In this document: positions 1-64,000 of the stretch, one piece after another
Layout of the letters: each line of letters opens with the position of its first letter
Position numbering within the stretch: the stretch's first letter is position 1
IMG/VR virus record: IMGVR_UViG_3300028048_000092
Coordinates: 42,680 to 106,679 of that record
Direction: 5' to 3' (one strand)
From: a virus
Lineage: Duplodnaviria > Caudoviricetes
Length of the DNA: 64,000 bases
Made by a program: the position numbers and the translations under genes
Notes under the pieces: model-generated
What the model saw: the letters and a program-made list of their open reading frames with translations, nothing else
What the model was told of the DNA's origin: nothing
The model's database searches: none

Positions 1-248
1 CTATCTCAGACGAAGTTGTCAGTAGGTTTGTCGGAAGTACTGTATTGTTTATTCATTTCCTTGTAGTTCTCTTGTTGTTCGGAGTGATGGTTTTCCTTCC
101 AACAACAAGAACTGCATTAGCTATGTATGTGGTCCCGAAGATTGCTGATAGTGAAGTTGTGGAGAAGCTGCAAGGGGATGCAAAGGAGTTATATACACTG
201 GGGGTTGAGAGATTGAAAGTAGAACTGAAGGGTAGGAATGTCAAGTAA
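1..248 (+). CDS. small membrane protein, 5' end probably outside window
   Basis: ORF track 45..248, hydrophobic stretch, ends TAA, overlaps next gene. Confidence 0.6.
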   Translation, partial: ISDEVVSRFVGSTVLFIHFLVVLLLFGVMVFLPTTRTALAMYVVPKIADSEVVEKLQGDAKELYTLGVERLKVELKGRNVK

Positions 249-477
249 GCTTAAGATAACGGACAAGATCGACATTGAATATTCGGCGGACAATGAGTTA
301 GCACAGGCTATAGAAGAGCACAAAGAGTATATAAAAGCTGAGACGCGCTGTACTTCATTGCGTCGTGTTGAAAAAGCAGGTAAGTTGGTCGATATTAACG
401 GTAAACCTTGCAGAATTACAATTAGAAAAAGTACAACGGAAGGAGCTCTAGATGATCAGAGACATTGCTTTTTGTGA
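238..477 (+). CDS. hypothetical protein
   Basis: Tightly packed ORF with purine-rich RBS, no TAG, ends TGA. Confidence 0.6.
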   Translation: MSSKLKITDKIDIEYSADNELAQAIEEHKEYIKAETRCTSLRRVEKAGKLVDINGKPCRITIRKSTTEGALDDQRHCFL

Positions 478-685
478 TAAGTGCGGAGTTGTCTTAAATG
501 ATAAACAGCAGGAGGGTATCAATGTTAGGTTTAGATCTTCCTGGCCAGACTATCATCTTGTATTATGCAGTGAGTGTTTCAAGGAATTCGCTAAGCTAGA
601 AGAAACTTTTACAGCTGCGCAAAGAAAGCTCGAGAACAGCAGTTGCAAAGAGATGGCTCAGCATATTCTGGAAAAAGAGGAATAA
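452..685 (+). CDS. small zinc-finger-like protein
   Basis: CDKC...CSEC pairs, RBS GGAG, ends TAA. Confidence 0.65.
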   Translation: MIRDIAFCDKCGVVLNDKQQEGINVRFRSSWPDYHLVLCSECFKEFAKLEETFTAAQRKLENSSCKEMAQHILEKEE

Positions 686-1263
686 TGGGAGATGAAAAAA
701 GTCAGAAGTCGTTGAATGGTATGAAGTTACTGATACTCGACATGGATGGTGTAGTAAATCGAGGTGCTGATAATTGTTCCCCTGACAGACATATCTATGA
801 TGATAGATTTTCTCATGTAGTACCTATGCAGAACGGTAAGGGTACCTGTGAGCTTACTTATGTGGACCCTGAACTGGCTAAGCGTGTAAGTAAGCTTATA
901 TCTGATTATGATCTTTATATAGTATCAAGCTCTACCTGGCGCCTTTATTATAGTCAGGAGGAGTTTAAAGAGCTTCTTACTCTTAGGGGACTGCCGGGAG
1001 AACGTCTTGTAGGATATACACCTAATCTTTATAGAGACAGCTCTTTCTTCGGTGGAGGCTGTCCCAGGCGAACTGAGATAAGGGCCTTTATGGAGCATGC
1101 TGAAGAAGAATTTGGCTGGGATATTGAATTCTATGTTATCTTAGATGACGATCCTTCGGCAAATTATGATACAGAAAAAGGCAGGCTCTTCTTAACGGAC
1201 TTCGATAAGGGCTATGATGCGGAGATCGATAAGGAAGTGAGAAAGTACTTGGATGAAAAATAA
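685..1263 (+). CDS. HAD-family phosphatase (Swiss-Army-knife RNA repair type HAD)
   Basis: Motifs LDMDGVVN, IVSSSTWR, YVILDDD; ATG at 685 after GAGGA. Confidence 0.8.
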   Translation: MGDEKSQKSLNGMKLLILDMDGVVNRGADNCSPDRHIYDDRFSHVVPMQNGKGTCELTYVDPELAKRVSKLISDYDLYIVSSSTWRLYYSQEEFKELLTLRGLPGERLVGYTPNLYRDSSFFGGGCPRRTEIRAFMEHAEEEFGWDIEFYVILDDDPSANYDTEKGRLFLTDFDKGYDAEIDKEVRKYLDEK

Positions 1264-1477
1264 AAAGGTTTGGTATATTTATTCTACTTATAGAGGGGTT
1301 TCTTCTACAGGACCTTTTTATAAATCAAAAAAGAAAGCCAGGGAGCAGCTTGATAAGTATTGTATAGGGCACTTGTGTCGATGGCTAGACAATGGTTATA
1401 AGAATAAGTGCCTTGTTGTATGTGATGATAAGGGTGAAATACACTATTATCAGATACTTTCTGCAGAATTGAATTAA
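1253..1477 (+). CDS. hypothetical protein
   Basis: ORF overlapping upstream stop, ends TAA. Confidence 0.55.
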   Translation: MKNKKVWYIYSTYRGVSSTGPFYKSKKKAREQLDKYCIGHLCRWLDNGYKNKCLVVCDDKGEIHYYQILSAELN

Positions 1478-1546
1478 AGGAGGTGCTGTTATGGAGATGT
1501 AGCTAAGATAAATTGATGCGCGAACGATTGAAAATTCCTTTTAGCC

Positions 1547-1593
1547 AGGGAGCTTGCAGGGCGCTGTCCACGCCCTGTGGAGCTCTCTTTTTT
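1547..1593. terminator. hairpin terminator between convergent genes
   Basis: GGGAGCTTGCAGGGCG...CGCCCTGTGGAGCTCTC then T-run. Confidence 0.7.
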
Positions 1594-1602
1594 ACATATC
1601 AG

Positions 1603-2079
1603 TCAGATTACTGTATAGAACATCAATCCCTGACTGAGCTATGTGAGTTTGTTCTAAGTCTCTTCTTTAGTATAATAGTTGCTTAGAGATATGGAAAATG
1701 AGTTTGACAGCTATGCCAGTTTTTCATCTACCTAAATCTTTGTATAGTAGTCAGAAAACTTTTCTTTGATACTACTTAAAGAGTTAGATATCTCACTTAT
1801 AATATCGTTTATCTGTTCTATAGTATAATAGTCTTGAAAACGACTCTGTAATTCAGACAGAGAGTTTGAGATATCTGCCAGAAACTGATCTATTTCATTT
1901 TTTGTATAATAGTTGCTGAGATCTGTCTGGGGAGGGATCTCTACTACGTTACCGTTGGGCAGCTTTGCTTTCTGCTTTATTGCGCCGTTCTCTATTGTTT
2001 TATAAACAAGAACTGTTCCCTGCAATATATTCGAGTTAGCAAAAGAGCTGTCGGATTCTATTTTCTATACTCTGGCCAT
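1603..2079 (-). CDS. YYTK-repeat coiled-coil tail fibre-related protein (TAG=Glu, 158 aa)
   Basis: ATG 2079 to TGA 1603 reading through TAG; repeats YYTKNEID / YYTKI*VD / YYTKEET; AKLPNG shared with gene at 16428. Confidence 0.75.
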
Positions 2080-2144
2080 TTTTAAGTCCTTATCTAGTTC
2101 ATATAAGGGTACTTGGTAAAGTGTATAAAGACCTTGTAAAAGAG

Positions 2145-2176
2145 CTAAAAAACAGGCCCTTTTTTGGCATAATAAG
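2145..2176 (+). promoter_or_regulatory. putative phage promoter CTAAAAA-N13-TGGCATAATAAG
   Basis: Same two boxes with identical spacing at 4027-4058; both lie at the start of transcription units. Confidence 0.6.
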
Positions 2177-2267
2177 TTGAAGGAGATTACAAGGTTGTAA
2201 TCTTAAAAATTTAATCCTTCCTGGACAACTGTCCAGTTTCTTTAATGCCATAATAAAGGAAGTTAAA

Positions 2268-2639
2268 ATGGCACTTTAGAAAATCAGTTCGGTGAGAGCA
2301 GCCGCTCTCCTCGTCGCCACTGCAACCAATGTCTCCGATTTCAAGGACTCGAAAGAGTACCTGTTACAGGAGATATAGAGAGCGATGGTAAAAGGAGATT
2401 CTCAACTGGGAGTATATGAGTAGGCTGTAAAAGGCCTGCTCTTGTAGTACCCGGGAGAGGATAAGGAAGCTCTCACTGAACAAGTGATAAACCGTCTGTA
2501 GAAGGACTTACCGAAGTTCTATCAGAAGTCCTTGAAAGTCTATAGATGGCTCAAATGGGGGCTGCTCCCCGGAATGGCTTTAGCCTTTGGCTGCGGGATC
2601 CTGTGTGGATTCTGCTGCAAAGGGTTGGGGCTGTTCTGA
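2268..2639 (+). CDS. hypothetical protein with C-terminal membrane anchor (TAG=Glu, 123 aa)
   Basis: RBS AAGGAAG, ATG 2268, five in-frame TAG, TGA at 2637-2639; absent from the standard-code track. Confidence 0.7.
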
Positions 2640-2732
2640 ACGCAGTTATACATATTAGAGCTGGATTTCGCTTGCCCCGGGGAATTGGCCCCCGAATGCC
2701 GCGAACCAGCTTTATTTGTTTACCGTCTCAGT

Positions 2733-2781
2733 GTCTCTAGGCCAAAAGAGACGTCGTCCTGAGCAAGACGTTAAAAGGCTC
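2733..2781 (+). ncRNA. hairpin plus H-type pseudoknot RNA element
   Basis: GTCTCT/AGAGAC stem; CGTC/GACG stem whose loop GAGC can pair with downstream GCTC. Confidence 0.45.
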
Positions 2782-2844
2782 CGCGCTTTTTCCTTAAGAG
2801 GGCCTCTTCTATTTTGTTTTTCTTTTTATTTCCTTATTGTTTTG

Positions 2845-3600
2845 TAGAAGAGACTCTCCTAAGGCGAAAGCTAAAGGCTTCAGTTCACCAGAGCCTGCAA
2901 TAATAATCTGGCGAACCGGTCCTGCCGAGGCGAGCGAAAGCAGTTTCGGCTTTATAAGGACAGACCGATGCATCCGGTCAGGAATACAAAAGATGCCCTA
3001 GTGCTGCAGGTCAAGCACCCCAGACAGAAAGGGTTAAAATCGCAGTTGCTCTGGAAGCCTGATAAGCTTTCCCGTGGATACTTCCATTCGCGGACTGGAA
3101 GGAGGGACAGAAGAAAGGAATGTCAATTCTCTCTGAAGTCCAACCCGAAGAGCCGCCTTAAGTGGCATGAGCTGTATCACGCAGCACAAATGTGACGGGA
3201 CTTCCGGCAGATCCGGAAGGAGCTGAGAGGCGTTGTCCGGTGATGCGGACATCTGGCCAGCCCAATGGGGCGACACATGGAAGATTCGTATTCCATGTTG
3301 CGGAGGAACTGACGAGGCAGTGGTTCCTTCTGCAGTCCGAAAGGTTGAGATACCTGTAGGATGTTTGATGTACAGTCTCAGTACATCAACGACAGCAAAG
3401 CAAAGGAGATACAGAGGAGCTACACTTCTCTGATGTTGAAAGAAGTTTCGGGAAACATTCTATGAGTACAGGCTTTGACAAGCCAAAAGGCTCCGGATGC
3501 CAACTGAAATGTATTTTGACGAATAGCAGCAAGGTTCTATCAAGAGCTAAGCTGTGATGTAGATCAGGGAGCTGCCATATTGGGAAGGAGGTATGGCAGA
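2845..3600 (+). ncRNA. large structured ncRNA, GOLLD/ROOL-like (about 750 nt, ends approximate)
   Basis: No credible ORF; dense short GC-rich hairpins (CTTCCGG/CCGGAAG, TGTCCG/CGGACA, CATGGAA/TTCCATG, TTGATGTAC/GTACATCAA, CTGCCATA/TATGGCAG); AGCCAAAAGGCT element; next to a tRNA-like gene. Confidence 0.6.
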
Positions 3601-3611
3601 TCCTTTCTTAT

Positions 3612-3693
3612 GGGGCTGAGAAAAGTTTCGACAGCATGGAAAGCCAAAGTGCACCTGTCTGGACCCCCGGGGCAGTACCGGGCAGCTCCACCA
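3612..3693 (+). ncRNA. minimal tmRNA-like RNA (tRNA-like domain only)
   Basis: 5' GGGGCTGA...TTCGAC, 3' GGAC-CCCGG-GGCAGTA-CCGGG-CAGCTCCACCA; Ala-type G3.U70 acceptor stem; encoded CCA; no tag ORF. Confidence 0.8.
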
Positions 3694-3716
3694 ATTAAAA
3701 CACTAAGGAGGAAGAA

Positions 3717-3962
3717 ATGGAACTTAGAATCAGTAAACACGATCTGGGTGGAACTCATATAACTTTGACTAAAGCTAGTATAGGTTGTATTGAGAGAAAA
3801 ACTCTTAATAGAGTTTTAAAGAGGTTCGGCAAGCACTTACAAGTAGAGGAAGAGCTGTGTGATAGTGTTACATATGCTATACGCGGCTGTGTCCCTACAG
3901 TTAACTGGCTTTTTGAAGTTACATGTAAGTTCCCTCATATCAAAGTTGTAAGAGAGCAATAA
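3717..3962 (+). CDS. hypothetical protein
   Basis: RBS AAGGAGG, no TAG, ends TAA, followed by a hairpin. Confidence 0.7.
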   Translation: MELRISKHDLGGTHITLTKASIGCIERKTLNRVLKRFGKHLQVEEELCDSVTYAIRGCVPTVNWLFEVTCKFPHIKVVREQ

Positions 3963-3964
3963 TA

Positions 3965-4000
3965 AAGGCCTCCCAACTAAGGGAGGCCTTATCTCTTTTT
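3965..4000 (+). terminator. intrinsic terminator
   Basis: AAGGCCTCCC-aactaa-GGGAGGCCTT then T-run. Confidence 0.75.
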
Positions 4001-4026
4001 TACATAGCAGCCATTCCAAGCACCTT

Positions 4027-4058
4027 CTAAAAAGTTCCTTTATTATTGGCATAATAAG
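4027..4058 (+). promoter_or_regulatory. putative phage promoter CTAAAAA-N13-TGGCATAATAAG (second copy)
   Basis: Matches 2145-2176; immediately upstream of the tRNA-like RNA. Confidence 0.6.
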
Positions 4059-4061
4059 ATG

Positions 4062-4120
4062 GTGCTGAGGTAAAGGTGCCATAGGAGAAATCCGAGAGCC
4101 GGGTCCGATCCCCGGAGCAC
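4062..4120 (+). ncRNA. anticodon-less tRNA-like small RNA
   Basis: GTGCT/AGCAC closing stem; T-arm CCGGG-TCCGATC-CCCGG; GGA-GAAA-TCC tetraloop hairpin where the anticodon arm should be; own promoter and terminator (4127-4158). Confidence 0.5.
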
Positions 4121-4176
4121 ACTTAAGCTCCCTTATGGGAGCGCCCTATTTCTTTTTTACACTGTAGGTAGATTAT

Positions 4177-4623
4177 TCAGCGCCCGGGAGTGTCATATTC
4201 AAGTTCCCATCCAAGGGACTATATCTTATCTTTTTTAGCTGGGTACCATAGGCTGTTCTGGTCATTTTTAATGTAGACAACACCCGGAGCTATATTTGCA
4301 GGAGGAGTTCTGAGTCCCCATGCACCTGCGTTTCTATCATAGAGCCCTCTTTCAGGATTTAATATAGCCACCTGTTGCTTTCCCCTGAGATGTGGATCTA
4401 CTTGCTTTCCCCTGAGATGCGGATCTACACTGGCAGCAGGGGATTTATATCCTGCTTTTCTTGTATTTTTCCGGCTTGCTTTCTGCTGTGCTTCCCATTT
4501 TGCAGCGCCGTTGACTGCTTGTCCCCAGGGCTACCAGATTCTAGTAGTTCCCTTTTCAACCGGAGCGTTCCCAGCTGAATATGTTGCAGCTATCTTCCTG
4601 AGTGTCTCTTTGTAAGTATGCAT
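4177..4623 (-). CDS. hypothetical, probable internal virion protein (TAG=Glu, 148 aa)
   Basis: MHTYKETLRKIAA leader; two TAG; 27-nt tandem repeat encoding VDPHLRGKQ twice; ends TGA. Confidence 0.7.
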
Positions 4624-4648
4624 AATAACCTTTCGCGTTACACTTCAA

Positions 4649-4661
4649 GGGGGGGGGGGGG
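4649..4661. repeat. G13 homopolymer, intergenic
   Basis: 13 consecutive G about 25 nt upstream of the minus-strand start at 4623. Confidence 0.9.
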
Positions 4662-4673
4662 CACGTAAAAGGC

Positions 4674-5891
4674 TTATTTTAGAGGCTTGAAAGAAGGTAC
4701 CTTTTTAATAGTGCGGATCACCTGCTCCCCGTAAATGCCCATTGTACATTCAAACTGCCTGGGAGTGCCTTTGTATTTGGGACACCATAAGTAGTCCTTA
4801 TGATCGAAGTTGAAGCGCTTGTCATCCCAGCACCCATTGCACACATTGTAATTTATCACTCTGTAAGGAGTATAAAACTCGCAGGAAGGCAAGGAGAATC
4901 CTGAAATAAGAACTACAGGCACCCTGCAGCACCATGCCAGCCAGGACATCCCTGATCCAAGTCCTATAAAGAAGTCGGCATCTTTTATAAGGTTTATCCT
5001 CTATTGCAAAGGCAAAGCTCCCGTAGCGTCCTCCACTCCCCAGGGAACATGGTTCCATATAAGTCCATTCCCGTAGTTTCTATCTTTGTTTATGCAGTAG
5101 ACCTTATATCCCTCTTCTTTAAGAAATCTTATGACAGAGTCCCATCCACAGGGATTGTTCCAGTGCTTTGTCTGGGAGCTTGCCTGTGTGGATATGACAC
5201 AGTACTTCTCTTTTATCTTTCTTTTTGCGGAAAGGTCTACTCTCGGTGGAATATCTTCATCCGATACATCAAGTATATGTGCAGCTGTCTTATGCAGTCC
5301 GACTTGTCTGAAGTCAATAGGCTGCCACTAAGTGTTCCCTCCGAAGAACAGCCCCATGTAGTAAGTAGCATAAGGCTTCAAATCAATGTTCTCTTTAACA
5401 GAATAAAAATAAATATCGGGATACTGCTTCTACAGAAGCTCCTTTATATGGCCTGGCATAATGCAGTGCAGTCTGCAGTGATGCTTCTGCTGGAATCTCT
5501 ATACATAAGAGAACCATCCCAGAGTATCTCCTATGGCGCCGTCGGGGAAGTTTATCACAACGTCCTTCTGAGAAGCATCGTAGGTATGGGTAAAGAGGAT
5601 CTCTTTCCTGTCAGGGGAAAGTATCTGCAGCTTATAGTTGATGAAGTACATTTTGCTGCTGAACACTTTTCCACCTGCTTTTACAAGCCCGTTGTAGAAG
5701 ACCGTCCCGGTGTCCTGATCTGTAAGGGTGAACCAATGGTCTCCGCTGTCCTTGGGGAAGCTTATTCTAAGTCCCTTGTTGAAGTCATATTTAATGCCCT
5801 CTACAGCTTCCATGGTAAACTGGGAAGGTACCTGCCAGTACACCGGAGGTTTTACAATAGGTGCAGGGGAGAGGGAATCGGAAGTCGACAT
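4674..5891 (-). CDS. TibC/Aah-like autotransporter O-heptosyltransferase (TAG=Glu, 405 aa)
   Basis: GIKYDFNKGLRI, GDTLGWFSYV*RF, QPIDFRQVGLH, PLQ*RINL, FIGLGSGMSWLAW, CNGCW...CP...FEC cysteine cluster; standard-code pieces 5499..5891 and 4674..4949 are in one frame. Confidence 0.9.
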
Positions 5892-5987
5892 ATAAAGGCT
5901 CCTGTTTGATGTTTTGCTCTAAGTGATGTATACAAGGAATATACGCATTCGCGTATAAGTATAAAGGAGAAAGGGAAAGTAGGGCTT

Positions 5988-8900
5988 ATGGCTGACAGCA
6001 GCTTCTGGAATATAGGAAATATAGAATATCCTGTAATACAAGGACAAGCGGGAAAGCCCTTCTACCATTAGCAAGGTCCTCTCATACAGTTCGGGTAGTA
6101 GCTGGTCGATAACAGCTGCCTTTGCAAGTACAGATATGCAAGGTACTTTGCTTACTACTGTGCAGTTCCTTCAGACAGCTCTTCCATAGCCTTTTTCAAG
6201 AACTTCGAGCAGGTTCCCTGGGAAGGGGGGCATAATATAAAGTTCCTTGATTATACCCAGGAAACAGCCAAAGGTTACCAATGGGGAATGTTCAAAGGAC
6301 CTGTATATCTGGGCTGCTATCCAACGGGTCACTTTACTACAGGGAAGTGGCTTCCGGTGGAGCTTCCCTATGAGAATGTTTCATAGGACCTTAATGTAAC
6401 TTCTCCTTCTCCTTATTATATATATTAGGAAAATGAGGACTACAACTACTCCTTGAAGTGCATGATAGTAAGTTCCTATTAGTGCTGCAATGGGGAGGAG
6501 GGCTGTGGAGTAGAAGTACAGAGAGGCTAGTACTTTGAAAGCTCTTTCCCATTCTGCTATGCATAGTTCTTTGTAAGTAACCTTGATGCAAGCGATGCTT
6601 CTCAGGTAACAGCTGCTCTTATAGAAGGCTCCCAGGGATGTGTATGCACTCCTCCTTACAGGATGCTTAAGAAGTTCTAGCAGTACGATTGCTCTACAGC
6701 TACTATAAGGGTATTCAAGTAGATGGTGCTTCTTCCAGAAGAACTCGACAGATGCTCTTAGTTCTGTCCCTCCTGCCAATAGGAGCTTCCTGCTTTAGCT
6801 CCCAATGCTGCTTTTTTAGCTAAGAAGGATTGTGTTTATTGGGTTTTATGGAAGTTCCCCCTTCCATAGGACTGCAGTGATTGTTCCAAGACTTTACATA
6901 AGATATAGTGGCAGTTGGTAACGGATTATAAAGATATCCCCGGGGAAGTTGTAGGGAAGGGGCCTGGGTGGAAGCCCCTGAGTTTCCATGATCCTGACGA
7001 GACCTTTACATACTGTGAATAGGAAGCTCCTGGAAAAGTCATCTTCCAGTGGCAGTATGTAAGGAATCCTCAGCCTTCCCAGGGAGAGATATAGGGCAGC
7101 CGCCCCGCTGTAAAGCCCGATGAAAACCCCTGCAAAGAATACTGCAGGAAGAACCCTCTGGCAAGGCCCTCCATATCAGACTCTTTGTCAGGTGCCTCCG
7201 ACAGTACTTTGTAGAAGCACTTTCCCTGCAATGAGCCCTAGCCTCCTCCTATGAAGTACAGAGAGTTCCTCCATACTGAGTTTGATGTATATGAGCTGTC
7301 ACTTCGAGTTACTGTCATTACAAGAGATCAGGTGAAGGAGTGCTATCAGAGCTATAAGATAGATACTCCCTTATAGGACTGGCATTGGAATCTTATTTAG
7401 AATGCTGTCTATGATTATCAGCTTACAAGCTACTTATATGGTACTTCCTTTCGGGGGACTGAAGTAAAGAACGGCTTTATCCATAAGTATGTTGTGCAGT
7501 TACATGGAGAAGAGCCTCCTGAAGATCCTTCCGGGGAGTATCAGGGAGACGACTTCGACATAGTAGCTGATGGAAGCTCCTACAACTTTGTCGATAAAAG
7601 TCAGAACCTTTGTCAGTATGCTTATCAAGTTTATTTAGCAGAGAAGTGTAAATGCTTTGGTGATTGTATTTCAGACTCCCGTTCCTGCAGCACATCAAAT
7701 CAGAGTGAATATATAAGTGGCTGGGGGTGCTCCAAATGGCAAAGTCTTGGTCAGCATTCTTAGTATTAGATAAGAAAGGAAATGCGGTTCTGCCTGGATA
7801 AGTGGAGCCGGAACCCGGAAGAGTCTGTACACAAGTAGTGGGTTTATACTACTTTGTCTGATGATCCTTATTTCTGTGAATAGTATCCCCAGCCACTTAA
7901 AAGGGGGATTATCTACGATAACTATGTATTTACACCAAACTGTTCCGATTCTACAAGTATAGTGGTATCTTTCCCTTTTGTTTCTTATCCCTGGTGTGGA
8001 AAACAGCCAAAAGCTTATTAGGGATATAAGGCATAGGACAGCCTATCCAGCTCCACTTTACTTCAAGTAGTGGACAATGTAATAGATCTTACCAATACAG
8101 ATCCTCCGATATGTACCGTATATGGATTTATTGATCCTCACAAGGTGGCGGTTTGGCCAGGGTTTATTTCAGAGCGGCCTGTGCGACCAGCGCCTTGCTG
8201 CGGAGAAGAGGCCTTCTATTCCGATAGCTGTCATGCTAAGGGCAAAATTTATTAGCCTCCCATTATAAAGTGGCCCAAGTCCTGTTTGTAGCTTCCAGCG
8301 TACGGAGTGAGAGTTTATATAGCTGCTTTTGGACATGCCTGGCCTGGGTTCATTTCCACGTAGAAGACCGTTGATTCCCAGACTAAGTACTATGTAAATG
8401 CTTCCAAGTTCCTGCAGTACTTCAACTGTACCAAGCAGTCTTAGCTGTAGTTCTATTAGGAGCTCCCATCGTAGTACCCTGAAGGATGGGATCCGCCTTT
8501 CTCAGGCTTCTATCAGACCGATTATCTTCCTGCAAAGGGTAACTGGTGCATGCCTCCCATAGGCTTCTTCAACTAGCTGTCCCCTGTGAACTTCAACCAG
8601 GGCTCTATAGCTTAGTGGGCAGGAGGTTCGGGAAAAGTCCTTTTGTATATATTCTCCGGGCATGCTTCCCGCTGCTAGTCACAGTTAGAGGTCGGCATAA
8701 GAGCACTTGCAGGGAAGAACATCGGCGGCAGAAAAGCTATAGGCGTCTAGATCCCCCTTAACAAGAAAGGGGCAGGAGATAACGGGACCATAGCATATTC
8801 TTATGATTGTGTTGATGTCAATCAGTTTATAGATCCCAATAGTGAGTACTATCATAAAGGTGTCTTATAGAGAGCCTATGAGAATCAGGATATAACAGGG

Positions 8901-10154
8901 TTCGTTGCCAATGGGTTTGTAGATGGTATAGATGCTTAGCTCTGCAATCGTATAGGAGGAAGCTTCCCCGGAGGAGCCTGCAGCAATGTGGAAAAGTTCC
9001 TGAATGAGTAGGAACTTCGTTAGCTGTTTGGTTCTGCTGCTGCAGGAAACTGGAACTCTCATTTCTTCACTTATGCTGATTTGAACTATCCGAAGAGTCC
9101 TTTCGGAAAAGCTTGCGCAGACAGTTATATAGGTGTCTCCGGGAGGACTGGGGGCAAAAACGCATCTTCACATGATGTTGCGCTGCTGATGCGGATGCAA
9201 AAACTGCCCAAGGCAGCTTCCAGGACAGCCTGGTATATCCAGAACTGCTATGTGACCTTTTATGACTAGGATGATGGATCTGAGATCCTTCCCGGCTGGC
9301 CCTACAGGGTGTATGATCAAGCTGTTGACTTTGGCTATTCTTTTTGTGTGGAAGGCTCTCCTTCCCAGATAACTTATCTTATAAATACGACAGAGAGCTT
9401 TACACCCTCTGATTAGGATGTATTTGCCGCGCTTATTAATGGCTCAAGAACTACATTCCACATATAGATACCTCCTTATCTGGCAGGAGAAGGGCTCTCT
9501 CCAACGGATCTTACTAGAAGTACTTTTCAGCTTGTATCTGTAAGGGACAGCAGGAAGTGGCTGAGCATTTCTGCTTCCACTTGGGATGGACGTTGCTATT
9601 TGGATGCTTACGGCGGGCTGCAGGTTACTACTGCAGATAACGGAAGCACTACTTGGAATTGTGAAACGCAGACATGTTATTGGGGATAGCAAACTACAGG
9701 AGATTGTGTTATTCCCACATTGGATATACTGCCCCACGGGGATTGCGATACAGAAACAGGTACCGTAGGCAGAAGCGGCTTTGGCAGATACCGCAGCCTG
9801 CTTAAAAATGCTTCTGACTCCGGTTATGCTCTAGTAAATACTTCCAGTATGCGTTTCTGTGATCTTCCTTAGGGGGTTTTTGCTGCGTTTCTTATAAGAG
9901 CCTTAGACAATTGGTACGACTTTCCAAGCAGCTATGCAAGGGTCTGTGATCAGAATTATTATAGAGCATCCAAAGATTGTATAGTCATACCTGTTCCCGC
10001 TAATCTTGAGGAGGGCGACTAGTATACTCTCAGTATAACTCATGATCTTTCAGATAGCACCACTTATGAATAGGAAGGAGATACTAGTTATCGTAAGTGC
10101 CATGTATAGATATAGCAGAAGTTCATTTTCCACTTGCCGACATAGTGGTACTGA
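5988..10154 (+). CDS. very large Cys-rich protein, probably structural (TAG=Glu, about 1388 aa)
   Basis: ATG 5988, fragments 7494, 8070, 9081 and terminal TGA 10152-10154 share one frame; dozens of TAG; not checked codon by codon. Confidence 0.65.
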
Positions 10155-10168
10155 TAAAGGAGAAATAA

Positions 10169-10900
10169 ATGCCCTGTTCTTGTAAACTAAAATCTTCAGA
10201 TGTCAAATATGTTCCACCTAAGTCCCTTTAGGTTAAGCTCGCAGAAGTAAAATAGGTGCAGCCGGCAAAAGCTGCCTAGCCTTATGACTTCTCAGCTACT
10301 ACAAAGCCGTCTTAGCTGTGCCTTAACTGTGTTTCCAAGCATCTGGGACTTGCCTATCTGTTCCTTAGATAGCAGCTCCCATACAAGCTGGTTTCCATAG
10401 GATAGCTGATGTGTGCTTCTTAGCACCTTTACAATATGCAGCTCCCCGAAGCAAATTATATGCACAGTCTTGCTTTGAAGCTCCTCAGAGATCCTGAAAA
10501 TAAAGAAGTTCAGTCCCGGATAGAAAAGGTCCTTCAGGATCTGTATGAAACTTCGCAGCTTCCCGGTATATAGTAGAGAGAAGAGGGGACTCCTTTGTAG
10601 GAATACCTTCTGACGTTATTGTTGGTATACTCTCTCGTATTTACTTAGATCATGTACTAGAAGAGCAACATTCCCTGGGCAGTCTCCCATCTTGCGCAGG
10701 CTTCCATATTCTATTTCGAAGCATCAAGAAACAGAGAACAGTTCCAAAGTACCAGAGAGATCTGGAAGCTTTTACAGGATATAAAAGATTTCAACAAGGA
10801 GTATTCTTCTGCCAAGTCCCGCCTGTGGAATTTTATAGAACAGCTCTACAACGAGTATAAGAAACAGAAGCAGCAAAAGGAGTCAATAATATCTCTCTAA
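10169..10900 (+). CDS. hypothetical protein (TAG=Glu, 243 aa)
   Basis: RBS AAGGAG, MPCSCK start, CLNCVSKHLG motif, TAA at 10898-10900 in frame. Confidence 0.7.
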
Positions 10901-10938
10901 AGGAAATACGTAGTATTTCCAATTAGAGATATTATTGG
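10884..10938. terminator. long inverted repeat
   Basis: CAATAATATCTCT..GGAAATAC-gta-GTATTTCC..AGAGATATTATTG. Confidence 0.6.
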
Positions 10939-10993
10939 TATATCGAAAAAGTCCCTTATGACGGCTTCTTCTTTATAAACATCAGGAGATCTT

Positions 10994-11767
10994 ATGTTCT
11001 ACATTAATATAGATACCAGAAAGTTTACAGTCCCTCCGGGAAGCGACTCCCATCCCCCGTATCCCAAGCCTCCCTGCAACTGTAATAAGGAGCGCCCTAC
11101 TTTCCTTAATTATGGGAGATGCAAGCCCCAGAAAGAGATAGAGAAGCCGGAACTGATCTAGTTCCAGATTTCCGAGATCCCTGTAACGTTCCTTCATGAA
11201 GACGGAACTCCCTTCGATCTTACAGGAGCGGAACTTCTACTGGCAGTAGATAATAACTTCAAGCACAGTGACTCTCTCATAGCACTTGATCCGCAGGGTG
11301 TAGTTACAGATGCGCTTGCTGGCCAGGCCTCTTTTGCTGTAGTCACCGATTCCATGAAGCTTCATCGTTTGGTACAGGCCAAGATCCCTGCTTCCCAGGT
11401 AATGATGTAGATCATCATGTATCCACAGGGAAGCCCCTGGGGGAAGATGCTGCTGCACGACAACGGCATCAATCTTATTCCAAGAATGTATTCCGATAAT
11501 GAATCTCCAAGGGAAACTCCTTAGAACTATTATACCAAGACACAGATGAGATCCATTCTGAAGAACTATCAGAAAGTGGACTCCGACTCTTCCACAGGTA
11601 TGATAATCAACGGATAGGGGGTTCCCGGCGATGATATAGGCATGCCTGGAGACTTTTATGTAGATACCCTTTAGAGCAAGCTTTACTTTAAAAAAACTGA
11701 CGACTGGGTCTTTATAGGCTACCTCTCGACGGGGCTGCCTCAAATAGAATATGATGTAATTTAGTGA
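10994..11767 (+). CDS. baseplate-upper/tail fibre adaptor-like protein (TAG=Glu)
   Basis: DGTPFDLTGA segment typical of BppU-like N-domains; YYTK repeat; G*GVP..IG.PGDFYVDT motif; ends TGA. Confidence 0.55.
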
Positions 11768-11778
11768 AAGGAACCATT

Positions 11779-12426
11779 ATGGCCGACAAAAACATCCAAC
11801 TTAAAGACAGAAACGAAAATCTTCTTTTTCCACGGGTAAAACTTACCAATGCTGTAAATGACATTGGTTTTATTACTTCGGCGGAAGTCAGCAGCAATTA
11901 TGCTACCAAATCGGAGATCGCTGACATCATCTCTGCAAAACTCAGCAGAGTCGTTGTCGATGCTCTCCCGACAGAAGACATCCAGACCAACACCATCTAC
12001 ATGGTCCCAAACGGAGGAAGTAACTCCTCCAACGTTTACACCGAATATCTCTACACTAACAACAAGTGGGAGATCATCGGAAGCACCGATACGGACCTGA
12101 CCGGTTATGCTACCGAGACTTATGTCAGCAATTATGTTGCTTCGCAGGGCTTTGCCACTGAAACTTATGTCAGTGACTATGTTGGCTCTCAGGGCTTTGC
12201 TACTCAGTCCTGGGTCACCAGCCAGAATTATGCAACTGAAAGCTATGTGAGCTCCACCTATGCTCCGATCAGCAATGCTGCTCTCGAAGGCACCCCGACC
12301 GCTCCGAATATCACCAGCGAGTCCTCCGGAACTCAGATCGCAAACAAGAACTATGTTGAAGGCTATGTCAACGACATGTTCCTTGCGCAGAACCTTGTTT
12401 ACGTCGTTCTCTCCGACTCTCTGTAA
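11779..12426 (+). CDS. tail fibre-like repeat protein
   Basis: VVDALPTEDI..NTIYMVP..YTEYLY..WEIIG, ATETYV repeats, ALEGTPTAP; no TAG. Confidence 0.8.
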   Translation: MADKNIQLKDRNENLLFPRVKLTNAVNDIGFITSAEVSSNYATKSEIADIISAKLSRVVVDALPTEDIQTNTIYMVPNGGSNSSNVYTEYLYTNNKWEIIGSTDTDLTGYATETYVSNYVASQGFATETYVSDYVGSQGFATQSWVTSQNYATESYVSSTYAPISNAALEGTPTAPNITSESSGTQIANKNYVEGYVNDMFLAQNLVYVVLSDSL

Positions 12427-12448
12427 TAACTGAGCAGGAAACAGCTAG

Positions 12449-13984
12449 ATGTCCAATATTCAGATACACTCTTATACAGGATAGGATCTATATCCCCGTA
12501 TCAAGACCAGCAATGTTATAAATGATGCGGGCTTTTTAGCTGTTTCCGATTCAGGCTCATAGGGAGCTATACTGCTGCTTACTTCATAGGGACCCAGGTG
12601 GAGTAAGCCGCAGTTTATATCCAACTACATAGAAATAACTTCCGTATCCGATTCAAAGATCTTTTTACAGGGAAGCAATATTCCAGTGGGAGTGGAAACT
12701 TCCCTTGGCAATTACTATCCTATTTAGAAGCGATCCCTTGTCATCGACTCCGATTCCATACAGATAAGTATCGATCCTTATCTTGCTTATGACGGGACAG
12801 CTTCTTTTGTTCCTCCCTGGAAGGTTTGGTTTTCCAGTGCCCCGGTCATTGTGGAGGGAGGAGCTTCCAATACACAGAAAATAATCAAGTTCCCAGGGGG
12901 TGCTTCAGGGTGGGCCTTCAAGCCCCTTCCCAATAGAGTCTATTATTATGATCTTATAGACAGCATTTCCGATTCTCTTGAAATAGACTTTCAGACAGCC
13001 GCCTTTTCCGATTCCACTTAGCAGTTCAACTTTGAAATGCAGATCGTACAAGGCGCTGTATATAATAGTAAAAATCTTATATGGAACACTTAGAAGGAGC
13101 TTCTGTGGAAAGCAGGAAGCACCTTCTCAAGTTCCAATTCAGCACCTGCTTTGGATTTGAAGGCACTGCACTGTTTTGACTTCAGGTGGGACGGTCAGCG
13201 GCTGCTCGGAGAGATGGCATACAAGATCTCCGATGTGGGTGCTTAGCAGAAGCCTCTAAGGCTGACAGCACAGGCTGCAAATTCTTCCGTTACACTCAAT
13301 TGGGTGGACTCTTCAGGAAGTGTTACTCCTCAGGCAGAGCTTTATTACAGAACAGCAGGAACTTAGTGGACTTCTTATACAATAGGAACTTAGCTGCAGC
13401 TTACTTCTACAGGAGACTGGGTGTAGTTCTGGAACAGCGCAAACAAGTTCTCCTATTCCACTGCAGCCTATTATCAGTTTGCCATGCAGGGTGTTATTGC
13501 GGCTTCCGGGAACATCATGTCCCTGCTGAATTATGGAAGTATGAAAGGGGCTGCTTTTGCATACTTGTTCAATGGTTGTGATTCTCTTACAACTGCTCCT
13601 GAGCTTCCTGCCACTGTCCTAGCGAGCAGCTGCTACTTTGCGATGTTTCGTACCTGCACGTCTCTTATTGTTGCACCTGTGTTGCCGGCATCTGTCTTAT
13701 ATAATAACTGTTATCAGTCAATGTTCCGCGGATGTACTTCTTTGACCGCTGTTCCATTGCTGTTTGCCAAGGCTCTTGTAAAAGGATGCTGTGCTTATAT
13801 GTGCTATAGCTGTACTTCTCTAAATGCTGTAACAGTTGCGTTTGACACCTGGGAAGACAATACCACTACCAGCTGGTTGTCCACTGTGGCCGCTTCAGGT
13901 ACCTTCACTTGTCCTTATGGGCTGTCCGATGAAGTGAGAGATACGAGCCATATTCCTTCCGGATGGACCGTTGTAAGAGTTTGA
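12449..13984 (+). CDS. fibre/adhesin with C-terminal BspA-type leucine-rich repeats (TAG=Glu, 511 aa)
   Basis: LTTAPELPATVLASSCYFAMFRTCTSL repeats; N-terminus paralogous to 14057. Confidence 0.75.
12491..12559 (+). repeat. 69-nt exact duplication (second copy 14102-14170)
   Basis: TATCCCCGTATCAAG...TCAGGCTCA identical; next codon is TAG here and GAA in the copy. Confidence 0.9.
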
Positions 13985-14056
13985 CAATATGAGCAATATG
14001 TATATACTATCCCAGAAAGATATTCTTCGGGCATTCATTGAATAAGAGAGGCATAG

Positions 14057-15970
14057 ATGTCTAATAACATACAACTACAGTCTATTTTCGGGAAGCCTTT
14101 GTATCCCCGTATCAAGACCAGCAATGTTATAAATGATGCGGGCTTTTTAGCTGTTTCCGATTCAGGCTCAGAAGGGCAGTTCCTGATACAGACTGCGGAA
14201 GGACCCAAGTGGGTAACTATATAGCAGTCGCAGCTGTAGTCCAATTACAGATACTTCTCTCAAGCCCCTCAAAACCTTGTTACTTTTCAAGGGCTGAGCA
14301 TTCCGGTTGGGGTAGAGGCACCTTCCGGCAATTATTATCCTGTTGAAAAGAACTCTTTATCTATAGGTTCCAGCAGTGTCACCCTTGACATCACTGCCTA
14401 TCTTGCTTATTAGGACACGCCTTCTATCAGCGGGCTTTGGAGAGCGTGGTTCTCCTCGGGAGGCACGCTTTCCGACAGCTTCTCTTTGAGTGACTATTAT
14501 ACCAAGTCTCAAGTGGATGAGCTTATTGCAGGGAACATTACGGAACGTACAGCTTTTGTGCCCTTTTCCAGTGTTACCAACAATAAAGTGACCTTTACAG
14601 GCTGCGGCATTCCTACCGGGGTGCTTACTCCTTCAGGCAGCTATTACAGCATATAGAAGAGCAGTGTGGAATATAATAAGCAGCTTGGCAGGACTGTATT
14701 GGATGTTTCTGCTTATTTAGCTTATTAGGACATGGCTTCTTTTTCAGGTACCTGGACAGCATGCTTCCCTACAGGTATAATAGGAAGCAACAGCAGCGGG
14801 TACTATACCAAGCAAGAGGTGGATGACCTCTTTGCACAGCTCTCAGACAGTATCCAGAATACTTATTACACTAAGAGTGAAGTAAACGGCTTTATCGATG
14901 CACTGTCGGACTCTATAGACGCAGTGAATACCAAGTTCTCCAGCTATTACACCAAGAGCGAGATGGATGAGAAGCTGCAGCGTAATAATATGCCCATCGG
15001 GACTATATTCTACTATCCTTCTTCAGTTCCACCAGAAGGAGCGTTTTTGTTGAATGGGCAGGTAATTTATAATTGCAATACACTATATCCCGATTTTTGG
15101 GAGTGGCTTGTTACAAATATTTCTGCAAGTAATATAAGGTCGTTGTCAGCTTCTTCTTATTAGGCATAGTTATCATCTAGAGGATTTTGTGGGGCGTTTA
15201 CTGTTAACAGCAGTACAGGCGCTGTCAGACTGCCTTGTCTTACAAATGCTTTTATACAAGGAAATGATAGTAATATTGGAGCTTCTATCGCTCCAGGCCT
15301 GCCGGATATTCAAGGTGAACTGCAGGCCACTTATTCAGTTTTCCGTGGAAGTGCTTCAGGTGCGCTTACCTACGCAAGTACCTAGACGCAGCTGTCGTCT
15401 CCGACTTTCCCGCAGACAGCTGTTACACAACGAGTAAAGTTTAAAGCAAGAAATTATAATACTATCTACGGCAATTCAACTACAGTACAGCCCCCTGCCG
15501 TAAAGTACTCTGTCTGTATCCAGGTATTCAATACTGCCCTGTCTCTCTCCAATCAAGTTTCTGCGCAGCTTGCTACAGAGTTGCAAAGCAAGGCCGGGAT
15601 AAACGCAGAGAATTTCACTGCGACAGGAAAAGATAGCCTAATCAACATTATGTCTGATTTTGCCCCAACTCAGGTCACATCTGTTGCTGCATTGAATACA
15701 TATTATACAGCCACCAAAGCTGGAATTTTGTATGCTTCTTTTACAAATAGTGTAAATGCTACTACAGATTGTTATATTGTAGCTGCAATAACTGAACCCA
15801 ATGTTACTACATCTTATTATTACTCTGGAGGATATGTAGCTGCCAGTCACACTCAAAGACATAGCCTGTTTATACCGAAAGGACAGCGATATAGGGTAGA
15901 CGCAGGCAATGCAAATATAACCTGGTCTGCTTTTTTTATCCCCCTTAGAAACTCCATAGCAACCAGCTGA
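14057..15970 (+). CDS. tail fibre protein (TAG=Glu, 637 aa)
   Basis: YYTK repeats; MPIGTIFY..PEGAFLLNGQ collar-like domain; GLPDIQG, IYGNSTTVQPPAV; fragments 14732 and 15581 in frame. Confidence 0.85.
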
Positions 15971-15978
15971 GGTGACTC

Positions 15979-16425
15979 ATGATTTACATCACATATGACA
16001 TCGAAACAGGTGCTGTAGATGATACAGCCTATGCCACTATAGATATAATCCCAGAGGGCAAAGCTTATCTGCCTCTTATGGAAGAGACCTGGAACAGCGC
16101 CCAGGGAAAGCTTATGAGAGTAGAGGACGGGCAGTTCATTTGCACAGATCCTCCGCCAACTGTGGCAGACTATGACAAAGCTATGGAAGACCATCTTGCA
16201 GCAGAAAGAGCAGCAAGGGGCTACACCATAAGAGAGCCTTCAGATTACAAAGACAGTTCCGTAGAGAGATGGAATCAGGATGCAATTGACTGGATCTCCC
16301 ACAGAGACGCTGTAATGCTTTACGGACTTGAAGTAATGAATCATTATGCAGAGACAGGAGAAGCCCCTTCCCTGCAATAGTTCAAATAGAACCTTCCCGT
16401 TATAACTTGGTCATATGAGGTATAA
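15979..16425 (+). CDS. tail fibre assembly/chaperone-like protein (TAG=Glu)
   Basis: Follows fibre gene; A.ARGY...Y.DS...W..DA..WI..RDAV...PSLQ*FK*NLP pattern; ends TAA. Confidence 0.7.
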
Positions 16426-16427
16426 GA

Positions 16428-17906
16428 ATGGAATATATCTTCACAGATTTACCTAGATATGTAAAGGTCACTGACAGAAGCCGTTTCAGCAATGCAGTGA
16501 TCCACGATGGGTATGTACTTTTGTTCTCTTAGGATGGACAGTCACTTACTGCAAAGCTTCCCAACGGTAGTTTCGTAAATGTGGGAGGAAGCGACTCCTT
16601 CTCATTCTCTCAGGTGACTGCAACTGCTTCGGATGTGCTCGCAGGAAAGTTCTTCCACAACTCCTCCGGTATCCTTGTAGAAGGTACTATACAGACAGTC
16701 ACAGCAGCTGTGAACGCCAATAAGATCGTTATTCCCAGAGGCTTTATAGAATCCGATTCCATTACGATCCCTTAGGCTGATCCTCTTACAGTCTCCGGCA
16801 ATACCGTTACAGTGCCTGTCGGTTATATAGCTTCCCAGAGAGTCGCCCAGATAGCTTAGGGAGGACCTGTTACTGTATCAGATAACCTGGTGCACATTCC
16901 GGCAGGCTGGAGAGCCGCATCAGACTCCGTTACAGTTGGTACACTGCAGGAGTCTTAGAGTTACACTCCGGGGACTTCTGATCAAGTTATTCCGGCAGGC
17001 ACTTATTTGGCAGGTGCACAGGTGATCCTGGGAGATGCGAATCTTATTTCTGGAAACATTGCTTCTGGGGTTACTATTTTCGGTGTACAGGGAACACATC
17101 AGGGAGGCACTTCTCTAAGGGCTGGTGTGCTGGTCTCTGACAGCGGCACACTTAAAGTGCAACCTCTTAGCTTTGACGGCACAATCCCCAGTGACAGTGG
17201 AACTTTGGAGAGCCTTTCTGATTCATCTCTATTGATCTTTGAGACAGGACATCCTGAGCCTGCTTATGACGGATAGGGAAGCACATCTGGAGATAACCCA
17301 TTTTAGCTGGTAGATTATATACAGTCAACCGGAACCCAGTACATAGATACAGGCTATTATCCTAAAGCTAATTCAAAGTTTGAATTGCTTGCAAATGTTG
17401 ACTCTGATAATACAAGTTATGTATGTCCTTTTGGAACTAGAGAAGGAACTGCTGGATATGCCAAAGAAAAACCCGCTTTGATATTTTTAAAATTTGATAG
17501 TGTTAATAAGTTAAATGCTGCATGGGGCAGTGATGATTATCAACTTTATTCCACAGAAAAATTCTTTAATACCAAGTGCGCGTATTCTTTATCTTCCGGA
17601 TATGTATCCTTAAAAACAGAAAATTTAAGTAACTGTATTGCTTATTCATTTACTGGAGGTTCAGTTACTGACAGTAGACCTATGTATTTGTTTGTTTTAT
17701 TGAATGGCAGTTCTCCTGATATCGATTGGACTATCTGTAGTATGAAATTATATAGGTTTAGAATCTCTGAAGGGGATGCTTTAGTGCATTAGTTTATTCC
17801 ATGGACGGATTCTCAAAATATAGTATGTCTGAAAGATACAGTCACCGGGGACTTGAAGTATAATATCGGTTCCGGCTCTTTTACTAGAGGCCGTGATAGT
17901 AATTAA
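16428..17906 (+). CDS. tail fibre/adhesin protein (TAG=Glu)
   Basis: TATASDVLAGK, YTPGTSDQVI..GDANLISGNI..GVTIFGV, YIQSTGTQYIDTG domains in one frame. Confidence 0.75.
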
Positions 17907-17921
17907 TAAGGACCCTTTTAC

Positions 17922-18833
17922 ATGAACATAACAGATTCTAATTTAGTTCCCGTTACAGCGCAGCCTAAGGCTGGGCAGCGTGTTATATAGATAGCTCCTG
18001 GAAAATGGATCCCTGTGGGCCTTGGAGGAAAGTTCCCTCCCGTTGCTGCTTCTTCCGACAGCACACTTTTGGCACTCGAAGCAGGGTACATCGATGAGAA
18101 TGGCAACTTCCAGCCGCTCTCCTTTAATGGTACTTAGGCAAGCGACTCCGGGAATGCTGTAGAGGGACTATAGCACAAGATCTTCAATACAGGACATGAA
18201 GAGCCTGATTATGGTGGCTCTGGTGGTTCTGGTATTCAATTGCCTAGCGATGCTTGTTTCTATCTGCCTCTTTCTACTGATGTGACAACACAAACCGGAC
18301 AAGCAACAACAGCGACTGGTATAACTTTTAACACTTAGGCAGGTATTACTGCTGCTGTGTTTGATGGCGAAGGGTATATAAGCTTCTCTGACTCAGGCTT
18401 ACCTGAAGATACTTCAGCTAGATCCTTTTCGTTTTGGTTCAAAAGAACCTCTTCTATTGACGATAATGTTGTTATTAATTACGGTGTGGATGCTATTAGA
18501 AAGCGCTTTGGTATTTTTTTAGCCGATACAGGACTCACCGTAGGTATAGGTGGTGGTTACAGTGTAAGTATTACACATGCTTTTGCTGCTAATAGGTGGT
18601 ACAACATAGTTGTAATATATGCTGATGGTTTTATTAATTTGTGTGTTGATGGTGGATAGATTCGCAGTGTGGAGGCGCCTTATTTTTCCACGGAACTGAC
18701 AGGAACAGGTTACATAGGTTATCGCAATGGAACCACGTTAAACGGAATGCTGGCAGGTGTCAGAGTATTTAATCGGGCACTTACGGCTGCAGATATATAC
18801 GCTTTAGCTCGTGAATTTGTTCCCACCGCTTGA
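17922..18833 (+). CDS. LamG/concanavalin-like domain adhesin (TAG=Glu)
   Basis: FDGEGYI, SFSFWFK, WYNIVV, VRVFNRALT; ends LAREFVPTA-TGA. Confidence 0.8.
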
Positions 18834-18848
18834 TAAAGGATCCTTCAT

Positions 18849-19199
18849 ATGAACTTAACAGAATCTAATTTAATTACTTTAAATACAGAGCTTAAACAAG
18901 GTCAGCGCTGTATCCGCATAGGTAACAGCATAATTCCTGTTGGAGTAGGTGGAAGCTTTGCTCCGGGCAGTGACTCCACTATTCCATAGGCAGCCGATGT
19001 CATCCTCGGTGTAGTGGATGCCCAGGGAAAGTTCCAGCCCTTCAAGTTTAATGGTACAGAAGCCTCCGATTCAGGATAGCCTATTACAGTCTCTTAGTAC
19101 AAGAGCTGGAACAGCACTTTGCCTGCGCCCACACCAAGCCCTTCCGGCGGCATGGACGATCTTTAGTTCTTTGATTGGTATACAATTTTATCTAAATAA
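18849..19199 (+). CDS. short paralogue of the adhesin N-terminal module (TAG=Glu)
   Basis: NLTESNLI..GQR.I.I...IPVGVGG and FQPFKFNGTEASDSG shared with 17922. Confidence 0.7.
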
Positions 19200-19211
19200 G
19201 GAGTTTTGAAA

Positions 19212-19508
19212 ATGGATGTTAAAAGATTTGATGTTGTAACGAACGCGAGTGACTCCGCTTCTATCTGCACTGTTCCTTCCGGGAAAGCTTACACAGTGAC
19301 AGGATTTACTATTGTGGAAACTGAAGGCAACTCAGGGGAAATTACACTGAAAGTAGGAAACCAGATCATCGGGCAGTTCGGAGTGTCCGGACCAGATACT
19401 ATTTATCCTGTCACCAATGTTAATTTGACTGCTTCTTAGACACTTAAAGTAGATTGCTCTATATCTGGTGTTTATGTCACCGCTTCTGTTGTGGAAAGGG
19501 ATGTGTAA
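19212..19508 (+). CDS. small beta-rich structural protein (TAG=Glu)
   Basis: TVPSGKAYTV motif; one TAG; ends TAA overlapping next ATG. Confidence 0.7.
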
Positions 19509-19795
19509 TGAGCGGGACACTGGGAGCGATTCGCCGGGAACGGCAAAGAAGGGAAGAAGTTCTCCGCAAGGCTCAGGCGGAAGCCGATAAGCGGCAGTCT
19601 CTTGAGCTGAACCGCGAGGCTGTCATTGCGGAGATTTGCGAGGCTTTCGGCTGGACGGAACTGGATGAGTTCGCCCGGAAGATGATCGATGACGCTTTCG
19701 CCGGGCAGCTGGTAGACGTGAAGCAACTAAAAAAAGACCTTGCCAAGTGGAAAGAAGAACAGGAGCATCCGCAGGAGTCTCCGAAGGAGGAATAA
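19508..19795 (+). CDS. hypothetical protein
   Basis: Coupled ATG; Glu-rich yet TAG-free; higher GC than neighbours. Confidence 0.65.
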   Translation: MSGTLGAIRRERQRREEVLRKAQAEADKRQSLELNREAVIAEICEAFGWTELDEFARKMIDDAFAGQLVDVKQLKKDLAKWKEEQEHPQESPKEE

Positions 19796-19796
19796 C

Positions 19797-21215
19797 ATGC
19801 CACTGTATCATCACCAGGTTAGCACTTCTGATGTATATGTACCAACAGGGAAAACCATGCCTACAGGGGCAGTGTTCTATGCGCCGTTATCGTCTGCGTC
19901 TGCGACGGCAGCGACCGGGCAGACGTTAACGGCAAAAGGGACTGCTACATATCAGAATCAACAAGGCATCAACTGCGTTTATTTTAATGGAAGTTCTTCA
20001 TATATTTACATCCCTGAAGCCCTTGCCGATACCTTTCCTGGGTTAAGTTCCAAAGATACCTTAGCTTATTGTTGCTGGTTCAACACAAAAAATAAAAATG
20101 CCGGCCAGGAGATAATCTCTTGTACAGAGGGTGGGGGGTTTAGTATTGGATTAAATTCGGACGGCAATTCGGGTTATATGCATATTTATGTGATGGCAGG
20201 TGGTTCATATTTAAATGAGAATATTTGTCCCATTTCCAAGGTAAAACAGGATCAGTGGATGTTTATATGCGTTAATTATAACGGAAGCACTGTTGATGTA
20301 TATTTAGATAACGAGAAGGTAAATTCTTTTAATAAAACTGGGAATCTTGGCATGCCGAACAACGCTCCTTTGGCGATAGGAGCAGAAAGCGCGGATCTAT
20401 CTACGACGTTTTCTTCTGATTGTTTCAATGGTTATATATCTTCCGTGCGCGTCTACGACCGTGCCTTAACCCAATCGGAAATTACCACTCTATCGCAAGA
20501 GTTTGCCCTTGCCGTGGAGACTTCCGGCTTCGATGAGCTCGGCCATCCGGTGCAATATGATTCTGCCTTTGATGCTGGGTGTTCACTTTCTTACAGCTGG
20601 GTAGACGAGAATACAATATTATATATTCCTATGTATGGTAATTCTCCTTTTACCGATAAAAGTCAGAATCAATATTCAGTAACGAACAATGGTGTAACTG
20701 CTGTGACTAATGTCGCACCTCCTTCAGGAGGAACAGGGGCTGGATACTTAAATTCAACAAACCACTATCTATATACAGGAATTAATATCCTCAACGGTCT
20801 GACTACTTTTACGCTTGAGTTTGATTTCAGGCTGACACAAATCCCCAGCGGGGGAAATGACTGGGACGACGGCTATTACTTCGCTGCCAACGGGAATAAT
20901 TACGACAATCCAGGATGCGACATGTATTTTGGAACCTCTCAGATTGTTCTTAATTTTGACAACTATAATAATCGGGTTGGAACTTCTTATACACCCGATA
21001 CGAATTGGCACAACCTTAAGATAACACGAGATTCATCTAATCTGGTATCCGTTTACATAGACGGCGTATTAATAAACAGCTATACCCGTTCCAATAGTTT
21101 TTACTCTGGTTCGTATGGCTTCGCGATCGGCAGAGTAGAGCCGCAGGGAGAAACCGGAGGTGCTGGTTTCCATGGGTATATAGCAAACTACCGAATTTCT
21201 AATATTGTGAGGTAA
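19797..21215 (+). CDS. double LamG domain adhesin
   Basis: Two LamG-like domains (FNGYISSVRVYDRALT; FHGYIANYRISN); RBS GGAGG; no TAG. Confidence 0.85.
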   Translation: MPLYHHQVSTSDVYVPTGKTMPTGAVFYAPLSSASATAATGQTLTAKGTATYQNQQGINCVYFNGSSSYIYIPEALADTFPGLSSKDTLAYCCWFNTKNKNAGQEIISCTEGGGFSIGLNSDGNSGYMHIYVMAGGSYLNENICPISKVKQDQWMFICVNYNGSTVDVYLDNEKVNSFNKTGNLGMPNNAPLAIGAESADLSTTFSSDCFNGYISSVRVYDRALTQSEITTLSQEFALAVETSGFDELGHPVQYDSAFDAGCSLSYSWVDENTILYIPMYGNSPFTDKSQNQYSVTNNGVTAVTNVAPPSGGTGAGYLNSTNHYLYTGINILNGLTTFTLEFDFRLTQIPSGGNDWDDGYYFAANGNNYDNPGCDMYFGTSQIVLNFDNYNNRVGTSYTPDTNWHNLKITRDSSNLVSVYIDGVLINSYTRSNSFYSGSYGFAIGRVEPQGETGGAGFHGYIANYRISNIVR

Positions 21216-21220
21216 ATATC

Positions 21221-22435
21221 ATGATATATCACCACCAATACAGCAACAAAGAAGTTTCGGCTGTTCCAACTACATTTACATCCAATACTTCTATTTCAGG
21301 ATATGTATGTTCGGCAAGTAATACTAATAGCAGCAATTACCCATGGAAGATATGGAAGCAGGACTACACTACATCCGAGTGGGCATGGTGGCCAGGGAAT
21401 GTGAGTTTACCACAGTGGGTACAAATTGAAGTTCCAGAAGCATTCGTTCCGACATCATTCATGGTCATGAATGAAATAGCAACTCCAGCGTCAATGAAAG
21501 CAGGGATATTTCAGGGATCAAATAACGGTTCAAACTGGACTGACTTATATACGATCTCTGATTGGCCAGCTGATGCTGGATATAGGAACACAATGGAACT
21601 CTCTACCAATAATGCTTACAAGTATTACAGGTTGTACGTTACAGATGGATGGGTATCAGGTGATGCTGTATCAATCCAGGCCATGAAGATATTCAAGAGG
21701 GATATGCACCCTTCTTCCGGCTTCAACAACTGGGGTAAACCTGTCAAGTATCGCTCAGCTAAACTGGCTAAGTGCAACTGGAACCCGATACCGCAGGAAG
21801 GACTGGTCTTCTATGCATCATTGGCTGAGGATTCCGCTACAGCTGAAACAGGGCAGACCTTCACAAAGAACAGTAAGGGGAACGGCATATCCTTCCAAAC
21901 CTACAAGAATGTTCCTTGCGTTAGATTGCAAGATGGCAGCAACATGAAGGTAACTGCCATGACGGATATTCCAACTGGCAATAATCCTTTTACTATTTCC
22001 GCGTGGCACAATCTATTGATTCGCCCTGATGATGATTATGGTGTAGCTGGTTTCGGCTATGGAACGGATGGTGAACGTAGTCTTGTAATAACATGGTTTT
22101 CCGCTGCATATGAAGGACCAGAGAATAATATCGCAATTAATATTCGTGTCTCAAGCGGACTGGGCACCGGGGCAAAATATGTCCTTGGCAACTGGTATCA
22201 TGTAGCATGTACTTTCGATGGGACAACATTCAAGACTTATGCTAACGGCGTTTTTGGAGACTCTGGAACAAGAACACTTAGTATGGGGAATACCGCTATA
22301 TACATAGGAGCTCTCAATAATAACCAAACAAATCCCTGGCGCGGTTATCTTGCTGGATGCCGCATCTATAATCGTGCATTAGACGAAAGCGAGATAGCCA
22401 AGCTCGCCAATGAGTTCCATCCTACCAATGACTGA
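21221..22435 (+). CDS. discoidin (F5/8-C)-like plus LamG adhesin
   Basis: LPQWVQIE..FQGSNNGSNWTDL..YKYYRLYV, then LamG (WYHVACTFDG, CRIYNRAL); no TAG. Confidence 0.85.
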   Translation: MIYHHQYSNKEVSAVPTTFTSNTSISGYVCSASNTNSSNYPWKIWKQDYTTSEWAWWPGNVSLPQWVQIEVPEAFVPTSFMVMNEIATPASMKAGIFQGSNNGSNWTDLYTISDWPADAGYRNTMELSTNNAYKYYRLYVTDGWVSGDAVSIQAMKIFKRDMHPSSGFNNWGKPVKYRSAKLAKCNWNPIPQEGLVFYASLAEDSATAETGQTFTKNSKGNGISFQTYKNVPCVRLQDGSNMKVTAMTDIPTGNNPFTISAWHNLLIRPDDDYGVAGFGYGTDGERSLVITWFSAAYEGPENNIAINIRVSSGLGTGAKYVLGNWYHVACTFDGTTFKTYANGVFGDSGTRTLSMGNTAIYIGALNNNQTNPWRGYLAGCRIYNRALDESEIAKLANEFHPTND

Positions 22436-22445
22436 GGCACTTTAA

Positions 22446-22826
22446 ATGTACATCAAAGACTCTCCTAAGCTATAGAAACTTCTGAAGAAGTGCCAGCTTA
22501 CAGAATTTGGACGCTGGTTGAGGTGCTTTGACTGGAGCTCCATAAGGCTCTTTAAAGTCCCTTTTAAAAAATAGGGGCTTTTCACAGCCTGCTACATAGC
22601 TCCTCTCAATTGCATCCTTGCAGCTCCCGACTAGGATGGCAGAGTCTTTTTCAGTACTATATGCCATTAGCTGTATCATGCTTATCAGAAGCGTGTGAAC
22701 GGAATGTTCAAATATTTGATACTAAAGACCTTTAGAAGAAATAAATTATAGCTACCCGCTTAGGCAGCTTAGTTGAGTGCTGCTTAGTGGGCCTGCCAGC
22801 AACCCAGATAGGAGTTTGATATATGA
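22446..22826 (+). CDS. small zincin-like metallopeptidase (TAG=Glu, 126 aa)
   Basis: ICH*LYHAYQ = HExxH with TAG (22668-22670) at the catalytic Glu; downstream L*LPA*AA*. Confidence 0.75.
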
Positions 22827-23755
22827 GTAACTATTCTGATTCTAATTTGATAAGCATCCCTGCTGCGAGTGTCCCTGCAGGCACTTTGGCAATGAAGGTT
22901 GGCAATAATATCTTTACTGCGGGGAATGTAGTCATAAGCGGCTCTTCCATGGACTTCTACAAGTGCTCTTATGTAAACTCCAATAGCTGGGGAGGGTATA
23001 AGGCAGTACAGGACCCAGACACGAAAATATACAGTTTTGAAAGTAACTCTACTGCGGGGTTATTATATGATCAATCAAGCCCAGAAGTAGGAGGAATTTA
23101 TTCTCAAGACGCTTTAATCTAGGTAGCTAGGATGTGGAAGGGTATTCCTCAAACAGGTCTGGTTTTTTATGCCCCGTTAACTACAAACTCTGCCACCGCA
23201 GAGACAGGGCAGTCACTTTCGTATAAGAATTGCACTTTTACAACATATAAGGGAATATCAGCTGTACGGATGTCGTATGCATGTATTACTACTGGTATAC
23301 TTGCTCAAAGCGGATTGGACTCTGGCTTTACGCTTTCGATGTGGTTCTGTGATGATAGTTTCAGTAATAACTCAATTATTGCGCACATTGGAGATTGGGG
23401 TGGTGAGTCAGGTTACTGGTGTGGTCTCCAGTCCAATAATTATAAGCCTCAGTTATATTATCAGGAAGGAGTTGGAGCAGGAAGCAATAATAGTCTACAG
23501 AACAATACCTGGTATCATGTGGCATATGAGCAATATAATGGTACAGCTAAAGCGTGGATAAATGGAGTTGAAGATCTTAATACGTCAACTGCTACGACGC
23601 AATGTTCCGGACTTCCTTTGTACATTGGAGATATTGACGGCTATTCTTCTCAATATCCATTTCAGGGATATTTAGCTGCAGTTAGACTTTATAACCGCGC
23701 TCTGACCACAGTAGAAATCGCCGCCCTCGCCTCCTAGTTCACCCCTACAGCCTGA
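22823..23755 (+). CDS. LamG domain adhesin (TAG=Glu)
   Basis: GLVFYAPL..ATAETGQ, WYHVA, VRLYNRALT; ends LAS*FTPTA-TGA. Confidence 0.8.
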
Positions 23756-23807
23756 TAAAGCTTTCCTTTTCTACACTTTCAATGTAATTTGTAGAAAAGG
23801 AGCTTTT

Positions 23808-24533
23808 ATGACTGACATTATTATTCCCTTAAGCAAAGAGTCTCCGGATAATAATCTGGAGCTTCGTGTGGCCCTGCGCTCCATCGAGCGCTATGCAAAG
23901 AACCTCGGACAGATACACATCTATTCTGCCCTTCCAGTTCCCTTCCTCGAGGATGTGGATGTGGTTATCATGGGGGATCCCTGTCCTAACTGCAAGGATG
24001 TGAACCTTATCAATAAAGTAAAAGCCGCTGCGTAGAACCCTAATGTAGCCGACCGCTTCATGTTCTGGAGCGACGACCAGCTCTTAACTTCAGAGCTGGA
24101 CCTTGATAAAGCCCCTGTAGTAGCCAATGAAAGAGGGCTTGATTGGTTCCTTCAGAACAAGGGAAACAATAAGTGGTATTTCCGCATGCTCAATACTATG
24201 GAGTATGTGAAGAAGGAAACTGGTCTGAAGCTTGATTGGAACTACGACAGCCATGTTCCGCAGCCTTATCAGAAAGATGCTGTATTGGATGTTTTCAGCA
24301 GGGTGCCTTATGAGACTCTTCCGGGATTCTGCATCAATACTATTTATTATGGTATGCTCAGACAGCCCTATACCAAGCAGCAGAGGGAAGTGAAGGTGAA
24401 CTTTGAAGGAAGAAGCGTTACTATTCCTACTTCCATGAAGCTTTATGCAGGGCATGATCCTCAGTGCTGGAACATGGGCGCCAAGCTGTTCTTTATCGGG
24501 ATGTTCTATGAGAAGAGCAGGTGGGAAGTATGA
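23808..24533 (+). CDS. Stealth-like sugar-phosphate transferase (TAG=Glu)
   Basis: ELRVALRSIERY and FMFWSDD motifs; one TAG joins 23808 and 24060 pieces. Confidence 0.65.
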
Positions 24534-25087
24534 TTCGTAAATTATTTCCTATGAGGAGAGGACGGTTTAAAGACGGCCTATTGTAGCTTGTTGATACAAT
24601 AGAAGGTAGCAACTTACTTACGCTCTAGATAGGCAGCTACGCAGGAGAGTCCGCTTAGATATTTCTTTCTTCAGGTAAATTTGCTAAGATTTATTGTATA
24701 GATCCTTGGGAAAACGGTTATGATATACAGGATTAGGCCTCTTTTACTAATGATCTGGCCGAAGAATTCTTCGATAGGCGTTTTAGTAAAGATCCTCGTG
24801 TTGTTAAAATAAAAGGATATTCTTTTAACGAAGTGCCTAAGTTAGCGGATGGCTACTTTGATTTTATCTATGTAGATGGAAGTCATAAAAAAGAAGATGT
24901 CTATAGAGACCTTTAGATAGTATTTCCAAAATTAAAAGCTACAGGCTTATTAGCTGGACATGACTATGGCCCTCTACACAGATGGTCTGGTGTAATGGAA
25001 GCTGTAGATGAGTTTTTGCTGCGTAAGCCGGAACATACTTTCCAAGATTTTAGCTGGTGTTGTAAGAAGGAGAGTATTCAAAGATGA
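24530..25087 (+). CDS. class I SAM-dependent methyltransferase (TAG=Glu)
   Basis: L*IGSYAGES, IYCIDPW, FDFIYVDGSH, GLLAGHDY. Confidence 0.85.
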
Positions 25088-25848
25088 ATGATATAACTAT
25101 TATTACTCCTACTAGGAATCGCCCGGAGCAGCTTCCACTTGTTATAGAGTGTATTAATAATCAAACTGTAAAGCCTGATAAATGGATTATAATAGATGAT
25201 GGTCCATAGCCGCTCCCCAGAGAGCTTTTGCAGAATAGCGTAGTGCCTGTTGAATACGGTTGGTATAAGCAATTCTTACCAGCTTCTACTCCATATAACT
25301 CCGCACAGGCTTTAGCAAGAGTATCTACGAAAAAGTGCATATTTATCGACGATGATGATTACTATCCTCCTACTTATATAGAAGCACTCAGTAAGAAACT
25401 TGACAATAAAGAAAATACTCTAGTAGCAGAAGAGAAGTGGATCGATTATAGACTCTCTACAGGTTACTACAGAATAAGACATCTGCACACTGAAAGCTAT
25501 CGACCTGGATGTACCTTTTTTGAATGGCATAGCGCAGGTATTACAGGACAGGAACTTAGAGAGTACATGCAGAAAATTCTTTTGAAGTTTCCCAATGGCA
25601 GATATAACGACAGGACCTGTTACTAGAATATCTTTCTTAAGGGCACATTCAGTTTTTTTACAGTAGACTTTGGAAAGGATTCCTGTATCTCATTAAAAGA
25701 TTATGGAACAGGAAATCCAGGTGCGATTAAGACACACTTCTCTAATGACGGTATGATAGAAGACAAGGACTTTAAGTTCTTTAAAGAGCGCTTAGGAGAA
25801 GACTGGCATAGATATGAAAAGTATTTAGGTAGAAGAAAGGTAAAATAA
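25084..25848 (+). CDS. GT2-family glycosyltransferase (TAG=Glu)
   Basis: ITIITPTRNR..QT..WIIIDDG; FIDDDDYY. Confidence 0.85.
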
Positions 25849-25849
25849 A

Positions 25850-27301
25850 ATGGATAGATCTTTTACTTTTAATCACAGCGGTTCTATGGGGGATCTTTTC
25901 AGTTCTTTATATTTTGTAATTGAGTACCTTGAGTCTAGAGGAGCCTCGGCAAAACAGGCCATTTTTAATATTCCATTAGAAATACCTACAAGAAACTCTC
26001 CATATAGGGAAGGAGTTAATTTTCCAACTACAACAGGAGCCTTTATAGCTGAGCTTCTACAATATATGGGATTTTAGGTTACACATAAAAAGAAAACTTA
26101 GCTTAGCAATTATATAGATCTGGATACTTTTAGAAGCTTAAATAAAATTAATCTGGATGGAGGAGATCTTAGAGAATGGTATTATCAAACTTATGATAAG
26201 CATCTGCCAAGAGATTTTACAAGAAAGTTAATATAGGTTATGCCAGATCCCTCTTTAGGTCTTCAAGATAAACTTATTATATTTAGGACCTCTAGATACA
26301 TTAATCCTTTTATTAATTGGAAACAATTGGAAGTTTTTAAAGAAAAATTTGTCTTCGTAGGGCTTGATTTTTAGTATAAAAACTTTTGCAGGGATTTTTT
26401 CGAAATTCCTTTTATGCCTGTGACAAGTGCCTTAGATACAGCCGTTAAATTTGTTTCTGCAAAGGGTGTTATAGGAAATCCTTGCGGTTTGTATCATATA
26501 GCAGAATTGCTGAAAGTGCCTAGAATTTATATATCTACAGAATGGAAATCCAATGGAGTAAAAGGACCTCTCACAACACTGCCTATTGGAGGTTGGAATG
26601 AAGTAGTTCGTGTGGATTCACACTTGCTTCCTGCAGTCGAGGCTTTATTAGGCCCTGTTCTTAAGAGTAACTGTAATTCCCACATAGATATATGGCTAAA
26701 TGATCATATATTTAAAGGTAAACGTAACGGATTTTATATTGAGTGTGGAGCTAATGATGGTAAACGTGACTCTATTTCTTATTTTTATGAGAAATATTTT
26801 GACTGGAAAGGATGTCTGATAGAACCGCAGTCTGTACTTATGGATAAATGTAAACAGTGTAGAAGTCCTGAAAATATCTTTATCCAGAAGGGCCTAGGAA
26901 TCTGTAATAAACAAATGCCTTTTACTATACCTTAGGATAATTTAGATAATGCCTCCTTGAATTTATCCAAAGCGCATTATGATACTCTTAAGCGGCAGGG
27001 CTATGGTAAATCCTTTAGGAAAGAACTTATAGAAGTTATCGATTACGAGACACTTATGCAATCTATTCCTCGCGAAATAGATTTGGCTATTTTTGATGTA
27101 TAGGGAGGTTAGATGGATATCCTGCTGAGTATGTTCCAGACTGTAGCTGATTGGGAAAAGACCTTTCCGAAGATTCTTGTAGTTGAACATGACTGGTCGG
27201 ATAAACAAGCTCTTATTAATTGTGCTTCTCCTTATTATAAAGTGTTGGAAGTTTTTAAGAGCGATATTGTGTTTCAGCGACATACTCCTTGGGGAGACTG
27301 A
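25850..27301 (+). CDS. GT-B (GT9-like) glycosyltransferase fused to FkbM-type methyltransferase (TAG=Glu)
   Basis: HSGSMGDL..IGNPCGLYHIAELLKVP; FYIECGANDG..W.G.LIEP..IDLAIFDV*GG*MDIL; three fragments in one frame. Confidence 0.8.
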
Positions 27302-28122
27302 TGGTAATCCTTCACAGAGGTAAATGCGGGGATCTCATTGCTCTTTGTGCCTGGCTCAGAGAACATCATTCTCAATAGAAAGCCCACATATACATCAAGG
27401 AGCATAGGAGCTTCCAAAAAAACAGCGTTGACTGGATAGCTCCTCTTCTATTACAGCAACCCTATATAGAGAAAGTGGATATCTGCTAGAAGCTTTCCGA
27501 TGTAGAGCCTGTAAATGACATTCCATGTGATCTTAAAAAAGCAAGAGAAGAAGCGCTTCTCAACAAGTCCTATACTGCTTGGTGGGTAGATGAACCTAAA
27601 TGGTGGGAAGAAGTAGGTGCTGTAAGAAATGAGACGGACTTGAGGGACCGCGTTCCTCTGGCTTATGATGAGCTCCTCAAAGATAACTCCCCTTGGCTGC
27701 AAGTACCAGAACACTAGAGATACATCAAAGAACCTTATATAGTTGTGTCTGTTACTCCCCGCTACGGCTGTATGGCAGACCTCTCGGCTGTAAAAGCACT
27801 TGCGAAGGATTACAGGATAATCTTTCTAGGGCAGCAACATAATTGGCAATACAGCGGAGCTTTTACTTACAGCTCCTTCTGCCAGGCACCTTTATCCATA
27901 CAGCATGCGCAGCTTATAAAGGACTGTTCTTTATATGTAGGTACCCAGACTTTACAGACCTGGCTTGCTTAGTCCTTAGGAGTTGACAGGATAGTTTCCG
28001 CTTCTCCGAGATTCCACGATACTACACTGAGAGTGGAAAAAGGATTTAAAGCGTCTGTAAATAATAAAGAGCAACTAACAGAAGCTTTACAGCAATGGAA
28101 GTCCTTAACGCCCTCTTCATAA
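27301..28122 (+). CDS. GT-B (GT9-like) glycosyltransferase (TAG=Glu)
   Basis: HRGKCGDLI..AQLIKDCSLYVGTQTLQTWLA*SLG. Confidence 0.7.
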
Positions 28123-28140
28123 ATGAACTGAAAGGCGTTT

Positions 28141-28719
28141 ATGTCGGATTCTAAAATTACAGATTACTCGGGCTGGGCTTATTCCCTCCCCGCAGAGCCC
28201 TCTTAGAAGGACTATGACAAGTTGTCCTCTAAGTTGAAGACCTTTGTATAGTCTTCGAAGTTCCTCAGAGAGGGCAGCACGGTGGATGAATATGATCCTT
28301 AGACCGGGAAGCGTATTAAGAGGCCTGTTTCCAATGTGGTATATAAGTCCTCTCCTCAAGATGAAGAAGGGCTTCCTGCAGAGGAACTCAGACAGCTCAT
28401 ACAGAAGGGCGTCCTGGAGAACAACAGAGAAGCCCTTGAAGAAGCTTCCAAGTATCACTTCTACACAGCCGACAGATTTGTCACTTAGAAATAGCGCCAG
28501 AAACAGGAAGATAAGAAACGTAGAACTAGAATAATATTAACATCCCTTGCAGTAGGTGCTCCTACAGGTACCGTATTGGGACTGGCTTACCTTGCAAATG
28601 CCCGCAAGTACGGAGATCCGATTACTGTGGGTAAAGTAATGGAAGCCGGTAAGCTCGGTCTTTTAGGACTTGGGGCGGGAGTTGCTACTGCGGGAATAAT
28701 GGAGAGTTTAAGATCATGA
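28141..28719 (+). CDS. hypothetical protein with C-terminal hydrophobic helices (TAG=Glu)
   Basis: ATG 28141 to TGA 28719 in frame, coupled to next gene. Confidence 0.65.
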
Positions 28720-29165
28720 GTTATCAGGAAATTTACAGAGGTCTGAATAAGAAAGCCTCTGATGAGCAGCTTAAGAAGCTTGCAGGGATGATAAAGCAGG
28801 CTAAGTTGAATAAAGAAGCCGGTAGCTGGCTGACAACAGCGCTGAAGACCGGCTTTAACAGCAGTAAGGATTTCGGGAAGAAGGTTTTATTTACAACAGG
28901 AAAGGCCTTTAGAGATCATCCTATTGCTATGACAGGTACTACTGCATTGACACTCGGAGGGATTCCAACAGCATCTTATTTTATGGGCCGTTCCAGTCTG
29001 TCAGAACCTCTTGCCAAAGCTAATGAGACTGTTAAAAAGCTGACCGAATAGAAGAAAGCCCTTGAAGATCAGTCCGGTTGGGCCAAACTCTGGGAAGACC
29101 TCAAGAAGTGGTGGGCTAAGCTCTGGGAAAGCAAACAAGAAGCACCAAAGGCAGCAGGTAAGTGA
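28716..29165 (+). CDS. probable internal virion protein (TAG=Glu)
   Basis: MSYQEIYRGLNKKA leader; one TAG; ends TGA. Confidence 0.7.
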
Positions 29166-29168
29166 TAT

Positions 29169-29756
29169 ATGAATAAGAACGCTTATTTTAAAATGATGGG
29201 GCTGCAGAAGAAGGCCCACTAGGGTATTCCGGATTAGAATACATCTCCATAGGAGTATAGAGAACTCGCAGAGAGAGGAAATGTAATAGGCAGTAAAAGT
29301 GCTTAGAAAGCAGTTAATAAACCGCAAAAAACTTTTCTGTAGCTTGTGAGAGAAAATCAGGCATCGCAAAAAGCGCAGGAAACTAAAAGGAATGCTTTTC
29401 TTTCTGGTAAGGTAAGTGAAGATGCTATTAAGAGTCCCGAAATACGTACTGCTATCCAGGCTACTACACCGGAAGCTCGGTTTAATCTGCTTACCGGCAG
29501 ATATAAACCAGATACACTACCTTCTCAATTTAGAGAAGCTCTGAATGCGGCGGCTAAGAAGGATCTGAATATATACAACAACTACAAGAATAAAGGCTGG
29601 TGGGAGAGATTCCTTGCCTGGTTCCAGCAAATGTATGCAAGATTCTCCGGAGGGAATGAGGGAGCTACTTTAAGAGGCGGCGCTCAGAACGCAAAGAATA
29701 GATTCCTTCAGTACTTTGCCTAGGCACCCACTGCAGCACAGAACAAGCTGATATAA
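29169..29756 (+). CDS. probable internal virion protein (TAG=Glu)
   Basis: MNKNAYFKMMGLQKKA leader; ends TAA; terminator hairpin 29776-29813. Confidence 0.7.
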
Positions 29757-29855
29757 TAAATAAGAGAGCTTTTACAAGGACCTTCCACATTACTCAGCTG
29801 GAAGGTCCTTTTTATATTCCGCTTTACCTTCCTCCCATAAGAAAAGAGGTATAAG

Positions 29856-31553
29856 ATGACATATAAAGAAGTATTATATAAAAAGGCGCAAGAAATACCT
29901 TCTTCTTTTGGGTATGGGGCGCCTGGCTTGCTGCCTTTGCAGTAGCAAGCCGACACTATAAAGCCAGTGACATCCTTTAATACCAGCAATAAAGTCACCC
30001 ACGGCACTGGGATTCCATCGGATAGGGCATGGTCTGATTATGTTGCAAATATAGCCAAACATACAGGTAAATATTTTATAGATAATCCAGGTAAATCTCT
30101 TAGAAACGGAGCTAATGGTGCCGCTAATGCCTTTGCATGGGGGTTACCCAGGTTTCTCGGAAATGCATATAACTTTGGAGCAGATGTTGTAAACCTTCCT
30201 GCAAACTTATATGGTCTGGGTAATTATGCTTTAGGCGGAGCGGGAAAGCCTCTTTATCAACTCCCAAAAGTAGATATGGATCAACTCCATAGTACCTGGT
30301 TCGGAGCAGATCCTCTGTCAGGATAGGCAGGGGCGGTTGTAGGGTAGTTTGGATTACCCGTAGCTGCCGCAGGGAGTATGAAATGGTTGGATAAAAGCCT
30401 AGCATTAGCGGGGGACCGCAAAAGCGTACTGTCTTATCCTGACGCCTGGAAAAAAGATATCACTTCAAATATGTTGGCCAGGGCTAAAAGACTGTAGAGG
30501 CACGCAGGACTGCCACATACAGCTGCTGATTTCAAAAATAAAAAAGCATATATAAAGCACTTGTAGCAGTTGCGCGATAGCGGAAAAGACATTTCACATA
30601 TTTATTGGAATACCGGCGAAAAGCTTGTGCCTAGAGCATATAATAGACTAGCTAAGCAAAGAGGATTCAAGCCAATAAAATCGGACTATACATCTGCTTT
30701 TTCCTATGCACACTCAAACCCCTCAATAGAGTTCATTCCCGGTAATAAAAACGCAGATGCTTTGTATAGAGAGCTGTTAAAATAGGCAGACGATTTTGAC
30801 AGCTTAAATTATATTATTAGTAGGTTTAAATCCGCTCCTAAAAATAAGATGCATGCTCTTCGAGATGTATACAGGCGTGTACCTGTTCCAAATACCTCGG
30901 TAGGCGAATAGGTAGCATCCGCTTCTCGTAACGGAGATCTTTTATTATATAAGGGCTGGTAGGGTAATTATAAGCCAGCTACGCTGGAAAATCAACTGTA
31001 TCATTCTGGTTCGGCTAACTCTAACAGATGGTTAGGTGGGATGCCTGAAACTTCTTTAAGTCCCAGCTATTCTGGCAGAGGTGGTAATCTTGCTATTATA
31101 CAGATCCCAGAGAAACCTTCGCCTATACCAAGAGTGAGGGAGAGATTTCAGCCACACATAGGATCTAACGTGCAGGCAGGTTCTCCAACGGAAGTTTATG
31201 ACGCATTTCGTGCTAAGGTAGATCCAAAAGTAAATATAGGTCACTATGATATCGGGATGTCTCCGGAATATGAATTTGTAGCACTGCCTAATTAGTGGAA
31301 AAAGTTACCTCAGTTAAAGCATAAGGTATATTCTATAGGAGATTATTCCGGAAACGATGTCAGTAAGTTTCGTCGTTTAAGTGACCCATTACCAGGAAGA
31401 GTGGCGAATATTCCCCTTGTAGATTGGAGTAAACCTATAAAATATCAACGTAATCCCAGGTATTGGAACGTACCTCTTTGGAAACACCCACTTAAAGAAG
31501 AAGGACTGGCGGCTATACCTTCTATAAGTTCTCAATAGGATAGTGAATTGTAA
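29856..31553 (+). CDS. probable internal virion protein (TAG=Glu, 565 aa)
   Basis: MTYKEVLYKKA leader; fragments 29967, 30570, 31041 in frame. Confidence 0.7.
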
Positions 31554-31660
31554 TTTTATTCCTTAAGTGAAGTATATAAAGATCTCCTAGAAGACTCTTT
31601 ATAAAAGACTTTCTCATTGCCTTTTACTTCTCCCTCTATATGATACTGTGGAGGTTTTAA

Positions 31661-33532
31661 TTGGATAAAAGATATACAAATACACTGGCCAACCCCTTCA
31701 GCACCAGGTCTGCCAAGTTCTTCCCCAAGACCATCAAAGAGTGCTTTCAGTGGGCCTAGTATATGCACGACCGCTTTCCCGTGATCGGCAGAGCCATCAA
31801 CAAAGTGGTCCGTTATTTTGCTGCTGATATTTCTGTAACTGCTTAGGGCTCACCATCTTAGGTAGATACATAGTTCCTTAAGAAGACCTAGGATCTGCTA
31901 AAAGACAACTACGGACTTCTCTAGTTCCTTATCAAAGCCGGTTAGGAACTCGCCTCCATGGGGAATGTTTTTATCTATGCAGTCCCTGTTATTCATCGCT
32001 CGCTGGCCTGTCCGAAGTGTAAAACTGTAATGTCCCTTAATAAAATGTTTCCCAAGACAGATTATACTTGGGATGGAGAATTCAAGGGGACCTGCAAATG
32101 CGGCTACAAAGGGAAGTATCAGGTAATTGACAAGCAGGTAGCAGATAAGAAGGGACGCAAGATCCACTTCAAATGCATCTCTCCCTATGACATGCTGCTG
32201 AAGTATAATGAACTTACAGGGAACTACACATATCTTTATAAGATGCCCGCCCACATGAAACAGGCCATTATAGAAGGCGATCCAGTATATCTTAACGATA
32301 CTCCAATGGTGTTCCTCAAGGGAGCCTTCCAGGGCGATTATATCCAGTTCCCCACAGATAGATTCATGCATGCCCGTATAGATTCCCTCACTTCCATGGA
32401 CCGTTACTACAAGGGCTGGGGAACTCCTATGTTCCTTAACACCTTTAACGATATTCTAAGATTGGCTTATCTGGATAAGTTCAATGAGGCCGTTGCTACC
32501 GACTTTATTGCTCCTGTAAGAATGATAAGTCCTCCTCCGCAGAATCTTATGGCTGGTAATGATACTCTCAGGCAGAATCCCATCAGTGGCTATCAGGTAA
32601 AGCAGTTTATCTTTTAGGCAATTAAAGGTGTGCGCTAGAATGCTTCCCAGTGGGTAGTCTCTCCCTTCCCGCTTAATTATCAGATGCTTGGTGGGGAGGC
32701 GAAACAGCTTGCTCCTGTAGAGCTGATGAAATGGTATGAAGAGCGTATCTATGAAATGATGTCCATTCCAATGGAACTCCGCCAGACTTCCTTCCAGGCA
32801 GTAGCTCCTTCGGCAGGACTTAGAATGTTCTAGCGGCAGTGGATACATTATACCAATATTCTATAGGACATGCTTCTTTGGATGTCTGACATTATCTGTT
32901 CTTCCCATCTCATTGAAAAAGTGAATGTAGTACTCGATAAGACCTCCTTCGTCGAAGACGATATGCACAAACAGACAGTACTTCAAATGGCAGGCAGCGG
33001 CATGATCTCCAATGATACTGTTCTGAAGACCATTGGGCTGGATCAGAAGGAAGAACAGAAGAAGATCCTCCAGGAACAGCAGGACATGGCGGAAGAGTCC
33101 ATGAAGACCCAGAATGCACAGCAGGAAATGGAAATGACAGGCTCCGTGCTGCCTCCTCCGGGAAGTGTCGGTGTGGGAGCTGCTCAGTACAATATGGAAA
33201 TGGTACAGCAGCAGAACATGCCTCAAGATCCTGCAGCAGCCGGTCAGCCTGCACCTCCAGGAGCACCTGCTGGAGCTGGAATGCCTCCGATGCCTTCCGG
33301 CTTGTAGAATAGCAGAAGCGCTGGTGTGGAGCAGCTCTTCCAGCAGGCGCAGCAGACAGCTTAGGAGATCTTCAATGTGGGCATTACTCAGGGGCCTGGT
33401 GCAAGACGCTCCATGCTGGTGAAGCTGAAAGCCCAGAACCCGGATCTCCATGCTCAGGTTACAGCTATCCTGAAGCAGCGTGATCAGGATACCGCTTCTC
33501 AGGCAGTAGCACAGTCCAAGATGCCACAGTGA
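31661..33532 (+). CDS. portal-like protein with Zn-ribbon insertion (TAG=Glu, 623 aa)
   Basis: TTG start after GGAGG; GNVFI, CPKC..CKC, WGTPM, YQMLGGEAKQL, Gln/Pro-rich tail; portal assignment rests on recalled resemblance only. Confidence 0.55.
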
Positions 33533-33543
33533 GGTGAAATACA

Positions 33544-35766
33544 ATGAAGAAGTATGCGGATATCGATTTGCTTCTCAGTTCTGATCCTGGCGACCCTTTT
33601 GGAAGGCATAAATAGAAGTTTAATTATCAATAGGCAGGTTCTCCTGAATAGAGGAAAAAGTTCCTGAAGATTATCGGACTGCCTGAAAAAGATATTAACT
33701 ACAAGTCTCTGACAGGGAAGTCCTTTGCTGATAGAAATAAATAGCGCTAGGAGTACCTTATGGGAACTCCCGCGCAGAGAAACGCCAACTATAAGAACTT
33801 TGTAGAGACAGTTGTTTCCAGATATCCATAGCTACAGAAAGCCTACGGTAAAGCAGGTCCTCGCTATCTTCAGCAGTTATATTCCGATATGATGACTTCT
33901 GTGGGCAGCTTAAAAGTGCAAGACCCTGATTTACCCAATACAGGAATTAAACCTACTGAGGGTATCTAGTAGGGCGGGAATTGGTGGAAAAATATAATCA
34001 AAGCCTGGTTCAATCAGCCAGATCCTAACATGACCTTAGCTCGAGTAGGAGATACAAAGGGTACTATAAAGAAGGTTCAGGATAAGCAGTTAGAGGAACA
34101 GAGGAAACATCTCAGTAAAGCCTACTAGCATGCTTAGAAAATAAAAACACTAGACCCGCAGCAGCAAATAGCCGCTTACTCAACAATGGCGCTTCCTGTA
34201 GCAGGAGCAGCAGCAACGCCTGTTGCGCTTTCTTCTAAGTTCGCGCTTCCTGTAACTAAGTTTTTGCTTAGCAATGCTGCTTATATGGCTGGTTAGAAGG
34301 CACTTAGTCTGGGAGCTGATTAGGTTTTTATGCCCACCTTTAATAATTGGACTACAGATATAAACAGTTTTGCAGACGCTATCTTATCTAAAAATTCAGA
34401 TAAGATACCTTAGAGATTTAGAGCCGATTTGGCTTCTTAGCTGGGTATTTCTGAAGATAAGCTTGACTTATCTAACCCTGATCAATATAAAGCGGCTAAG
34501 CAGCTCTTTACTTCTTCCTAGCAATCGCGTATGAAGAGTTTAGATTGGTATAGAAAAGGTAAAGAACACGCAGCTCTTATAGCTTCTACTGCAACAGGTA
34601 ATGTAAGTAATCTTGCCAGAAACGGTGGAAAAGCTTTTGGCAAGCAGGTAGTAAAAGATACTTTTCTTCCTTAGTTACTTATAACCGGAAGCCAGCTGCT
34701 GGATCCTAAAAGAACAGGTATTACTACAGGAACAGCAGCCTTGTTGATGCAGGCGGCAGAATAGCGAGGAGAAGACCCTGAAGCAGCTCTGGCCCGTTAT
34801 GGGTTTACAGAAGATGAGCAGAAAACAGCTTGGGACAGGTTTAAACAAGCACAGGCAGAAGGAAAAGGATTCCTGGACTCAGTTAAGTAGAGTGTTTCTC
34901 CAGAGGCCCCTCGATCTACAGAAGAAAAGGTTGTACAGTTTAACGCGGGTATAACTCCGAATGATTATTAGAGAATAAAAAGCGGAGAGGTTCTTACAAA
35001 CTCTCCTGTTATCAAAGCTGCAACACAACCATATGTTCCACAAGTAATAGACTTTTTACAGGGTAAAAGCTAGTTACCAGATCTAACCGCACTGTCAAAA
35101 GGTATCGGTAATAATCCTTTGGGTTAGACAGGAGCTATAGCAGCTGTTAATAATCTTATGCAGAATAAATAGGTAGTCGCTGCACTTGCCCAAGCTAAGC
35201 CGGAAACCTTGAGTAAATTTCTAACAAAGCTTCAGGAAGTTAGTAAAGGAGGGGGACTGAGAAAATTCCCGACCCTGCAAAAAGTAATGACTTAGCATGG
35301 AATCTCTTTAGCAACTTACCATGTAGATGCTTTATAGAACCTTGTTAAAGGTTAGGAAGATAATGATAAAGTGTATAATACACTGAAATCTTATATTCCT
35401 TTAGTTAAGATACTCGAAGGGTTTGGAAGCGCTAAAGATCCTAGAGTTAAATAGCTGGAGAAACGTGTAAGATCTCTTATAGGAACGAGAATGACTAAGA
35501 ATCCCTTATTCGTAAATAAAGCTATGGGACTCTGGGCATAGTTTAATGGACATCCTGATCTGGCTTCTTTCTTATCCAGTAACGGCGCCTTCTACGGAAC
35601 GCTTGCCACCGTTGGAATAGGGCTGCCTCTTACCATCTCCCTTATGAGCTCCCTTTTCGGGGGATCTAAACAGCAGCAACCTGTACAGCAAGCTCCTATG
35701 CAGGGATATCAGCCTATGGCATATGCTCCCAGGGGCATTACCGAGCGGGGCTTAGTAGTGGGGTAA
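33544..35766 (+). CDS. large helical virion/ejection-type protein (TAG=Glu, about 740 aa)
   Basis: RBS GAGGTG, ATG 33544, in-frame TAA 35764-35766; the 2.2 kb is empty in the standard track because of dense TAG. Confidence 0.65.
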
Positions 35767-35768
35767 AT

Positions 35769-36572
35769 ATGAGAACTGAAAATATCCTTTCAAAGATTTA
35801 TAGAAAATATCAGGAGAACATTAAGAGTCCTCTTGCACAGAGCCTTCTTCTGGGAGGCCTTACTGTCCCGGCTGTATATCTTACCAATAAGTTCCTCTAC
35901 AATAGAATGAGAAGGCTTGCGCAGGATCCTAGGGCAGCTATGCTCGCAGGGCTTACTCCTCAACAAGCCCAGGAATCTCTCTACTAGATGTAGAACAGCA
36001 CTTTCAATAAGCACGTTGCTCCTTGGCTTGCAGGAGCTTTAGTTGCCACTATCAGTGCAGCTCCGCATGTGGACTTCAAGTCTCCTTATTGGGGACTTAC
36101 AGAGTGGTATCCAAGATCCAGCAAGCTTCCTGAAAAAGAGACTACAGAACAGGTGAAACAGGCAACTCTTAAGAAGTATGCTTCTCTCTGGGGAGATCAG
36201 GGTTATCAGCCTACTTTCGACTTCAACTCTCCTGTGACTCAGAGAACCGCTGCTGACCTTTTCGCAAATAATCCGTATATTAGAGACGCTGAGTATGAAC
36301 GTAATCTTGGAACTTCCATTATTATGGGAGCTCCTGCATACGGAGGAGAAACTACGCTTGGTGGTATTTATGACAGTGCTGTAAATAAGTTTGACAAGAA
36401 GCTCAGCTTCTCAGGTCTTGCAGGAAGCGCTGTAAAAGGCGCCATTGCAGGAGGACTTGCAGGGATGTTTACAGATACACTGGGAGCTGTGATCGGAATG
36501 CCCGATCCGCTGAGAAGAAGTGTTGCGAACACAGTAGGTTTTGCAAAAGCTATGACTACAATTTTAGCATAA
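35769..36572 (+). CDS. hypothetical protein with Gly/Ala hydrophobic helices (TAG=Glu)
   Basis: 35769 and 36069 pieces in frame across two TAG. Confidence 0.7.
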
Positions 36573-36581
36573 GGATATAAG

Positions 36582-36884
36582 ATGGATAAAAAGACAATGA
36601 AAAAGGTTGCGATGCTGCAGAAACTTGCATGGGCTCCAGGAGGAGATTTGGTTCTTGCAGCAGCATCCGCTGTAGTAGCTGCTTCTTTCCTTGGAGGACT
36701 TGGAGTAGGTGCCGCTGCAAGCAAACTTACAGAGCCCGGTGAATATGATATGAAGAATCTGGAAAAAGAACAGGAACTTGCCAGACTCCATAGAGACAAC
36801 CAGACCCAGGAGATCCTTGCTGCACGTGAAGAAGCTGAAAGACGCATGCGTGGACAGCAGCCTAAATCCATGAGGATCGGATAA
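36582..36884 (+). CDS. hypothetical virion-associated protein
   Basis: RBS AAGGA; Gly/Ala hydrophobic helix; ends TAA. Confidence 0.7.
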   Translation: MDKKTMKKVAMLQKLAWAPGGDLVLAAASAVVAASFLGGLGVGAAASKLTEPGEYDMKNLEKEQELARLHRDNQTQEILAAREEAERRMRGQQPKSMRIG

Positions 36885-37324
36885 TGAATCCCGTTGGTCC
36901 GGATCAGGAATTCAGCTTTACACTTCCCAGGTAGAACTAGGAAGAAGTACAGAAGCCTACTGTAGATATGTCTCAGTAGATGTGGGACTACAAGAACAGA
37001 GGTATTTACCAAGGTATTCCTGTAGAGGATGAAGCCAAGGACCTTCTCGTAAACAGCGTTGATTAGCTGCAATAGGTTCTTTAGCCGAAGACCTCTGCTG
37101 TTGTCTGGACCGGATATATCTCTCCTTAGGAGGCAGACTAGAAGTATGTTAAATAGTATCAGGAGATTAAATAGAAGTAGGTCTAGGGAAGGATCTCCAT
37201 ATTGCATGAGAATACTCAGTTCTGCCCGTCCTTGAATAAGTTTTTGATTCTAATTACATATATGAACGTATAGCTGGGACTGAATCCCAGATACAAGCAC
37301 TTGAAAGAAGGTTCCAATGGCTGA
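36884..37324 (+). CDS. hypothetical protein (TAG=Glu)
   Basis: Coupled ATG, in-frame TGA at 37322-37324. Confidence 0.65.
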
Positions 37325-38366
37325 AGGAAAAGGATATCTACTGCCGGATAAAACCGTTACAGATAAATTTAGTATTCAGGGATTGCTGAATACCATAAAC
37401 CCTGCTTCAGGGCTTTACAGCTCCACTCCCGACTATGTTCCCGGGTGGCTTATCAAGTCCTTTAGCTCAGGTGGAAAAGCAGATAGCGAATATGAGCGCA
37501 ATGCAGGTCCTGCCAAAGTGGCGCATATTCTTGCCAAAGTAATTGCAGGCGGAGCTGTCTTCGGAGGAGCCGCCTGGCTGCTTCGTTCTTTTATGCACTC
37601 TCTCGATATTGATAACGTAGAGAACATCAAGGCCAGTGCCAGAGCTTCCCGCAAACTGGAAACTACAAAAGCCCGTCCCACAGATCCTGCTATTGCTTAT
37701 AAAGCGCCTACCAAACCGAAAGAACAGAAACCAGCAGAAGAACCTCTTGAAAAGAAATAGAGCTACGAGTTTGCTTTAGGAGCCATTCCTCCTCTTACAG
37801 CTATTGCGGCTATTCTTGCTTCTTTCAAGCTTGCAGACAAGACCTATGATCTGGCCCTTGGAAATAGACTGGATAAAGAACTCTCTGCAGCCAAGTCTCA
37901 GAGCCAGGACCTCGCTCTGAATCGTGTTCTCAGAAACAGAGGCATTGAACAGGCTTCCCAGGAAGATCTTGTGACAGATGCTTACGCCAATGAAATGAAA
38001 GCTAAAGCAAAAGCTCGTCCCAAGAAGAAACAGGAACAGGTTAAAGTAGCCAGCATAAACAAGAGCTAGAAAGTTATTCCTCAAGGCCTTGAATCAGCCC
38101 TCGGACTTGCTCTTGCAGCTATGTTTGTAACAGGAAGTGTTGTAGGTTTCAATTGGCACAGAGGCAACAGTGCTGCTATGGCTAAATATAAAGCGCAGAA
38201 AAGAGGACTTGAAACATACAATAAGGAAAGAGCTCTCAGCGAGAACATTGAAAGCACTCCTCTTGATCCGGAGTTTCTGGAATATCTGGATACCAATCTG
38301 CCGCAAGCCAAGAAGAATGCCCCTGCCCAGCCTGCTGAGACTTCTCTCCATGAACTTATGATTTGA
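37317..38366 (+). CDS. hypothetical virion-associated protein (TAG=Glu)
   Basis: 37317 and 38121 pieces in frame; ends TGA. Confidence 0.7.
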
Positions 38367-38373
38367 GGTTCAC

Positions 38374-39117
38374 ATGCCGGAGGCACAGACACAAGGTATC
38401 TTTAACAATGTACAGCGCCAGATGCAGGCATTTATTGCTGACATCCTGGACCAGGAAGAGCCTACTATTTACAGCGCTACTGATTACAAGACTATGCGCA
38501 AGTTGATCTTTGATAGGGTTAAGCAGTCCGTAGTAAAGCGCTTCCCGCTGTACAACAATAAATATGTACTGACAGTAGAGGATGTCGACTACGCAGATCC
38601 TGATACATATTCCTATAAAGAAGAGAAAGAAGCTATCCTTAATGGGAAATCTGTAGGAAGGAGACTTCGCGGGAAGTATGTATTGAAAGATGCCGCTACA
38701 GATAAAGTTATCTCAGAGACTCCTGTACAGACCCTGTTGTCCGTGCCCTATATGACCGACAGAGGTACCTTTATTAATTCCGGCCACGAGTACACATTCA
38801 ATAATATAATGAGACTCGAGCCGGGTGCTTATTCGAAGAAGAACAACGACGACGAGATCACCACACAGTTTAATGTGAAGAAGGGCACCGGAGCAGGTTT
38901 CAATATGCGGTTTACTCCCAGCAAGGGACTTTTTTACATTAACAGAGGCACTGCGAATGCCCCTGCTTATACTGTAATGAAGGATCTTGGAGTCACGGAC
39001 GAGCAGATGAAAGATTCCTGGGGAGAGGAACTGTTTAAAAAGAATAAGGAGTTCGGGACCACGGAGAAGGCCCGTATAGCTGCAAATAAAATTTACAATT
39101 ATGGAGGTATGCAGTGA
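38374..39117 (+). CDS. RNA polymerase beta subunit N-terminal fragment (split subunit)
   Basis: VPYMTDRGTFINSGHEY...RLEPGAY corresponds to RpoB IPLMT..GTFIING.ERV...RSPGVY; no TAG. Confidence 0.85.
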   Translation: MPEAQTQGIFNNVQRQMQAFIADILDQEEPTIYSATDYKTMRKLIFDRVKQSVVKRFPLYNNKYVLTVEDVDYADPDTYSYKEEKEAILNGKSVGRRLRGKYVLKDAATDKVISETPVQTLLSVPYMTDRGTFINSGHEYTFNNIMRLEPGAYSKKNNDDEITTQFNVKKGTGAGFNMRFTPSKGLFYINRGTANAPAYTVMKDLGVTDEQMKDSWGEELFKKNKEFGTTEKARIAANKIYNYGGMQ

Positions 39118-39299
39118 GTGTGTATGAAGGAAATGGCCTGACGATCTCTTCGGGAGACATCTATGGATCTTTTGAAGGGAAATACAAGTATGTTGGACAT
39201 GTAGAAGGCGTTGATATATCTTATACAGTGGATTTTATTCCCTCTGAAGAAGATAAAGAACGGATTGAAAGAGCTGTTAAAGAGTACAATAAAGAGTAA
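39114..39299 (+). CDS. hypothetical protein
   Basis: GTG start after GGAGG; acidic, TAG-free. Confidence 0.55.
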   Translation: MSVYEGNGLTISSGDIYGSFEGKYKYVGHVEGVDISYTVDFIPSEEDKERIERAVKEYNKE

Positions 39300-39333
39300 C
39301 TCTTGCAGTAAACAACTAATAGGAGAATTAAGT

Positions 39334-39858
39334 ATGGCTAAACTCAAACTAGCAGCACCGTGGACTATTTATTATCGGCAGATCCAGGCACTATTCAAAG
39401 AAGATCCTGAAGTGGGAGTTATCTTCGACGAAGATGCTGTGGCCCTTAAGATCTATGTCAACAATCAGACTAAGGCAGAAGCAATTGCTCACTTGCTGCC
39501 GCCAGTAGTTACTTTTGGTAATGTTAATCTGAAAATTATTGTCATTCCATCCAATACTGATGCAAAAGCAGTGGAGTTCAAGAATGATATTGATATTATC
39601 CGAGCTGCACTTGAAGGTAATGGAGCAGTAGTGAAGTTCTATCCGATTGAGTACATTTTCTCGAACAGTATGCTCTATGTTGCTTTCAAGAAGGAAGTTG
39701 TCCAGTTCTTCAATGATGATCTTTCGGATATTCGTGGTATGTGTTCTACACTCTATGCAGATATTGCCAAGGAACTCTTTGGTACGCTTAAGGGAGTATT
39801 CTTCTGTACAGATTCTGAGAATGCTGCTTTCGGGATGCCTCTGGGTGAATGGCCCTGA
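39334..39858 (+). CDS. conserved-looking phage hypothetical protein
   Basis: MAKLKLAAPW..ALFKEDPEV..KEVVQFFNDDLSD; RBS AGGAG; TAG-free; terminator follows. Confidence 0.75.
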   Translation: MAKLKLAAPWTIYYRQIQALFKEDPEVGVIFDEDAVALKIYVNNQTKAEAIAHLLPPVVTFGNVNLKIIVIPSNTDAKAVEFKNDIDIIRAALEGNGAVVKFYPIEYIFSNSMLYVAFKKEVVQFFNDDLSDIRGMCSTLYADIAKELFGTLKGVFFCTDSENAAFGMPLGEWP

Positions 39859-39984
39859 TATAATTAAATAGTAACTCTTCTTCTCCCCGTTGCTTGACCG
39901 GTTCACACTCCGGCTGCACGGGGCCTTTTTATAGTTACTTTACCTTTCCATCAATAGTAGAACACTAACAATAGGAGTGTATAT

Positions 39985-40386
39985 ATGAAGTATCAAGAAG
40001 TTTATAGGATGGTAAAGGAAGCTTCTATGAAGAAGGAAGCTGCTCCGATGCCAGGTAAGTGGCTACGGGGAGTAATGGGTAATAATCCGGGCAGTGTTAT
40101 TGGTGCCGCCCCCTTTATGACAGCTGCTTTGGGTCAGTTTCCTGGGGCAAAAAACAGTGAGCCTGTTACTATTAATGATCCTGCTTATCTGAAACTGCTT
40201 TCTTAGCAGAATAAAAGGATAAGCGAAGGAGAAGCTAATAGAGCCTTTGTAAAAGATCTTTTCACTAACGGAGCTGCAGGAGTAAGAACAGGAGGGAAGA
40301 TTGGACCTCTTATCTCCACAGGAAGAAGTCTGCTAAGCCCCTTTGTCGGACGGCAAGGAGCTCTTAAAGGACTTGGTACAAAGTAA
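39985..40386 (+). CDS. probable internal virion protein (TAG=Glu)
   Basis: MKYQEVYRMVKEASMKKEAA leader; one TAG; ends TAA. Confidence 0.7.
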
Positions 40387-40434
40387 GTTCTCCTCAGGCT
40401 CTACATGACGCATACATCTCCTAAAAGGACTTGT

Positions 40435-40779
40435 ATGCGTTTTCTTTATATTCTCTTTGTAGTTTGCTCACTTGCAGTAGTACTTTCCTGCTTCACTCCT
40501 GCAGAAGTGCCTGTATATGACTTCCCTCCTGTAGTGGATGTCACAACACCTCCTTCTGCATTGGACAAAGCAGCAGATACTGCTGTGAAGTATTAGCAGC
40601 TTGTTACACTGATAGTATATTTTCTGTCTCTTGTATTTATTATCCTGCAGACTTATAGAACCGGTAAGAGTGATGCAACTGCTGAGCATATAGCAGATGT
40701 AGCTGCATATAAGACTAAAGGACGCTTCAGGATACTGACAAGGTTCTTGAATATGCTTATAAGGGGGAAAAGAAAATGA
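40435..40779 (+). CDS. small two-TM membrane protein, holin-like (TAG=Glu)
   Basis: Two hydrophobic segments, basic C-terminus, one TAG; overlaps lipoprotein gene. Confidence 0.45.
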
Positions 40780-41006
40780 AGCTGCTTATTTCAGTAATTG
40801 CCTGCTTATTACTTGCTGGCTGTGCTTCTTCTGTAAGGAATGTAAAGAAGGTTTAGTATTATGAACCTACAAAGGCTAATGAGAAGTTCTGTAAACAACC
40901 CTCTTAGGGAGATACAGGACATGGTCCTATAAAGTCCATTGAATATGAAGTCCGTTAGATGAAGAATTATAATTTGAATATTTACAATAAGGCTATTGGA
41001 TTATGA
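40776..41006 (+). CDS. lipoprotein (TAG=Glu)
   Basis: MKLLISVIACLLLAG-C lipobox; three TAG; ends TGA. Confidence 0.7.
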
Positions 41007-41644
41007 CCTATACAGAAACATTGGAGATGATAAGGAGGGCTAATCAATGGCCTCCTCAGTAGACACAGGCATATACAGATATCAGTAACGGTATGAATAT
41101 GATGTCAAATGGCGGGGGACAAGCAGCTGCTTCGGCAGGATCTAATGGAGGACTGCTGGGAGGCTTTGGTGGATTGCTGGGAGGATTGGCTCTGGGAGGT
41201 ATTTTGCCGTCTTTGTTGGGAGGAATGAAAGGTATTGATGGCAAGCAGATAGGAAATGATGTTTATCAGGGAGTCAAGCAAGGTATTGCTAATGATATAA
41301 AGAGCGCGGGACAGACGGTTTGGAATGGAGTGAAGGCTGCATATAATAATTGGGATAATATAAAAGGTACTGCACAAGAGGGAGTGAAGTGGATCGGAGA
41401 TAAAGCAGTAGACACTGTCTCCAGCGGAGTTCAAAGTGATCTTGCTAAGCCTATAAAGACTTCCTATGATTATGCTCCAAATAATAAAAATCCACAGCCG
41501 CTTGCTGAAGCTTATCAAAAGAATCCTAATAGTGATGCCTTAAGGATCGGAAGAAGAAGGTAGCTACAAGATCAAATGGCTGCCGAAAAGAAGAGAGGCT
41601 AGTTCTGGGGATCTATAGGTTCTTTTGGTAAGGGTTGGTTCTAA
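41003..41644 (+). CDS. Gly-rich probable virion protein (TAG=Glu)
   Basis: MTYTETLEMIRRA leader, GGLLGG helix; ends TAA. Confidence 0.7.
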
Positions 41645-41652
41645 TAAAAGAA

Positions 41653-41681
41653 GGGACCAGTCGCATTTAGCGACCAGTCCC
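41653..41681. terminator. hairpin between convergent units
   Basis: GGGACCAGTCGC-attta-GCGACCAGTCCC. Confidence 0.55.
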
Positions 41682-41694
41682 CGATAGGATGGGA

Positions 41695-42018
41695 TCAAAG
41701 ACCCAGCACAATTCCCTGCGGAATCTGACTTTCTGTCTTTACAACAACATCTATGCTGGTCCCTGCGGGTAGTTCAGCCACTGTAACGGGCTGGAGATCC
41801 GAGGCCTTCATTAGAGGCACCAGCCCTCCTCCATTACAGATGAGTGAAGCCGCACTGGAGTCAGAGGAGCCCTAGGATACAATATCACAGGTAACTTGCT
41901 CTTTATTGAGCAGATTGCACATTGTGGTATAGATCCTGTAGTACTGAGCTCCCTAAGCTTTTGTAGTTGCATAGACCTGCCATCTTCCACAGTTCTTTAC
42001 AAACGGGCAGCAAGCCAT
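41695..42018 (-). CDS. hypothetical protein (TAG=Glu)
   Basis: RBS GAGGTG, MACCPFVK start, two TAG, ends TGA. Confidence 0.7.
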
Positions 42019-42065
42019 AGTGCACCTCACATTGTTACAGAGAGGGCCGAAGCCCTCTCAAAGGT

Positions 42066-42656
42066 TCACTGATTACTGCACCCGCATCCACCGCTGCAGG
42101 GAGAACAATTTGAATATGCCCTCACGCCGCAGTTAGTCACAATGGAGTTCAGTCTCTGGCTGATGCTGTCGAGAGCTGCATTGGTAGCAGCCGCGTTCAT
42201 GCCCACAACGTTCTGAGTTCTCAGAGCAGCGATCTCAGCAGCCTGATCAGCAATCTTCTGATCTTTCAGTGCATTGAATTGCGCTTCGAGAGCAGCTGTC
42301 TGATTGGCAACCTGGTTCTGCAGAGTCATGAAGGCCGTGTTGATCTCATTGTGGTTGGCGTTCGCCCGCTCCTTGATATAATCAAGGCTTGCAGCGGTTT
42401 GTCCTGATTCAACGCCTTCCTGATAACAGGTCTTGCAGTTCTGAGTTGCGCCGATGGCGGTCATGGCACTGGTGGTAGCATCGGTAGAGGCCTGGTTTAC
42501 AGCCATACCCGCCATAAAAGGAGAGTAAGGATACCCATAACCGAAGTTAGCACCCGGAGAGGTCGAACGACCTGCCCAGTAACCGAGGGCACCACCGAGA
42601 ATCGCGGAGAGCCCGACACCCCATCCCATAGGATTGGTAGCAGAATTTTCTGTCAT
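42066..42656 (-). CDS. coiled-coil protein with N-terminal TM and Cys/Gly tail
   Basis: LKDQKIADQAAEIAALRTQ...GGCGC; RBS GGAG; no TAG. Confidence 0.8.
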   Translation of the reverse strand: MTENSATNPMGWGVGLSAILGGALGYWAGRSTSPGANFGYGYPYSPFMAGMAVNQASTDATTSAMTAIGATQNCKTCYQEGVESGQTAASLDYIKERANANHNEINTAFMTLQNQVANQTAALEAQFNALKDQKIADQAAEIAALRTQNVVGMNAAATNAALDSISQRLNSIVTNCGVRAYSNCSPCSGGCGCSNQ

Positions 42657-43195
42657 TTTATTTCATCTCCGGCGTTATTGTTATGCATCACAGGGGGCAC
42701 GCCTGAATTGACCCTTCCCGTGCGCCATGGAGGCTCTTTAGACTTCTGTACCATCTTCACAGCCGGGATCCCTTTTGGCATTGTGGTTTTGGTATCCTAA
42801 GGCTTAAAGAGTCCTATTAATCTGCCCTTCTCCATGAACTAGGGCATAATCTTTGAGTGAAGCTATTTTATCTCATCCACAGAACATTCCCATCCTCTGC
42901 GCTATGCAAAGGAATTGGCAACATCTATTATAGGATATCCTGCACAATCTGCGGCGGCTATCTAGGCCTACCAGTCTTGAAAGCCCATTCTTAAACCGCT
43001 CTGATATACGTGCATGAACCTTTGCTGCTTCAAAGCTTCCTTATCTACAAGCCCTGGACCGCTCTTTATGCCGTCCATGAACTGGGAGATACACTTGCTT
43101 ACATGTTCCACAGGCTGACCGAAAACAGCTTCCAATTTAGTTTTGAACTAAGGAGAGCTGGAGAGCATGGGAACCAGGAGACCCATGATGTCCAT
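42653..43195 (-). CDS. hypothetical protein (TAG=Glu)
   Basis: RBS AGGAG; TGA overlaps next ATG. Confidence 0.65.
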
Positions 43196-43196
43196 A

Positions 43197-43538
43197 TTAT
43201 TTCTCCTAATAGTCCTTCATTAGATGGTGTGCGAAGCGGGCAGCTTCAAATTCCATTGCTTCATACATGGCGTCAGCTATATCTGCTGCGGAGCCGTGTT
43301 TGACTACCTTTGCCAGGGCGGTTTTTACATCGTCCTAGGTCTAAGGCATGCTTTCGCATTCAGCGATGCGCTTCAGATTTGTGGCTGCCTTATGCTTGTA
43401 CTAAGCACATTCCTACAGCATGCTTGAGACAGCTTTTGCCATAGATTCAAAAGCTTCCGGATGCATGTTTCTGAAAACTTTTTCAAGTTCCATCTGGGAC
43501 ACTTCGTGCATTGCCCCGTCCATTCCTTTAATCTGCAT
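43197..43538 (-). CDS. hypothetical helical protein (TAG=Glu)
   Basis: RBS GAGGTG; ends TAA. Confidence 0.65.
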
Positions 43539-43664
43539 ATATCACCTCATTAGTTTGGGCTGGATGCCCTTGTTCATATGCAGCTTAGTAAGTAGTCACA
43601 GTATTGTCCAGTTTTTACGGGAAGTGACTACTTAGACGGAATGCACTAGATAAAAGGAAAATAT

Positions 43665-44888
43665 ATGCTTACATATAAAAAAGTGCTGAAAAAGAAGGCT
43701 TATGGCTAGCAGGCAGCTGCTTATGAAGCACGTAAAAGGCAGTTCCCTTATATGGATGCCCTTCCATCAGGCAGCTTATTTAAATCTACACCAAGAGAAT
43801 AGAATCTTGATTATATTGCACACAGCCTCGCCAGCGCACAAGCGGAACATTATCCTGGCATATGGAAGGGTTTGAAGCACGATTATGCCTTCGCTACTTC
43901 TCCTTACCATGATATGAAACCTACTCCACGCTCTTTTAATTCTCTTTATAGAGAAGCATACGGAGATTTTGGTCCTTAGTGGTTAAAAAGATTTCAGTAG
44001 AGGGTAAAGAATAACAAACAAAGAGCCTCTCAAATATATACACCTGAGTCCGTAGAAGCTTTTTCTAAGTACTTTAATCCTAATAATCTTGTAGATACGT
44101 ATCCCGCATGGGGACCTACACAAGCTTCTTATCATAGATACTCCGATATGTTGATGCTGCCAGATAAGAACTTTAGAAATTACTGGCATTATGACGAGCA
44201 AGCAATGGGTCCGAATAAGCAAGGCCAGCCACAAAAAGGTTATGTCTCCGATATTACTTATACAGGTAACGACCCAGGTACTGTAAATCCATTTTTAAAA
44301 CAAATCTATAGAAACAGGCCTGAGGCAGCTTAGAATATAAAGCAAATGAAAGCGCATGAAACGAACCATGCCTTAGCTGCAGGTACACATCCTTCTAATA
44401 AAGTAAGATTGAATCTTAAACAGGATTATCAATATCAGCTTCCGGGAATAGATCCTTATGCTACTAATACAGCAGAGATAAATCAGGCAGCTATGTCTGC
44501 AAATCAAGGAAGGAACTATATGAAATGGAAGCTTAAGAAGGAAGGACCTCAGGCATACCCTCGAATGGACTTCCTTACTTATAACAAGCTTATGATAACT
44601 CCTTCTTATTTTGATAAAAATCAGTTAAGGGATTTTCATGGAACTTTAAAGGGCAATCAGCAACTTTTTAAAGATCTTCCTATGGAAGCGAAAAGATTCT
44701 ATAAAAATTATAATAATGTACAGGAAGGTGCGGCTTGGTAGGCAAATAAGCCAGAGAATATAATAAAAGACAGTCTTAGTTCTCTGGGAGGAGGCTGGTA
44801 CAGGAATAATATATAGCCGAAAACCGATTTCTTTCACAGGCCATATCGCTATGCTTTGAATCAGTTCTAGAAACACAGCTTACTCTGA
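43665..44888 (+). CDS. probable virion protein with HExxH motif (TAG=Glu, 407 aa)
   Basis: MLTYKKVLKKKA leader; AHETNHA..AEINQA; terminator hairpin 44893-44920. Confidence 0.65.
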
Positions 44889-45007
44889 GTATAAAGCCCT
44901 CCCTTCCCAGAGGGCTTTTTCTTTATATCCTTCCTTACTGACAGTAGACTATTTCTGACGCACTCCTCTAATAGAAAATAAGGGACCTACATAAGGAAGG
45001 ATTTTTC

Positions 45008-48000
45008 ATGCCCACTATGTCTCCTAATAAGGTTGTATAGAAGAATGCCCAGGACTGGGTACGCGATTTAAGATTCTCCAATCAAGTCAATATGCAGACT
45101 ATGGGAGTGGACACCGACCGTGTAACTCCATAGCTCCTTTTAGCTTCCAGCAATAAACTTCTCGGTATCTCCAGAGGAACTACTTAGGGAGACATGAAGG
45201 ACTCCCTTCAGTTCCAGCGCTTTTACGGACCTGTAGAGTACTTTGCTGAAAGGATCCAGAAAGATGGCGGCAGCGTAGCCAGAAGTATGCTCTGGAAAGC
45301 AACTAACAGAGGCAACTTGGACTTTATCGGTTCAGGTTCTCTGCAGCCGCATGTAAATGCAGTGTTCCATGAAAGTAATCTTTCCCAGTTCGTAGACAAT
45401 ACAACTCCTTTGGATGGGATAGACAACTCCCAGAAAGTAACCCGCATAGGCGAGGGCGGACTCAGCGATGAAGATTCCGCGCCTATCGAGATGCGTCTTG
45501 TGCAGCCCTCTTATTATGGTTATGTAGATCCGGTAAGGTGCTACGATGATAAAACAGAGATCTATACTAAAAAGGGCTGGAAATCAGTAACCGAAATGTC
45601 CCTGGAAGATGAGTTTGCTGTACTTATTGATGGTAAACCTGCATGGAGCAAACCCATCTCTCTTCAGAACTTCGATCATGACGGTCTGATGTACTGCTTT
45701 GAGAATTGCTATATCAACTTCTCTGTAACTCAGGGTCACCGTATGTATGTCTCTAAGGAAAAAGGCGGTGAGTATGGTATAGAATTTATTGATAGTCTCT
45801 TTGGAAACTCCAAGTATGTGCTTTGCGGTGCTAAGAAAGCCTCTGTTGTAGATGAAAAACAGAAATGGTTCTATCTGCCCAAAGTTGATCAGGTGGGAAC
45901 TGTAAAGAACATAGACAAGCTGGATATAGTTGATTTTGCAAGATTCATGGGCTGGTATCTCAGTGAAGGTTCCTGTGATCTTTCCCACTCCGGTTCAGGC
46001 TCCATTGATTACAGAGTCCGTATCACCCAGTCCCCTGTTCTTCATCCGTAGAACTACGAGGAAATAAGAGACCTTGTAGAGAAGCTTCCTTTCGGCGCCC
46101 ATCCGAAGCATTACTGGGAAGCCAACAGCTCCGATATAACCATCAAGAGAAAGCAGCTCTATTACTATCTGGAACAGTTCGGAGGTTCTCTTGACAAGTT
46201 TATTCCTGATTGGATCTTTACAGCTCCCACAGAAGCCAGATGGGCCTTTGTAGATGCTATTTTAAAAGGCGACGGCAGCAACCAGAGAGATCTTAATACT
46301 ATTTCCAAGAGACTTGCAGAGGATTTTGCCAGACTTATGTTCGAGTTGGGGCAATCTGTAAGAATAATCTCTTCCCAGCAGACTTATATCGGAGTCAATG
46401 GAAAGCAGGCAGGTCTTATTTATCAGATTACCTGGCACAAGCGCTATGAACATAAGCTGGAAGCCAGAAAGAGAAAAGACCGCAACAGCGGCAAAGGTTA
46501 CTACACAGAATACTATAGAGGCAAGGTCTATTGCCCGACAGTCCCTGGCGGCCTTGTATATGTAAGAAGAAAGAACTCCAAAGGTTTCTGGTGCGGGAAC
46601 ACCGCGTAGAAGAGCCCCGGTATTACAGGTTACCTTACCAAGAATGTAATGAAAGGTACCGATGGCAAACTTTATCAGAAGTTCATCAATATGCACACAG
46701 GGCAGACCTAGATGCTGGATGCCCAGACAGCCGCCAAGAAGATCATCACCACCAATGAGTATCTGGACTCTAAGGATGATTATGTCTATGCAATTGGAGG
46801 ACCGAGAGGTCTGAGAGTGGTAAAGCGCAGCGACGTTGATTATATCCTGCCGAATGCGGATGATGCTTTCTCTGCAAACGCTAATGCGGTTCCCATGCTG
46901 TCAGGTATCAAAGCTATGCGGCTTCTCATGGGATGCCACCATCCGGAAACTCCTATAGCTGTTATCGACAAGCATGGTTATACCCATATAGTCCCTGCCA
47001 AGAGAGTGGGGCACATGGGACCTGTATATGTCTTCGGCTGCGATGAAAAGGGTATCGATCAGGTATATCCTGTAAGAAAAGTCGTTACCAGAGTGCCTGC
47101 CAAGAAGAGCAAGTTCAAGAAAGTCATTCTTGGTTCCGGCAGAGTGCTGCTAACTTCTGCTGAACATAAATGGTGGACTTATCAGGAAGGCTTCAAGCTT
47201 CTGCAGGCAAAGGACCTTAAGGAAGGCATGCTGGTTCCCAGAAGCCTCTTTACTTCTATGCCCGTGAGACTCACTGAAATAATGGGAGTCCCTGTTACAA
47301 GAGAGATCTGTGTCTTTATGGGACGCCTGATAAGAAGCCTTAAAGCCACCAGCTACAGTTATCGAGTCACTTATGTGAAAGACAGAGACAGAGGTATCGA
47401 CCAGAAAGTAGATATCCTCACAGCTTTGGAGCAGCTCGGCATAAAGAATTATAATGTATTCAGTGCCAGAGGGCTTCATGCAGTATCCATAAAGGATCCT
47501 GTTTTCCAGGATTGGGTGGATCAGAATATAGGTGAGCTCCCAGAAGACAGACGCATTCCAAGCGCCATTCTTTCTCTGCCGGAAGGATATACCAGTATCT
47601 TCCTGGATTCTTATTATAAAGATCTTGAAACTGTTGGTGAAGATGATCAGGGAGATACCTGGCTTCTCAGCATCGCCAATCCTGCCTTGAGAGACTCTCT
47701 GAGTTTTATGCTCAATAAGATCTATACAGACACAAAATATAGAGACGTTACCAAGAAGGATTATATCCACAGGGCCCTGCAGCTGTTCCCTGCAAGCACT
47801 TCGCTGGGAGATATCGTATTGGAGAAGATAACTAAGATCCTTGATGTCCAGGCTCCTCCGGTAATGATCGATATAGACTGCGACGATCATGTATATGCTG
47901 CTGCCAATGGTATTATTACACATAACAGTAAGTATGTAAGTCAGGCAGTTCCTTTACAGTAGCGGGAAGCTCCCCTTGTGAGAAATCTGGATGCTGCCAC

Positions 48001-51000
48001 AGGTATGGATATGGATACCAAGCTGGGCAAGCTTCTTGGTACACAGTGGGCTCCGAAGGCCGGTATGGTAAAGGCTGTTAGAGAAGATCGTATAGATATG
48101 CTCTATGATGACGGTACTACAGGAAGTGTTCCTCTTTATAAGAACTTCCCGGCCAACGCTAAAGGGTGGCTGACCAATTATCCCAAGGTAAAAGCAGGAG
48201 ATAAAGTTGCTTAGGGGCAGCTTCTGGCTACATCCAATTATACGGATGATAATGGAGTGCTTGCTATGGGAAGAAACCTCAGGATGGCTTATATGAGCTA
48301 TCATGGAGGTACCTATGAAGATGCTACTACTATTTCCGAGTCTGCTGCCAAGAAGCTTGGTTATACTACCATGTACAAGACAGACATGGATAAGGATAAG
48401 AATATAAGAACCGCCAAGCATCTTTATACTACATGGAAGCCCGGACAGTACTCAAAAGAGCAGCTCTAGAATCTGGATGATCAGGGAGTTGTAAAAGTCG
48501 GGGCTACTCTGCATAAGGGAGATCCTGTGATTCTTGGCATACGCACTACAGAGCCCTCTCCGGGGACACTTGGCAAAAGGATCCTTTCCGATGTTACTTA
48601 GGTGTGGTAGCACGCCAACCCAGGGATAGTTACAGATGTCGTAAACGGAAAGAACGGTATCAAGGTCTTCGCCACAGTAAGCAGTCCTCTCAGAGAAGGA
48701 GATAAGCTGACACAGCTCTATGGCGGGAAAGCAACTATCGCACAAATTATTCCTGATGAAAAGATGCCCAGAGATGCTAAGGGAAGGCCGTTAGATCTTT
48801 TGTTCGATCCTCTAGGAATTGTAAGTCGCTGTTACGATGTGTAGACGGAATTTCTTACTAGATAGGGATGGAAACTGGGTAAGGATGTAAAGGGTTCCGA
48901 TGAGCTCCTTAGTTGGGATCTCAAAGCAGAAGGCTTCTCTTATCTGCCACAATAGTAGTCTTTCTATAAAAAGGAATATAAAGGCACCATGTATAAGGCC
49001 TCTAATAAGGAGGTTTAGCTGCAGGTGACACCTAAACATAGAGTGGCCTATAAATGGCCCGGCTAGGATACAGTCAGATAGGGCTTTATAGAGGATATCT
49101 GCGGAAAGAGCTGCTATCTCCCCAAGAGAGAACTTATTAACGGTAAAGAAGAAACCAGTTGGCAGCTTATCAGAAGTACTGACTGGTCTTAGGTAGATTA
49201 TGAAGGCACTGTTTATTGTCCTACAGTAAGTACTGGATATGTTCTTACCAGAAGGAACGGCAAGTAGATAGTAGCACATAACACCAATCCTTCCCAAATG
49301 ATGTAGGCAGGGCTTGGCAAAGTTGCTATGAAGACAGGCACTCCTATTGTAGTTCCTGCTTTTATGCCCAAAGGACAGTCCAGGTTAAAGTATGTAAAAG
49401 ATCTGATGAAGGCGAATAATGTTCCCTGGAAAGAGGATGTCTATGATCCCGATACTGGAAGGACCATTAAGAATGTCTTCACAGGTGTAATGTATTTCCT
49501 TCCCTTAAAGCACATTGCAGATACTAAAATGTCTGCAAGAGGAACTGCACAGTACACCGCTTAGCAGGTTCCCATGGGAGGCGGATAGTAGGGCTGCTTC
49601 CCAGCGATGCAAAATATTATAACCTTGCATGGGGAACAGAGTATTGCACATATTTGTGAGAAGAAGATTCCTGAATATGTGATGTCTTGGGACTAGGAAC
49701 GTAAAGAATGGCGCTGGAAGCAGATCACTGACTGGTTCACTTACAGATCTAAAGTATAGAATATCCTCAATATCTTTACAGAGAACTCTCTCAGTACTTA
49801 TGGTGGTAGGAATAAAGTAAAGCATACCAACTCTTCTTATCCCACTAAGAACCATAAGATGTATATGGCGGATGGTTCTATAAAGCTTGCAGGAGAGCTT
49901 AAAGTAGGGGACTACTTGGCTGGTATTGGTTGCCAGTATACCGAGGATCAGCTGCAGGCTCTTTATGGTACTCTTATGGGAGACTCCAGTAGAGACTCAC
50001 AGGGTGGTATCCAGTGTATGCATTCTGTAAAGCAGTCTGCTTATATCAATTACAAGAGAGATATCTTTGCGGCTGTTGGTGCCAGTAGAGTAAGTGACCC
50101 CAAAGAAGTTAAGGGCGGTGTAATGGGCAGAGATGGGGTTTGGAAGGAGTATAAGCCTACAGCTGCTATCCGTATGCAGGTTCCTAAGAGCTATTATGTA
50201 TAGAAAGCCCTTTAGCTTACTACAGATAGTGCAGGAAAGAGACATCTCACTGCTCCTGTGTTGGAAGCAATGGGAGAGTTTGGGTTCTGTTTGTGGTTCC
50301 TGGATGATGGTAGTATAACCAATCAAAGAAAGCCTACACATCACATAGATCAGCCATAGGCTAGAATAGCTACACACAGCTTCTCTGTAGAGGAAGTAGA
50401 AGAAGCTGCTAAATGGTTATAGAAGAATCTACTTCATGTAGAAAATGGTACTCATATAACTATCTATAAAGGAGTATATGATCAGGATCAGCCTTGTTTG
50501 AATTTCCATAGGAACGCTAGTTGGTAGATTGCAAGAATAATTGCTAAGCACATTCCTTGGGAAGTTATTCCTGATTCTAAGACATGGTTGAAGCAGTACT
50601 GTAAAGGGGTCCAGGAAAAGACTCCCTGTGTAAAACACAACTTTAGGAGTCCTCTTGGTATAGTGCCATTGAAGATCAAAGAGATCAAGCCCTATAAGCA
50701 CGACAAGCCAAATGTGACTGAAGTCAATGTCTATGATTTTACTGTGGAAGACACTCATAATTATACACTTACAGGCGGTGTAAGAGTGTCTAATTCGAAG
50801 CGCATTGGCAATTTAGAGGTCAGTGGTCTTGCAGGCCACAACGCTTTCAACTTCCTCCACGATGCCAAGCTTATAAGAGGACAGGCCAACAGTGACTTCT
50901 GGCGCTCCATAAGAACAGGCCAGATCCCTACAGTCCCCGGAGAACCTCTTGCCCATAAGAAGTTCTTTGCACACCTTCAAGGCTCCGGTATGCAGATAAA

Positions 51001-54000
51001 GAGAGACAATTAGGGCTTCACCATCTTTGCTCTCTCCAATAAGGATGTAAATGAACTCGCAGGCTCCAGGTAGCTTAAATCCACAGATACTTACTAGCAG
51101 AAGAACTTCCGCCCCATAGCAGGGGGACTTTTCGGCTAGGACATCTTCGGTCCTTAGGGAGATAAATGGGCTTACATACAGCTCGACAGTCCTCTGCCGA
51201 ACCCTGTGATGGAGGAGCCTCTTGCAAGACTTCTCGGAGTCTCCGATACTTAGTTCTAGCAGATAGTCCGTGGAAAAGGCACTCAGAAGGGACTTCGCAA
51301 TGCTTCCGATATGAAGAAGGTTCTCTCCAAGATGGACCTCTAGAGGGAAGCTACCCGTGCCCTCATGGACTTTAAGACCAGTACCAAGTCCCGTAAAGAC
51401 AAGGCTCTGAAGAAGTATGTAGCTATAGCAAGGATGAGAGACGCCGGGGTACGCCCATAGGAGTACATGCTCGACAGGATCCCGGTGCTTCCTCCAAAGT
51501 TCCGCCCGATAACCTCCCATGGAGGTCTTACCATGGTGGCTGACAGCAACTATCTCTATTCCCAGCTTCTTAATGCAAGGGACGATTTGAGGGCTGCAAA
51601 GGATCTCCCTTAGGAGTACCAGGAAGAAGGGCAGTCAAATCTCTACCAGAAGTGGAAAGAGCTGGTAGGGCTGTACGATCCAAGCGATGTGAAGTTGAAG
51701 GCCAAGAATGTAAAGGGGCTGCTGAAGTGGGCGCTTGGGAAGAGTCCCAAGTATAGCGGATTTATGCAAAAGGTCCTTGGGAGCACAGTGGATACGGTTG
51801 GAAGGGGAGTAGTTATTCCCAGTACCAAGATAAAGTTGAATGAGATCGGGATGCCTGTATAGATGGCATGGCATTTATATTCGCCATTTGTAGTAAGGAA
51901 GCTGGTACAGCAGGGATACACTCCAGTGGATGCTATGAAGCAGGTCAAAGAGAAGCGCCCAGTGGCGGAGGAAGCTCTTTCTGAGGCTATTAAGGAAAGA
52001 CCTGTGGTTATGAACAGAGCGCCATCTCTGCACAAGCTGTCTCTTATGGGGTTCAATGTGAAGCTCACTAACGGGCACGCTCTGAAGGTAAATCCTTCAA
52101 TAGTAAGTCCTTACGGAATGGACTTCGACGGGGATAGCATTAAATCGTTGATTTCCATAGACTTACGACGTGAAAATCTGCCAAATATAGCAAAATGGCA
52201 AAACAATGTCGATTAGAATTCGGACTTGACAAATAAAAAAGATGGATATAGATTGTTTATGAAAGAGGAAAAAGGTACCTCGAGTAATAACAAGTAGAGA
52301 AAGGAACAATCTATGTTCAGCAAAAACACCAAAATGGAACTTGTACAGACTGTAATGGAACTCTCTGAGCTCCCTGTTGTAGAAGGGTCTGAAGTCAAGA
52401 AATCTGAAACAGTAACTGAGTGGGATGTAAAGGAAGGGACCTATACTAGTACCATTGATCCGGTCACTGGAGACATCGTCTATGCACCTATTACTAAGGT
52501 CTCCAAGCATGAAAATTTGAAGATGTTTGATATCAAGCTCGCTATCAGCTCCTCCTATGACCACATGGTCACAGCCTCTGAAGACCACAGCCTGATTACC
52601 CTTAATCCTATGACACTGGAGCTGGAGAAGACTCGCCCGGAAGACTCTAAAGGGCGCTGCGTTCCTATGACCAGACATAACAAGGGCAACTCTGCTAGAG
52701 AAAATGGACAAGGCATTTGCACTGAGCTGCACTTTCCCTCCGGTACTTATCAAATGTCCTACGAAATGGGACTTTTCCTAGGTCTTATGGTAGGAGATGG
52801 ATGGGTATCCCGTCTCGAAACCTCTCCCATAATTCAAGTTGCTTGCTGCGAACCTTCTTTGCAAGAAAGAATAAAAGAGCTGTCCAAGAGTGCTAATATG
52901 CCCTTTACCAAGGAAGCTTCCTTCGGTAGCTATGAAGCAGATGAACAGAGATTCTCCAAGGATAATATGCAGCGACTTACCTTCTTTATGGATCAAGACG
53001 ACAAGCGCTATATAAATGATCTCATTGGACACGGTGCTGAGAATAAGAGAATCCCGTATCCCAGTTTTATGTCCAGCAGGACACACATGCTAGGCGTGCT
53101 CATGGGATTACTGGCCACAGACGGTGTAGTTTCTCACAGGCCTCCAACTAAGGGTAAAAAATCTCCCTGCAAGAGTATTGCCTATCATACTGTCAGTCCT
53201 GTTCTTAGAGATGGGGTACAGGAACTTGCTCATAGACTCGGAGTAAAAACTTCTGTCACTAATTATATAGGTACAACATCTGGTAATTTGACCTATATGG
53301 TTAACTTCTGTCTTGAGGATATGGTTCGCCTTTATGATAGTAATAAAGCTCGCTTTGTTGTACCAGTATCTTATAAGCAGGAAGCTATGGAAAGAATCGC
53401 AAGAGATTTCCACGATAATATGAAAGCAGACTGTAGTAAAACGTGGACATCTTATGATATTGTTCCTTTCCCCAGAGGTGTCTTCTGTGAGTTTAGTTGG
53501 GCAAAAATAGAAAGTCTAGCCAAAGACGTTGTAATTAAAGGCAGAGGAAAAGGCTTTATTAAACGGTGCGTTGCGAAGAGGATTGCGGATGCTCTTGAGA
53601 GACGTGATTGGAGTATTTATAAAGATCCTACATATATCAAAACTTCAGATCGTACCCACCACACCCCCGAAGAAGCCCTTGCTCTTGTGAACAAATGGAT
53701 CTCCATGGTCCGCAACGAGGACATTGGCTGGGAAGTTGTGGAGGATGTAACTCCTTCCACTTGCACTGAAGGCTGGGACTGCACTGTGCCAGGGCCCTAC
53801 ACTTTCTCCCTTTCCACAGGAACTGTTGTACAAGACACCGTAAACATCCACGTCCCTGTCTCCAAGAAGGCTGTACAGGATGTACGCTAGAAGATGATGC
53901 CCGAAAGGAACCTCATTTCACTCCGCAAGGGCAAGATTCTCTACGGGCCGTAGAAAGCTTATACACAGGGACTTTACGTAGCTACCAGAATGGGGGACGA

Positions 54001-54100
54001 CAAGGATGTAAAAACTTTTGCCTCCACAGCAGACGCCCGCAAGGCCTACCTGAAGGGCTAGATCGATATAGACACTCCAATAGTGATAAAGGAAAAGTAA
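45008..54100 (+). CDS. RNA polymerase beta(C)-beta'(N) fusion precursor with five inteins (TAG=Glu, 3030 aa)
   Basis: All track fragments 45194..52313 share one frame; beta motifs RIGEGGL, GYVDPVR/TA*, LLMG/S..QAVPL, GRNL..YEDA, GDKL, PDEKMP, LKH..KMSARG, RIGNLE; beta' motifs GLFG*DIFG, IPVLPPKFRP, NRAPSLH, DFDGD. Confidence 0.92.
45539..46600 (+). mobile_element. intein 1 with LAGLIDADG endonuclease
   Basis: CYDDKTEI...FWCGN/T; FMGWYLSEGS and FVDAILKGDG. Confidence 0.9.
46934..47926 (+). mobile_element. intein 2 with degenerate endonuclease region
   Basis: CHHPETPI...TSAEHKW...ANGIITHN/S within LLMG/SK. Confidence 0.88.
48830..49282 (+). mobile_element. intein 3, mini-intein (151 aa)
   Basis: CYDV*TEFLT..GW, VTPKHR, VYCPTV, RRNGK.IVAHN/T within PLGIVSR/TN. 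Confidence 0.88.
49595..50794 (+). mobile_element. intein 4 with LAGLIDADG endonuclease
   Basis: CFPAM...TKNHKM, LYGTLMGDS, WFLDDGS, VYDFTVEDTHNY..VRVSN/S. Confidence 0.88.
52136..53836 (+). mobile_element. intein 5 with LAGLIDADG endonuclease, Ser start and Asp end
   Basis: Inserted at DFDGD/TVNIHVP; TASEDHSL, LGLMVGDG, MGLLATDG, GWDCTVPG, GTVVQD/T. Confidence 0.85.
52226..52254 (+). promoter_or_regulatory. sigma70-like promoter inside intein 5
   Basis: TTGACA-N17-TAGATT, followed by AAGGA RBS and in-frame ATG at 52313. Confidence 0.55.
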
Positions 54101-54150
54101 CTTTCCTCCTCAGCACTTTCGCTGTAACTTCCAATAACCGCATTTGGGGC

Positions 54151-54184
54151 GGCCTGCACTGAGATCCTCTTGGTGCAGGTCTTT
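54151..54184 (+). terminator. hairpin terminator
   Basis: GGCCTGCACTGAGA/TCTTGGTGCAGGTC then T-rich. Confidence 0.55.
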
Positions 54185-54207
54185 ATTTAATTTTAAGGAG
54201 GTACTGT

Positions 54208-54648
54208 ATGACAGAAGAAAATGTATTTTGCTTCAGAGAGTGTAAAGACGACTTGGTAACTGAACTTGAGCGCTGCAAACATCACTTTGTAACAGCCCTC
54301 AGAGACATGTATATCGAAGAAGATACTCACTGTAAAACCGTAGAAAGATATACAACTTTTGGCTCCCGGTATGGAGAAGCTATTAAGTGGGATATTTCTT
54401 TGGAAGTATTTAACCAGCTTGTACCCACAGAAGCACTACAAGAACTTTGTACTTGTAAGCTGTTCCCCGCAGTCCCTTATCCTGCTACCAAGAGAGGTAA
54501 AGAGGTCGAGAAATCTACTGCAAACTGTTATGTCTCCTTTTCTGAAGATTTTGCAGACCTCTTTGGAGAGGGAGAGTTTCCTGCAATGAGCTTTCATGTA
54601 ATCAAGCTATTAGATAGATACTACAGTTTCTATACTATCAACCGTTAA
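54208..54648 (+). CDS. hypothetical protein, paralogue of next gene
   Basis: RBS AAGGAGG; C-terminus FHVIKLLDRYYSFYT; no TAG. Confidence 0.75.
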   Translation: MTEENVFCFRECKDDLVTELERCKHHFVTALRDMYIEEDTHCKTVERYTTFGSRYGEAIKWDISLEVFNQLVPTEALQELCTCKLFPAVPYPATKRGKEVEKSTANCYVSFSEDFADLFGEGEFPAMSFHVIKLLDRYYSFYTINR

Positions 54649-54736
54649 TCCTATACTTCAAGAAACTATGAGAATATAATACAAGTAGAAAAACAGGATT
54701 ACAGCTTCTATACTTTTGAAAACTGACGAAAGGAGA

Positions 54737-55204
54737 AATATGCCTACTTACAATGCTCTTGGATTCGCACCCCTTTACACAGATGAGTACTGGTCTGTAG
54801 ATGATCTTTACAGAGACTGCGCCAAGCACTTCATCGACAACTTGTTCAGGGACTATGTGGAGCACCCTGAATATTTTGAGAGCGAGAGTATTGACAGACT
54901 GATAAGCAATCACTCCCATGCGGTAACTGTCAGAGAGGACACTGAGATCCTCAAATTGTCTTCCAACAGAAATACCTTTAAGGATCATTGCGGGGGATTC
55001 CTTCCTTACGTTACTAAAGAGGAGACCAGAAGTGGGTATTACGTGAAGCACGAGGAAGTCCCGTTTAAGGAATTCAAAAAACTTGTCAATAAGTTCGACA
55101 AGAAGTTCTTGAGTGACACGCTGGTTTTTCAGCTGCCTGTGATGACATTACATGTAGTACAGATAATAGACAGGTACTACAGCTTCTACACTTTAGAAGA
55201 CTAA
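54737..55204 (+). CDS. hypothetical protein, paralogue of previous gene
   Basis: RBS AAGGAG near MPTYNALG (start approximate); C-terminus LHVVQIIDRYYSFYT; no TAG. Confidence 0.7.
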   Translation, partial: NMPTYNALGFAPLYTDEYWSVDDLYRDCAKHFIDNLFRDYVEHPEYFESESIDRLISNHSHAVTVREDTEILKLSSNRNTFKDHCGGFLPYVTKEETRSGYYVKHEEVPFKEFKKLVNKFDKKFLSDTLVFQLPVMTLHVVQIIDRYYSFYTLED

Positions 55205-55233
55205 TGCAACTTTATAAATTATCTTCTTCCTTG

Positions 55234-55266
55234 ACCTCCTGTTCCCTTAAAGAACGGGAGGTTTTC
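55234..55266. terminator. hairpin between convergent genes
   Basis: ACCTCCTGTTC-ccttaaa-GAACGGGAGGT then T-run. Confidence 0.7.
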
Positions 55267-56184
55267 TTATGCCCTCTAAACCTAGATTCAAGAGCTTTAC
55301 CAAGTACCTCGATCAGTGGGGTGCCCGAGTGTGTATTTTTATAGGTCCTTGGTAGGACTTCAAATAGTACATTACCAAGAGATGGCATGCATAGATGCCT
55401 GAAGCTGAAGAGGATGTGAATTGTGCAGGTCTTTCCTCCAGGATTTGCGACAGCAAGGGTGTCAGAAAGTGTTACTGTATTTACATGCCCTCTATGGAGT
55501 TCACTGTAGAGGACTATGTGACACTTTCTCATTAGTGCATCCATATAGCTTCTGACATACTTACCGATAGAGGTGTATATTTATAGGACTAGAGCAAAGA
55601 GGCACTTACATATACGCACGATGCTATATATAGAGCTTTTTTGAGGAAGTTACTTTAGAAGTGACTCAGCGCTTACTGAACTATCTGAGTTTCTGCAAAG
55701 CATATGCCATAGGATCATAATTAGGATCCTTTTTAGCTCTTTGCGCATCTCCCAGCTACATTAGATGTTGTCTTAGCCATTCTCTTGCTTTTGTTATGGG
55801 ATGGTCAGTATAAGTAGTAACAGTATCTGGTGTCCACATAGTTCTTCTGCTAAGTCTGTCCAACATTCTCTTGATATTTCCCTAAGAGCTGTAAAGGGAT
55901 TTTTTAAATCTGTCCTTACCTTCTTTTGCGACCCACTATATGGGTCTGTTTTGTCTTGTAATAAAGCTATCTAACTGGTTCTTAAGCAGATTACTTATCG
56001 GAAGCTTATCACCTCTCTAACTTATAAATCTTCCTGCTCGTGTAAATAAGTAATCCCCTCCATGGCCTTTAATGCCATGTATAAAAGCGGCTCTGTTTTT
56101 ATTTGTTACTGTATTTTTTAAAAGGGCAGGTAATCCTTCTATAATCAACCTCGCTTTACCTATTAGAGCTTGTTTGTTCTGCAT
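55267..56184 (-). CDS. hypothetical protein (TAG=Glu, about 305 aa)
   Basis: RBS AAGGA, MQNKQAL start, in-frame TAA at 55267-55269; interior not fully checked. Confidence 0.55.
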
Positions 56185-56284
56185 GTGTTGTTCCTTTACG
56201 TTGTTCTTTATATAGTTATTCAGGTAAATAACAATTGAAGCCCCTTTTACACGCACACCTATAATGATACATAGGAGATTTATT

Positions 56285-56680
56285 GTGAACAAACAAGCAT
56301 ACTTTAAGATGATGGGCCTCAATAAAAAAGCCTAGAATTAGCGCATACCCAACTATTATTAGACAGGTATTCCTTAGACTGATACACAGTAGAGGAGTTT
56401 TTTAAACAGGGGAACGAAAGAGATCCCTCTTCCATTGCTTGCACAACAGCAAATTGCAAACAGAATAGGCAGGAAATGGAGAGACAGAACCTCATTAGGA
56501 CATCAACTGAAGAGACTTATCGGATTTACAGAAGATAAAGATAAATGGACTTACCATTAGCCATAGACAGCTGGAACTATGTTTAATCCCAGCAGGTATC
56601 CTGTATATGATGTTAAATATGGAGTGCCTTTTATGGACGATGCTAGTAACTGGTGGAGATTTCTCACGAAAGGAAAATAA
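56285..56680 (+). CDS. probable internal virion protein (TAG=Glu)
   Basis: GTG after AGGAG; (M)NKQAYFKMMGLNKKA leader. Confidence 0.7.
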
Positions 56681-56681
56681 T

Positions 56682-57344
56682 ATGAAAAAGAAATCGTATT
56701 TCAAAATGTTCGGGCTAAATAAGAAAGCCACTACACCCACAGAAGAGATTATTGCTAGTCATGTCTCATCTGCTATCCCCTATGTTGCTTATGTAAACGG
56801 ACCTGCTGATCTTGCTGGCAGAATTATAGGAGATAATACTTCAACCAAAGATTATGATGATAGTGCACTGGGTTATGTCCCAGGTATAAGTGCTTACAGA
56901 GTCCAGCGCCGTCGCGCAGAAGCTGCCAAATTGCTTGGTGCGGATAAAACGCAGCAGGTTAATTAGTTTCTTGGCGGGCTGACAGGAACACTTCTTGGAG
57001 GCGGGATTGGAGGTGGTGCCGGAGCCTTGCTAGGTAAAGCTATCGGGGATGCTTCTAACGTAGAAGATGGTGGCACTGCAGGCGCCTTAATGGGTGCAGG
57101 TATCGGTGCCGCAACCGGAGCTATTGCACCGCACCTAATTGCTGCTCTTGCAGCGCTTATTAAACGTCGTCGCACAGCAGCGGAACAGAAAGAATATGAA
57201 CAGAATGGCGGTGTCGGTAACTATCTTATTCCTGGTATGGCGACATATAATGATTATAAATCTAAAGGCTTCTTAATGGGTGATGAATATAAGCAGCTCA
57301 GATAGAAAGCTCACGGGAAGAATAAGAAAGCACCTTCCAAGTGA
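56682..57344 (+). CDS. glycine-zipper probable virion protein (TAG=Glu)
   Basis: MKKKSYFKMFGLNKKA leader; GGGAGALLG / GALMGAGIGA zippers. Confidence 0.75.
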
Positions 57345-58651
57345 TCCCCGGCCTTCCAGATCTTCGCAACTACGGGAACCTGTCCCTGCTGAAGCCTTAG
57401 TAGAAGTACATCCTGCTAAGGCAGCTTCATGATGCAGTGAGGGCTGGAAGACACACGGATGTACGTATCGGAGCCCCTTAGCTGGGGCTCTTTTCTTGGG
57501 CAGCCCCTAAGGACTTACCCACAGGTCCTTAGAAGAGACTCCTCATAACTCAGCCTCTACACACTTACGATTATAAGAATTTTTAGGGGCCCATTACTTC
57601 CAAGTATGGTATGGGAACCGTAAAGAAGCTCTAGTAGTCTCCTATTATTATTCTCTAGAATACCGGTAATAAGATAAAGTTCACCAGGGCCGACAAGCGA
57701 AATGCTCCTATATATACTATGGTGAAGACTCAGAACAACAACTGGATCACTTCCGTACAGACTGACTAGAACGTTCCCCCGGTTATAAAATCCTACTCGA
57801 AGTAGCATTTTAAGAGCATCTCTCTGGAAGAAGCCGCTGATATGCTCGACAGAGGAGCCAAGGCATATCCTAAAGTTGATGGCACTGGAGCTAATGCCAT
57901 TATAAGAAGAAATGGCATTGATGTGTATGGTATAAGGAAAGATAAATAGGGAAATCTTATCCGCTATACAGATCATATAGGCGGACTGAGAAATATGAAC
58001 ATTCCTAAGTAGCTTGTGGGCAAGACTTTCAGGGCCTAGGTATCAGGTACTTAGAATGATAGACCTATAAAGCCCAACACGCTTTCCGGTCTTCTTAACG
58101 CTACTTTATAGCATAACATATAGGATCGGAAACAGAAGAACATTAATTTGTATCTGACAGCTCTGGCTATGCTGGGGCAGAAAGATGACTATAATAAACA
58201 GTTTATAAATGACCTGGTAAGCAAACTTAAGTCCTAGAAAGTAAAAAATCTTCCCGAGATATCCACCAAGTAGGAACTTGCCAGACATATTAAAGCCATG
58301 CGCTAGGGCATACATCCAATTACTCAGTAGGGAGTTGTTGTGCAGGCTCCTGGCAAAAGGCCTATGAAGGCAAAATTGCTGAAGGATTATGATGTGCAAA
58401 TAAAAGATATCTTTCCTGCTTAGGTTACTACAAGTACTCCCAGAGCAGGCGGCTTTACATACACTTTGCCGGGGCAGGATAAGGAGCTGGGAAGAGTCGG
58501 TACGGGTTTCACCCATGAGACTTTAGTGGACATGATGAACAATCCTTAGAAATACAAGGGTAAACTGGCAAGGATCACTGCAATGTTTCAATATCCTTCA
58601 GGTGCTTATAGAATGCCTGTATTTCAAGCTATAAGAAGTTAGGGTGACTGA
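57341..58651 (+). CDS. LigD-type 3'-phosphoesterase fused to ATP-dependent DNA ligase (TAG=Glu, 436 aa)
   Basis: QLHDA.RAGRHTDVRIG..FSWA.PK..KRL..H..Y.NF*G.I...YG.GTV; ligase KVDG, FRA*, *GVVV, KAK; OB-fold VGTGFT..YRMPVF. Confidence 0.85.
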
Positions 58652-59616
58652 TGGACCGCATCATTAAAGTTCCTGGTAATAAGCTGACCAAGAAGCAACT
58701 GGACATAGTTAGAGCTATGTATACATTGTTGCACTAGGATCAGCGTCAGTATAACTATATAAAAGAAGATCCATAGGGAACTTAGGCACATATATAGAAG
58801 AATATGAAGTGGTTTACAGACCCTAAGAGAACTCTTCATTTTTATACTAAAGATGGTGATGTTGCTGGTATGCTGGCATATCCACCGGATAAGATGTGGT
58901 CAGATGCTGCTTATTTAGGTGGTTTTTATGTGGACCCAAAATATAGAAACAGTGGCATTGGAACAAAATTATTATAGAGTGCTTAGAAGGTTGCCCGTAA
59001 GGATAGACTGAAGAAACTTGTTCTTATGTACTATGGAGCTAATCCTGCCTCCAATCTATATAATAGATATGGTTTTAGACCTTTTTAGGTGACCGGTGTA
59101 AAATAGTTGGGCAATTAGAATGTAGTTAAACCCATTGATCGCAAGCGACAGATGTTGTTATAGATAGCAGAATTGGCTAATAAGTATAAGCAGCCTATCT
59201 TTGCTGTTACATAGGGAGCTTCAATAACTAGAAATAATGGTAGTGAAGCTGTTAAGGCTGCTAGATAGGCACATGCTAAGTGGGAAGACTAGCATGGAGG
59301 AGATTCTAAATAGGACTGGCTCAATAAAAGCTCTAAAGCTATCTAGTTCCCAAAATAGTAGCTAACAGCTTTGCAGTAGCGTCTTACAAAAGGACTTCCT
59401 ATCTATACTACAAGAGTCTCTAGTGATTATAATAAGTATAGTAAAGGAGATAGCCTAAATAGTCCGTTAGGCAAGTTAAAGGTAGCAGATTAGACCAAAC
59501 TAGATACCTTATCTGAACATCCTTTTATATAGTAGCTGACAGCCGACCAGCGTCAGTTACTCGCTAAGTATAAGAAGTTAAAGCTATTAAAGTTAATATC
59601 AGAGCAAAGCAGGTAA
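58651..59616 (+). CDS. GNAT acetyltransferase with extra C-terminal domains (TAG=Glu)
   Basis: FYVDPKYRNSGIGTKLL..NPA.NLYNRYGF. Confidence 0.8.
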
Positions 59617-59617
59617 T

Positions 59618-60265
59618 ATGAACAAATACGCAGTAACGTTGGCTTAGCTTAAAAGAGTTGCAAGACCACACTATACCCCAGACAAGTGGCAGCACATTCT
59701 TAATGTGCTTCGTATTGCAAAGGAGTATAAAGAAGCCCCCCTTTCAGCTGAATAGAAAGCCGCTATTCTTTGGCATGATTCTGCAAAACGAGATATGGGG
59801 GCTAAACTGCACGGACTTCATGGGGCACAGATTGCTAGAAAATAGCTGCCCAAGTGGTATACTCCTTAGCAGGTGCGTCTTATAGCGAAAGCTATTCACC
59901 AGCATAATCTTGAGTAGAGGATCTAGAGTTTGTAGACCTTTAAGCCTACTTTAAAGAGATTTTCGTCACCTGAAGCCTAGCTACTGGCGGTTGCAGATGA
60001 TGACAGAGCATCGTAGACTCCATAGGAGACATGGAGAAGAACTTTGGGTTATCATATTAAAGGCAGACCGGATGATAAAACTGCTAAACAGCTCACTGAC
60101 TTCTTAAAGCTTCGGCTGACACCTTCACATAGAATGCCTTAGTTACAGTGGTATAAATAGAAATTCTTTACTAGAAATAAACCGTTTGCTAATTGGGTAA
60201 AGTCTTTGAATGAAGATTAGACCACGAAGCGTATTGCTGATTATAAAAAGGAGCAGGGTCTATAA
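59618..60265 (+). CDS. HD-domain phosphohydrolase (TAG=Glu)
   Basis: HILNV..AAILWHDSAK..HGLHGA..AIHQHN..LAVADD. Confidence 0.8.
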
Positions 60266-61179
60266 TGCCTATACATCAAAACGAAGACGGCACCTGGCAG
60301 TGGGGTAAGTCAGGTAAGAAATATAAGAAGAAAGAAGACGCCATCAAGCAGATGAAAGCGATCTTCGCTAACGGCTATGTAGAGAAACATGCTTCTTATA
60401 CTGATACTTTGAATAACTACAGAAAGTTCGGGGATCCCAGTGCTTTTATTTCTACTGTAGCAAGACAAGACCCTAAAAACTTTAGCGCAGTAGTTCCTTC
60501 TGTAGAAAACATGTTGGATCCTTCTTACAGGGAAAGAAGTTTCTTGTGGAAAGCACAGGGTATGGACTTTCCCTGGGTAAGAAACAAAATGCTGCGTGAC
60601 GGATACTTCAAAGCTCTGTATCAAAGAGAGTCCAGTAATAATCCTCATATGCTTATCAGAGATAAAAATGGGTAGATCGTCTCCGCCGGTATAGGGAGTG
60701 TGGATAAACCGGGGCTGAAGCAAATGAAACAGATGAAGTTGGTCCCACAGAACTTTAAAATGGTAGACTTCATTAAAGATAAAAACCAGGGACTTGTAGA
60801 CAAGGCTATTAAGGGTCTCCAGACCAGGTTCTTTAATAAGGAATAGATAGGAAACTCTCCCAATAAGCTAAGAGGTTTGTCTTTCTTCAATCCTGCAGAT
60901 GTCCGTTAGATGTATATTAGATATAATAACGGTAGAAAGACAACTAGAAAGATACAGAATATAGATAAGAAGATTGCCAGAGGATAGCGGATCTCTCCCT
61001 ATGAGCAGTCCTTGCAGTACTTTGCACATCGTAAAGATAACCTATATGAAAAGGACTTTAAAAATAAAAATCCTCATTTATATCCTTTAGTGTATCCATA
61101 ATATTCTGACGATCAGAGCTTATACAAATAGCTATTAATTAAGAAAGGCCTTTCTTATGAGTTTCGAAAACATCTTTAA
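60265..61179 (+). CDS. hypothetical probable virion protein (TAG=Glu)
   Basis: MPIHQ..WQWGKSGKKY..A.KQMKAIFANGY module followed by EKHA; in-frame TAA at 61177-61179. Confidence 0.65.
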
Positions 61180-61993
61180 ATCTATTAATAAAAAGGCTGC
61201 TGAAATGCTTACCCCTGAAGCACAGCAGGCAGCTGTACAGCCTCCGCAAGATCCCGCTATGGGAGCTATGCCTCCTGGAGCTCCTATGGATCCGGCTATG
61301 ATGGGAGGTGCCCCTGCAGGCGCTCCTCCGATGGATCCTTCTATGGGTGGAATGCCTCCGCAAGGCGCTCCTATGGGACAGCCTGGTGCCTGGATGCAGG
61401 ATCAGATGTTCTTGCAGTTCCTCCAGAGCATGGGTGTCCAGGTGCAGCCTGACGGTTCCGCTATCGATCCTAATGGACAGCCTGTTCCTCCTGAAATGAT
61501 GGAACAGATCTATGCACAGTTCCAGCAGGAAATGGCTATGCAGCAGGGTGGTGGAATGCCTCCTGAAGGAGCTCCTGCAGAAGGGATGCCTCCTGAAGGT
61601 GTCCCTATGGGACCGTAGGGAATGCCTCCGGAAGGTGAGATGCCGCCTCCTGGGCTTGATGAAGAGACTCTCAACCAGGTTGCCGGTGTTGTGCAGCAGG
61701 TTGTCGATGCTACTGTGGAAGAGAAAATTGCAGCCCTTGACAAGAAGCTTACCGCTTTTACTGACAAAATCGATGCAATCAAGATGCTCCTTGACGACTT
61801 CCTTACAGATGCTTCTCATACAGAGAAAAAAGAAGCCGAGGAACAGGCGGCTATCGACGAGGAGCTTGAAAAGGATCTTAAGAGCGCCCAGGAAAGCGCT
61901 CCTGTTGATATTCAGCCCACAGAAGCTGCTCTTGCAGCTCCTCAGGCAGCTCCCGCAGGTAACATGCTCGATATTATGAGAGGTAATGTATAA
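61157..61993 (+). CDS. Pro/Met/Gly-rich low-complexity protein (TAG=Glu)
   Basis: MSFENIFKSINKKAA leader; repeats PEGMPPEG with one copy P*GMPPEG. Confidence 0.8.
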
Positions 61994-63054
61994 TGGATAA
62001 GAAGGCGGATTGGAAGGAGAGCTTGAAAGAGGCTCTCAAAGACAAGCGCCTTCTTGGTGCTGGTCTTGCAGGTCTTGCAGGTGCTGCTGTAGGCGGAGGA
62101 GTTCTTCCCGGGCTGATTTATAAGAAGCCCACTTGGGGAAGTAGATTCTGGATGGGAGGCGCTTCGGGTATCTCTACATTCCTTATTGCCTTGGCCGCTA
62201 TGCAAGCTGCTGGAAGCAAGAACTAGGACAAGAGCCTTGCTGGTAAGGGCAAAGATGCTCTAGCTACTGGAAAAGCATTCTTATAGTCCACTTTTGGTAC
62301 AGATAAGTCTAAAGCCTAGCTTAGAGACATGGGCGAAGGTTAGAAAGCTGTCTGGGGACTTCCCGGAACAGGAGTTCCTGGCTGGCTTGCAAGAAGATGG
62401 CATGAAAGTAAACCGAAAGGTTTCTTATCCGCAGCCTCTGGACTGGTTGTTGGCGGGTATACTGGAAGCAAGCTTTAGCGAATGGCTTAGAACTGGAACA
62501 GAGCGAGCTCTTTCAGAAATATTATTAATAATATGACTTCAGAGCAGAAGAACCAGCTTATTAAGCAGTTCCCAGATATCGCTAAAGTGCTAGATCACCC
62601 AACAGGGGTTATTGATACTACTAAAGATGCTGCAAAAGCACTTTTTGCCAGAGCTAATTCCAGTGTTCTAGATACCAAACTAGGTCAACGTCTTTTGAAG
62701 GCTCCTAAATTTAGAGCCTGGTTGCAGAATCAGCGTATGACCAATCCTTTCCTTTTCACAGCTGGAAAGAATAGTGCAGGACAGATTGCTAATAATGTTC
62801 TGGGAAATATCGCTAAGGACAACATTATTCATGCTGATGGCATGTAGGCTCTGCGTGGTTTGGCTACACTGCCTAAGAATCGCTATCAGCTTCCTGCTGC
62901 TAAAGGATTTGGTAAACTCCTCAGAGGCGGCCGTAGAAGCATTCCTATCCTGCTCGCCCTTGCAGCCAGTTATGGTGTAAACCGCCTTACCGGCGATAAT
63001 AAATCTTATAATGATCTGATTTCACAGGATCTTCTTTCCGATCTGAATAAATAA
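61993..63054 (+). CDS. probable virion protein with Gly/Ala helices (TAG=Glu)
   Basis: Pieces 61993, 62533, 62860 in one frame, joined only by TAG. Confidence 0.75.
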
Positions 63055-64000
63055 TGGCAGTAACTACTCTAGGACGTGAACTGGTAAAGCAGGCACTTCC
63101 TGCTAAATACAAGAGCTTTGCCGATGAGCCTTTAACAGCTGATCGGCAAAAGAAGCTCTTTACAGCCCTTGCCAAGGAAGACCCTGATGCTTATATAGAC
63201 ATTCTTCAGAACATGAATGCCATTGGAGAGCGCGTAGTATCTACTTATGGAAAAGATACTACTATTACTCTAGATGACCTCGATGCGGGTGCTTAGGTAA
63301 AGAATGTCAGAGCGAAGCTCAATGAGATCATAAGGGCTACTATAAACCGTAAAGATCTTACTCCTTAGCAGAAACAGTAGAAGATCATTTAGCTGGGATA
63401 CAAGTACACAGCTAAGATGAAGGACCTGGGGCTGCAGGATGCTAATAAGAGACGTACAGGGCTTGCCAATCAGATAGCTTCCGGCTCCAGAGGAAATCCT
63501 GTCCAGCTTATGCAGCTTATTACAGGTGATATGATGATGAAGGATGCCATGAACAGAGACATTCCGTTCCTGGCTACCATGCCTTATGTGGAAGGCGATT
63601 CTCCTTTGGCTTATTGGGCTTCTGCAATGTCAGGCAGAAAATCTACTTACGATGTACAGGCTGCTACGGGCCGTGTAGGATATCTTTCGAAGCAGGCTAC
63701 CAATACCACTCACAGTACTCCTATAAGTATGCAGGACTGTGGCACAGTAGATACAGGAGTTCCTGTAAAGGCTAATGATTCATAGAACATTGGAAGCGTT
63801 TTGCTGTATCCCTGGAAAGGACATAAAGCAGGCTCTGTTGTAGATGAGCAGATGCTTTCTGAGGCGGATGATTAGGACTAGTTTATCATTCGCAGTCCTG
63901 TTACTTGTAAGGCACATAATGGAGTTTGTGCCAGATGTGCAGGAATACAGGAAAATGGGAAATTCCCTGCAATAGGTTCTTATGTAGCGCTGAACTCTGT
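63054..64000 (+). CDS. RNA polymerase beta' C-terminal fragment, runs off the window (TAG=Glu)
   Basis: SGSRGN..QLMQL, YVEG.SP..YW..SGRK..D...T...GYL, DCGT, IRSPVTC....GVCARC.G. Confidence 0.88.

Follow-up and report, generated by a model that had tools for sequence, protein, structure and literature searches.

What does the codon TAG mean in a phage genome in which it interrupts most of the long genes of one region, and by what means could it be read? The window analysed here is a stretch of 64,000 nucleotides, positions 42,680 to 106,679 of the viral record IMGVR_UViG_3300028048_000092. Between positions 1603 and 64000 of the window, the share of DNA spanned by open reading frames (ORFs) of at least 100 aa is 62% under code 11. 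Taking TAG as sense raises it to 95%, and the same coverage is only 0.70 with TGA as sense and 0.77 with TAA as sense. In-frame TAGs number 376, spread across 47 of the 56 ORFs of this size; terminators are TGA (29) and TAA (26), no ORF is terminated by TAG, and not one TAA or TGA lies in frame, both being frequent off frame. Since only readthrough of TAG lifts coverage from 0.62 to 0.95, and since the stops are exclusively TAA and TGA, TAG is a sense codon in the late genes of the window. The initial annotation, made without database searches, had claimed that the genes are split by TAG and end in TAA or TGA, and this held when coverage under code 11 and under readthrough was compared. The 13 coordinates at which it placed TAG within glutamate motifs also held as TAG codons in frame, each within a long ORF and in the motif quoted for it; two minus-strand sites (5499 and 5001) read CTA on the given strand.

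Recoding does not extend over the whole contig. Positions 1 to approximately 44,000 of the contig form a block with almost no in-frame TAG, and recoding starts at contig position 44,282 and continues to the contig end. The same layout, a standard-code early block beside a recoded late block, is also seen in the relative G001, a complete genome of 192 kb. The contig itself is 57% complete, so that 43% of the genome is missing. As part of the best explanation, the window is taken to be the late-gene block of a tailed phage of ~190 kb from the cattle gut (rumen). Its features are collected in Table 1.

Table 1. Features of the window, in window coordinates
Feature	Position	Strand	Remarks
End of TAG-free (early) block	1..1263	+	0 in-frame TAG
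TAG-recoded (late) block	1603..64000		Reaches past contig end
TibC-like glycosyltransferase candidate	4674..6074	-	5 TAG; G002 homologue and synteny
Giant late protein, 1388 aa	5988..10154	+	51 TAG; first large recoded gene
Paralogous late genes	12449..15970	+	TAG/GAA exchange
Two tail-fibre-like genes, TAG-free, within recoded block	19740..22435	+	0 TAG in 895 codons; PHROG tail and virion matches
Small HExxH protein	22446..22826	+	9 TAG in 126 codons; direct reading TICH#LYH, TAG at motif E
FkbM-type methyltransferase	25850..27301	+	FDV#GG#; Pfam PF05050, E 6.5e-5
Conserved 623-aa protein	31661..33532	+	13 TAG; third profile family, 1061 homologues
Fused RNA polymerase beta/beta' gene, 3030 aa	45008..54100	+	47 TAG; intein and LAGLIDADG inserts; Pfam Rpb2_6, Rpb1_1, Rpb1_2, Intein_splicing, LAGLIDADG
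LigD-N / ligase-like gene, 436 aa	57341..58651	+	23 TAG; GAR codons only 6
GNAT acetyltransferase and HD-domain genes	58651..60265	+	21 and 13 TAG, 6-6.5 per 100 codons; Pfam

It is very likely (probability about 0.88) that TAG specifies glutamate, and not glutamine, in this phage, an inference that rests on comparison in the absence of protein or aminoacylation data. The initial annotation had proposed this assignment and had suggested tabulating profile-HMM residues opposite TAG as a check. HMMs were built from standard-code homologues only, for three genes: the RNA polymerase (RNAP), the ligase-like gene and the 623-aa protein. The ratio of Q to E was used to filter out translations made with code 15, a filter which serves for the RNAP and ligase families but removes too much from the 623-aa family, which is naturally rich in Gln. 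The pooled profiles gave 57 TAG columns, with a consensus of E in 31, K in 8, D in 6 and Q in 2, and the spread of residues opposite TAG resembles that of GAA and GAG and differs from that of CAG. Over these columns Glu is favoured over Gln by 10^21 in a Codetta-type likelihood, or 10^11.5 after background normalisation, and over Asp by at least 10^10.8. The RNAP profile (97 standard-code homologues) gave E across 28 TAG columns, ahead of D by 10^7 and of Q by 10^11, and the profile of the 623-aa family (80 homologues of standard composition) gave E as the best residue at 9 TAG columns. When each of four standard-code relative genomes was used alone, E was always best, by at least 10^4.6 over D and at least 10^6.6 over Q. 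In each comparative test the proposed Glu is ahead of Gln by many orders of magnitude.

Comparison within the recoded clade and within the genome points to the same residue, as does codon composition, which with the profiles and the single-genome substitutions makes four independent tests. The exchange profile of TAG in the clade (E 27%, D 11%, Q 11.5%) fits Glu codons and does not fit Gln codons, and across all internal paralogue pairs TAG stands opposite E seven times and opposite Q once; in one such pair ~70 identical nt lead up to TAG (12560) in one gene and to GAA (14171) in the other. Codon composition supports the view that TAG fills a deficit of Glu codons in the recoded block. GAA and GAG together account for 8.2% of codons in the TAG-free block and for 3.8% after recoding sets in, where a further 2.15% are TAG; the Gln share is steady (3.4% and 3.6% respectively). 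In relatives TAG is as high as 6.8%, with GAR at 1.6%.

The individual motif sites put forward in the initial annotation have fared unevenly, and as a whole the list is only partly diagnostic. The ligase sites (57584, 58037 and 58328) and the RpoB site at 49304 held, having E among standard-code homologues (as the consensus for the ligase), as did the TibC-like sites at 5499 and 5001, which are E in G002; the four aligned TAGs of that gene correspond to E, E, D and E in the G002 homologue. Three RNAP sites failed, as the phage family does not have Glu there: standard-code homologues have S at 46607 and Q at 51137, and 51458 is variable. The claim that no site demands Gln is only loosely true because site 51137 has a Gln consensus, and a few TAG sites fall in columns with Gln or other consensus residues. 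The HExxH, EIG and FkbM sites are motifs read in the sequence without profile support, the FkbM domain alone being confirmed (Pfam). The two TAGs of its FDV#GG# we take to be both E of the DVEGxE motif of the FkbM family. The FkbM domain found no match among PDB sequences, and the small HExxH protein had no match to any family.

Reading the late genes would call for a tRNA that recognises UAG. No credible tRNA was found on the studied contig, itself incomplete, by ARAGORN (default settings or introns allowed), by Rfam or by BLAST with the tRNA of relatives. A low-threshold intron setting of ARAGORN gave four 'CTA' calls, which are probably noise because 208 calls came at that setting. In G001, tRNA(CUA) adjoins tRNA-Met and is split by an intron of 252 nt; it lies downstream, ~19 kb past the ligase gene, in a region that would fall beyond the end of the studied contig. 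In the 158-kb ENA relative, the closest to the studied phage, there was no tRNA within ~19 kb past the ligase gene, as far as this could be followed. A scan of JGI metagenomes for the anticodon arm gave tRNA-Pyl and unrelated suppressors, with no clade member in the first 120 rows.

The intron of G001 is inserted between U35 and A36; the 5' exon closes with a U, which pairs with a G in P1, and the last nucleotide of the intron is G. Its match to the group I model Rfam RF00028 (31 bits, E 1e-5) is below the gathering score of 50. It has in common with the group I introns of tRNA anticodon loops, such as those of cyanobacterial tRNA-Leu(UAA) and tRNA-fMet, an insertion inside the anticodon after U, a P1 with a U.G pair, the conserved core GUUCAGAGACUA and G at the intron end. 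Unlike those introns it lies in an amber suppressor tRNA, and its presence varies between two strains that are 98% identical, as G006 has exactly the same tRNA(CUA) without the intron.

The tRNA(CUA) of the relatives is an ordinary cloverleaf, its T loop of 7 nt being UUCGAAU, and as far as tRNA shape goes it is unlike the tRNA-Pyl genes that the JGI scan returned. In the D and anticodon arms it is similar to bacterial tRNA-Gln(CUG) and tRNA-Trp, and it has G1-C72 as against the U1-A72 of tRNA-Gln. Because the arms are Gln/Trp-like and not those of a canonical tRNA-Glu, the tRNA would not by itself predict Glu. An attempt to identify it by its best global matches returned tRNA-Trp, tRNA-His and tRNA-Gln, none of which was assigned; the reference set for this comparison was biased by the search pattern.

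A second candidate component is found in relatives. G001 has a TAG-free gene for a compact GluRS-like protein of 356 aa, and such a gene adjoins the first recoded gene in five recoded relatives (G001, L204, L206, L207 and L408), where it is divergently oriented beside the homologue of the gene for the giant 1388-aa protein. Five standard-code relatives, with a completeness of 93-100%, do not have it. On the studied contig there is no GluRS-like gene, the syntenic place being held by the TibC-like gene. The protein matches NCBIfam gltX with E 1.5e-59 as against 1.5e-5 for glnS, and PF00749 with E 3e-41; its score against TIGR00464 (202 bits) is under the equivalog cut-off of 290. The HIGH and KMSKS motifs are kept, HIGN and (K)PLSKR being invariant across 13 family members. 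A structural model (pLDDT 90.5) gave TM scores of 0.82-0.84 to the GluRS of T. thermophilus, T. maritima and M. tuberculosis, compared with 0.51-0.53 to GluQRS (YadB). The evidence thus supports a GluRS fold, predicted by modelling, over that of GluQRS or GlnRS; its substrate tRNA and its charging with Glu are inferred. With bacterial GluRS (gltX) it has in common the class I catalytic domain and an alignment over the whole GluRS fold, but it is ~110 residues shorter, its insertion domain being shortened and its C-terminal helical part reduced. Unlike bacterial gltX or GluQRS (YadB), its gene is phage-encoded and lies beside recoded genes. Scanning IMG/VR with the compact GluRS family gave G001 as the sole close member, and with the RNAP protein alone IMG/VR yielded no close relatives, these being reached instead through alignment of the ligase homologue. 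A gene with an RF-1 domain was not found in G000, G001 or G006.

The proposed scheme is as follows. The early genes, being free of TAG, would be readable by an unmodified host, and the late genes would require a UAG-reading tRNA charged with Glu. The phage may supply its own tRNA(CUA), as inferred from relatives, and the stops remaining in the code would be TAA and TGA, also inferred from relatives. The compact GluRS of at least five recoded relatives would be expressed from a TAG-free early gene and, by inference, probably charges tRNA(CUA) with Glu. For the studied phage itself either a phage GluRS or a host enzyme would fit, the gene being missing on a contig that is 57% complete. A bolder reading, which we think slightly more likely to be wrong than right, is that large phages of gut and rumen form a clade with a private TAG=Glu code run by a natural orthogonal pair, a Gln/Trp-like amber suppressor tRNA and a miniaturised GluRS. 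The enzyme would be made before the code switch and would need no Glu anticodon to charge its tRNA, which in some phages would be gated by a self-splicing intron.

The alternative that survives best keeps TAG as Glu and leaves decoding to host parts only, or to a phage tRNA charged by a host GluRS. That GluRS could be a non-discriminating one, and the GluRS-like gene of relatives would have another role, for example in tRNA modification as with GluQRS. It is known that GatCAB selects tRNA-Gln by U1-A72, and in this variant Glu-tRNA(CUA) would escape the amidotransferase because the tRNA has G1-C72. In its favour are the Gln/Trp-like body of the tRNA with that acceptor end, the sub-threshold score of the protein and the lack of the gene at the syntenic place on the studied contig. 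Against it are the position of that gene beside the first recoded gene in five recoded lineages and none of five standard-code relatives, the fold and scores of the protein, which are nearer to GluRS than to GluQRS, and the missing part of the studied genome. On balance we lean away from it.

Ambiguous decoding, as a mixture of Glu and Gln, or decoding as Asp or another residue, is very unlikely. D was second in most tests and a minority residue cannot be excluded by comparison, but the margin of E over D across the 57 columns and the presence of TAG at invariant E positions are against it. Less likely still is ordinary code 15, in which TAG would be Gln, its reading in crAss-like and Lak phages, with frequent E/Q exchange as the source of the Glu signal. 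It can draw on the arms that tRNA(CUA) has in common with bacterial tRNA-Gln(CUG), on the Gln codons among TAG partners within the clade, on the single RNAP TAG site with a Q consensus and on the published phage TAG cases, all of which, in the literature searched, are Gln. Set against these, Gln is behind by 10^11 to 10^21 over the 57 columns, and two TAGs of the ligase-like gene (protein positions 233 and 330) stand at invariant glutamates, E in 45 of 45 full-length standard-code homologues. Code 15 would moreover give the late proteins 5.8% Gln and 3.8% Glu, and those of relatives 10% and 1.6%; the tRNA has G1-C72 and not U1-A72, and the co-occurring enzyme is GluRS-like and not GlnRS-like. 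An artefact, whether assembly or sequencing error, editing of UAG to GAG in RNA or a decayed genome, is all but excluded, as no evidence for it was found, the in-frame stop codon is always TAG and never TAA or TGA, the pattern recurs in independent assemblies (ENA, Logan and IMG/VR), and two RNA libraries from a separate study, which may contain DNA, yielded contigs that are identical over 56286-62588, TAGs and the GNAT/HD stretch included.

The initial annotation had warned that automatic annotation with code 15 would mistranslate such genes, and this is seen directly in the database proteins of relatives. These can be reproduced only 'with TAG=Q' and therefore contain wrong residues; the public Gln translations of the clade are wrong at TAG residues. 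The Q found in the ligase-like proteins of close relatives has no other cause than translation with code 15. With TAG as Glu, gene callers using table 15 insert a wrong residue at ~2% of positions here and at up to 7% in relatives, catalytic glutamates among them. Family assignment, structure prediction and metaproteome searches all suffer from this, and for the clade such errors are already public.

The literature searched contained no paper describing TAG=Glu in phages, and within that scope the claim of the initial annotation that such a code is undescribed held. Descriptions of phage stop recoding in print are of TAG=Gln and of TGA=Trp (or Gly). Borges et al. (10.1101/2021.08.26.457843) observed only TAG->Gln and TGA->Trp where phage and host codes differ, rarely found phage synthetases, and argued that only GlnRS and TrpRS are easy to hijack for suppressor charging. 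The present clade suggests another route, a synthetase supplied by the phage. Glu-inserting amber suppression is difficult to engineer because GluRS reads the anticodon, and a natural compact GluRS with a CUA tRNA would therefore be of interest for code engineering.

With the TAG-recoded 'code 15' gut phages (crAss-like, Lak and Garnet among others; 10.1101/2021.08.26.457843; PMC9523058) the phage studied here has in common TAG as sense only in late genes, early genes that the standard code can read, TAA and TGA stops, an animal gut habitat and, in relatives, a suppressor tRNA(CUA). It differs from them in the residue, Glu and not Gln, in the GluRS-type enzyme of its relatives and in that the search for an RF gene gave none, and TAG here does not stand opposite Gln in standard-code homologues as NCBI code 15 would demand. 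TAG as Glu is also a feature of the nuclear code of peritrich ciliates (NCBI table 30), in which both TAA and TAG are Glu. Unlike that eukaryotic nuclear code, the code described here keeps TAA as a stop, which ends 26 ORFs and is never in frame, and covers only part of one phage genome.

TAG is very likely to be read mainly as Glu in the recoded late block (1603-64000), with a probability of about 0.9, the residue being inferred from comparison. That TAG is a sense codon there is close to certain. When the share of DNA occupied by ORFs of at least 100 aa was calculated under four readings, coverage rose from 0.62 with code 11 to 0.95 with TAG as sense, compared with 0.70 for TGA and 0.77 for TAA as sense, and the claim of a sense TAG in the initial annotation held. 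There are 376 in-frame TAG codons in 47 of the 56 ORFs, the ORF stops are TGA (29) and TAA (26), and neither of these occurs in frame, though both are common off frame. TAG is almost absent in frame from the contig's initial 44 kb and is not used as a stop there either. An early/late layout, with a standard-code-compatible block beside a recoded block, is familiar in recoded phages, and this contig has that layout, as does its complete recoded relative G001. Midway through the recoded block, two tail-fibre-like genes contain no TAG, and it is possible that they derive recently from a standard-code source.

One alternative is that TAG encodes Gln, as in code 15. The homologues of the ligase-like and polymerase genes form two groups, close relatives with 5-10% Gln and 1-4% Glu and farther relatives of normal composition, and the database proteins of the close relatives match their DNA only if it is translated with TAG=Q. 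The split thus arises because the close relatives, themselves TAG-recoded phages, were annotated with code 15, and the Q residues of their database proteins are artefacts, so the earlier warning that code-15 annotation would mistranslate such genes was borne out. The 623-aa phage protein family is Gln-rich by nature, with 6-10% Q in many standard-code members, and the Q/E ratio alone is therefore unfit for spotting such mistranslations. In this phage, Glu codons make up 8.2% in the TAG-free block and 3.8% in the recoded block, where TAG accounts for 2.15%, and Gln stands at 3.4% and 3.6% respectively.

Profile HMMs were built from normal-composition homologues only (97 for the polymerase, 47 for the ligase-like protein and 80 for the 623-aa protein), TAG was kept as X in all searches, and log emission probabilities were summed across the aligned columns of each codon, as Codetta does. 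The 57 TAG columns from the three genes were assigned to Glu, with a lead of 10^13.8 over Lys, 10^15.9 over Asp and 10^21 over Gln. The consensus opposite TAG was E in 31 columns, K in 8, D in 6 and Q in 2, which is near the pattern of GAA and GAG and unlike that of CAG, and here too the initial proposal of Glu held. As a control, 55 of the 61 sense codons were assigned correctly, the exceptions being ATG (Met), CAG (Gln), CAT (His), CGA (Arg) and both TGC and TGT (Cys); CGA was scored from one column only, and the uncorrected likelihood, which has no background term, disfavours residues that are rare, Met, Gln, His and Cys among them. Background-normalised margins for Glu at the TAG columns were 10^10.8 against Asp and 10^11.5 against Gln.

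TAG was also compared with the genomes of four standard-code relatives, with a substitution table derived from how sense codons behave in these alignments. Each genome alone gave Glu (margins of at least 10^4.6 against Asp and 10^6.6 against Gln), and the pooled residues opposite TAG were E 93, D 58, K 25, N 23 and Q 21. Within the recoded clade the exchange partner of TAG is E in 27% of cases, D in 11% and Q in 11.5%, which fits the profile of Glu codons and not that of Gln codons. Among paralogues in the window TAG lies opposite E seven times and opposite Q once, and in one pair, just after about 70 identical nt, one copy has TAG where the other has GAA. All 13 positions that the initial annotation had put forward as Glu motif sites proved to be in-frame TAG in the contexts it described (13/13), but that each is a Glu position held only in part, as judged by the residue in standard-code homologues (table).

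Sequence error does not explain the recoded pattern, which recurs in independent assemblies from ENA, Logan and IMG/VR, and across 56286-62588 (at least 57 TAGs) the contigs of two metatranscriptomic libraries, made in another study, do not differ by a single letter. As RNA libraries can hold DNA, these contigs exclude sequence error but, strictly, not RNA editing. Elsewhere, DNA and RNA-library contigs from two studies have 120 nt exchanged for 108 other letters, likely a strain variant.

No tRNA and no Rfam match was found on this contig, a linear IMG/VR record of 106,679 bp with a CheckV completeness of 57%. The window comprises its positions 42,680-106,679 and has a G+C content of 43.6%. 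The contig corresponds to G001 (192,052 bp, with terminal repeats; core-gene protein identity 57-68%) from 171 kb, across the genome ends, to 75 kb. G001 has two ordinary tRNA genes, both tRNA-Met, one of which is directly adjoined by a tRNA with anticodon CUA (ARAGORN, introns allowed). This tRNA is located some 19 kb downstream from the ligase gene, a place equivalent to one past the end of this contig. A 252-nt insert splits the anticodon between U35 and A36; it matches the Rfam group I intron model below gathering (E 1e-5) with the conserved core present, the U that closes the 5' exon is able to pair with a G of P1, and the last nucleotide of the insert is G. The strain G006, 98% identical to G001 and from the same sample, has exactly the same tRNA(CUA) without the insert, indicating that the gene is genuine and the intron mobile; CCA is encoded in the G001 copy and not in that of G006. 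The acceptor has G1-C72, a pyrimidine-rich 5' strand and G73, and the D and anticodon arms are closer to bacterial tRNA-Gln(CUG) and tRNA-Trp than to canonical tRNA-Glu, so that the tRNA by itself would not have pointed to Glu. By analogy with these relatives, a phage tRNA(CUA) likely performs TAG decoding here. In JGI metagenomes, several unrelated contigs have tRNA(CUA) genes whose D arm is tRNA-Glu-like (TCCTCGGTCGTTCAATGGTTAGGAC...), and these could come from further elements that use TAG=Glu. This contig also has a tRNA-like element of 82 nt with an acceptor stem GGGGCUG/CAGCUCC (including G3.U70) and a T arm with loop GGCAGUA followed by ACCA; an anticodon arm is lacking. The 3' half of this element is weakly similar to the acceptor piece of the two-piece tmRNA of alphaproteobacteria (RF01849, 20 bits, E 4.8e-4, well below gathering).

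The TAG-free block of G001 encodes a compact class I synthetase that matches NCBIfam gltX (E 1.5e-59, cut-off not reached) ahead of the short paralogue GluQRS (about 1e-31) and glnS (1.5e-5). Neither the HIGH nor the KMSKS motif varies among 13 family members, and the model (pLDDT 90.5) gives TM scores of 0.82-0.84 across whole bacterial GluRS structures compared with 0.51-0.53 for GluQRS. In G001 and four further recoded relatives the gene, itself TAG-free or nearly so, adjoins and is divergent to the first late gene, which is heavily recoded. Five standard-code relatives with a completeness of 93-100% do not have it. A TibC-like gene occupies its place on this contig, and the phage may have the synthetase elsewhere or rely on that of its host. 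No release-factor domain gene was found in G000, G001 and G006. The compact GluRS would charge the clade's tRNA(CUA) with Glu for late-gene translation, a proposal inferred from the sequence of relatives and as likely to be wrong as right.

The phage occurs in bovine gut samples, according to a sequencing-run index, and also encodes a LigD-N/ligase-like gene, GNAT, HD and FkbM-type domain proteins and tail-fibre-like proteins. Longer stretches exist in two sequencing runs: X1 with a contig of 128 kb, and X2 with one of 12.7 kb that extends beyond the window end. Its fused polymerase is only about 30% identical to those of the nearest named phages (Salmonella phage Arash and Vibrio phages), and the wide length range among relatives (1700-3260 aa) indicates mobile inteins. 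Relatives have a second large RNAP-related gene of about 990 aa, with weak or faint RNA_pol_Rpb1_5 and LAGLIDADG matches, located downstream from the ligase gene at a distance of a few kb; by analogy it would fall just beyond the window end in this phage.

Positions of features in the window and, where named, in loci of relatives
Feature	Position	Detail
TAG, TibC-like	5499, 5001	E in standard-code homologues
TAG, ligase	57584, 58037, 58328	E in standard-code homologues
TAG, RpoB	49304	E in standard-code homologues
TAG	46607	S in standard-code homologues
TAG	51137	Q in standard-code homologues
TAG	51458	variable in standard-code homologues
tRNA-like element	3612-3693 (+)	
TAG-free tail-fibre-like genes	19740-22435	
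623-aa protein	31661-33532	
Fused RNA polymerase beta/beta' (rpoB-rpoC)	45008-54100	3030 codons; three or more inserts bearing an intein or LAGLIDADG signature, at residues about 698-973, 1650-1806, 2694-2760
Likely strain variant	62607-62728	
Suppressor tRNA, G001 (L045)	90597-91007	compared with L051 for intron presence or absence
Suppressor tRNA, L051	2636-2792	
Second RNAP-related gene, L005	14172-17147	
Second RNAP-related gene, L003	15988-18948	

The main phage-recoding papers describe reassignment of TAG to Gln and of TGA to Trp or Gly; Borges et al. (10.1101/2021.08.26.457843) explicitly give only TAG=Gln and TGA=Trp in phages with a code differing from that of the host. TAG=Glu occurs in peritrich ciliates (table 30), where TAA is Glu too. 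The probable TAG=Glu would be common to both systems, whereas TAA is Glu in the ciliates but not in this phage. The trait that distinguishes the phage from known cases would be a probable phage-borne pair of synthetase and tRNA, on another tRNA scaffold, as inferred from its relatives.

Follow-up and report, generated by a model that had tools for sequence, protein, structure and literature searches.

Phages whose genetic code differs from that of the host have been reported with two reassignments only, TAG to Gln and TGA to Trp, a restriction for which the proposed explanation is the tolerance of host GlnRS and TrpRS towards suppressor anticodons (Borges et al., preprint 10.1101/2021.08.26.457843). 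The TGA-recoded 'Jade' phages of that study carry, as their code-change module, a suppressor tRNA, TrpRS and RF1 (10.1101/2021.08.26.457843). In the code 15 phages, which read TAG as Gln (crAss-like, Lak and phAss-1), in-frame TAG is found only in late or structural genes, termination at TAG is avoided, and in many of their genomes neither a suppressor nor a synthetase can be recognised. Outside viruses, glutamate is assigned to stop codons in the nuclear code of peritrich ciliates (NCBI table 30), where both TAA and TAG encode Glu.

The phage studied here is represented by IMG/VR record IMGVR_UViG_3300028048_000092 (106,679 bp), of which a window of 64,000 nt, contig positions 42,680 to 106,679, was analysed. 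Its lineage resembles the 'Jade' phages (10.1101/2021.08.26.457843) in a standard-code host, late genes with a reassigned stop, and a suppressor tRNA and cognate synthetase written in the standard code. It differs from them in the codon (TAG) and the amino acid (Glu), in that no release factor was found, and also in that tRNA and synthetase lie ~70 kb apart in the relative G002 and are both missing from the study contig. The code 15 phages share its distribution of TAG and, in many cases, the missing decoding genes, but here the conserved residue opposite TAG is Glu and not Gln. Unlike the peritrich code, which is eukaryotic, genome-wide and extends to TAA, the reassignment concerns only TAG and only viral late genes, and the GluRS is of bacterial type.

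Reading of TAG in early and late genes

The window spans a switch from an early module in the standard code to a late module in which TAG is glutamate. Reading through TAG raised ORF coverage from 0.77, the standard-code value, to 0.97. Early genes contain six in-frame TAG codons (against 192 and 124 in the two remaining frames) and late genes 347, corresponding to 2.05% of late codons; termination codons are TAA or TGA only. In-frame TAG restricted to late genes, together with its disuse as a terminator, is the pattern of a recoded phage.

The earlier note had taken as its premise that TAG encodes Glu, and this was borne out by four tests (ligase columns, codon usage, exchanges with a relative and paralogs). 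In the ligase, two TAG positions fall in columns occupied by Glu in 142/146 and 141/146 homologs (97%; homologs below 60% identity), and the ligase of G002 likewise has TAG at an invariant Glu. The pooled ligase TAG columns contained E 942, D 337, K 336 and Q 235; Glu thus prevails, rather than the conserved Gln that code 15 would place there. Glu codons drop by roughly half, from 8.2% in early to 4.15% in late genes, and down to 1.4–1.9% in genes with 5–7% TAG, whereas Gln codons hold steady at 3.4–3.7%. In a comparison with the relative L004, TAG was exchanged with GAA/GAG in 23 cases and with CAA/CAG in six, and in paralogs it stood opposite E eight times and opposite Q once. As judged by these comparisons, the assignment of TAG to glutamate in the late genes of this phage is supported.

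Most late proteins received no name from PHROGs and Pfam. No viral contig was matched by a ligase probe translated with TAG as Q, an outcome probably due to the Q that its peptides carried at the TAG sites. For the GNAT protein, word-based searching for homologs yielded a single match.

The junction between the modules

The region 2640–4160 is not empty; it contains ~1 kb of non-coding DNA, a tmRNA-like domain, a small ORF and terminators (Table 1). No nucleotide similarity to 2640..3611 was detected in the relatives L046, L047 and L105, for which reason this stretch is regarded as a strain-specific filling of a variable slot; the flank at 4027–4172 is ~70% identical in L046. The G002 copies of the hairpin at 2755..2770 flank a syntenic non-coding stretch of ~1 kb. 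The 19-mer at 2855..2873 also lies inside the intron of the relatives' tRNA(CUA) and, as the intron's other core motifs are missing here, is probably an intron relic. The glycosyltransferase fills the minus-strand cassette used for GluRS in G002, and a TibC-like transferase occupies the GluRS slot in L046 too. The hairpin stem-loop at 4127–4142 and a T-arm-like CCGGG/CCCGG at 4101–4117 were considered as tRNA exons and rejected, as no cloverleaf could be drawn and ARAGORN with introns allowed found nothing.

Table 1. Features at the early/late junction, in window coordinates
Feature	Position	Strand	Remarks
ORF, 123 aa, last before gap	2268..2639	+	5 in-frame TAG; no family match
Stretch of ~970 nt without credible ORF, early/late junction	2640..3611		no Rfam family match
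Hairpin CGTCCTGAGCAAGACG	2755..2770		near-identical copies in G002 at 14,939 and 15,898
19-mer TCTCCTAAGGCGAAAGCTA	2855..2873	+	identical to core piece of the phages' group I intron family
tmRNA-type tRNA-like domain, 82 nt	3612..3693	+	no tag reading frame, no CUA, no anticodon arm
ORF, 81 aa	3717..3962	+	strong RBS (AAGGAGG), no TAG, no family match
Hairpin, 10 bp, GC-rich	3965..3990		T runs on both strands; two-way terminator-like
Hairpin GCTCCC-TTAT-GGGAGC, then T-rich tail	4127..4158	+	terminator-type
ORF, 148 aa	4177..4623	-	2 TAG; no family match
TibC-like family-9 glycosyltransferase	4674..6074	-	5 TAG
First large late gene, 1388 aa	5988..10154	+	51 in-frame TAG; recoded module begins

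The tmRNA-like element has a 7-bp acceptor stem with a G3.U70 pair, a T arm of the form CCCGG/GGCAGTA/CCGGG and an encoded CCA; a reading of sequence and fold finds in it the G3.U70 pair, T arm and CCA end of a tmRNA. Its 5' part GGGGCTGA...TTCGAC, the motif GGAC, the T-arm loop GGCAGTA and the 3' end CAGCTCCACCA resemble two-piece alphaproteobacterial tmRNA (ssrA); its final 23 nt recur without a mismatch in the ssrA genes of four Alphaproteobacteria and match this group only. Unlike two-piece tmRNA, the element is short and in unpermuted order, with ~46 nt between acceptor strand and T arm, and contains no resume codon, tag ORF or pseudoknots. All Rfam tmRNA models scored below threshold on it and ARAGORN called no tmRNA.

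Decoding genes in the contig and in its relatives

The earlier note had seen no CUA tRNA, release factor or synthetase in the window, which was confirmed by ARAGORN, Rfam, stem-loop scans and HMMs, the synthetase families covered being Glu/GlnRS only. ARAGORN identified neither tRNA nor tmRNA in the window or the whole 106,679-bp contig, with introns allowed or not. Relaxed settings (ps80) produced 48 noise calls on the contig, a CUA anticodon occurring in 0/48, and noise was all that was obtained at ps60 and in mitochondrial and tmRNA modes. Rfam at gathering scores gave no match in the window and, in the rest of the contig, one odd tRNA-like element (contig 11975–12057) with the anticodon loop CUUAUAC, not CUA. 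Nothing tRNA-like emerged when stems of 5 bp closing a 7-nt loop with CTA at its centre were sought. In a six-frame HMM search of the contig, whose controls were detected in 11 to 14 of 14 genomes, tRNA-synt_1c (Glu/GlnRS; PF00749), RF-1 and PCRF were all absent, and tblastn with the G002 GluRS gave no match. The absence of tRNA(CUA), GluRS and RF2 noted for the window thus extends to the whole contig.

With regard to a release factor sparing TAG (RF2), no RF-1 domain was found in the complete G002 either; these domain searches, for RF-1 and PCRF in the contig and for RF-1 in G002, likewise turned up nothing related to RF1. The contig accordingly shows none of the three parts of a code-change module, that is suppressor tRNA, cognate synthetase and release factor. 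As the record is a linear IMG/VR fragment with a CheckV completeness of ~57%, these are absences in the fragment only.

G002 (192,052 bp, with terminal repeats, rated 100% complete) is TAG-recoded from 16 to 125 kb and encodes a bacterial-type GluRS of 356 aa without TAG codons (PF00749 at 142 bits). The gene lies in a minus-strand junction cassette just ahead of the first big tail gene, a location corresponding to window 2640–6000. In complete relatives of the TAG=Glu lineage the compact GluRS is 354–385 aa long and TAG-free. The best family for the G002 protein is gltX_bact (TIGR00464), at 202.9 bits and under the NCBIfam curated cut-off of 289.95, followed by GluQRS (109 bits) and GlnRS (24 bits), and the class I motifs HIGN and PLSKR are present. 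The AF2 model of the G002 enzyme (pLDDT 92.9) superposed on the GluRS of T. thermophilus and T. maritima with Z 31–32 and rmsd 2.7–2.8 over 351–352 of 356 residues, spanning chain residues 1–468; the protein is ~110 residues shorter by way of deletions. In the model the GluRS fold is complete, with the C-terminal helical domain retained, and loss of the anticodon-binding domain was ruled out, since that domain is shortened in the model and not lost. Members of the same clade are found beside TAG-rich tail genes in three other contigs (L040, L043 and L044). When IMG/VR was scanned with an alignment of the compact GluRS, the clade appeared in G002 only, other matches being ≤48% identical (≤37% where more than 100 residues matched), and GenBank phages contained no member, the best match being 29.5% identical.

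The tRNA(CUA) of G002 is located at 90.6 kb, ~18 kb past the ligase gene, and adjoins a tRNA-Met; the pair is present in 8/12 gut-metagenome loci. Most alleles contain a predicted group I intron of 252 nt that splits the anticodon between nucleotides 35 and 36, while three of the eight metagenome alleles are intron-less and have the sequence of the predicted spliced tRNA. The G002 intron scored 31 bits against Rfam Intron_gpI (RF00028), under the gathering score of 50 (E 7e-6); U is the last nucleotide of the exon and G that of the intron, a guide GGAG pairs with CUCU, and self-splicing is predicted. Like the group I introns of cyanobacterial tRNA-Leu(UAA) and Azoarcus tRNA-Ile, it interrupts the anticodon loop, has a U.G pair where the 5' splice site lies and closes with a G, and intron-less alleles exist, as for bacterial tRNA anticodon-loop group I introns. 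It differs from the cyanobacterial and Azoarcus cases in that the interrupted gene is a phage amber suppressor and that the intron belongs to a mobile family also interrupting protein genes of these phages. The intron family occurs in 22 other IMG/VR records, with GluRS in 0/22 and the ligase in one (G011, standard code); because GluRS is absent from all and the ligase from 21, these records are not considered close relatives.

The study contig corresponds to G002 from 171.7 kb, across the ends, up to ~76 kb, and the site of the G002 tRNA(CUA) therefore lies beyond its right end. The closest relative, a 159-kb contig (ENA ERZ28653446 scaffold_109) with proteins ~77% identical, remains collinear with G002 as far as 90.4 kb. 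Its DNA was read as far as the 547-nt gap at the expected tRNA site, which contained no tRNA; further on, its gene map leaves two gaps, of 808 and 661 nt, with room for tRNAs. Another contig of this sub-lineage is 190 kb in size (190,776 bp, ENA ERZ28655009 scaffold_41).

Charging of the amber tRNA

One source proposed in the earlier note, a phage-encoded GluRS/tRNA pair, exists in complete relatives of the TAG=Glu lineage; for the study phage itself the proposal fared less well, as its contig has neither gene, the synthetase slot is filled otherwise and the gap in the closest relative is without the tRNA. We consider it rather probable that the machinery of the lineage is the phage-encoded compact GluRS and tRNA(CUA) seen in the relatives, and that the study phage has a tRNA(CUA) beyond the contig end, in the unsequenced part to the right, with or without a GluRS of its own. 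Early genes, GluRS included, would be translated in the host code, after which the tRNA(CUA), spliced where needed, would be charged with Glu by the phage GluRS, so that the TAG-rich late genes could be read in competition with host RF1. For the group as a whole, we put at about even chances the broader proposition that gut phages of ~160–190 kb use TAG as Glu by means of a natural, self-contained pair of a minimised bacterial-type GluRS and a tRNA(CUA) with a Glu-like D helix, with optional gating by the intron, and that a sister sub-lineage including the study phage lost the enzyme from its usual slot and relies on host GluRS or an unseen factor.

Since GluRS normally reads the anticodon, the reassignment poses a real charging question; in the T. 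thermophilus enzyme C36 is read by Arg358. The identity set of E. coli GluRS comprises G1-C72, U2-A71, U11-A24, U13.G22, no residue 47, and U34, U35, C36 and A37. The acceptor stem of the relatives' tRNA(CUA) begins G1-C72, C2-G71, U3-A70, and in its D helix U11-A24 and U13.G22 are paired, as is typical of tRNA-Glu. It agrees with the E. coli Glu set in G1-C72, these two D-helix pairs, U35 and A37, and differs in C2-G71, a 6-nt variable loop, C34 and A36.

Within the sub-lineage of the study phage, the tRNA(CUA) might lie in the missing part of the genome without a synthetase of its own and be charged by host GluRS, perhaps a non-discriminating enzyme tolerant at position 36. This is a possibility that we hold only tentatively. 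It is favoured by the lack of GluRS in 57% of the genome, by the TibC-like transferase in the GluRS slot of both the study phage and L046, and by the fact that, among the best matches, no phage-clade GluRS or cluster of it was tied to the 159-kb or 190-kb contigs. Alphaproteobacteria mostly lack GlnRS and use a non-discriminating GluRS with GatCAB, and the exclusively alphaproteobacterial matches of the tmRNA-like 3' end point in the same direction. However, 43% of the genome is unseen, and the relatives' dedicated GluRS suggests that the host enzyme is insufficient. Moreover, none of the four alphaproteobacterial genomes sharing the tmRNA end contained a convincing counterpart of the relatives' tRNA(CUA), which is why no host was assigned.

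The other source proposed in the earlier note, a short route from code 15 in which a suppressor derived from tRNA-Gln is glutamylated by a non-discriminating GluRS, escapes GatCAB and inserts Glu, is unlikely in view of the relatives' tRNA. GatCAB needs U1-A72, and the G1-C72 of the tRNA(CUA) would indeed be expected to escape it; its anticodon stem CGGA/UCCG, which we take to resemble tRNA-Gln stems, was also counted for a Gln origin. Identity to the tRNA-Gln(UUG) of G001 (50/76) fits such an origin too, but is no higher than to tRNA-Arg. The E. coli GlnRS identity set consists of a weak U1-A72, G2-C71, G3-C70, G73, G10, and U35, G36, A37 and U38. G73, G10, U35 and A37 fit this set, whereas G1-C72, C2-G71, U3-A70, A36 and A38 do not; with the Gln acceptor pairs missing, a Glu-type D helix in their company and a dedicated GluRS travelling with the tRNA in G002, a Gln-type tRNA is not favoured.

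That a non-canonical RNA in 2640–3716, either the tmRNA-like domain or the 1-kb stretch, helps to read TAG or protects TAG-paused ribosomes is very improbable: the element is placed exactly where the code switches, with acceptor stem, T arm and encoded CCA intact, but it offers no CUA or anticodon arm to read TAG with, its G3.U70 pair predicts charging with Ala and not Glu, the stretch is unconserved in same-code relatives and the fold z-score is only -0.87. Least credible is ordinary code 15, with TAG as glutamine and no charging problem, which agrees with earlier phage reports in the literature searched and with the public pipelines' translation of the relatives, but not with the ligases of two phages, where TAG falls at catalytic Glu sites, nor with the depletion of Glu instead of Gln codons or the 23 to 6 excess of GAR over CAR exchanges.

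The phage literature searched holds no description of a natural stop-to-glutamate kit such as the compact GluRS and amber tRNA predicted here. If the broader proposition put forward above for the group is true, no stop-to-glutamate code would have been described earlier from a bacterial virus, and the two genes would form a ready candidate orthogonal pair. A TAG to Glu code breaks the phage pattern of TAG to Gln and TGA to Trp. Because pipelines translate TAG as Q, deposited proteins of these phages carry the wrong residue at every TAG site. The presence of GluRS and tRNA(CUA) in complete relatives makes the charging question experimentally accessible, and the pair may interest genetic-code engineers.

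Amber codons of the late genes

The phage is represented by a single contig of 106,679 bp without terminal repeats (IMG/VR class linear; completeness 57% according to CheckV), of which the window is bases 42,680–106,679. ORFs of at least 100 codons covered 77% of this contig under the standard code versus 97% with TAG read through. The early module, ~65 plus-strand genes in the first ~44 kb, contained 6 in-frame TAG codons, compared with 192 and 124 for the two remaining frames, and the late genes, from window position 5988 onward, contained 347 (2.05% of codons). Every delimited gene ended in TAA or TGA. The stretch at 2640–4160 was found to be the exact position of this early/late code junction.

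The premise of the earlier note that TAG encodes glutamate was borne out by four tests (alignments, composition, codon exchange and paralogs), which favoured Glu over Gln. A ligase-like protein of 436 amino acids (window 57341–58648, 23 TAG codons) had 1,234 relatives among 1.84 billion proteins, the best 150 of which were aligned with X at the TAG sites. Among the 146 aligned sequences with <60% identity, Glu occupied position 233 in 142, position 330 in 141 and position 82 in 99, and all TAG columns pooled gave E 942, D 337, K 336 and Q 235, part of the Q counts arising because databases translated some relatives with TAG as Q. In one such relative (P0002) most of our TAG sites appear as Q, but position 330 is a real Glu. 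Likelihood over 22 ligase columns was best for Glu, with Asp 1.4 nats and Gln 5.3 nats behind. Glu codons fell from 8.2% in early to 4.15% in late genes with Gln codons constant at 3.4–3.7%; in genes with 5–7% TAG, Glu made up just 1.4–1.9% and Lys 9–12%. In comparison with a TAG-recoded relative (L004, proteins ~77% identical), TAG was paired with GAA/GAG 23 times and with CAA/CAG 6 times, and paralogs within the contig had Glu opposite TAG eight times and Gln once. Alignments with solved RNA polymerases and the LigD phosphoesterase agreed with TAG as Glu at single conserved positions.

In public protein collections four proteins from relatives (P0002, P0063, P0066 and P0067) are translated with TAG as Gln, so that Q replaces the intended Glu, at one catalytic ligase residue among others. 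At window 643–1263, a 'Swiss Army Knife'-type RNA-repair HAD domain (71 bits), 55–83% identical across many relatives, served as a synteny anchor. Window 45008–54100 is a single ORF of 3030 amino acids with 47 TAG codons, fusing RNA polymerase beta-like and beta'-like parts; relatives' versions gave faint intein and LAGLIDADG matches. For a protein neighbouring this fusion, the nearest GenBank phages were Salmonella phage Arash and Vibrio phages of ~180–187 kb (27–29% identity).

Search for decoding parts and contents of the junction

The report of no CUA tRNA, release factor or Glu/GlnRS in the window held for the sequenced 57% of the genome, and only for that part because 43% is unseen. ARAGORN, with introns allowed or not, found neither a tRNA nor a tmRNA in the window; the same held for the whole contig, to which the scan was extended as the earlier note had proposed for tRNA-CUA. 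Rfam gave no match within the window at gathering thresholds, and scans for CTA anticodon-like hairpins returned nothing resembling a tRNA. HMM searches in six frames, which the note had also called for in the case of GluRS and RF2, identified no Glu/GlnRS catalytic, RF-1 or PCRF domain in the contig; their controls gave hits in 11–14 of 14 genomes. An odd tRNA-like element upstream of the window, not called by ARAGORN at default threshold, had a perfect acceptor stem and a T arm, and its CCA was encoded. It was ruled out as an amber reader because of its anticodon loop CUUAUAC, its almost missing D arm and a 26-nt extra hairpin.

Features at the junction, in the early region and in the complete recoded relative G002
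Feature	Sequence	Position	Strand	Remark
Odd tRNA-like element	contig, early region	11975–12057		Rfam tRNA 36 bits, above threshold
Last ORF before non-coding stretch	window	2268–2639		
Hairpin CGTCCTGAGCAAGACG	window	2755–2770		
tmRNA-type tRNA-like domain	window	3612–3693		82 nt
Small ORF	window	3717–3962		81 aa, strong RBS
Two-way terminator hairpin	window	3965–3990		
Second hairpin	window	4127–4158		T-rich tail
TibC-like family-9 glycosyltransferase	window	4674–6074	minus	adjoins tail genes
Glu/GlnRS catalytic domain	G002	19,635–20,705	minus	six-frame search
tRNA(CUA)	G002	90,597–90,924	opposite to late genes	ARAGORN, introns allowed

After position 2639, ~970 nt were devoid of any credible reading frame, of Rfam matches and of similarity to DNA from three relatives (L046, L047 and L105). 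Near-identical copies of the hairpin in this stretch lie on both sides of comparable non-coding DNA (1 kb) at the syntenic site of G002, a complete TAG-recoded relative. A 19-mer at 2855–2873 that matches a core piece of these phages' group I intron family at every position is read as a putative intron relic, since the remaining core motifs are missing. The tmRNA-type domain lacks a tag frame. Its acceptor stem carries G3.U70, its CCA is encoded, and it further contains GGGGCTGA-N7-TTCGAC, GGAC and a T arm; it matched alpha_tmRNA weakly (E 0.003) and is absent from G002. It was excluded as an amber reader because it has no CUA and G3.U70 would take Ala. Its last 23 nt matched exactly in only 4 of 185,579 species genomes, all Alphaproteobacteria and all inside permuted ssrA genes. 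This match is a weak host pointer, and the domain may represent such a pointer or a captured ssrA fragment. We read 2640–4160 as a variable junction slot with cargo differing between relatives: G002 has GluRS there, another relative TnpB-type genes, and our phage a non-coding RNA-like filling.

Amber tRNA and compact GluRS of relatives

G002 (192,052 bp, terminal repeats present, completeness rated 100%; proteins 45–70% identical to ours) reads through TAG from 16 to 125 kb and has TAG at an invariant ligase Glu. Its tRNA(CUA) lies 7 nt from a tRNA-Met(CAU) and is interrupted between anticodon nucleotides 35 and 36 by a 252-nt insert with the marks of a group I intron: U is the last nucleotide of the upstream exon, which could pair with a GGAG guide, the insert has a terminal G, and core motifs GUUCAGAGACUA and GAUAUAGUC are present. 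The insert matched Rfam Intron_gpI at 31 bits (E 7e-6), short of the gathering score, which is 50. When a capsid-region protein near the tRNA pair was searched against metagenome contigs, 12 loci were obtained, 8 of which had the pair in the corresponding position; three of these eight have an uninterrupted tRNA(CUA) equal to the predicted ligated exons, which fixes the mature sequence and makes the intron optional. The interrupting element is one of a family of mobile group I introns whose members share the cores AAGAAAGTGAATTGCTGG and TCTCCTAAGGCGAAAGCTA (L036:3200–6100, L037 and 41 IMG/VR loci) and are found in several protein genes of many 110–280 kb phage records with up to three copies per 3 kb.

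The mature tRNA(CUA) has G1-C72, C2-G71, U3-A70 and discriminator G73, and U11-A24 and U13.G22 in the D helix. Its anticodon loop reads CUCUAAA, the variable loop is 6 nt long, and CCA is encoded. Against the E. coli identity sets, its D-helix pairs and 1–72 pair are as in tRNA-Glu, and it is without the tRNA-Gln acceptor-stem set. G1-C72 should deter GatCAB.

The GluRS ORF of G002 encodes 356 amino acids with no TAG codon and scored best as bacterial GluRS (203 bits, curated cut-off 290), ahead of GluQRS (109) and GlnRS (24). It is a member of a clade comprising 13 sequence clusters (354–385 aa), the closest cellular GluRS being 31–37% identical in the catalytic part only. In an alignment, the protein lacked a ~48-residue insertion and ~70 residues of the C-terminal domain. 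Because its AlphaFold model (pLDDT 92.9) superposes along its whole length on both T. maritima non-discriminating GluRS and T. thermophilus GluRS (Z 31–32, rmsd 2.7–2.8 Å, 351–352 residues aligned across chain residues 1–468), we regard the protein as a complete, if minimised, GluRS rather than an isolated catalytic domain. This clade directly adjoins TAG-rich tail genes in three other contigs (177, 64 and 32 kb), was seen in IMG/VR in G002 only and was not found in GenBank phages.

Two relatives use the standard code. G001 (113.6 kb, ligase 49–50% identical) has 12 tRNAs, none assigned a CUA anticodon; one (L016:3678–3749) has an irregular loop that ARAGORN cannot type, giving anticodon 'aa', and contains CUA if the loop is drawn as 8 nt, UCAAACUA. 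The ligase of G011 is without internal stops.

Position of the phage and known recoding

By protein synteny our contig corresponds to the part of G002 that starts at 171.7 kb, passes the ends and reaches ~76 kb, and the G002 tRNA pair (90.6–91.0 kb) would consequently fall ~15 kb past our right end. A closer recoded sub-lineage came from ruminant gut assemblies, including contigs of 158,873 and 190,776 bp, read in pieces. For our closest relative among these, collinearity with G002 extends to 90.43 kb, and the 547 nt after that point contain no tRNA. A tRNA(CUA) in the missing part of our phage is thus likely but unproven. The GluRS of G002 occupies a minus-strand cassette immediately before the first big tail gene; in its place our cassette has a 148-aa ORF and the TibC-like transferase, which is also present in the corresponding cassette of L046. 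A phage GluRS in our sub-lineage is doubtful. AIDA-like proteins lie near this transferase in relatives, which suggests glycosylation of tail proteins.

The earlier note's interpretation was partly right. The missing machinery is visible in relatives. The phage-encoded GluRS/tRNA pair it had put forward exists in G002, where both parts were found, but not in our contig, where neither was found and the slot holds the transferase; the charging problem it raised has in principle been answered in the G002 branch, not in ours.

The closest known counterpart is the code-change module described for TGA-recoded Jade phages, consisting of a suppressor tRNA, TrpRS and RF1 (10.1101/2021.08.26.457843), whereas G002 has tRNA(CUA) and GluRS, with no RF-1 domain found. 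In phages with a code unlike that of the host, only TAG to Gln and TGA to Trp were seen (10.1101/2021.08.26.457843); the later papers that could be searched likewise have TAG as Gln, and tRNA introns were already noted in recoded jumbo phages. In a literature search of incomplete coverage, neither TAG as Glu nor a GluRS/tRNA(CUA) pair was found reported for phages. Stop-codon recoding itself is known, but TAG as Glu with a GluRS/tRNA(CUA) pair is apparently new for phages.

Follow-up and report, generated by a model that had tools for sequence, protein, structure and literature searches.

The window analysed here is a 64,000-nt stretch of a bovine-gut virus contig (IMG/VR record IMGVR_UViG_3300028048_000092; 106,679 bp, about 57% complete, no terminal repeats), and positions given below are those of the window unless the record is named. 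On its plus strand, in an ORF-poor zone preceding TAG-rich genes that start at 4674 and 5988, lies an 82-base element which our sequence analysis confirmed as a phage gene for a CDS-less tmRNA, with the tRNA-like domain (TLD) closed by a stub of helix 2 (hereafter mini-tmRNA; Table 1). The gene has a normal order, the 5′ strand coming before the 3′ strand inside the 82 nt, and it has neither a D-stem nor an anticodon arm. The full mRNA-like domain of a tmRNA (resume codon, tag frame, stop and pseudoknots) is absent from 3612-3693, and the internal 28 nt between UUCGAC and GGAC hold no in-frame stop and no tag frame. A preliminary description of this DNA had listed the hallmarks of a tmRNA tRNA-like domain (UUCGAC, stemless D-loop, GGAC, G3.U70 and CCA), a short stem-loop of about 30 nt in place of the pseudoknots and tag ORF, and a normal rather than a permuted arrangement; all the hallmarks are indeed present, the stem-loop measures 28 nt, and the order can be read directly from the letters.

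Table 1 Features at and around the mini-tmRNA gene (window positions).
Feature	Position	Strand	Remarks
Structured RNA of about 0.7 kb, abundant, no convincing ORF	2885-3610	+ (inferred)	Metatranscriptome contigs; not part of the mini-tmRNA
Hairpin with U-rich tail, terminator-like	3572-3609	+	3 nt upstream of the mini-tmRNA
Mini-tmRNA gene, tRNA-like domain only, CCA encoded	3612-3693	+	82 bases; sequence, model R1, signature pattern
Acceptor 5′ strand GGGGCUG	3612-3618	+	Pairs with 3683-3689, giving G3.U70
Stemless D-loop AGAAAAGU, 'AG' class, with UUCGAC	3619-3632	+	UUCGAC at 3627-3632
Helix 2 stub, a 28-nt stem-loop with conserved apical motif UGGAAAGCCAAAGUGCAC	3633-3660	+	Replaces pseudoknots and tag frame
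GGAC and one extra C, 5′ of the T-stem	3661-3665	+	Extra C is an insertion relative to model R1
T-arm CCCGG / GGCAGUA / CCGGG	3666-3682	+	5 bp, 7-nt loop
Acceptor 3′ strand CAGCUCC, discriminator A, CCA	3683-3693	+	A and encoded CCA at 3690-3693
TAG-free 81-aa ORF	3717-3962	+	RBS AAGGAGG 24 nt after the CCA
Bidirectional terminator, strong	3965-3990		After the 81-aa ORF

The mini-tmRNA and the downstream 81-aa ORF probably form one transcription unit; the ORF product belongs to no Pfam or PHROG family and had no usable Atlas match. No sigma-70-like promoter for the mini-tmRNA was found on the plus strand, and the hairpin adjoining its 5′ end is a candidate terminator of the upstream RNA and/or a candidate 5′ leader hairpin of the mini-tmRNA precursor. 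Further downstream, a minus-strand gene (4674-6074) adjoining the tail-gene block encodes a TibC-like/family 9 heptosyltransferase (PF21129, PF01075) with five in-frame TAGs, and this glycosyltransferase, used as a query, retrieved no relatives among viral contigs. In a related strain (DNA run X4), 496 bases of the interval 4177-4674 are missing, with two other letters at the joint; the ORF translations reveal a direct repeat in this interval (GKQVDPHLRGKQ).

A degenerate signature (GGGGNUG, UYCGAC, CANCUCCACCA and spacers) matched the window once and had no match in 100 shuffles. A covariance model (R1), built from 16 other viral mini-tmRNAs with the window left out, matched 3612-3693 at full length (positions 1-81 of 81, 58.2 bits, E 2e-11), and it had no second match, neither in the window nor over all 106,679 bp of the record, which makes the gene single-copy. 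The earlier reading as an 82-nt tmRNA reduced to its tRNA-like domain was thus borne out by the R1 score, in the same model family as the mini-tmRNA of mycobacteriophage DS6A (see below). The checks with standard tools proposed alongside that reading were successful only in part: ARAGORN reported neither a tRNA nor a tmRNA, whether run on the window or on the complete record of 106,679 bp, and at the Rfam gathering score the element had no match, but with relaxed thresholds tmRNA models alone matched, over the T-arm and acceptor only, with 18-24 bits against cut-offs of 47-50 (alpha_tmRNA, 20-24 bits; tmRNA_permuted, 18-24 bits), and R1 covered the full length. Taken alone, the 82-mer has a minimum free energy (MFE) within the range expected from its composition (z -0.87), and homology and covariation, rather than stability, therefore provide the support for the mini-tmRNA. 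In the window copy, two of the five modelled pairs of helix 2 are non-standard under R1; a register with two single-base bulges, read from the sequence, gives six pairs.

Other identities were considered and rejected. A canonical tRNA (RF00005) does not fit an element that has no D-stem or anticodon arm and for which ARAGORN called no tRNA; a permuted two-piece tmRNA is at odds with the normal order, and the second piece was not found in the record; and the element is not the missing amber suppressor tRNA, having no anticodon arm and no CUA. The preliminary description had also considered that a separate coding piece might complete a normal tmRNA, and none came to light: the full tmRNA model (RF00023) and the permuted tmRNA models had no match elsewhere in the ~57%-complete 106.7-kb record. 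The record yielded no amber suppressor tRNA. Its sole RF00005 match lies outside the window (record positions 11975-12057, plus strand, 83 nt, 36.2 bits) and is missed by ARAGORN; visual inspection shows a good acceptor and T-arm together with a long additional hairpin, whereas a normal D-arm is lacking and the apparent anticodon loop, CUUAUAC, carries UAU instead of CUA.

The element belongs to a large family. A signature search of viral contigs, with a total length of about 65-95 nt, gave at least 119 contigs, and among the matches listed 117 of 119 had the same architecture (the exceptions being L001 and L087). In an alignment of 103 R1 matches, corresponding to 76 distinct rows among the matches listed, 96.5% of the cells were paired, compared with 70% in shuffles and 46-59% when partners were slid, and both-side changes were present at 18 of the 19 pairs. 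The acceptor stem was paired in 100% of cases, its third pair being G.U in 71 of 76 rows and its fifth covarying (GC 49, AU 15, CG 7, UA 4); the T-stem was likewise 100% paired, and both it and helix 2 showed double changes at all five of their pairs. UUCGAC was invariant and GGA(C) nearly invariant in alignments A1-A3, and the invariant single-stranded columns are recognisable as marks of a tmRNA, not of a tRNA. ARAGORN called none of the 117 listed mini-tmRNAs correctly, and a tRNA gene was present within 1 kb of the mini-tmRNA in only 20 of these contigs.

BLAST searches with positions 2500-5000 and with the 82-mer against 50,697 phage records revealed no relative, the sole match being a chance 34-nt match in a mycobacteriophage CDS. 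A metagenome scan for short forms carrying the T-loop GGCAGUA yielded two further sequences: one (L254/L260) with 80% identity to the window element over 85 nt, and a marine one (L256/L257) of the same T-loop class. The former has the apical motif UGGAAAGCC-R-AAG-Y-GCAC in common with the window, and the comparison of the two revealed pair-preserving differences in helix 2 (UAUAU/AUAUA vs AGCAU/UGUCU) and in the T-stem (CUCGG/CCGAG vs CCCGG/CCGGG in the window); L254/L260 showed no protein homology to the window phage and no similarity upstream of the mini-tmRNA. By eye, L260 (6141-6260, minus-strand sense) also has a promoter-like site (TTGACA-17-TATTAT) and a GC-rich leader hairpin, the latter without a U-tract, directly before the 5′ end of its mini-tmRNA; the window, too, has an adjoining hairpin. 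Another contig, L008, is similar in size to the window record and carries a mini-tmRNA of the same R1 score, also wedged between two genes. Its downstream gene differs from that of the window, the gene downstream of the mini-tmRNA thus not being conserved at this other locus, and the window's putative portal protein, the single protein compared, had no match in L008.

In the literature searched we found no description of the mini-tmRNA family as widespread, and the 2025 tmRNA database holds nine unique 'Standard, no CDS' sequences and 79 phage tmRNAs (PMC11915505). CDS-less tmRNAs are thus rated rarities, missed by ARAGORN and by Rfam gathering scores, yet they are common in phage DNA. The window mini-tmRNA is a real but fairly ordinary addition to a known, under-recorded type.

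An unusual part of the window copy, absent from the preliminary description, is its T-loop, GGCAGUA, which lacks the usual U54-U55 and departs from the usual UUCRAnU. Among the matches listed, the second and third bases of the T-loop went together with the D-loop: UC was accompanied by GG in 53 of 53 mini-tmRNAs, UU by GA (with no GG) in 4 of 4, and GC by AG in 8 of 10 according to a crude rule, the two GC exceptions (L021, L030) also carrying AUAG adjoining UUCGAC. The elbow of a tRNA is held by the contacts 18-55 and 19-56 (tRNA numbering), and coordinated D-loop and T-loop classes are the pattern expected if these contacts are kept. Because the two classes covary, the combination of a GGCAGUA T-loop with an 'AG' D-loop reads as a working variant and not as decay, and the window copy illustrates how a tRNA-like elbow can be preserved by coordinated changes in both loops.

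The same combination occurs in full-length tmRNAs. Scanning the genomes of 185,579 species with the pattern GGGGCAGUACC-NNN-CAGCUCCACCA gave at least 119 matches; the 119 listed comprised about 100 from Candidatus Saccharibacteria/Saccharimonadales, about 15 from Alphaproteobacteria and 2 from Pseudobdellovibrionaceae, and the AG D-loop was present in 90 of the 94 full-length tmRNAs with T-loop GGCAGUA among the matches listed. Those from Saccharibacteria are one-piece tmRNAs of 373-417 nt that start with GGGGCUGAUAUAGCUUUCGAC. In none of the listed Saccharibacteria loci (L121-L239, e.g. L158, CP075337.1) did ARAGORN call a tmRNA, though each of them holds a standard tmRNA of the GGCAGUA/AG type, which makes this group a blind spot of the program; alphaproteobacterial GGCAGUA tmRNAs are reported by ARAGORN as permuted.

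Among the known systems closest to the element is the 'TLD only' tmRNA of mycobacteriophage DS6A (tmRNA Website tmID 11587, 'TLD only'/'Standard, no CDS'), described as 'little more than the TLD' (Hudson, Lau and Williams 2014, PMC4131195). R1 matched it end to end (JN698994, 28478-28560; positions 1-81 of 81) with 57.7 bits, compared with 58.2 bits for the window, and therefore both fit the model equally well. Like the window element, the DS6A molecule is phage-encoded, in one piece and about 82 nt long, with a 7-bp acceptor containing G3.U70, a stemless D-loop, (U)UCGAC, a short helix 2 stub and a T-arm. It differs in having the T-loop UUCGAUU with a GG D-loop instead of GGCAGUA with an AG D-loop, in having GCAC for GGAC, and in ending with ACUA, its CCA not being encoded, whereas that of the window is; the extra C 5′ of the T-stem and the setting, an unrelated TAG-recoded rumen phage, are particular to the window.

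With the one-piece tmRNA of Saccharibacteria (SsrA, RF00023), the window element has in common the acceptor GGGGCUG/CAGCUCC-ACCA, the T-loop GGCAGUA, a T-stem made of G and C only, an AG-type D-loop, UUCGAC and GGAC, but about 300 nt of the 373-417 nt are missing from it (resume codon, tag frame and four pseudoknots), and RF00023 itself gave no match to the window element. In the two-piece tmRNA of Alphaproteobacteria (RF01849, RF04321), the T-arm consensus (CCGGG-GGCgGUA-CCCGG in Rfam alpha_tmRNA) matches the T-arm type of the window, whereas the gene is permuted, the acceptor 3′ piece coming first and the coding piece after it; the window has the normal order and no coding piece. CDS-less organellar tmRNAs, set beside the window by description only, likewise consist of a tRNA-like domain without a tag frame (jakobid mitochondria; Mallomonadaceae plastids, ~65 bp; PMC11915505, PMC3590771), but the mitochondrial forms are permuted, and all of these tmRNAs belong to organelles whose SmpB is nucleus-encoded.

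The head of the mini-tmRNA, which is of Saccharibacteria or alphaproteobacterial tmRNA type, is a possible host clue for a very divergent recoded rumen phage. One tentative and rather unlikely lead is that this head copies that of the host, that the host belongs to Saccharibacteria (TM7; ultra-small CPR), and that the phage (~190 kb) disarms its SmpB. Saccharibacteria, the candidate host group, encode SmpB. No independent link to such a host emerged: a comparison of 20 kb of the window with 401 Saccharimonadia genomes returned only the 3′ end of the tmRNA (3653-3706), with no spacer and no prophage, and the phage glycosyltransferase had no homologue in 301 Saccharimonadia genomes. A phage of ~190 kb is also large for hosts of 0.7-1.2 Mb, which speaks against such a host, and alphaproteobacterial hosts are a better fit for the marine sequences that share this T-loop (L256/L257). 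If the lead were true, the T-loop/D-loop classes of mini-tmRNAs would be a marker for host prediction.

Immediately upstream of the mini-tmRNA, Logan contigs from three rumen metatranscriptome runs (two studies) revealed the 0.7-kb RNA of Table 1, with a depth of 137 for contig 2896-3607, 33 for 2907-3590 and 10.7 for 2885-3610, the flanks being at 0-9. The RNA contigs of both studies stop at 3590-3610, and a DNA contig from a ~95% identical strain continues across (3040-3649), a weak hint at an RNA 3′ end just before 3612, bearing in mind that assembled contigs cannot show small RNAs, RNA ends or strand. Either a terminator or RNase P cutting at the mini-tmRNA 5′ end would account for such an end, and this cutting may also mature the 0.7-kb RNA. 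Two contigs (3597-3830 and 3654-3956) cross the mini-tmRNA at a depth of 5.7-6.75, which may reflect DNA carry-over or read-through, and the mature 82-nt RNA is not expected in such assemblies.

The interval 2885-3611 folds far better than shuffles (MFE z-score -4.6), and with E values up to 10 it had no Rfam match, ROOL, GOLLD and RNase P included. Indels of 1 nt and 5 nt separate the strains within it, and, placed on its MFE fold, strain variants kept 10 pairs, broke 7 and fell on unpaired positions in 15 cases. The related locus L260 lacks this RNA, which is possibly a new, large ncRNA of phages adjoining a tRNA-like gene and may even be a more novel object than the mini-tmRNA itself.

In our best explanation, to which we assign a probability of roughly 0.55, the mini-tmRNA competes with host tmRNA for SmpB and tagging is lost as a result. 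A precursor would be cut by RNase P at 3611/3612, the encoded CCA would form the 3′ end, and host AlaRS would charge the molecule through G3.U70 and A73. The tmRNA-specific UUCGAC and GGAC would then provide for binding of host SmpB, and of EF-Tu once the molecule is charged, putting it in competition with host tmRNA. Stalled ribosomes would be left untagged, or their nascent chain would be moved to an Ala-TLD that carries no tag message, and either outcome would turn down host tagging and proteolysis during phage infection. Since no SmpB was found in the ~57%-complete 106.7-kb phage record, the SmpB partner must be that of the host, although the missing part could still contain a full tmRNA or an SmpB gene of the phage.

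The architecture, the large covarying family and the conserved elbow, all of them seen in sequence, argue for this explanation. In E. coli, the DS6A form acts as an inhibitor of the cell's own tmRNA (PMC11915505), and PMC4131195 reports, after Mao et al. 2009, that a DS6A-like molecule strongly inhibits tmRNA whether chargeable or not, perhaps through titration of SmpB, which is what the literature proposes for such molecules (PMC4131195, PMC11915505). The commonness of mini-tmRNAs in phage DNA suggests that phages widely resort to interfering with trans-translation, although the benefit to the phage of blocking it is a presumption. Counted against the explanation in the window copy are the mismatches or bulges of helix 2 and the extra C 5′ of the T-stem, together with the terminator-like hairpin 3 nt upstream and the lack of a plus-strand sigma-70-like promoter.

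Productive rescue without a tag, in which Ala-TLD and SmpB enter non-stop ribosomes and accept the peptide, and the peptidyl-TLD drops off or is hydrolysed to free ribosomes for the phage with no proteolysis mark, appears unlikely to us, even though it would account for the family-wide conservation of the charging features (G3.U70, A73, CCA), which pure titration of SmpB would not need. The reaction would have no stop codon or template to finish it, and we know of no release step after peptidyl transfer to a TLD. Such rescue is the role proposed for CDS-less organellar tmRNAs, which some mitochondria and plastids have retained along with SmpB (PMC11915505), and peptidyl transfer to a TLD-only tmRNA occurs in vitro (Shimizu and Ueda 2006, cited in PMC3895274); the effect reported for E. 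coli in PMC4131195, inhibition independent of chargeability, does not favour it. It is more doubtful still that the gene is mainly a processing signal, its tRNA-like fold recruiting RNase P to set the 3′ end of the 0.7-kb RNA and/or the 5′ end of the 81-aa mRNA. Analogues are the mascRNA element for MALAT1 and tRNA punctuation in organelles, and the stop of the RNA contigs of two studies just before 3612, where the DNA contig continues, is consistent with such a role, as is the position of the mini-tmRNA 24 nt upstream of an RBS and, in L008, likewise between two genes. The hairpin and U-tract at 3572-3609, however, account for the 3′ end on their own, the upstream RNA is absent at L260, and any tRNA-like fold would suit RNase P, leaving the conserved UUCGAC, GGAC and G3.U70 unexplained.

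We consider it very improbable that the molecule acts off the ribosome, as an alanine donor for aminoacyl-tRNA-dependent transferases, or as a decoy for host defences that sense or cut tRNA or tmRNA: the conserved alanine identity set and CCA, in a molecule that has no anticodon and so cannot decode, would suit these roles, but no such transferase or defence partner was seen beside the gene, and the conserved tmRNA-only motifs point to SmpB. The least credible reading makes the element non-functional, either an attP site or the remnant of a host ssrA 3′ end acquired through integration and excision. tmRNA genes are common integration sites (PMC11915505), and 3653-3706, the tmRNA 3′ end, matches Saccharimonadia genomes with 85-94% identity over 30-47 nt. 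An attP site, however, needs the 3′ part only, whereas the element also has the 5′ strand, D-loop and helix 2 and fits the covarying family model end to end; no exact core longer than the conserved motif was seen, and no integrase (tyrosine or serine recombinase) or resolvase was found in the ~57%-complete record.

The preliminary description had offered titration of host SmpB and, as a second option, rescue of stalled ribosomes without a degradation tag, had connected both with pausing of phage ribosomes at TAG codons, and had proposed looking for co-occurrence with recoding in related phages. With TAG read as sense, open-frame cover of the window rose from 0.69 to 0.95, compared with 0.77 and 0.83 for the other two stops. 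This TAG-specific gain was seen in the window only, among 87 sources of at least 6 kb (86 listed viral loci and the window); as a family trait, the proposed link did not hold, the window being the one recoded source in 87 and none of the 86 listed viral loci showing co-occurrence, and the mini-tmRNA family is therefore not tied to recoding. Entry of tmRNA-SmpB needs an empty mRNA channel, and a ribosome that pauses at an internal TAG does not qualify as its direct substrate, because mRNA fills the channel unless it is first cut. A benefit in a recoded phage is conceivable, slow TAG decoding being kept from leading to tagging and mRNA loss, and is not needed to explain the gene. The window stands as a counter-example to the idea that mini-tmRNAs accompany stop-codon recoding. 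In alignments of paralogues within the genome, a small sample of 23 informative positions, TAG stood opposite Glu at eight and opposite Gln at one, which leans towards Glu as the possible meaning of TAG in this record.

Follow-up and report, generated by a model that had tools for sequence, protein, structure and literature searches.

Evidence for TAG as a third glutamate codon in the late genes of a large phage

Two kinds of stop codon reassignment have been observed in phages, that of TAG as glutamine and that of TGA as tryptophan (Borges et al. preprint, 10.1101/2021.08.26.457843). The TAG-recoded 'code 15' phages include crAss-like, Lak, Agate and phAss-1 phages, among others, and for two crAss-like phages the reading of TAG as glutamine has been shown by proteomics (10.1101/2021.08.26.457843; PMC9523058; PMC10607447). 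The TGA-recoded Jade phages carry a 'code change module' consisting of a suppressor tRNA, a TrpRS and RF1, all written in the standard code (Borges et al. preprint). In a survey of theta-ribozymes, the isotypes predicted for 180 gut-phage suppressors were Gln, Trp, Ile and Tyr; Glu was not among them (PMC10879173). TAG as a glutamate codon in phages was not found in the literature searched, where TAG to Gln and TGA to Trp are the only changes reported. In the nuclear code of peritrich ciliates (NCBI table 30), used genome-wide in a eukaryotic nucleus, both TAA and TAG are read as glutamate. GluQRS (YadB), a truncated paralogue of GluRS, acts on the queuosine of tRNA-Asp, which it modifies, and charges no 3' end.

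The window, a stretch of 64 kb analysed over its whole length, is part of a 106.7-kb contig estimated to be 57% complete. The source is a large gut or rumen phage of approximately 190 kb, and the window corresponds to the late half of what was recovered. Counting TAG as a sense codon takes ORF coverage from 77% to 97% and extends the longest ORF from 612 codons to 3043; with TAA as sense, the longest ORF has just 652 codons and no long frames appear. There are 345 in-frame TAG in the window, across 43 genes, all on the plus strand, as are the other genes of the window described below and the two copies of the duplicate. Genes end in TAA or TGA and none is terminated by TAG.

The first 44 kb of the genome form an early block of 45 genes (10,301 codons) with no in-frame TAG, the end of which reaches into the window (1 to 1477). 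The users of TAG are the late genes, with virion, tail, RNA polymerase and RNA-repair functions; PHROGs and Pfam found little for most late proteins. They include a gene for a giant late protein (5988 to 10,154; 1388 codons, 51 TAG), a fused RNA polymerase beta/beta'-like gene (45,008 to 54,100; 3030 codons, 47 TAG) and a LigD-PE/ligase-like gene (57,341 to 58,651; 436 codons, 23 TAG). Glutamate codons are scarcer where TAG is abundant, and glutamine codons are unaffected. Early genes have a Glu share of 8.5%; late genes have 4.2%, to which TAG adds 2.0%, and the Gln share is flat between them at 3.3-3.7%; the per-gene correlation with TAG frequency is -0.37 for Glu and -0.05 for Gln.

The reading preferred here, at a probability of roughly 0.88, is that of a two-code phage in which late-gene TAG is a third glutamate codon, decoded by a phage tRNA-Glu(CUA) together with a short GluRS-like enzyme. 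Judged from sequence comparison, late-gene TAG is a glutamate codon, standing for about one Glu codon in three, and only TAA and TGA serve as stops.

The initial annotation had taken TAG to be a synonymous Glu codon on the strength of paralogues between 12,449 and 23,755, where 47 in-frame TAG lie in 8 of 10 genes. This is supported, and the wording is fair, with TAG making up 33% of TAG+GAA+GAG in late genes. Two tail-fibre-like paralogues, A (12,449 to 13,984; 511 codons, 10 in-frame TAG, open only with TAG as sense) and B (14,057 to 15,970; 637 codons, 8 in-frame TAG), share an exact duplicate. The identical run is confirmed as exactly 69 nt (12,491-12,559 and 14,102-14,170); the next codon, which extends the copies to 12,562 and 14,173, is TAG in A (12,560-12,562) and GAA in B (14,171-14,173). 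Translation bears out the other exchanges claimed for this pair, TS-TAG-GPRW against TAEGPKW and YPI-TAG-KRS against YPVEKNS, and also sets SGS-TAG in A against SGSE in B. The positions given for the smaller genes are correct. NGT-TAG-ASDS (18,135), in a virion or tail protein gene (17,922 to 18,833; 303 codons, 5 TAG), aligns with NGTEASDS (GAA at 19,059) in a small paralogue (18,849 to 19,199; 116 codons, 4 TAG). LAS-TAG-FTPTA (23,735), in a tail or virion protein gene (22,823 to 23,755; 310 codons, 2 TAG), aligns with LAREFVPTA of the 303-codon gene (GAA at 18,813) and with LSQEFAL (20,490) and LANEFHPT (22,403) in two tail-protein genes of 472 and 404 codons (19,797 to 22,435).

An all-against-all comparison of the contig's own proteins gave 22 paralogue pairs, in which TAG faces E 8 times, TAG 4, S and D 3 each, K, I and Y 2 each, and Q once. 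The probability of at least 8 Glu out of 25 from composition alone is 5.5e-6. In a profile test on this modest sample of paralogues, E is best, with D 7.8 and Q 9.1 log-likelihood units behind.

Two further observations concern the same region. The pair of tail-protein genes at 19,797 to 22,435 has no TAG, and sits within the TAG-rich block. The adjacent 126-codon gene (22,446 to 22,826) has 9 TAG (7%), one of them in H-TAG-LYH at 22,668, which becomes HExxH if TAG is Glu; this is suggestive, and was left out as evidence because the 126-aa protein has no family match.

A search for relatives with a 740-aa protein alone found none. Alignment of the window's proteins to standard-code relatives covered 97 TAG sites, many of them from the RNA polymerase beta/beta'-like gene and its standard-code 1720-aa homologue. 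With one subject per site, these sites face E at 30, D at 12, Q at 8 and K at 7, and in a bootstrap over genes E wins 978 of 1000 replicates. The outcome named beforehand as counting against Glu, TAG opposite CAA or CAG as often as GAA or GAG, was looked for in these data: E exceeds Q by 30 to 8 per site and by 120 to 22 over all aligned residues, and the recoded relatives agree per codon. Over all residues, the partners of TAG (E.31, D.16, K.08, Q.06) have the profile of the phage's own GAA and GAG codons (E.32, D.14, K.08, Q.08); the profile of its CAA and CAG codons is different (Q.31, E.10). The ligase TAG at 58,037 and 58,328 (columns 233 and 330) face E in 43 of 43 standard-code homologues, and for those at 57,584, 57,632 and 57,803 the column consists almost wholly of Glu. 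A complete TAG-recoded relative, G001, served as a separate test set of 563 TAG sites. Here E is found 171 times and Q 28 times, and E wins all 1000 of the gene bootstraps.

Since both a tRNA(CUA) and a GluRS-like gene are absent from the window's 106.7-kb contig, the decoder has to be reconstructed from relatives, which have ligases 62-77% identical to that of the window. With ARAGORN, neither the window nor the contig as a whole gave a tRNA, and the relaxed and intron modes returned only noise; Rfam at the gathering threshold matched nothing in the window, and a hairpin scan of the whole contig for an NUCUARN anticodon loop gave no tRNA-like candidate. Two elements were considered and rejected as amber suppressors: the one Rfam tRNA match in the contig, at genome positions 11,975-12,057, whose anticodon loop is CUUAUAC and which lacks a D arm, and a tmRNA-like element at 3612-3693, which has no CUA. 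The syntenic counterpart of the G001 suppressor region is missing from the contig.

Genes for tRNA(CUA) are present in three relatives, G001, L164 and L165. The L165 tRNA is identical to an E. coli tRNA-Glu in 26 of its first 27 nucleotides, with an identical D arm and the same 4-nt variable loop. Full-length identity to E. coli tRNA-Glu is 76-77% for L165 and 71% for L164, the latter a weak match (E = 2), and a blastn search with both against 5,426 E. coli genomes matched only tRNA-Glu genes. By sequence match and 4-nt variable loop, these two suppressors can be assigned to the tRNA-Glu type. The G001 suppressor is divergent, with 57% identity to tRNA-Glu, and does not resemble any of 21 tRNAs of standard-code relatives. 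It contains a putative group I intron (RF00028, 31 bits against a gathering score of 50; E = 2.3e-5 in a 3-kb search), with boundaries as expected, the 5' exon ending in U and the intron in G. Exact-pattern scans of IMG/VR for suppressor sequences returned G001 itself only, or nothing.

The GluRS-like gene of G001 (L076:718-1788, minus strand) matches PF00749 with 142 bits. Its AlphaFold model has a pLDDT of 90.5, and the best fold matches are bacterial GluRS, with TM 0.82-0.84. The class I E/Q motifs H-x-G-N (HIGH-type) and P-L-S-K-R-D (KMSKS-type) are invariant in 13 family members. At 354-385 aa these proteins are short, compared with approximately 460-490 for full-length bacterial GluRS. 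Compared with 2o5r, the insertion domain is shorter by about 60 residues and the C-terminal region by about 58; some 120 residues are retained after the catalytic core, in a protein that does not match the anticodon-binding domain PF19269. The score against NCBIfam gltX is 203 bits, under the cut-off of 290. The enzyme of the relatives is predicted to be GluRS-like, and its substrate is presumed to be the tRNA(CUA).

The short GluRS family was read in five contexts (G001, L078, L079, L082 and L179), and all of them are TAG-recoded. In each the synthetase gene is TAG-free and stands among TAG-rich neighbours with 2-7% TAG, in which E falls as low as 0.8-1.8% in L079 and L179. The gene was not found in three near-complete (93-100%) standard-code relatives. 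In five relatives it is divergent from a homologue of the 1388-codon late gene; upstream of that gene, the window phage has something else. A search of G000 and G001 for a release-factor gene found none.

Early genes avoid TAG, so the first 44 kb could be translated by an unmodified host. In the late genes, TAG would be decoded by a phage-encoded tRNA-Glu derivative with the anticodon CUA, and this tRNA would be charged with glutamate by the phage-encoded, shortened GluRS-like enzyme, both steps being modelled on the relatives. As the GluRS-like gene is TAG-free, the enzyme could be made before the code switch. In the window phage, the place of both decoder genes would be the part of the genome that was not recovered, which is syntenic to 77-171 kb of G001. 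Late genes would then probably stay silent until the decoding kit is made, as has been proposed for other recoded phages. The evidence leans towards this clade of large gut and rumen phages having a natural, self-contained kit that makes UAG mean glutamate within an infected standard-code bacterium. The kit would consist of a tRNA-Glu(CUA) and a compact GluRS whose anticodon-binding part is cut down.

It is improbable that in this phage host enzymes alone give TAG this meaning, with the host GluRS charging a phage or host tRNA(CUA) and the phage synthetase uninvolved. The GluRS-like gene is indeed absent from its syntenic place and from the rest of the recovered 57%, and the L165 suppressor, which has the very D arm of an E. 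coli tRNA-Glu, might be accepted by a host GluRS. Against this, the short GluRS occurs in 5 of 5 recoded contexts and 0 of 3 standard-code genomes, and one copy is on a 149,272-bp contig, equal in size to the contig that bears a ligase 70% identical to that of the window. Further, the anticodon is a major identity element for E. coli GluRS, and a tRNA with a CUA anticodon should therefore be a poor substrate for the ordinary enzyme.

Ambiguous decoding of TAG, as a mixture of Glu with Gln or Asp or with a meaning that varies between relatives, has a very small chance of being correct. At the window's 97 sites, maximum likelihood puts the Glu share at 0.88 (support interval 0.61-1.00), which allows Gln up to about 39%; Asp is the second commonest TAG partner, and the G001 suppressor is far more divergent from tRNA-Glu than those of L164 and L165. 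It is in G001, however, that the Glu share reaches 0.96 (0.85-1.00), and Asp and Gln are no more frequent in the TAG profile than in that of ordinary Glu codons, the shares being equal.

The public protein collections apply NCBI table 15, TAG as glutamine, to the clade. In favour of this are the precedent in the literature on TAG-recoded phages, the 8 of 97 sites with Q, and the comparison with recoded relatives. There, 95 of 276 aligned TAG codons face TAG, and in one direction of comparison CAG is the top non-TAG partner (28), above GAG (22) and GAA (20). The excess of CAG fits a single C-to-T step coupled with the chemical similarity of Glu and Gln. Per codon, TAG replaces 14.1% of GAG and 8.0% of GAA, versus 3.5% of CAG and 2.1% of CAA; TAG faces CAR in 11% of cases, where GAR codons do so in 8% and CAR codons in 47%. 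In the profile test E leads Q by 19.7 (and D by 37.3) log-likelihood units in the window, and Q by 115 in G001. Invariant columns at TAG sites are 7 E, 1 D and 0 Q in the window, and 35 E and 0 Q in G001. Translating TAG as Q produces proteins with 6-10.6% Q and 0.9-3.7% E, off the composition of their standard-code homologues (2-5% Q, 3-7% E). The suppressors of the relatives resemble tRNA-Glu rather than tRNA-Gln, and the phage-borne synthetase is of GluRS type, with 24 bits against glnS compared with the 203 against gltX. Glutamine is accordingly a remote prospect: TAG does not match Gln in homologues, as genetic code 15 would have it, nor is TAA also Glu, as in genetic code 30.

That the TAGs are real stops, in broken genes, through assembly errors or with occasional read-through, is scarcely credible, having nothing in its favour beyond the standard code itself and being opposed by the number of in-frame TAG with none at a gene end, by the TAG pairs shared with relatives, and by long conserved frames, such as the 3030-codon RNA polymerase gene, that open only with TAG as sense.

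Glutamate as the meaning of TAG matters for annotation. Gene callers and databases hard-wire table 15, and phage recoding is treated as TAG to Gln or TGA to Trp only. Proteins of this clade would therefore be systematically wrong in public databases, falsely rich in Q, with Gln at no fewer than a third of the true Glu positions. These include invariant Glu in conserved motifs, which degrades homology searches, structure prediction and annotation. Amber reassignment in phages would also extend beyond what host GlnRS or TrpRS tolerate. With a TAG-free, shortened GluRS travelling with phages that read TAG as Glu, the charging of the suppressor becomes directly testable, and the enzyme provides a candidate, of natural origin, for a GluRS-based amber-suppressor pair, of relevance to genetic-code expansion. 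If the self-contained kit is real, it would represent a new genetic code in prokaryotic viruses and a naturally evolved amber-suppressing GluRS/tRNA pair.

The system shares with the 'code 15' phages the confinement of TAG to late structural genes, TAG-free early genes and close relatives that use the standard code; its relatives also share with them a phage-encoded tRNA(CUA), in some cases with an intron (putative in G001). It differs in that TAG is read as Gln there, and as Glu here with Glu-type suppressors in the relatives. Like the Jade module, it would combine a suppressor tRNA with a phage synthetase whose gene lacks the recoded codon, but the Jade pairing is of TGA with TrpRS, the synthetase here is a shortened GluRS, a release factor was not found, and in G001 the tRNA and synthetase are approximately 70 kb apart and form no operon. 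As in the theta-ribozyme survey, phage tRNA(CUA) genes were sorted by body type. The peritrich code also gives TAG the meaning glutamate, whereas the phage keeps TAA as a stop and confines the code to part of its genome. Finally, GluQRS resembles the phage protein in that the catalytic core of GluRS is followed by a C-terminal part of reduced size, and NCBIfam GluQRS models score 109 bits; the phage protein is nevertheless nearer to true bacterial GluRS, both by gltX score and by structure, where its TM against YadB is 0.50-0.53.

The contig that holds the window is a single linear IMG/VR record of 106,679 bp, estimated by CheckV to be 57% complete; the window is its positions 42680-106679. 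With the standard stop codons, 77% of the contig falls in ORFs of 100 codons or more, and the longest has 612 codons; with TAG as a sense codon, ORFs of this size cover 97% and the longest reaches 3043 codons. There is no in-frame TAG in the 45 genes (10,301 codons) of the first 44 kb of the contig. Past approximately 48.6 kb, TAG is present in almost all plus-strand genes. Within the window, 43 genes carry 345 TAGs, at up to 7% of the codons of a single gene, and genes end in TAA or TGA throughout. The late genes clearly use TAG as sense, at positions where relatives carry glutamate. Two tail-protein genes at 19797-22435 have no TAG, within a tail cluster that otherwise uses it. These may have been acquired recently from phages with the standard code, or may be meant for expression before the switch.

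All contig proteins were aligned, with TAG masked as X, to three near-complete (93-100%) standard-code relatives of 164-205 kb and several partial ones. Across 104 sites and 386 aligned residues, the partners of TAG are E (.31), D (.16), K (.08), and Q (.06). In the same alignments, the contig's own GAA/GAG codons have the partners E (.32), D (.14), K (.08), and Q (.08), and its CAA/CAG codons have Q (.31) and E (.10). With one subject per site, the 97 sites give E 30, D 12, and Q 8, placing Glu 19.7 log-likelihood units above Gln, and a gene bootstrap picks Glu 978 times out of 1000. Where a window TAG column shows a single invariant residue across three or more relatives, this is E in seven cases, D in one, and Q in none. 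The complete recoded relative G001 (192,052 bp, with terminal repeats) gives 563 aligned TAG sites, with E at 171 versus Q at 28, a Glu lead of 115, and its invariant columns are E 35 and Q 0. Under a Glu/Gln mixture model, the Glu share is 0.88 at the window's sites (support interval 0.61-1.00) and 0.96 at those of G001 (0.85-1.00).

Composition, for which no database is needed, points the same way. Early genes have 8.5% Glu, and late genes 4.2% with a further 2.0% TAG; the ten genes with the highest TAG content have 3.6% Glu and 4.5% TAG. Gln is flat at 3.3-3.7%. The per-gene TAG frequency has a correlation of -0.37 with Glu and -0.05 with Gln.

The initial annotation had proposed, from internal paralogues, that TAG exchanges with Glu codons, and its examples are borne out at the positions it gave. 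After an exact 69-nt duplicate (12491-12559 and 14102-14170), one paralogue has TAG and the other GAA; in translation, TS-TAG-GPRW lies opposite TAEGPKW and YPI-TAG-KRS opposite YPVEKNS. The TAG at 18135 is opposite GAA at 19059 and that at 23735 is opposite GAA at 18813, with the related LANEFHPT and LSQEFAL located at 22403 and 20490. When the contig proteins were compared all against all, TAG was opposite Glu eight times and Gln once. This Glu count has P = 5.5e-6 by composition alone, and the paralogues are a weak test between amino acids, with Glu ahead of Asp by 7.8 and of Gln by 9.1 log-likelihood units.

As the initial annotation had suggested, codon exchange was counted against recoded relatives (G001, L001, and L002). 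The contig's TAGs are opposite TAG 95 times, CAG 28, GAG 22, GAA 20, GAT 14, GAC 12, and CAA 3; in the reverse direction, the relatives' TAGs are opposite GAG 57, GAA 47, CAG 22, and CAA 3. Per codon, TAG replaces 14.1% of GAG and 8.0% of GAA, against 3.5% of CAG and 2.1% of CAA. With TAG and the Glu codons pooled, TAG resembles a Glu codon in its behaviour: it stays in the pool at 50% and GAA/GAG at 45%. Change to CAA/CAG is seen for 11% of TAG and 8% of GAA/GAG, with CAA/CAG itself at 47%. The slight excess of CAG is compatible with a single C/T transition. The many GAA partners need two changes and therefore argue for conservation of the amino acid rather than mutational nearness.

Glutamine is the residue found at most of the TAG positions of the ligase-like gene (57341-58651, plus strand, 23 TAGs) in its nearest database homologues. 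This gene matched 73 proteins. In the 17 nearest, at 58-91% identity, Gln makes up 6-10.6% of residues and Glu 0.9-3.7%. For the two of these checked in DNA, the entry is reproduced only with TAG=Q; these residues are thus TAG codons translated by table 15, and were rejected as evidence for Gln. The 43 remoter homologues (54% identity or less) have normal composition, and the three checked (P0027, P0040, and P0047) are standard-code genes. In standard-code homologues, columns 233 and 330 (TAG at 58037 and 58328) are always Glu, and columns 82, 98, and 155 nearly always so. In two LigD-PE domains of solved structure, column 82 holds the E of an FEG motif. In the public protein collection, entries P0003-P0020 are proteins of this clade made with TAG=Gln, with 6-10.6% Gln and 0.9-3.7% Glu. 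Searches or folds built on such entries inherit wrong residues at Glu positions.

No amber suppressor tRNA and no E/Q-type synthetase were found in the contig. By synteny, the contig corresponds to the stretch of G001 that starts at 171 kb, crosses the genome ends, and stops at 77 kb; the counterpart of G001 77-171 kb is missing. At 90,597-90,924, G001 has a tRNA with a CUA anticodon, adjoining tRNA-Met. Its 252-nt intron, which follows a U and ends in G, scores 31 bits against the Rfam model of group I introns (E = 2e-5), under the gathering score. Two other recoded relatives, L164 and L165, have an intron-less tRNA(CUA) in the same neighbourhood. The L165 tRNA agrees with an E. coli tRNA-Glu at 26 of the first 27 bases, throughout the D arm, and in the 4-nt variable loop. 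In a blastn search of 5,426 E. coli genomes, the L164 and L165 tRNAs match only annotated tRNA-Glu genes. Identity elements for E. coli GluRS include U11-A24 and U13-G22 in the D arm and the missing base 47. Both pairs are kept in all three suppressors. Judged by sequence, these relatives carry Glu-type amber tRNAs. Eleven JGI metagenome contigs (L168-L178) fit a pattern in which a CUCUAAA anticodon loop is paired with a D arm of the tRNA-Glu type, and ARAGORN calls tRNA(CUA) in ten. Several lie in tRNA arrays like those of phages, and U1-A72 ends occur in some.

G001 also encodes a 356-aa protein with a class I Glu/Gln catalytic domain (PF00749, 142 bits). Among NCBIfam models, bacterial GluRS is best at 203 bits (cut-off 290), followed by GluQRS at 109 and GlnRS at 24. 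Relative to the solved GluRS 2o5r it is short by approximately 60 insertion-domain and 58 C-terminal-region residues, and it has no match to the PF19269 anticodon domain. Its predicted structure (pLDDT 90.5) has a TM score of 0.82-0.84 to bacterial GluRS structures. The three near-complete standard-code relatives lack such a gene. The compact family has 13 clusters of 354-385 aa, well separated from cellular GluRS, and all five readable genomic contexts (G001, L078, L079, L082, and L179) are TAG-recoded. In each, the compact GluRS gene is free of TAG and its Glu content is normal (4.4-7.9% where measured), among TAG-rich neighbours with 2-7% TAG and with Glu down to 0.8-1.8% in L079 and L179. 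In the contexts with a matchable neighbour (G001, L078, and L079), that neighbour is homologous to the 1388-codon gene of the window (5988-10154, plus strand), and the two genes are divergent. The TAG-free synthetase gene travels with TAG recoding in the relatives. One family member and a ligase 70% identical to that of the window, both on 149,272-bp contigs, probably come from the same phage.

The missing part of this phage probably carries the same kit of tRNA(CUA) and compact GluRS, in which the enzyme would charge the tRNA. The split code may then delay late-gene expression, an idea from the preprint of Borges et al. No release-factor gene was found in the contig or in G001.

Several other elements stand out. 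An 82-nt tRNA-like element at 3612-3693 has an encoded CCA, a T arm, and an acceptor stem of 7 bp (G3-U70), and Rfam matches it weakly (20 bits, E = 0.002) to tmRNA of the alpha-proteobacterial or permuted type. It has no CUA and so is not the amber suppressor. At the early/late boundary (2640-3610), approximately 1 kb has no convincing ORF, many GNRA-type hairpins, and no Rfam group I match; a 19-nt piece of it (2855-2873) recurs exactly in the group I intron of the tRNA(CUA) gene of G001 and at two further places in that genome, 160.4 and 163.1 kb. Outside the window, an odd tRNA-like gene at L009:1501-1583 (G000:C1:11975-12057; RF00005, 36 bits), missed by ARAGORN, has no D arm, a CUUAUAC anticodon loop, a 24-nt extra arm, and encoded CCA. 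The 3030-codon gene at 45008-54100 is a fused gene of the RNA polymerase beta/beta' kind, and its homologues in relatives have intein or LAGLIDADG matches; the version in the standard-code relative is 1720 aa and intein-free. A second RNA-polymerase-like gene at 63054-63998 runs past the window end. The HAD domain of 'Swiss Army Knife' RNA-repair proteins, the LigD-PE/ligase-like protein, a GNAT acetyltransferase, and an HD-domain protein (643-1263 and 57341-60265) form a possible RNA-repair set. The last three genes are among the TAG-richest, at 5-6.5% of codons.

In the searchable literature, the only phage reassignments are TAG to Gln and TGA to Trp, and these are explicitly the only ones in the Borges preprint (10.1101/2021.08.26.457843). 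Gln has been confirmed by proteomics for two crAss-like phages (PMC9523058), and TAG is read as Gln in phAss-1. In a paper on Lak phages, some TAGs are opposite E, yet are read as Q (PMC8346664). For 180 phage suppressors surveyed in PMC10879173, the predicted bodies were of the Gln, Trp, Ile, and Tyr types, with no Glu-type body among them. In mechanism, the closest parallel is the module of Jade phages, which combines a suppressor tRNA with TrpRS and RF1, and the early/late split in TAG use is the same as in known recoded phages. To our knowledge, TAG=Glu is otherwise known only from the nuclear code of peritrich ciliates, where TAA is reassigned as well.
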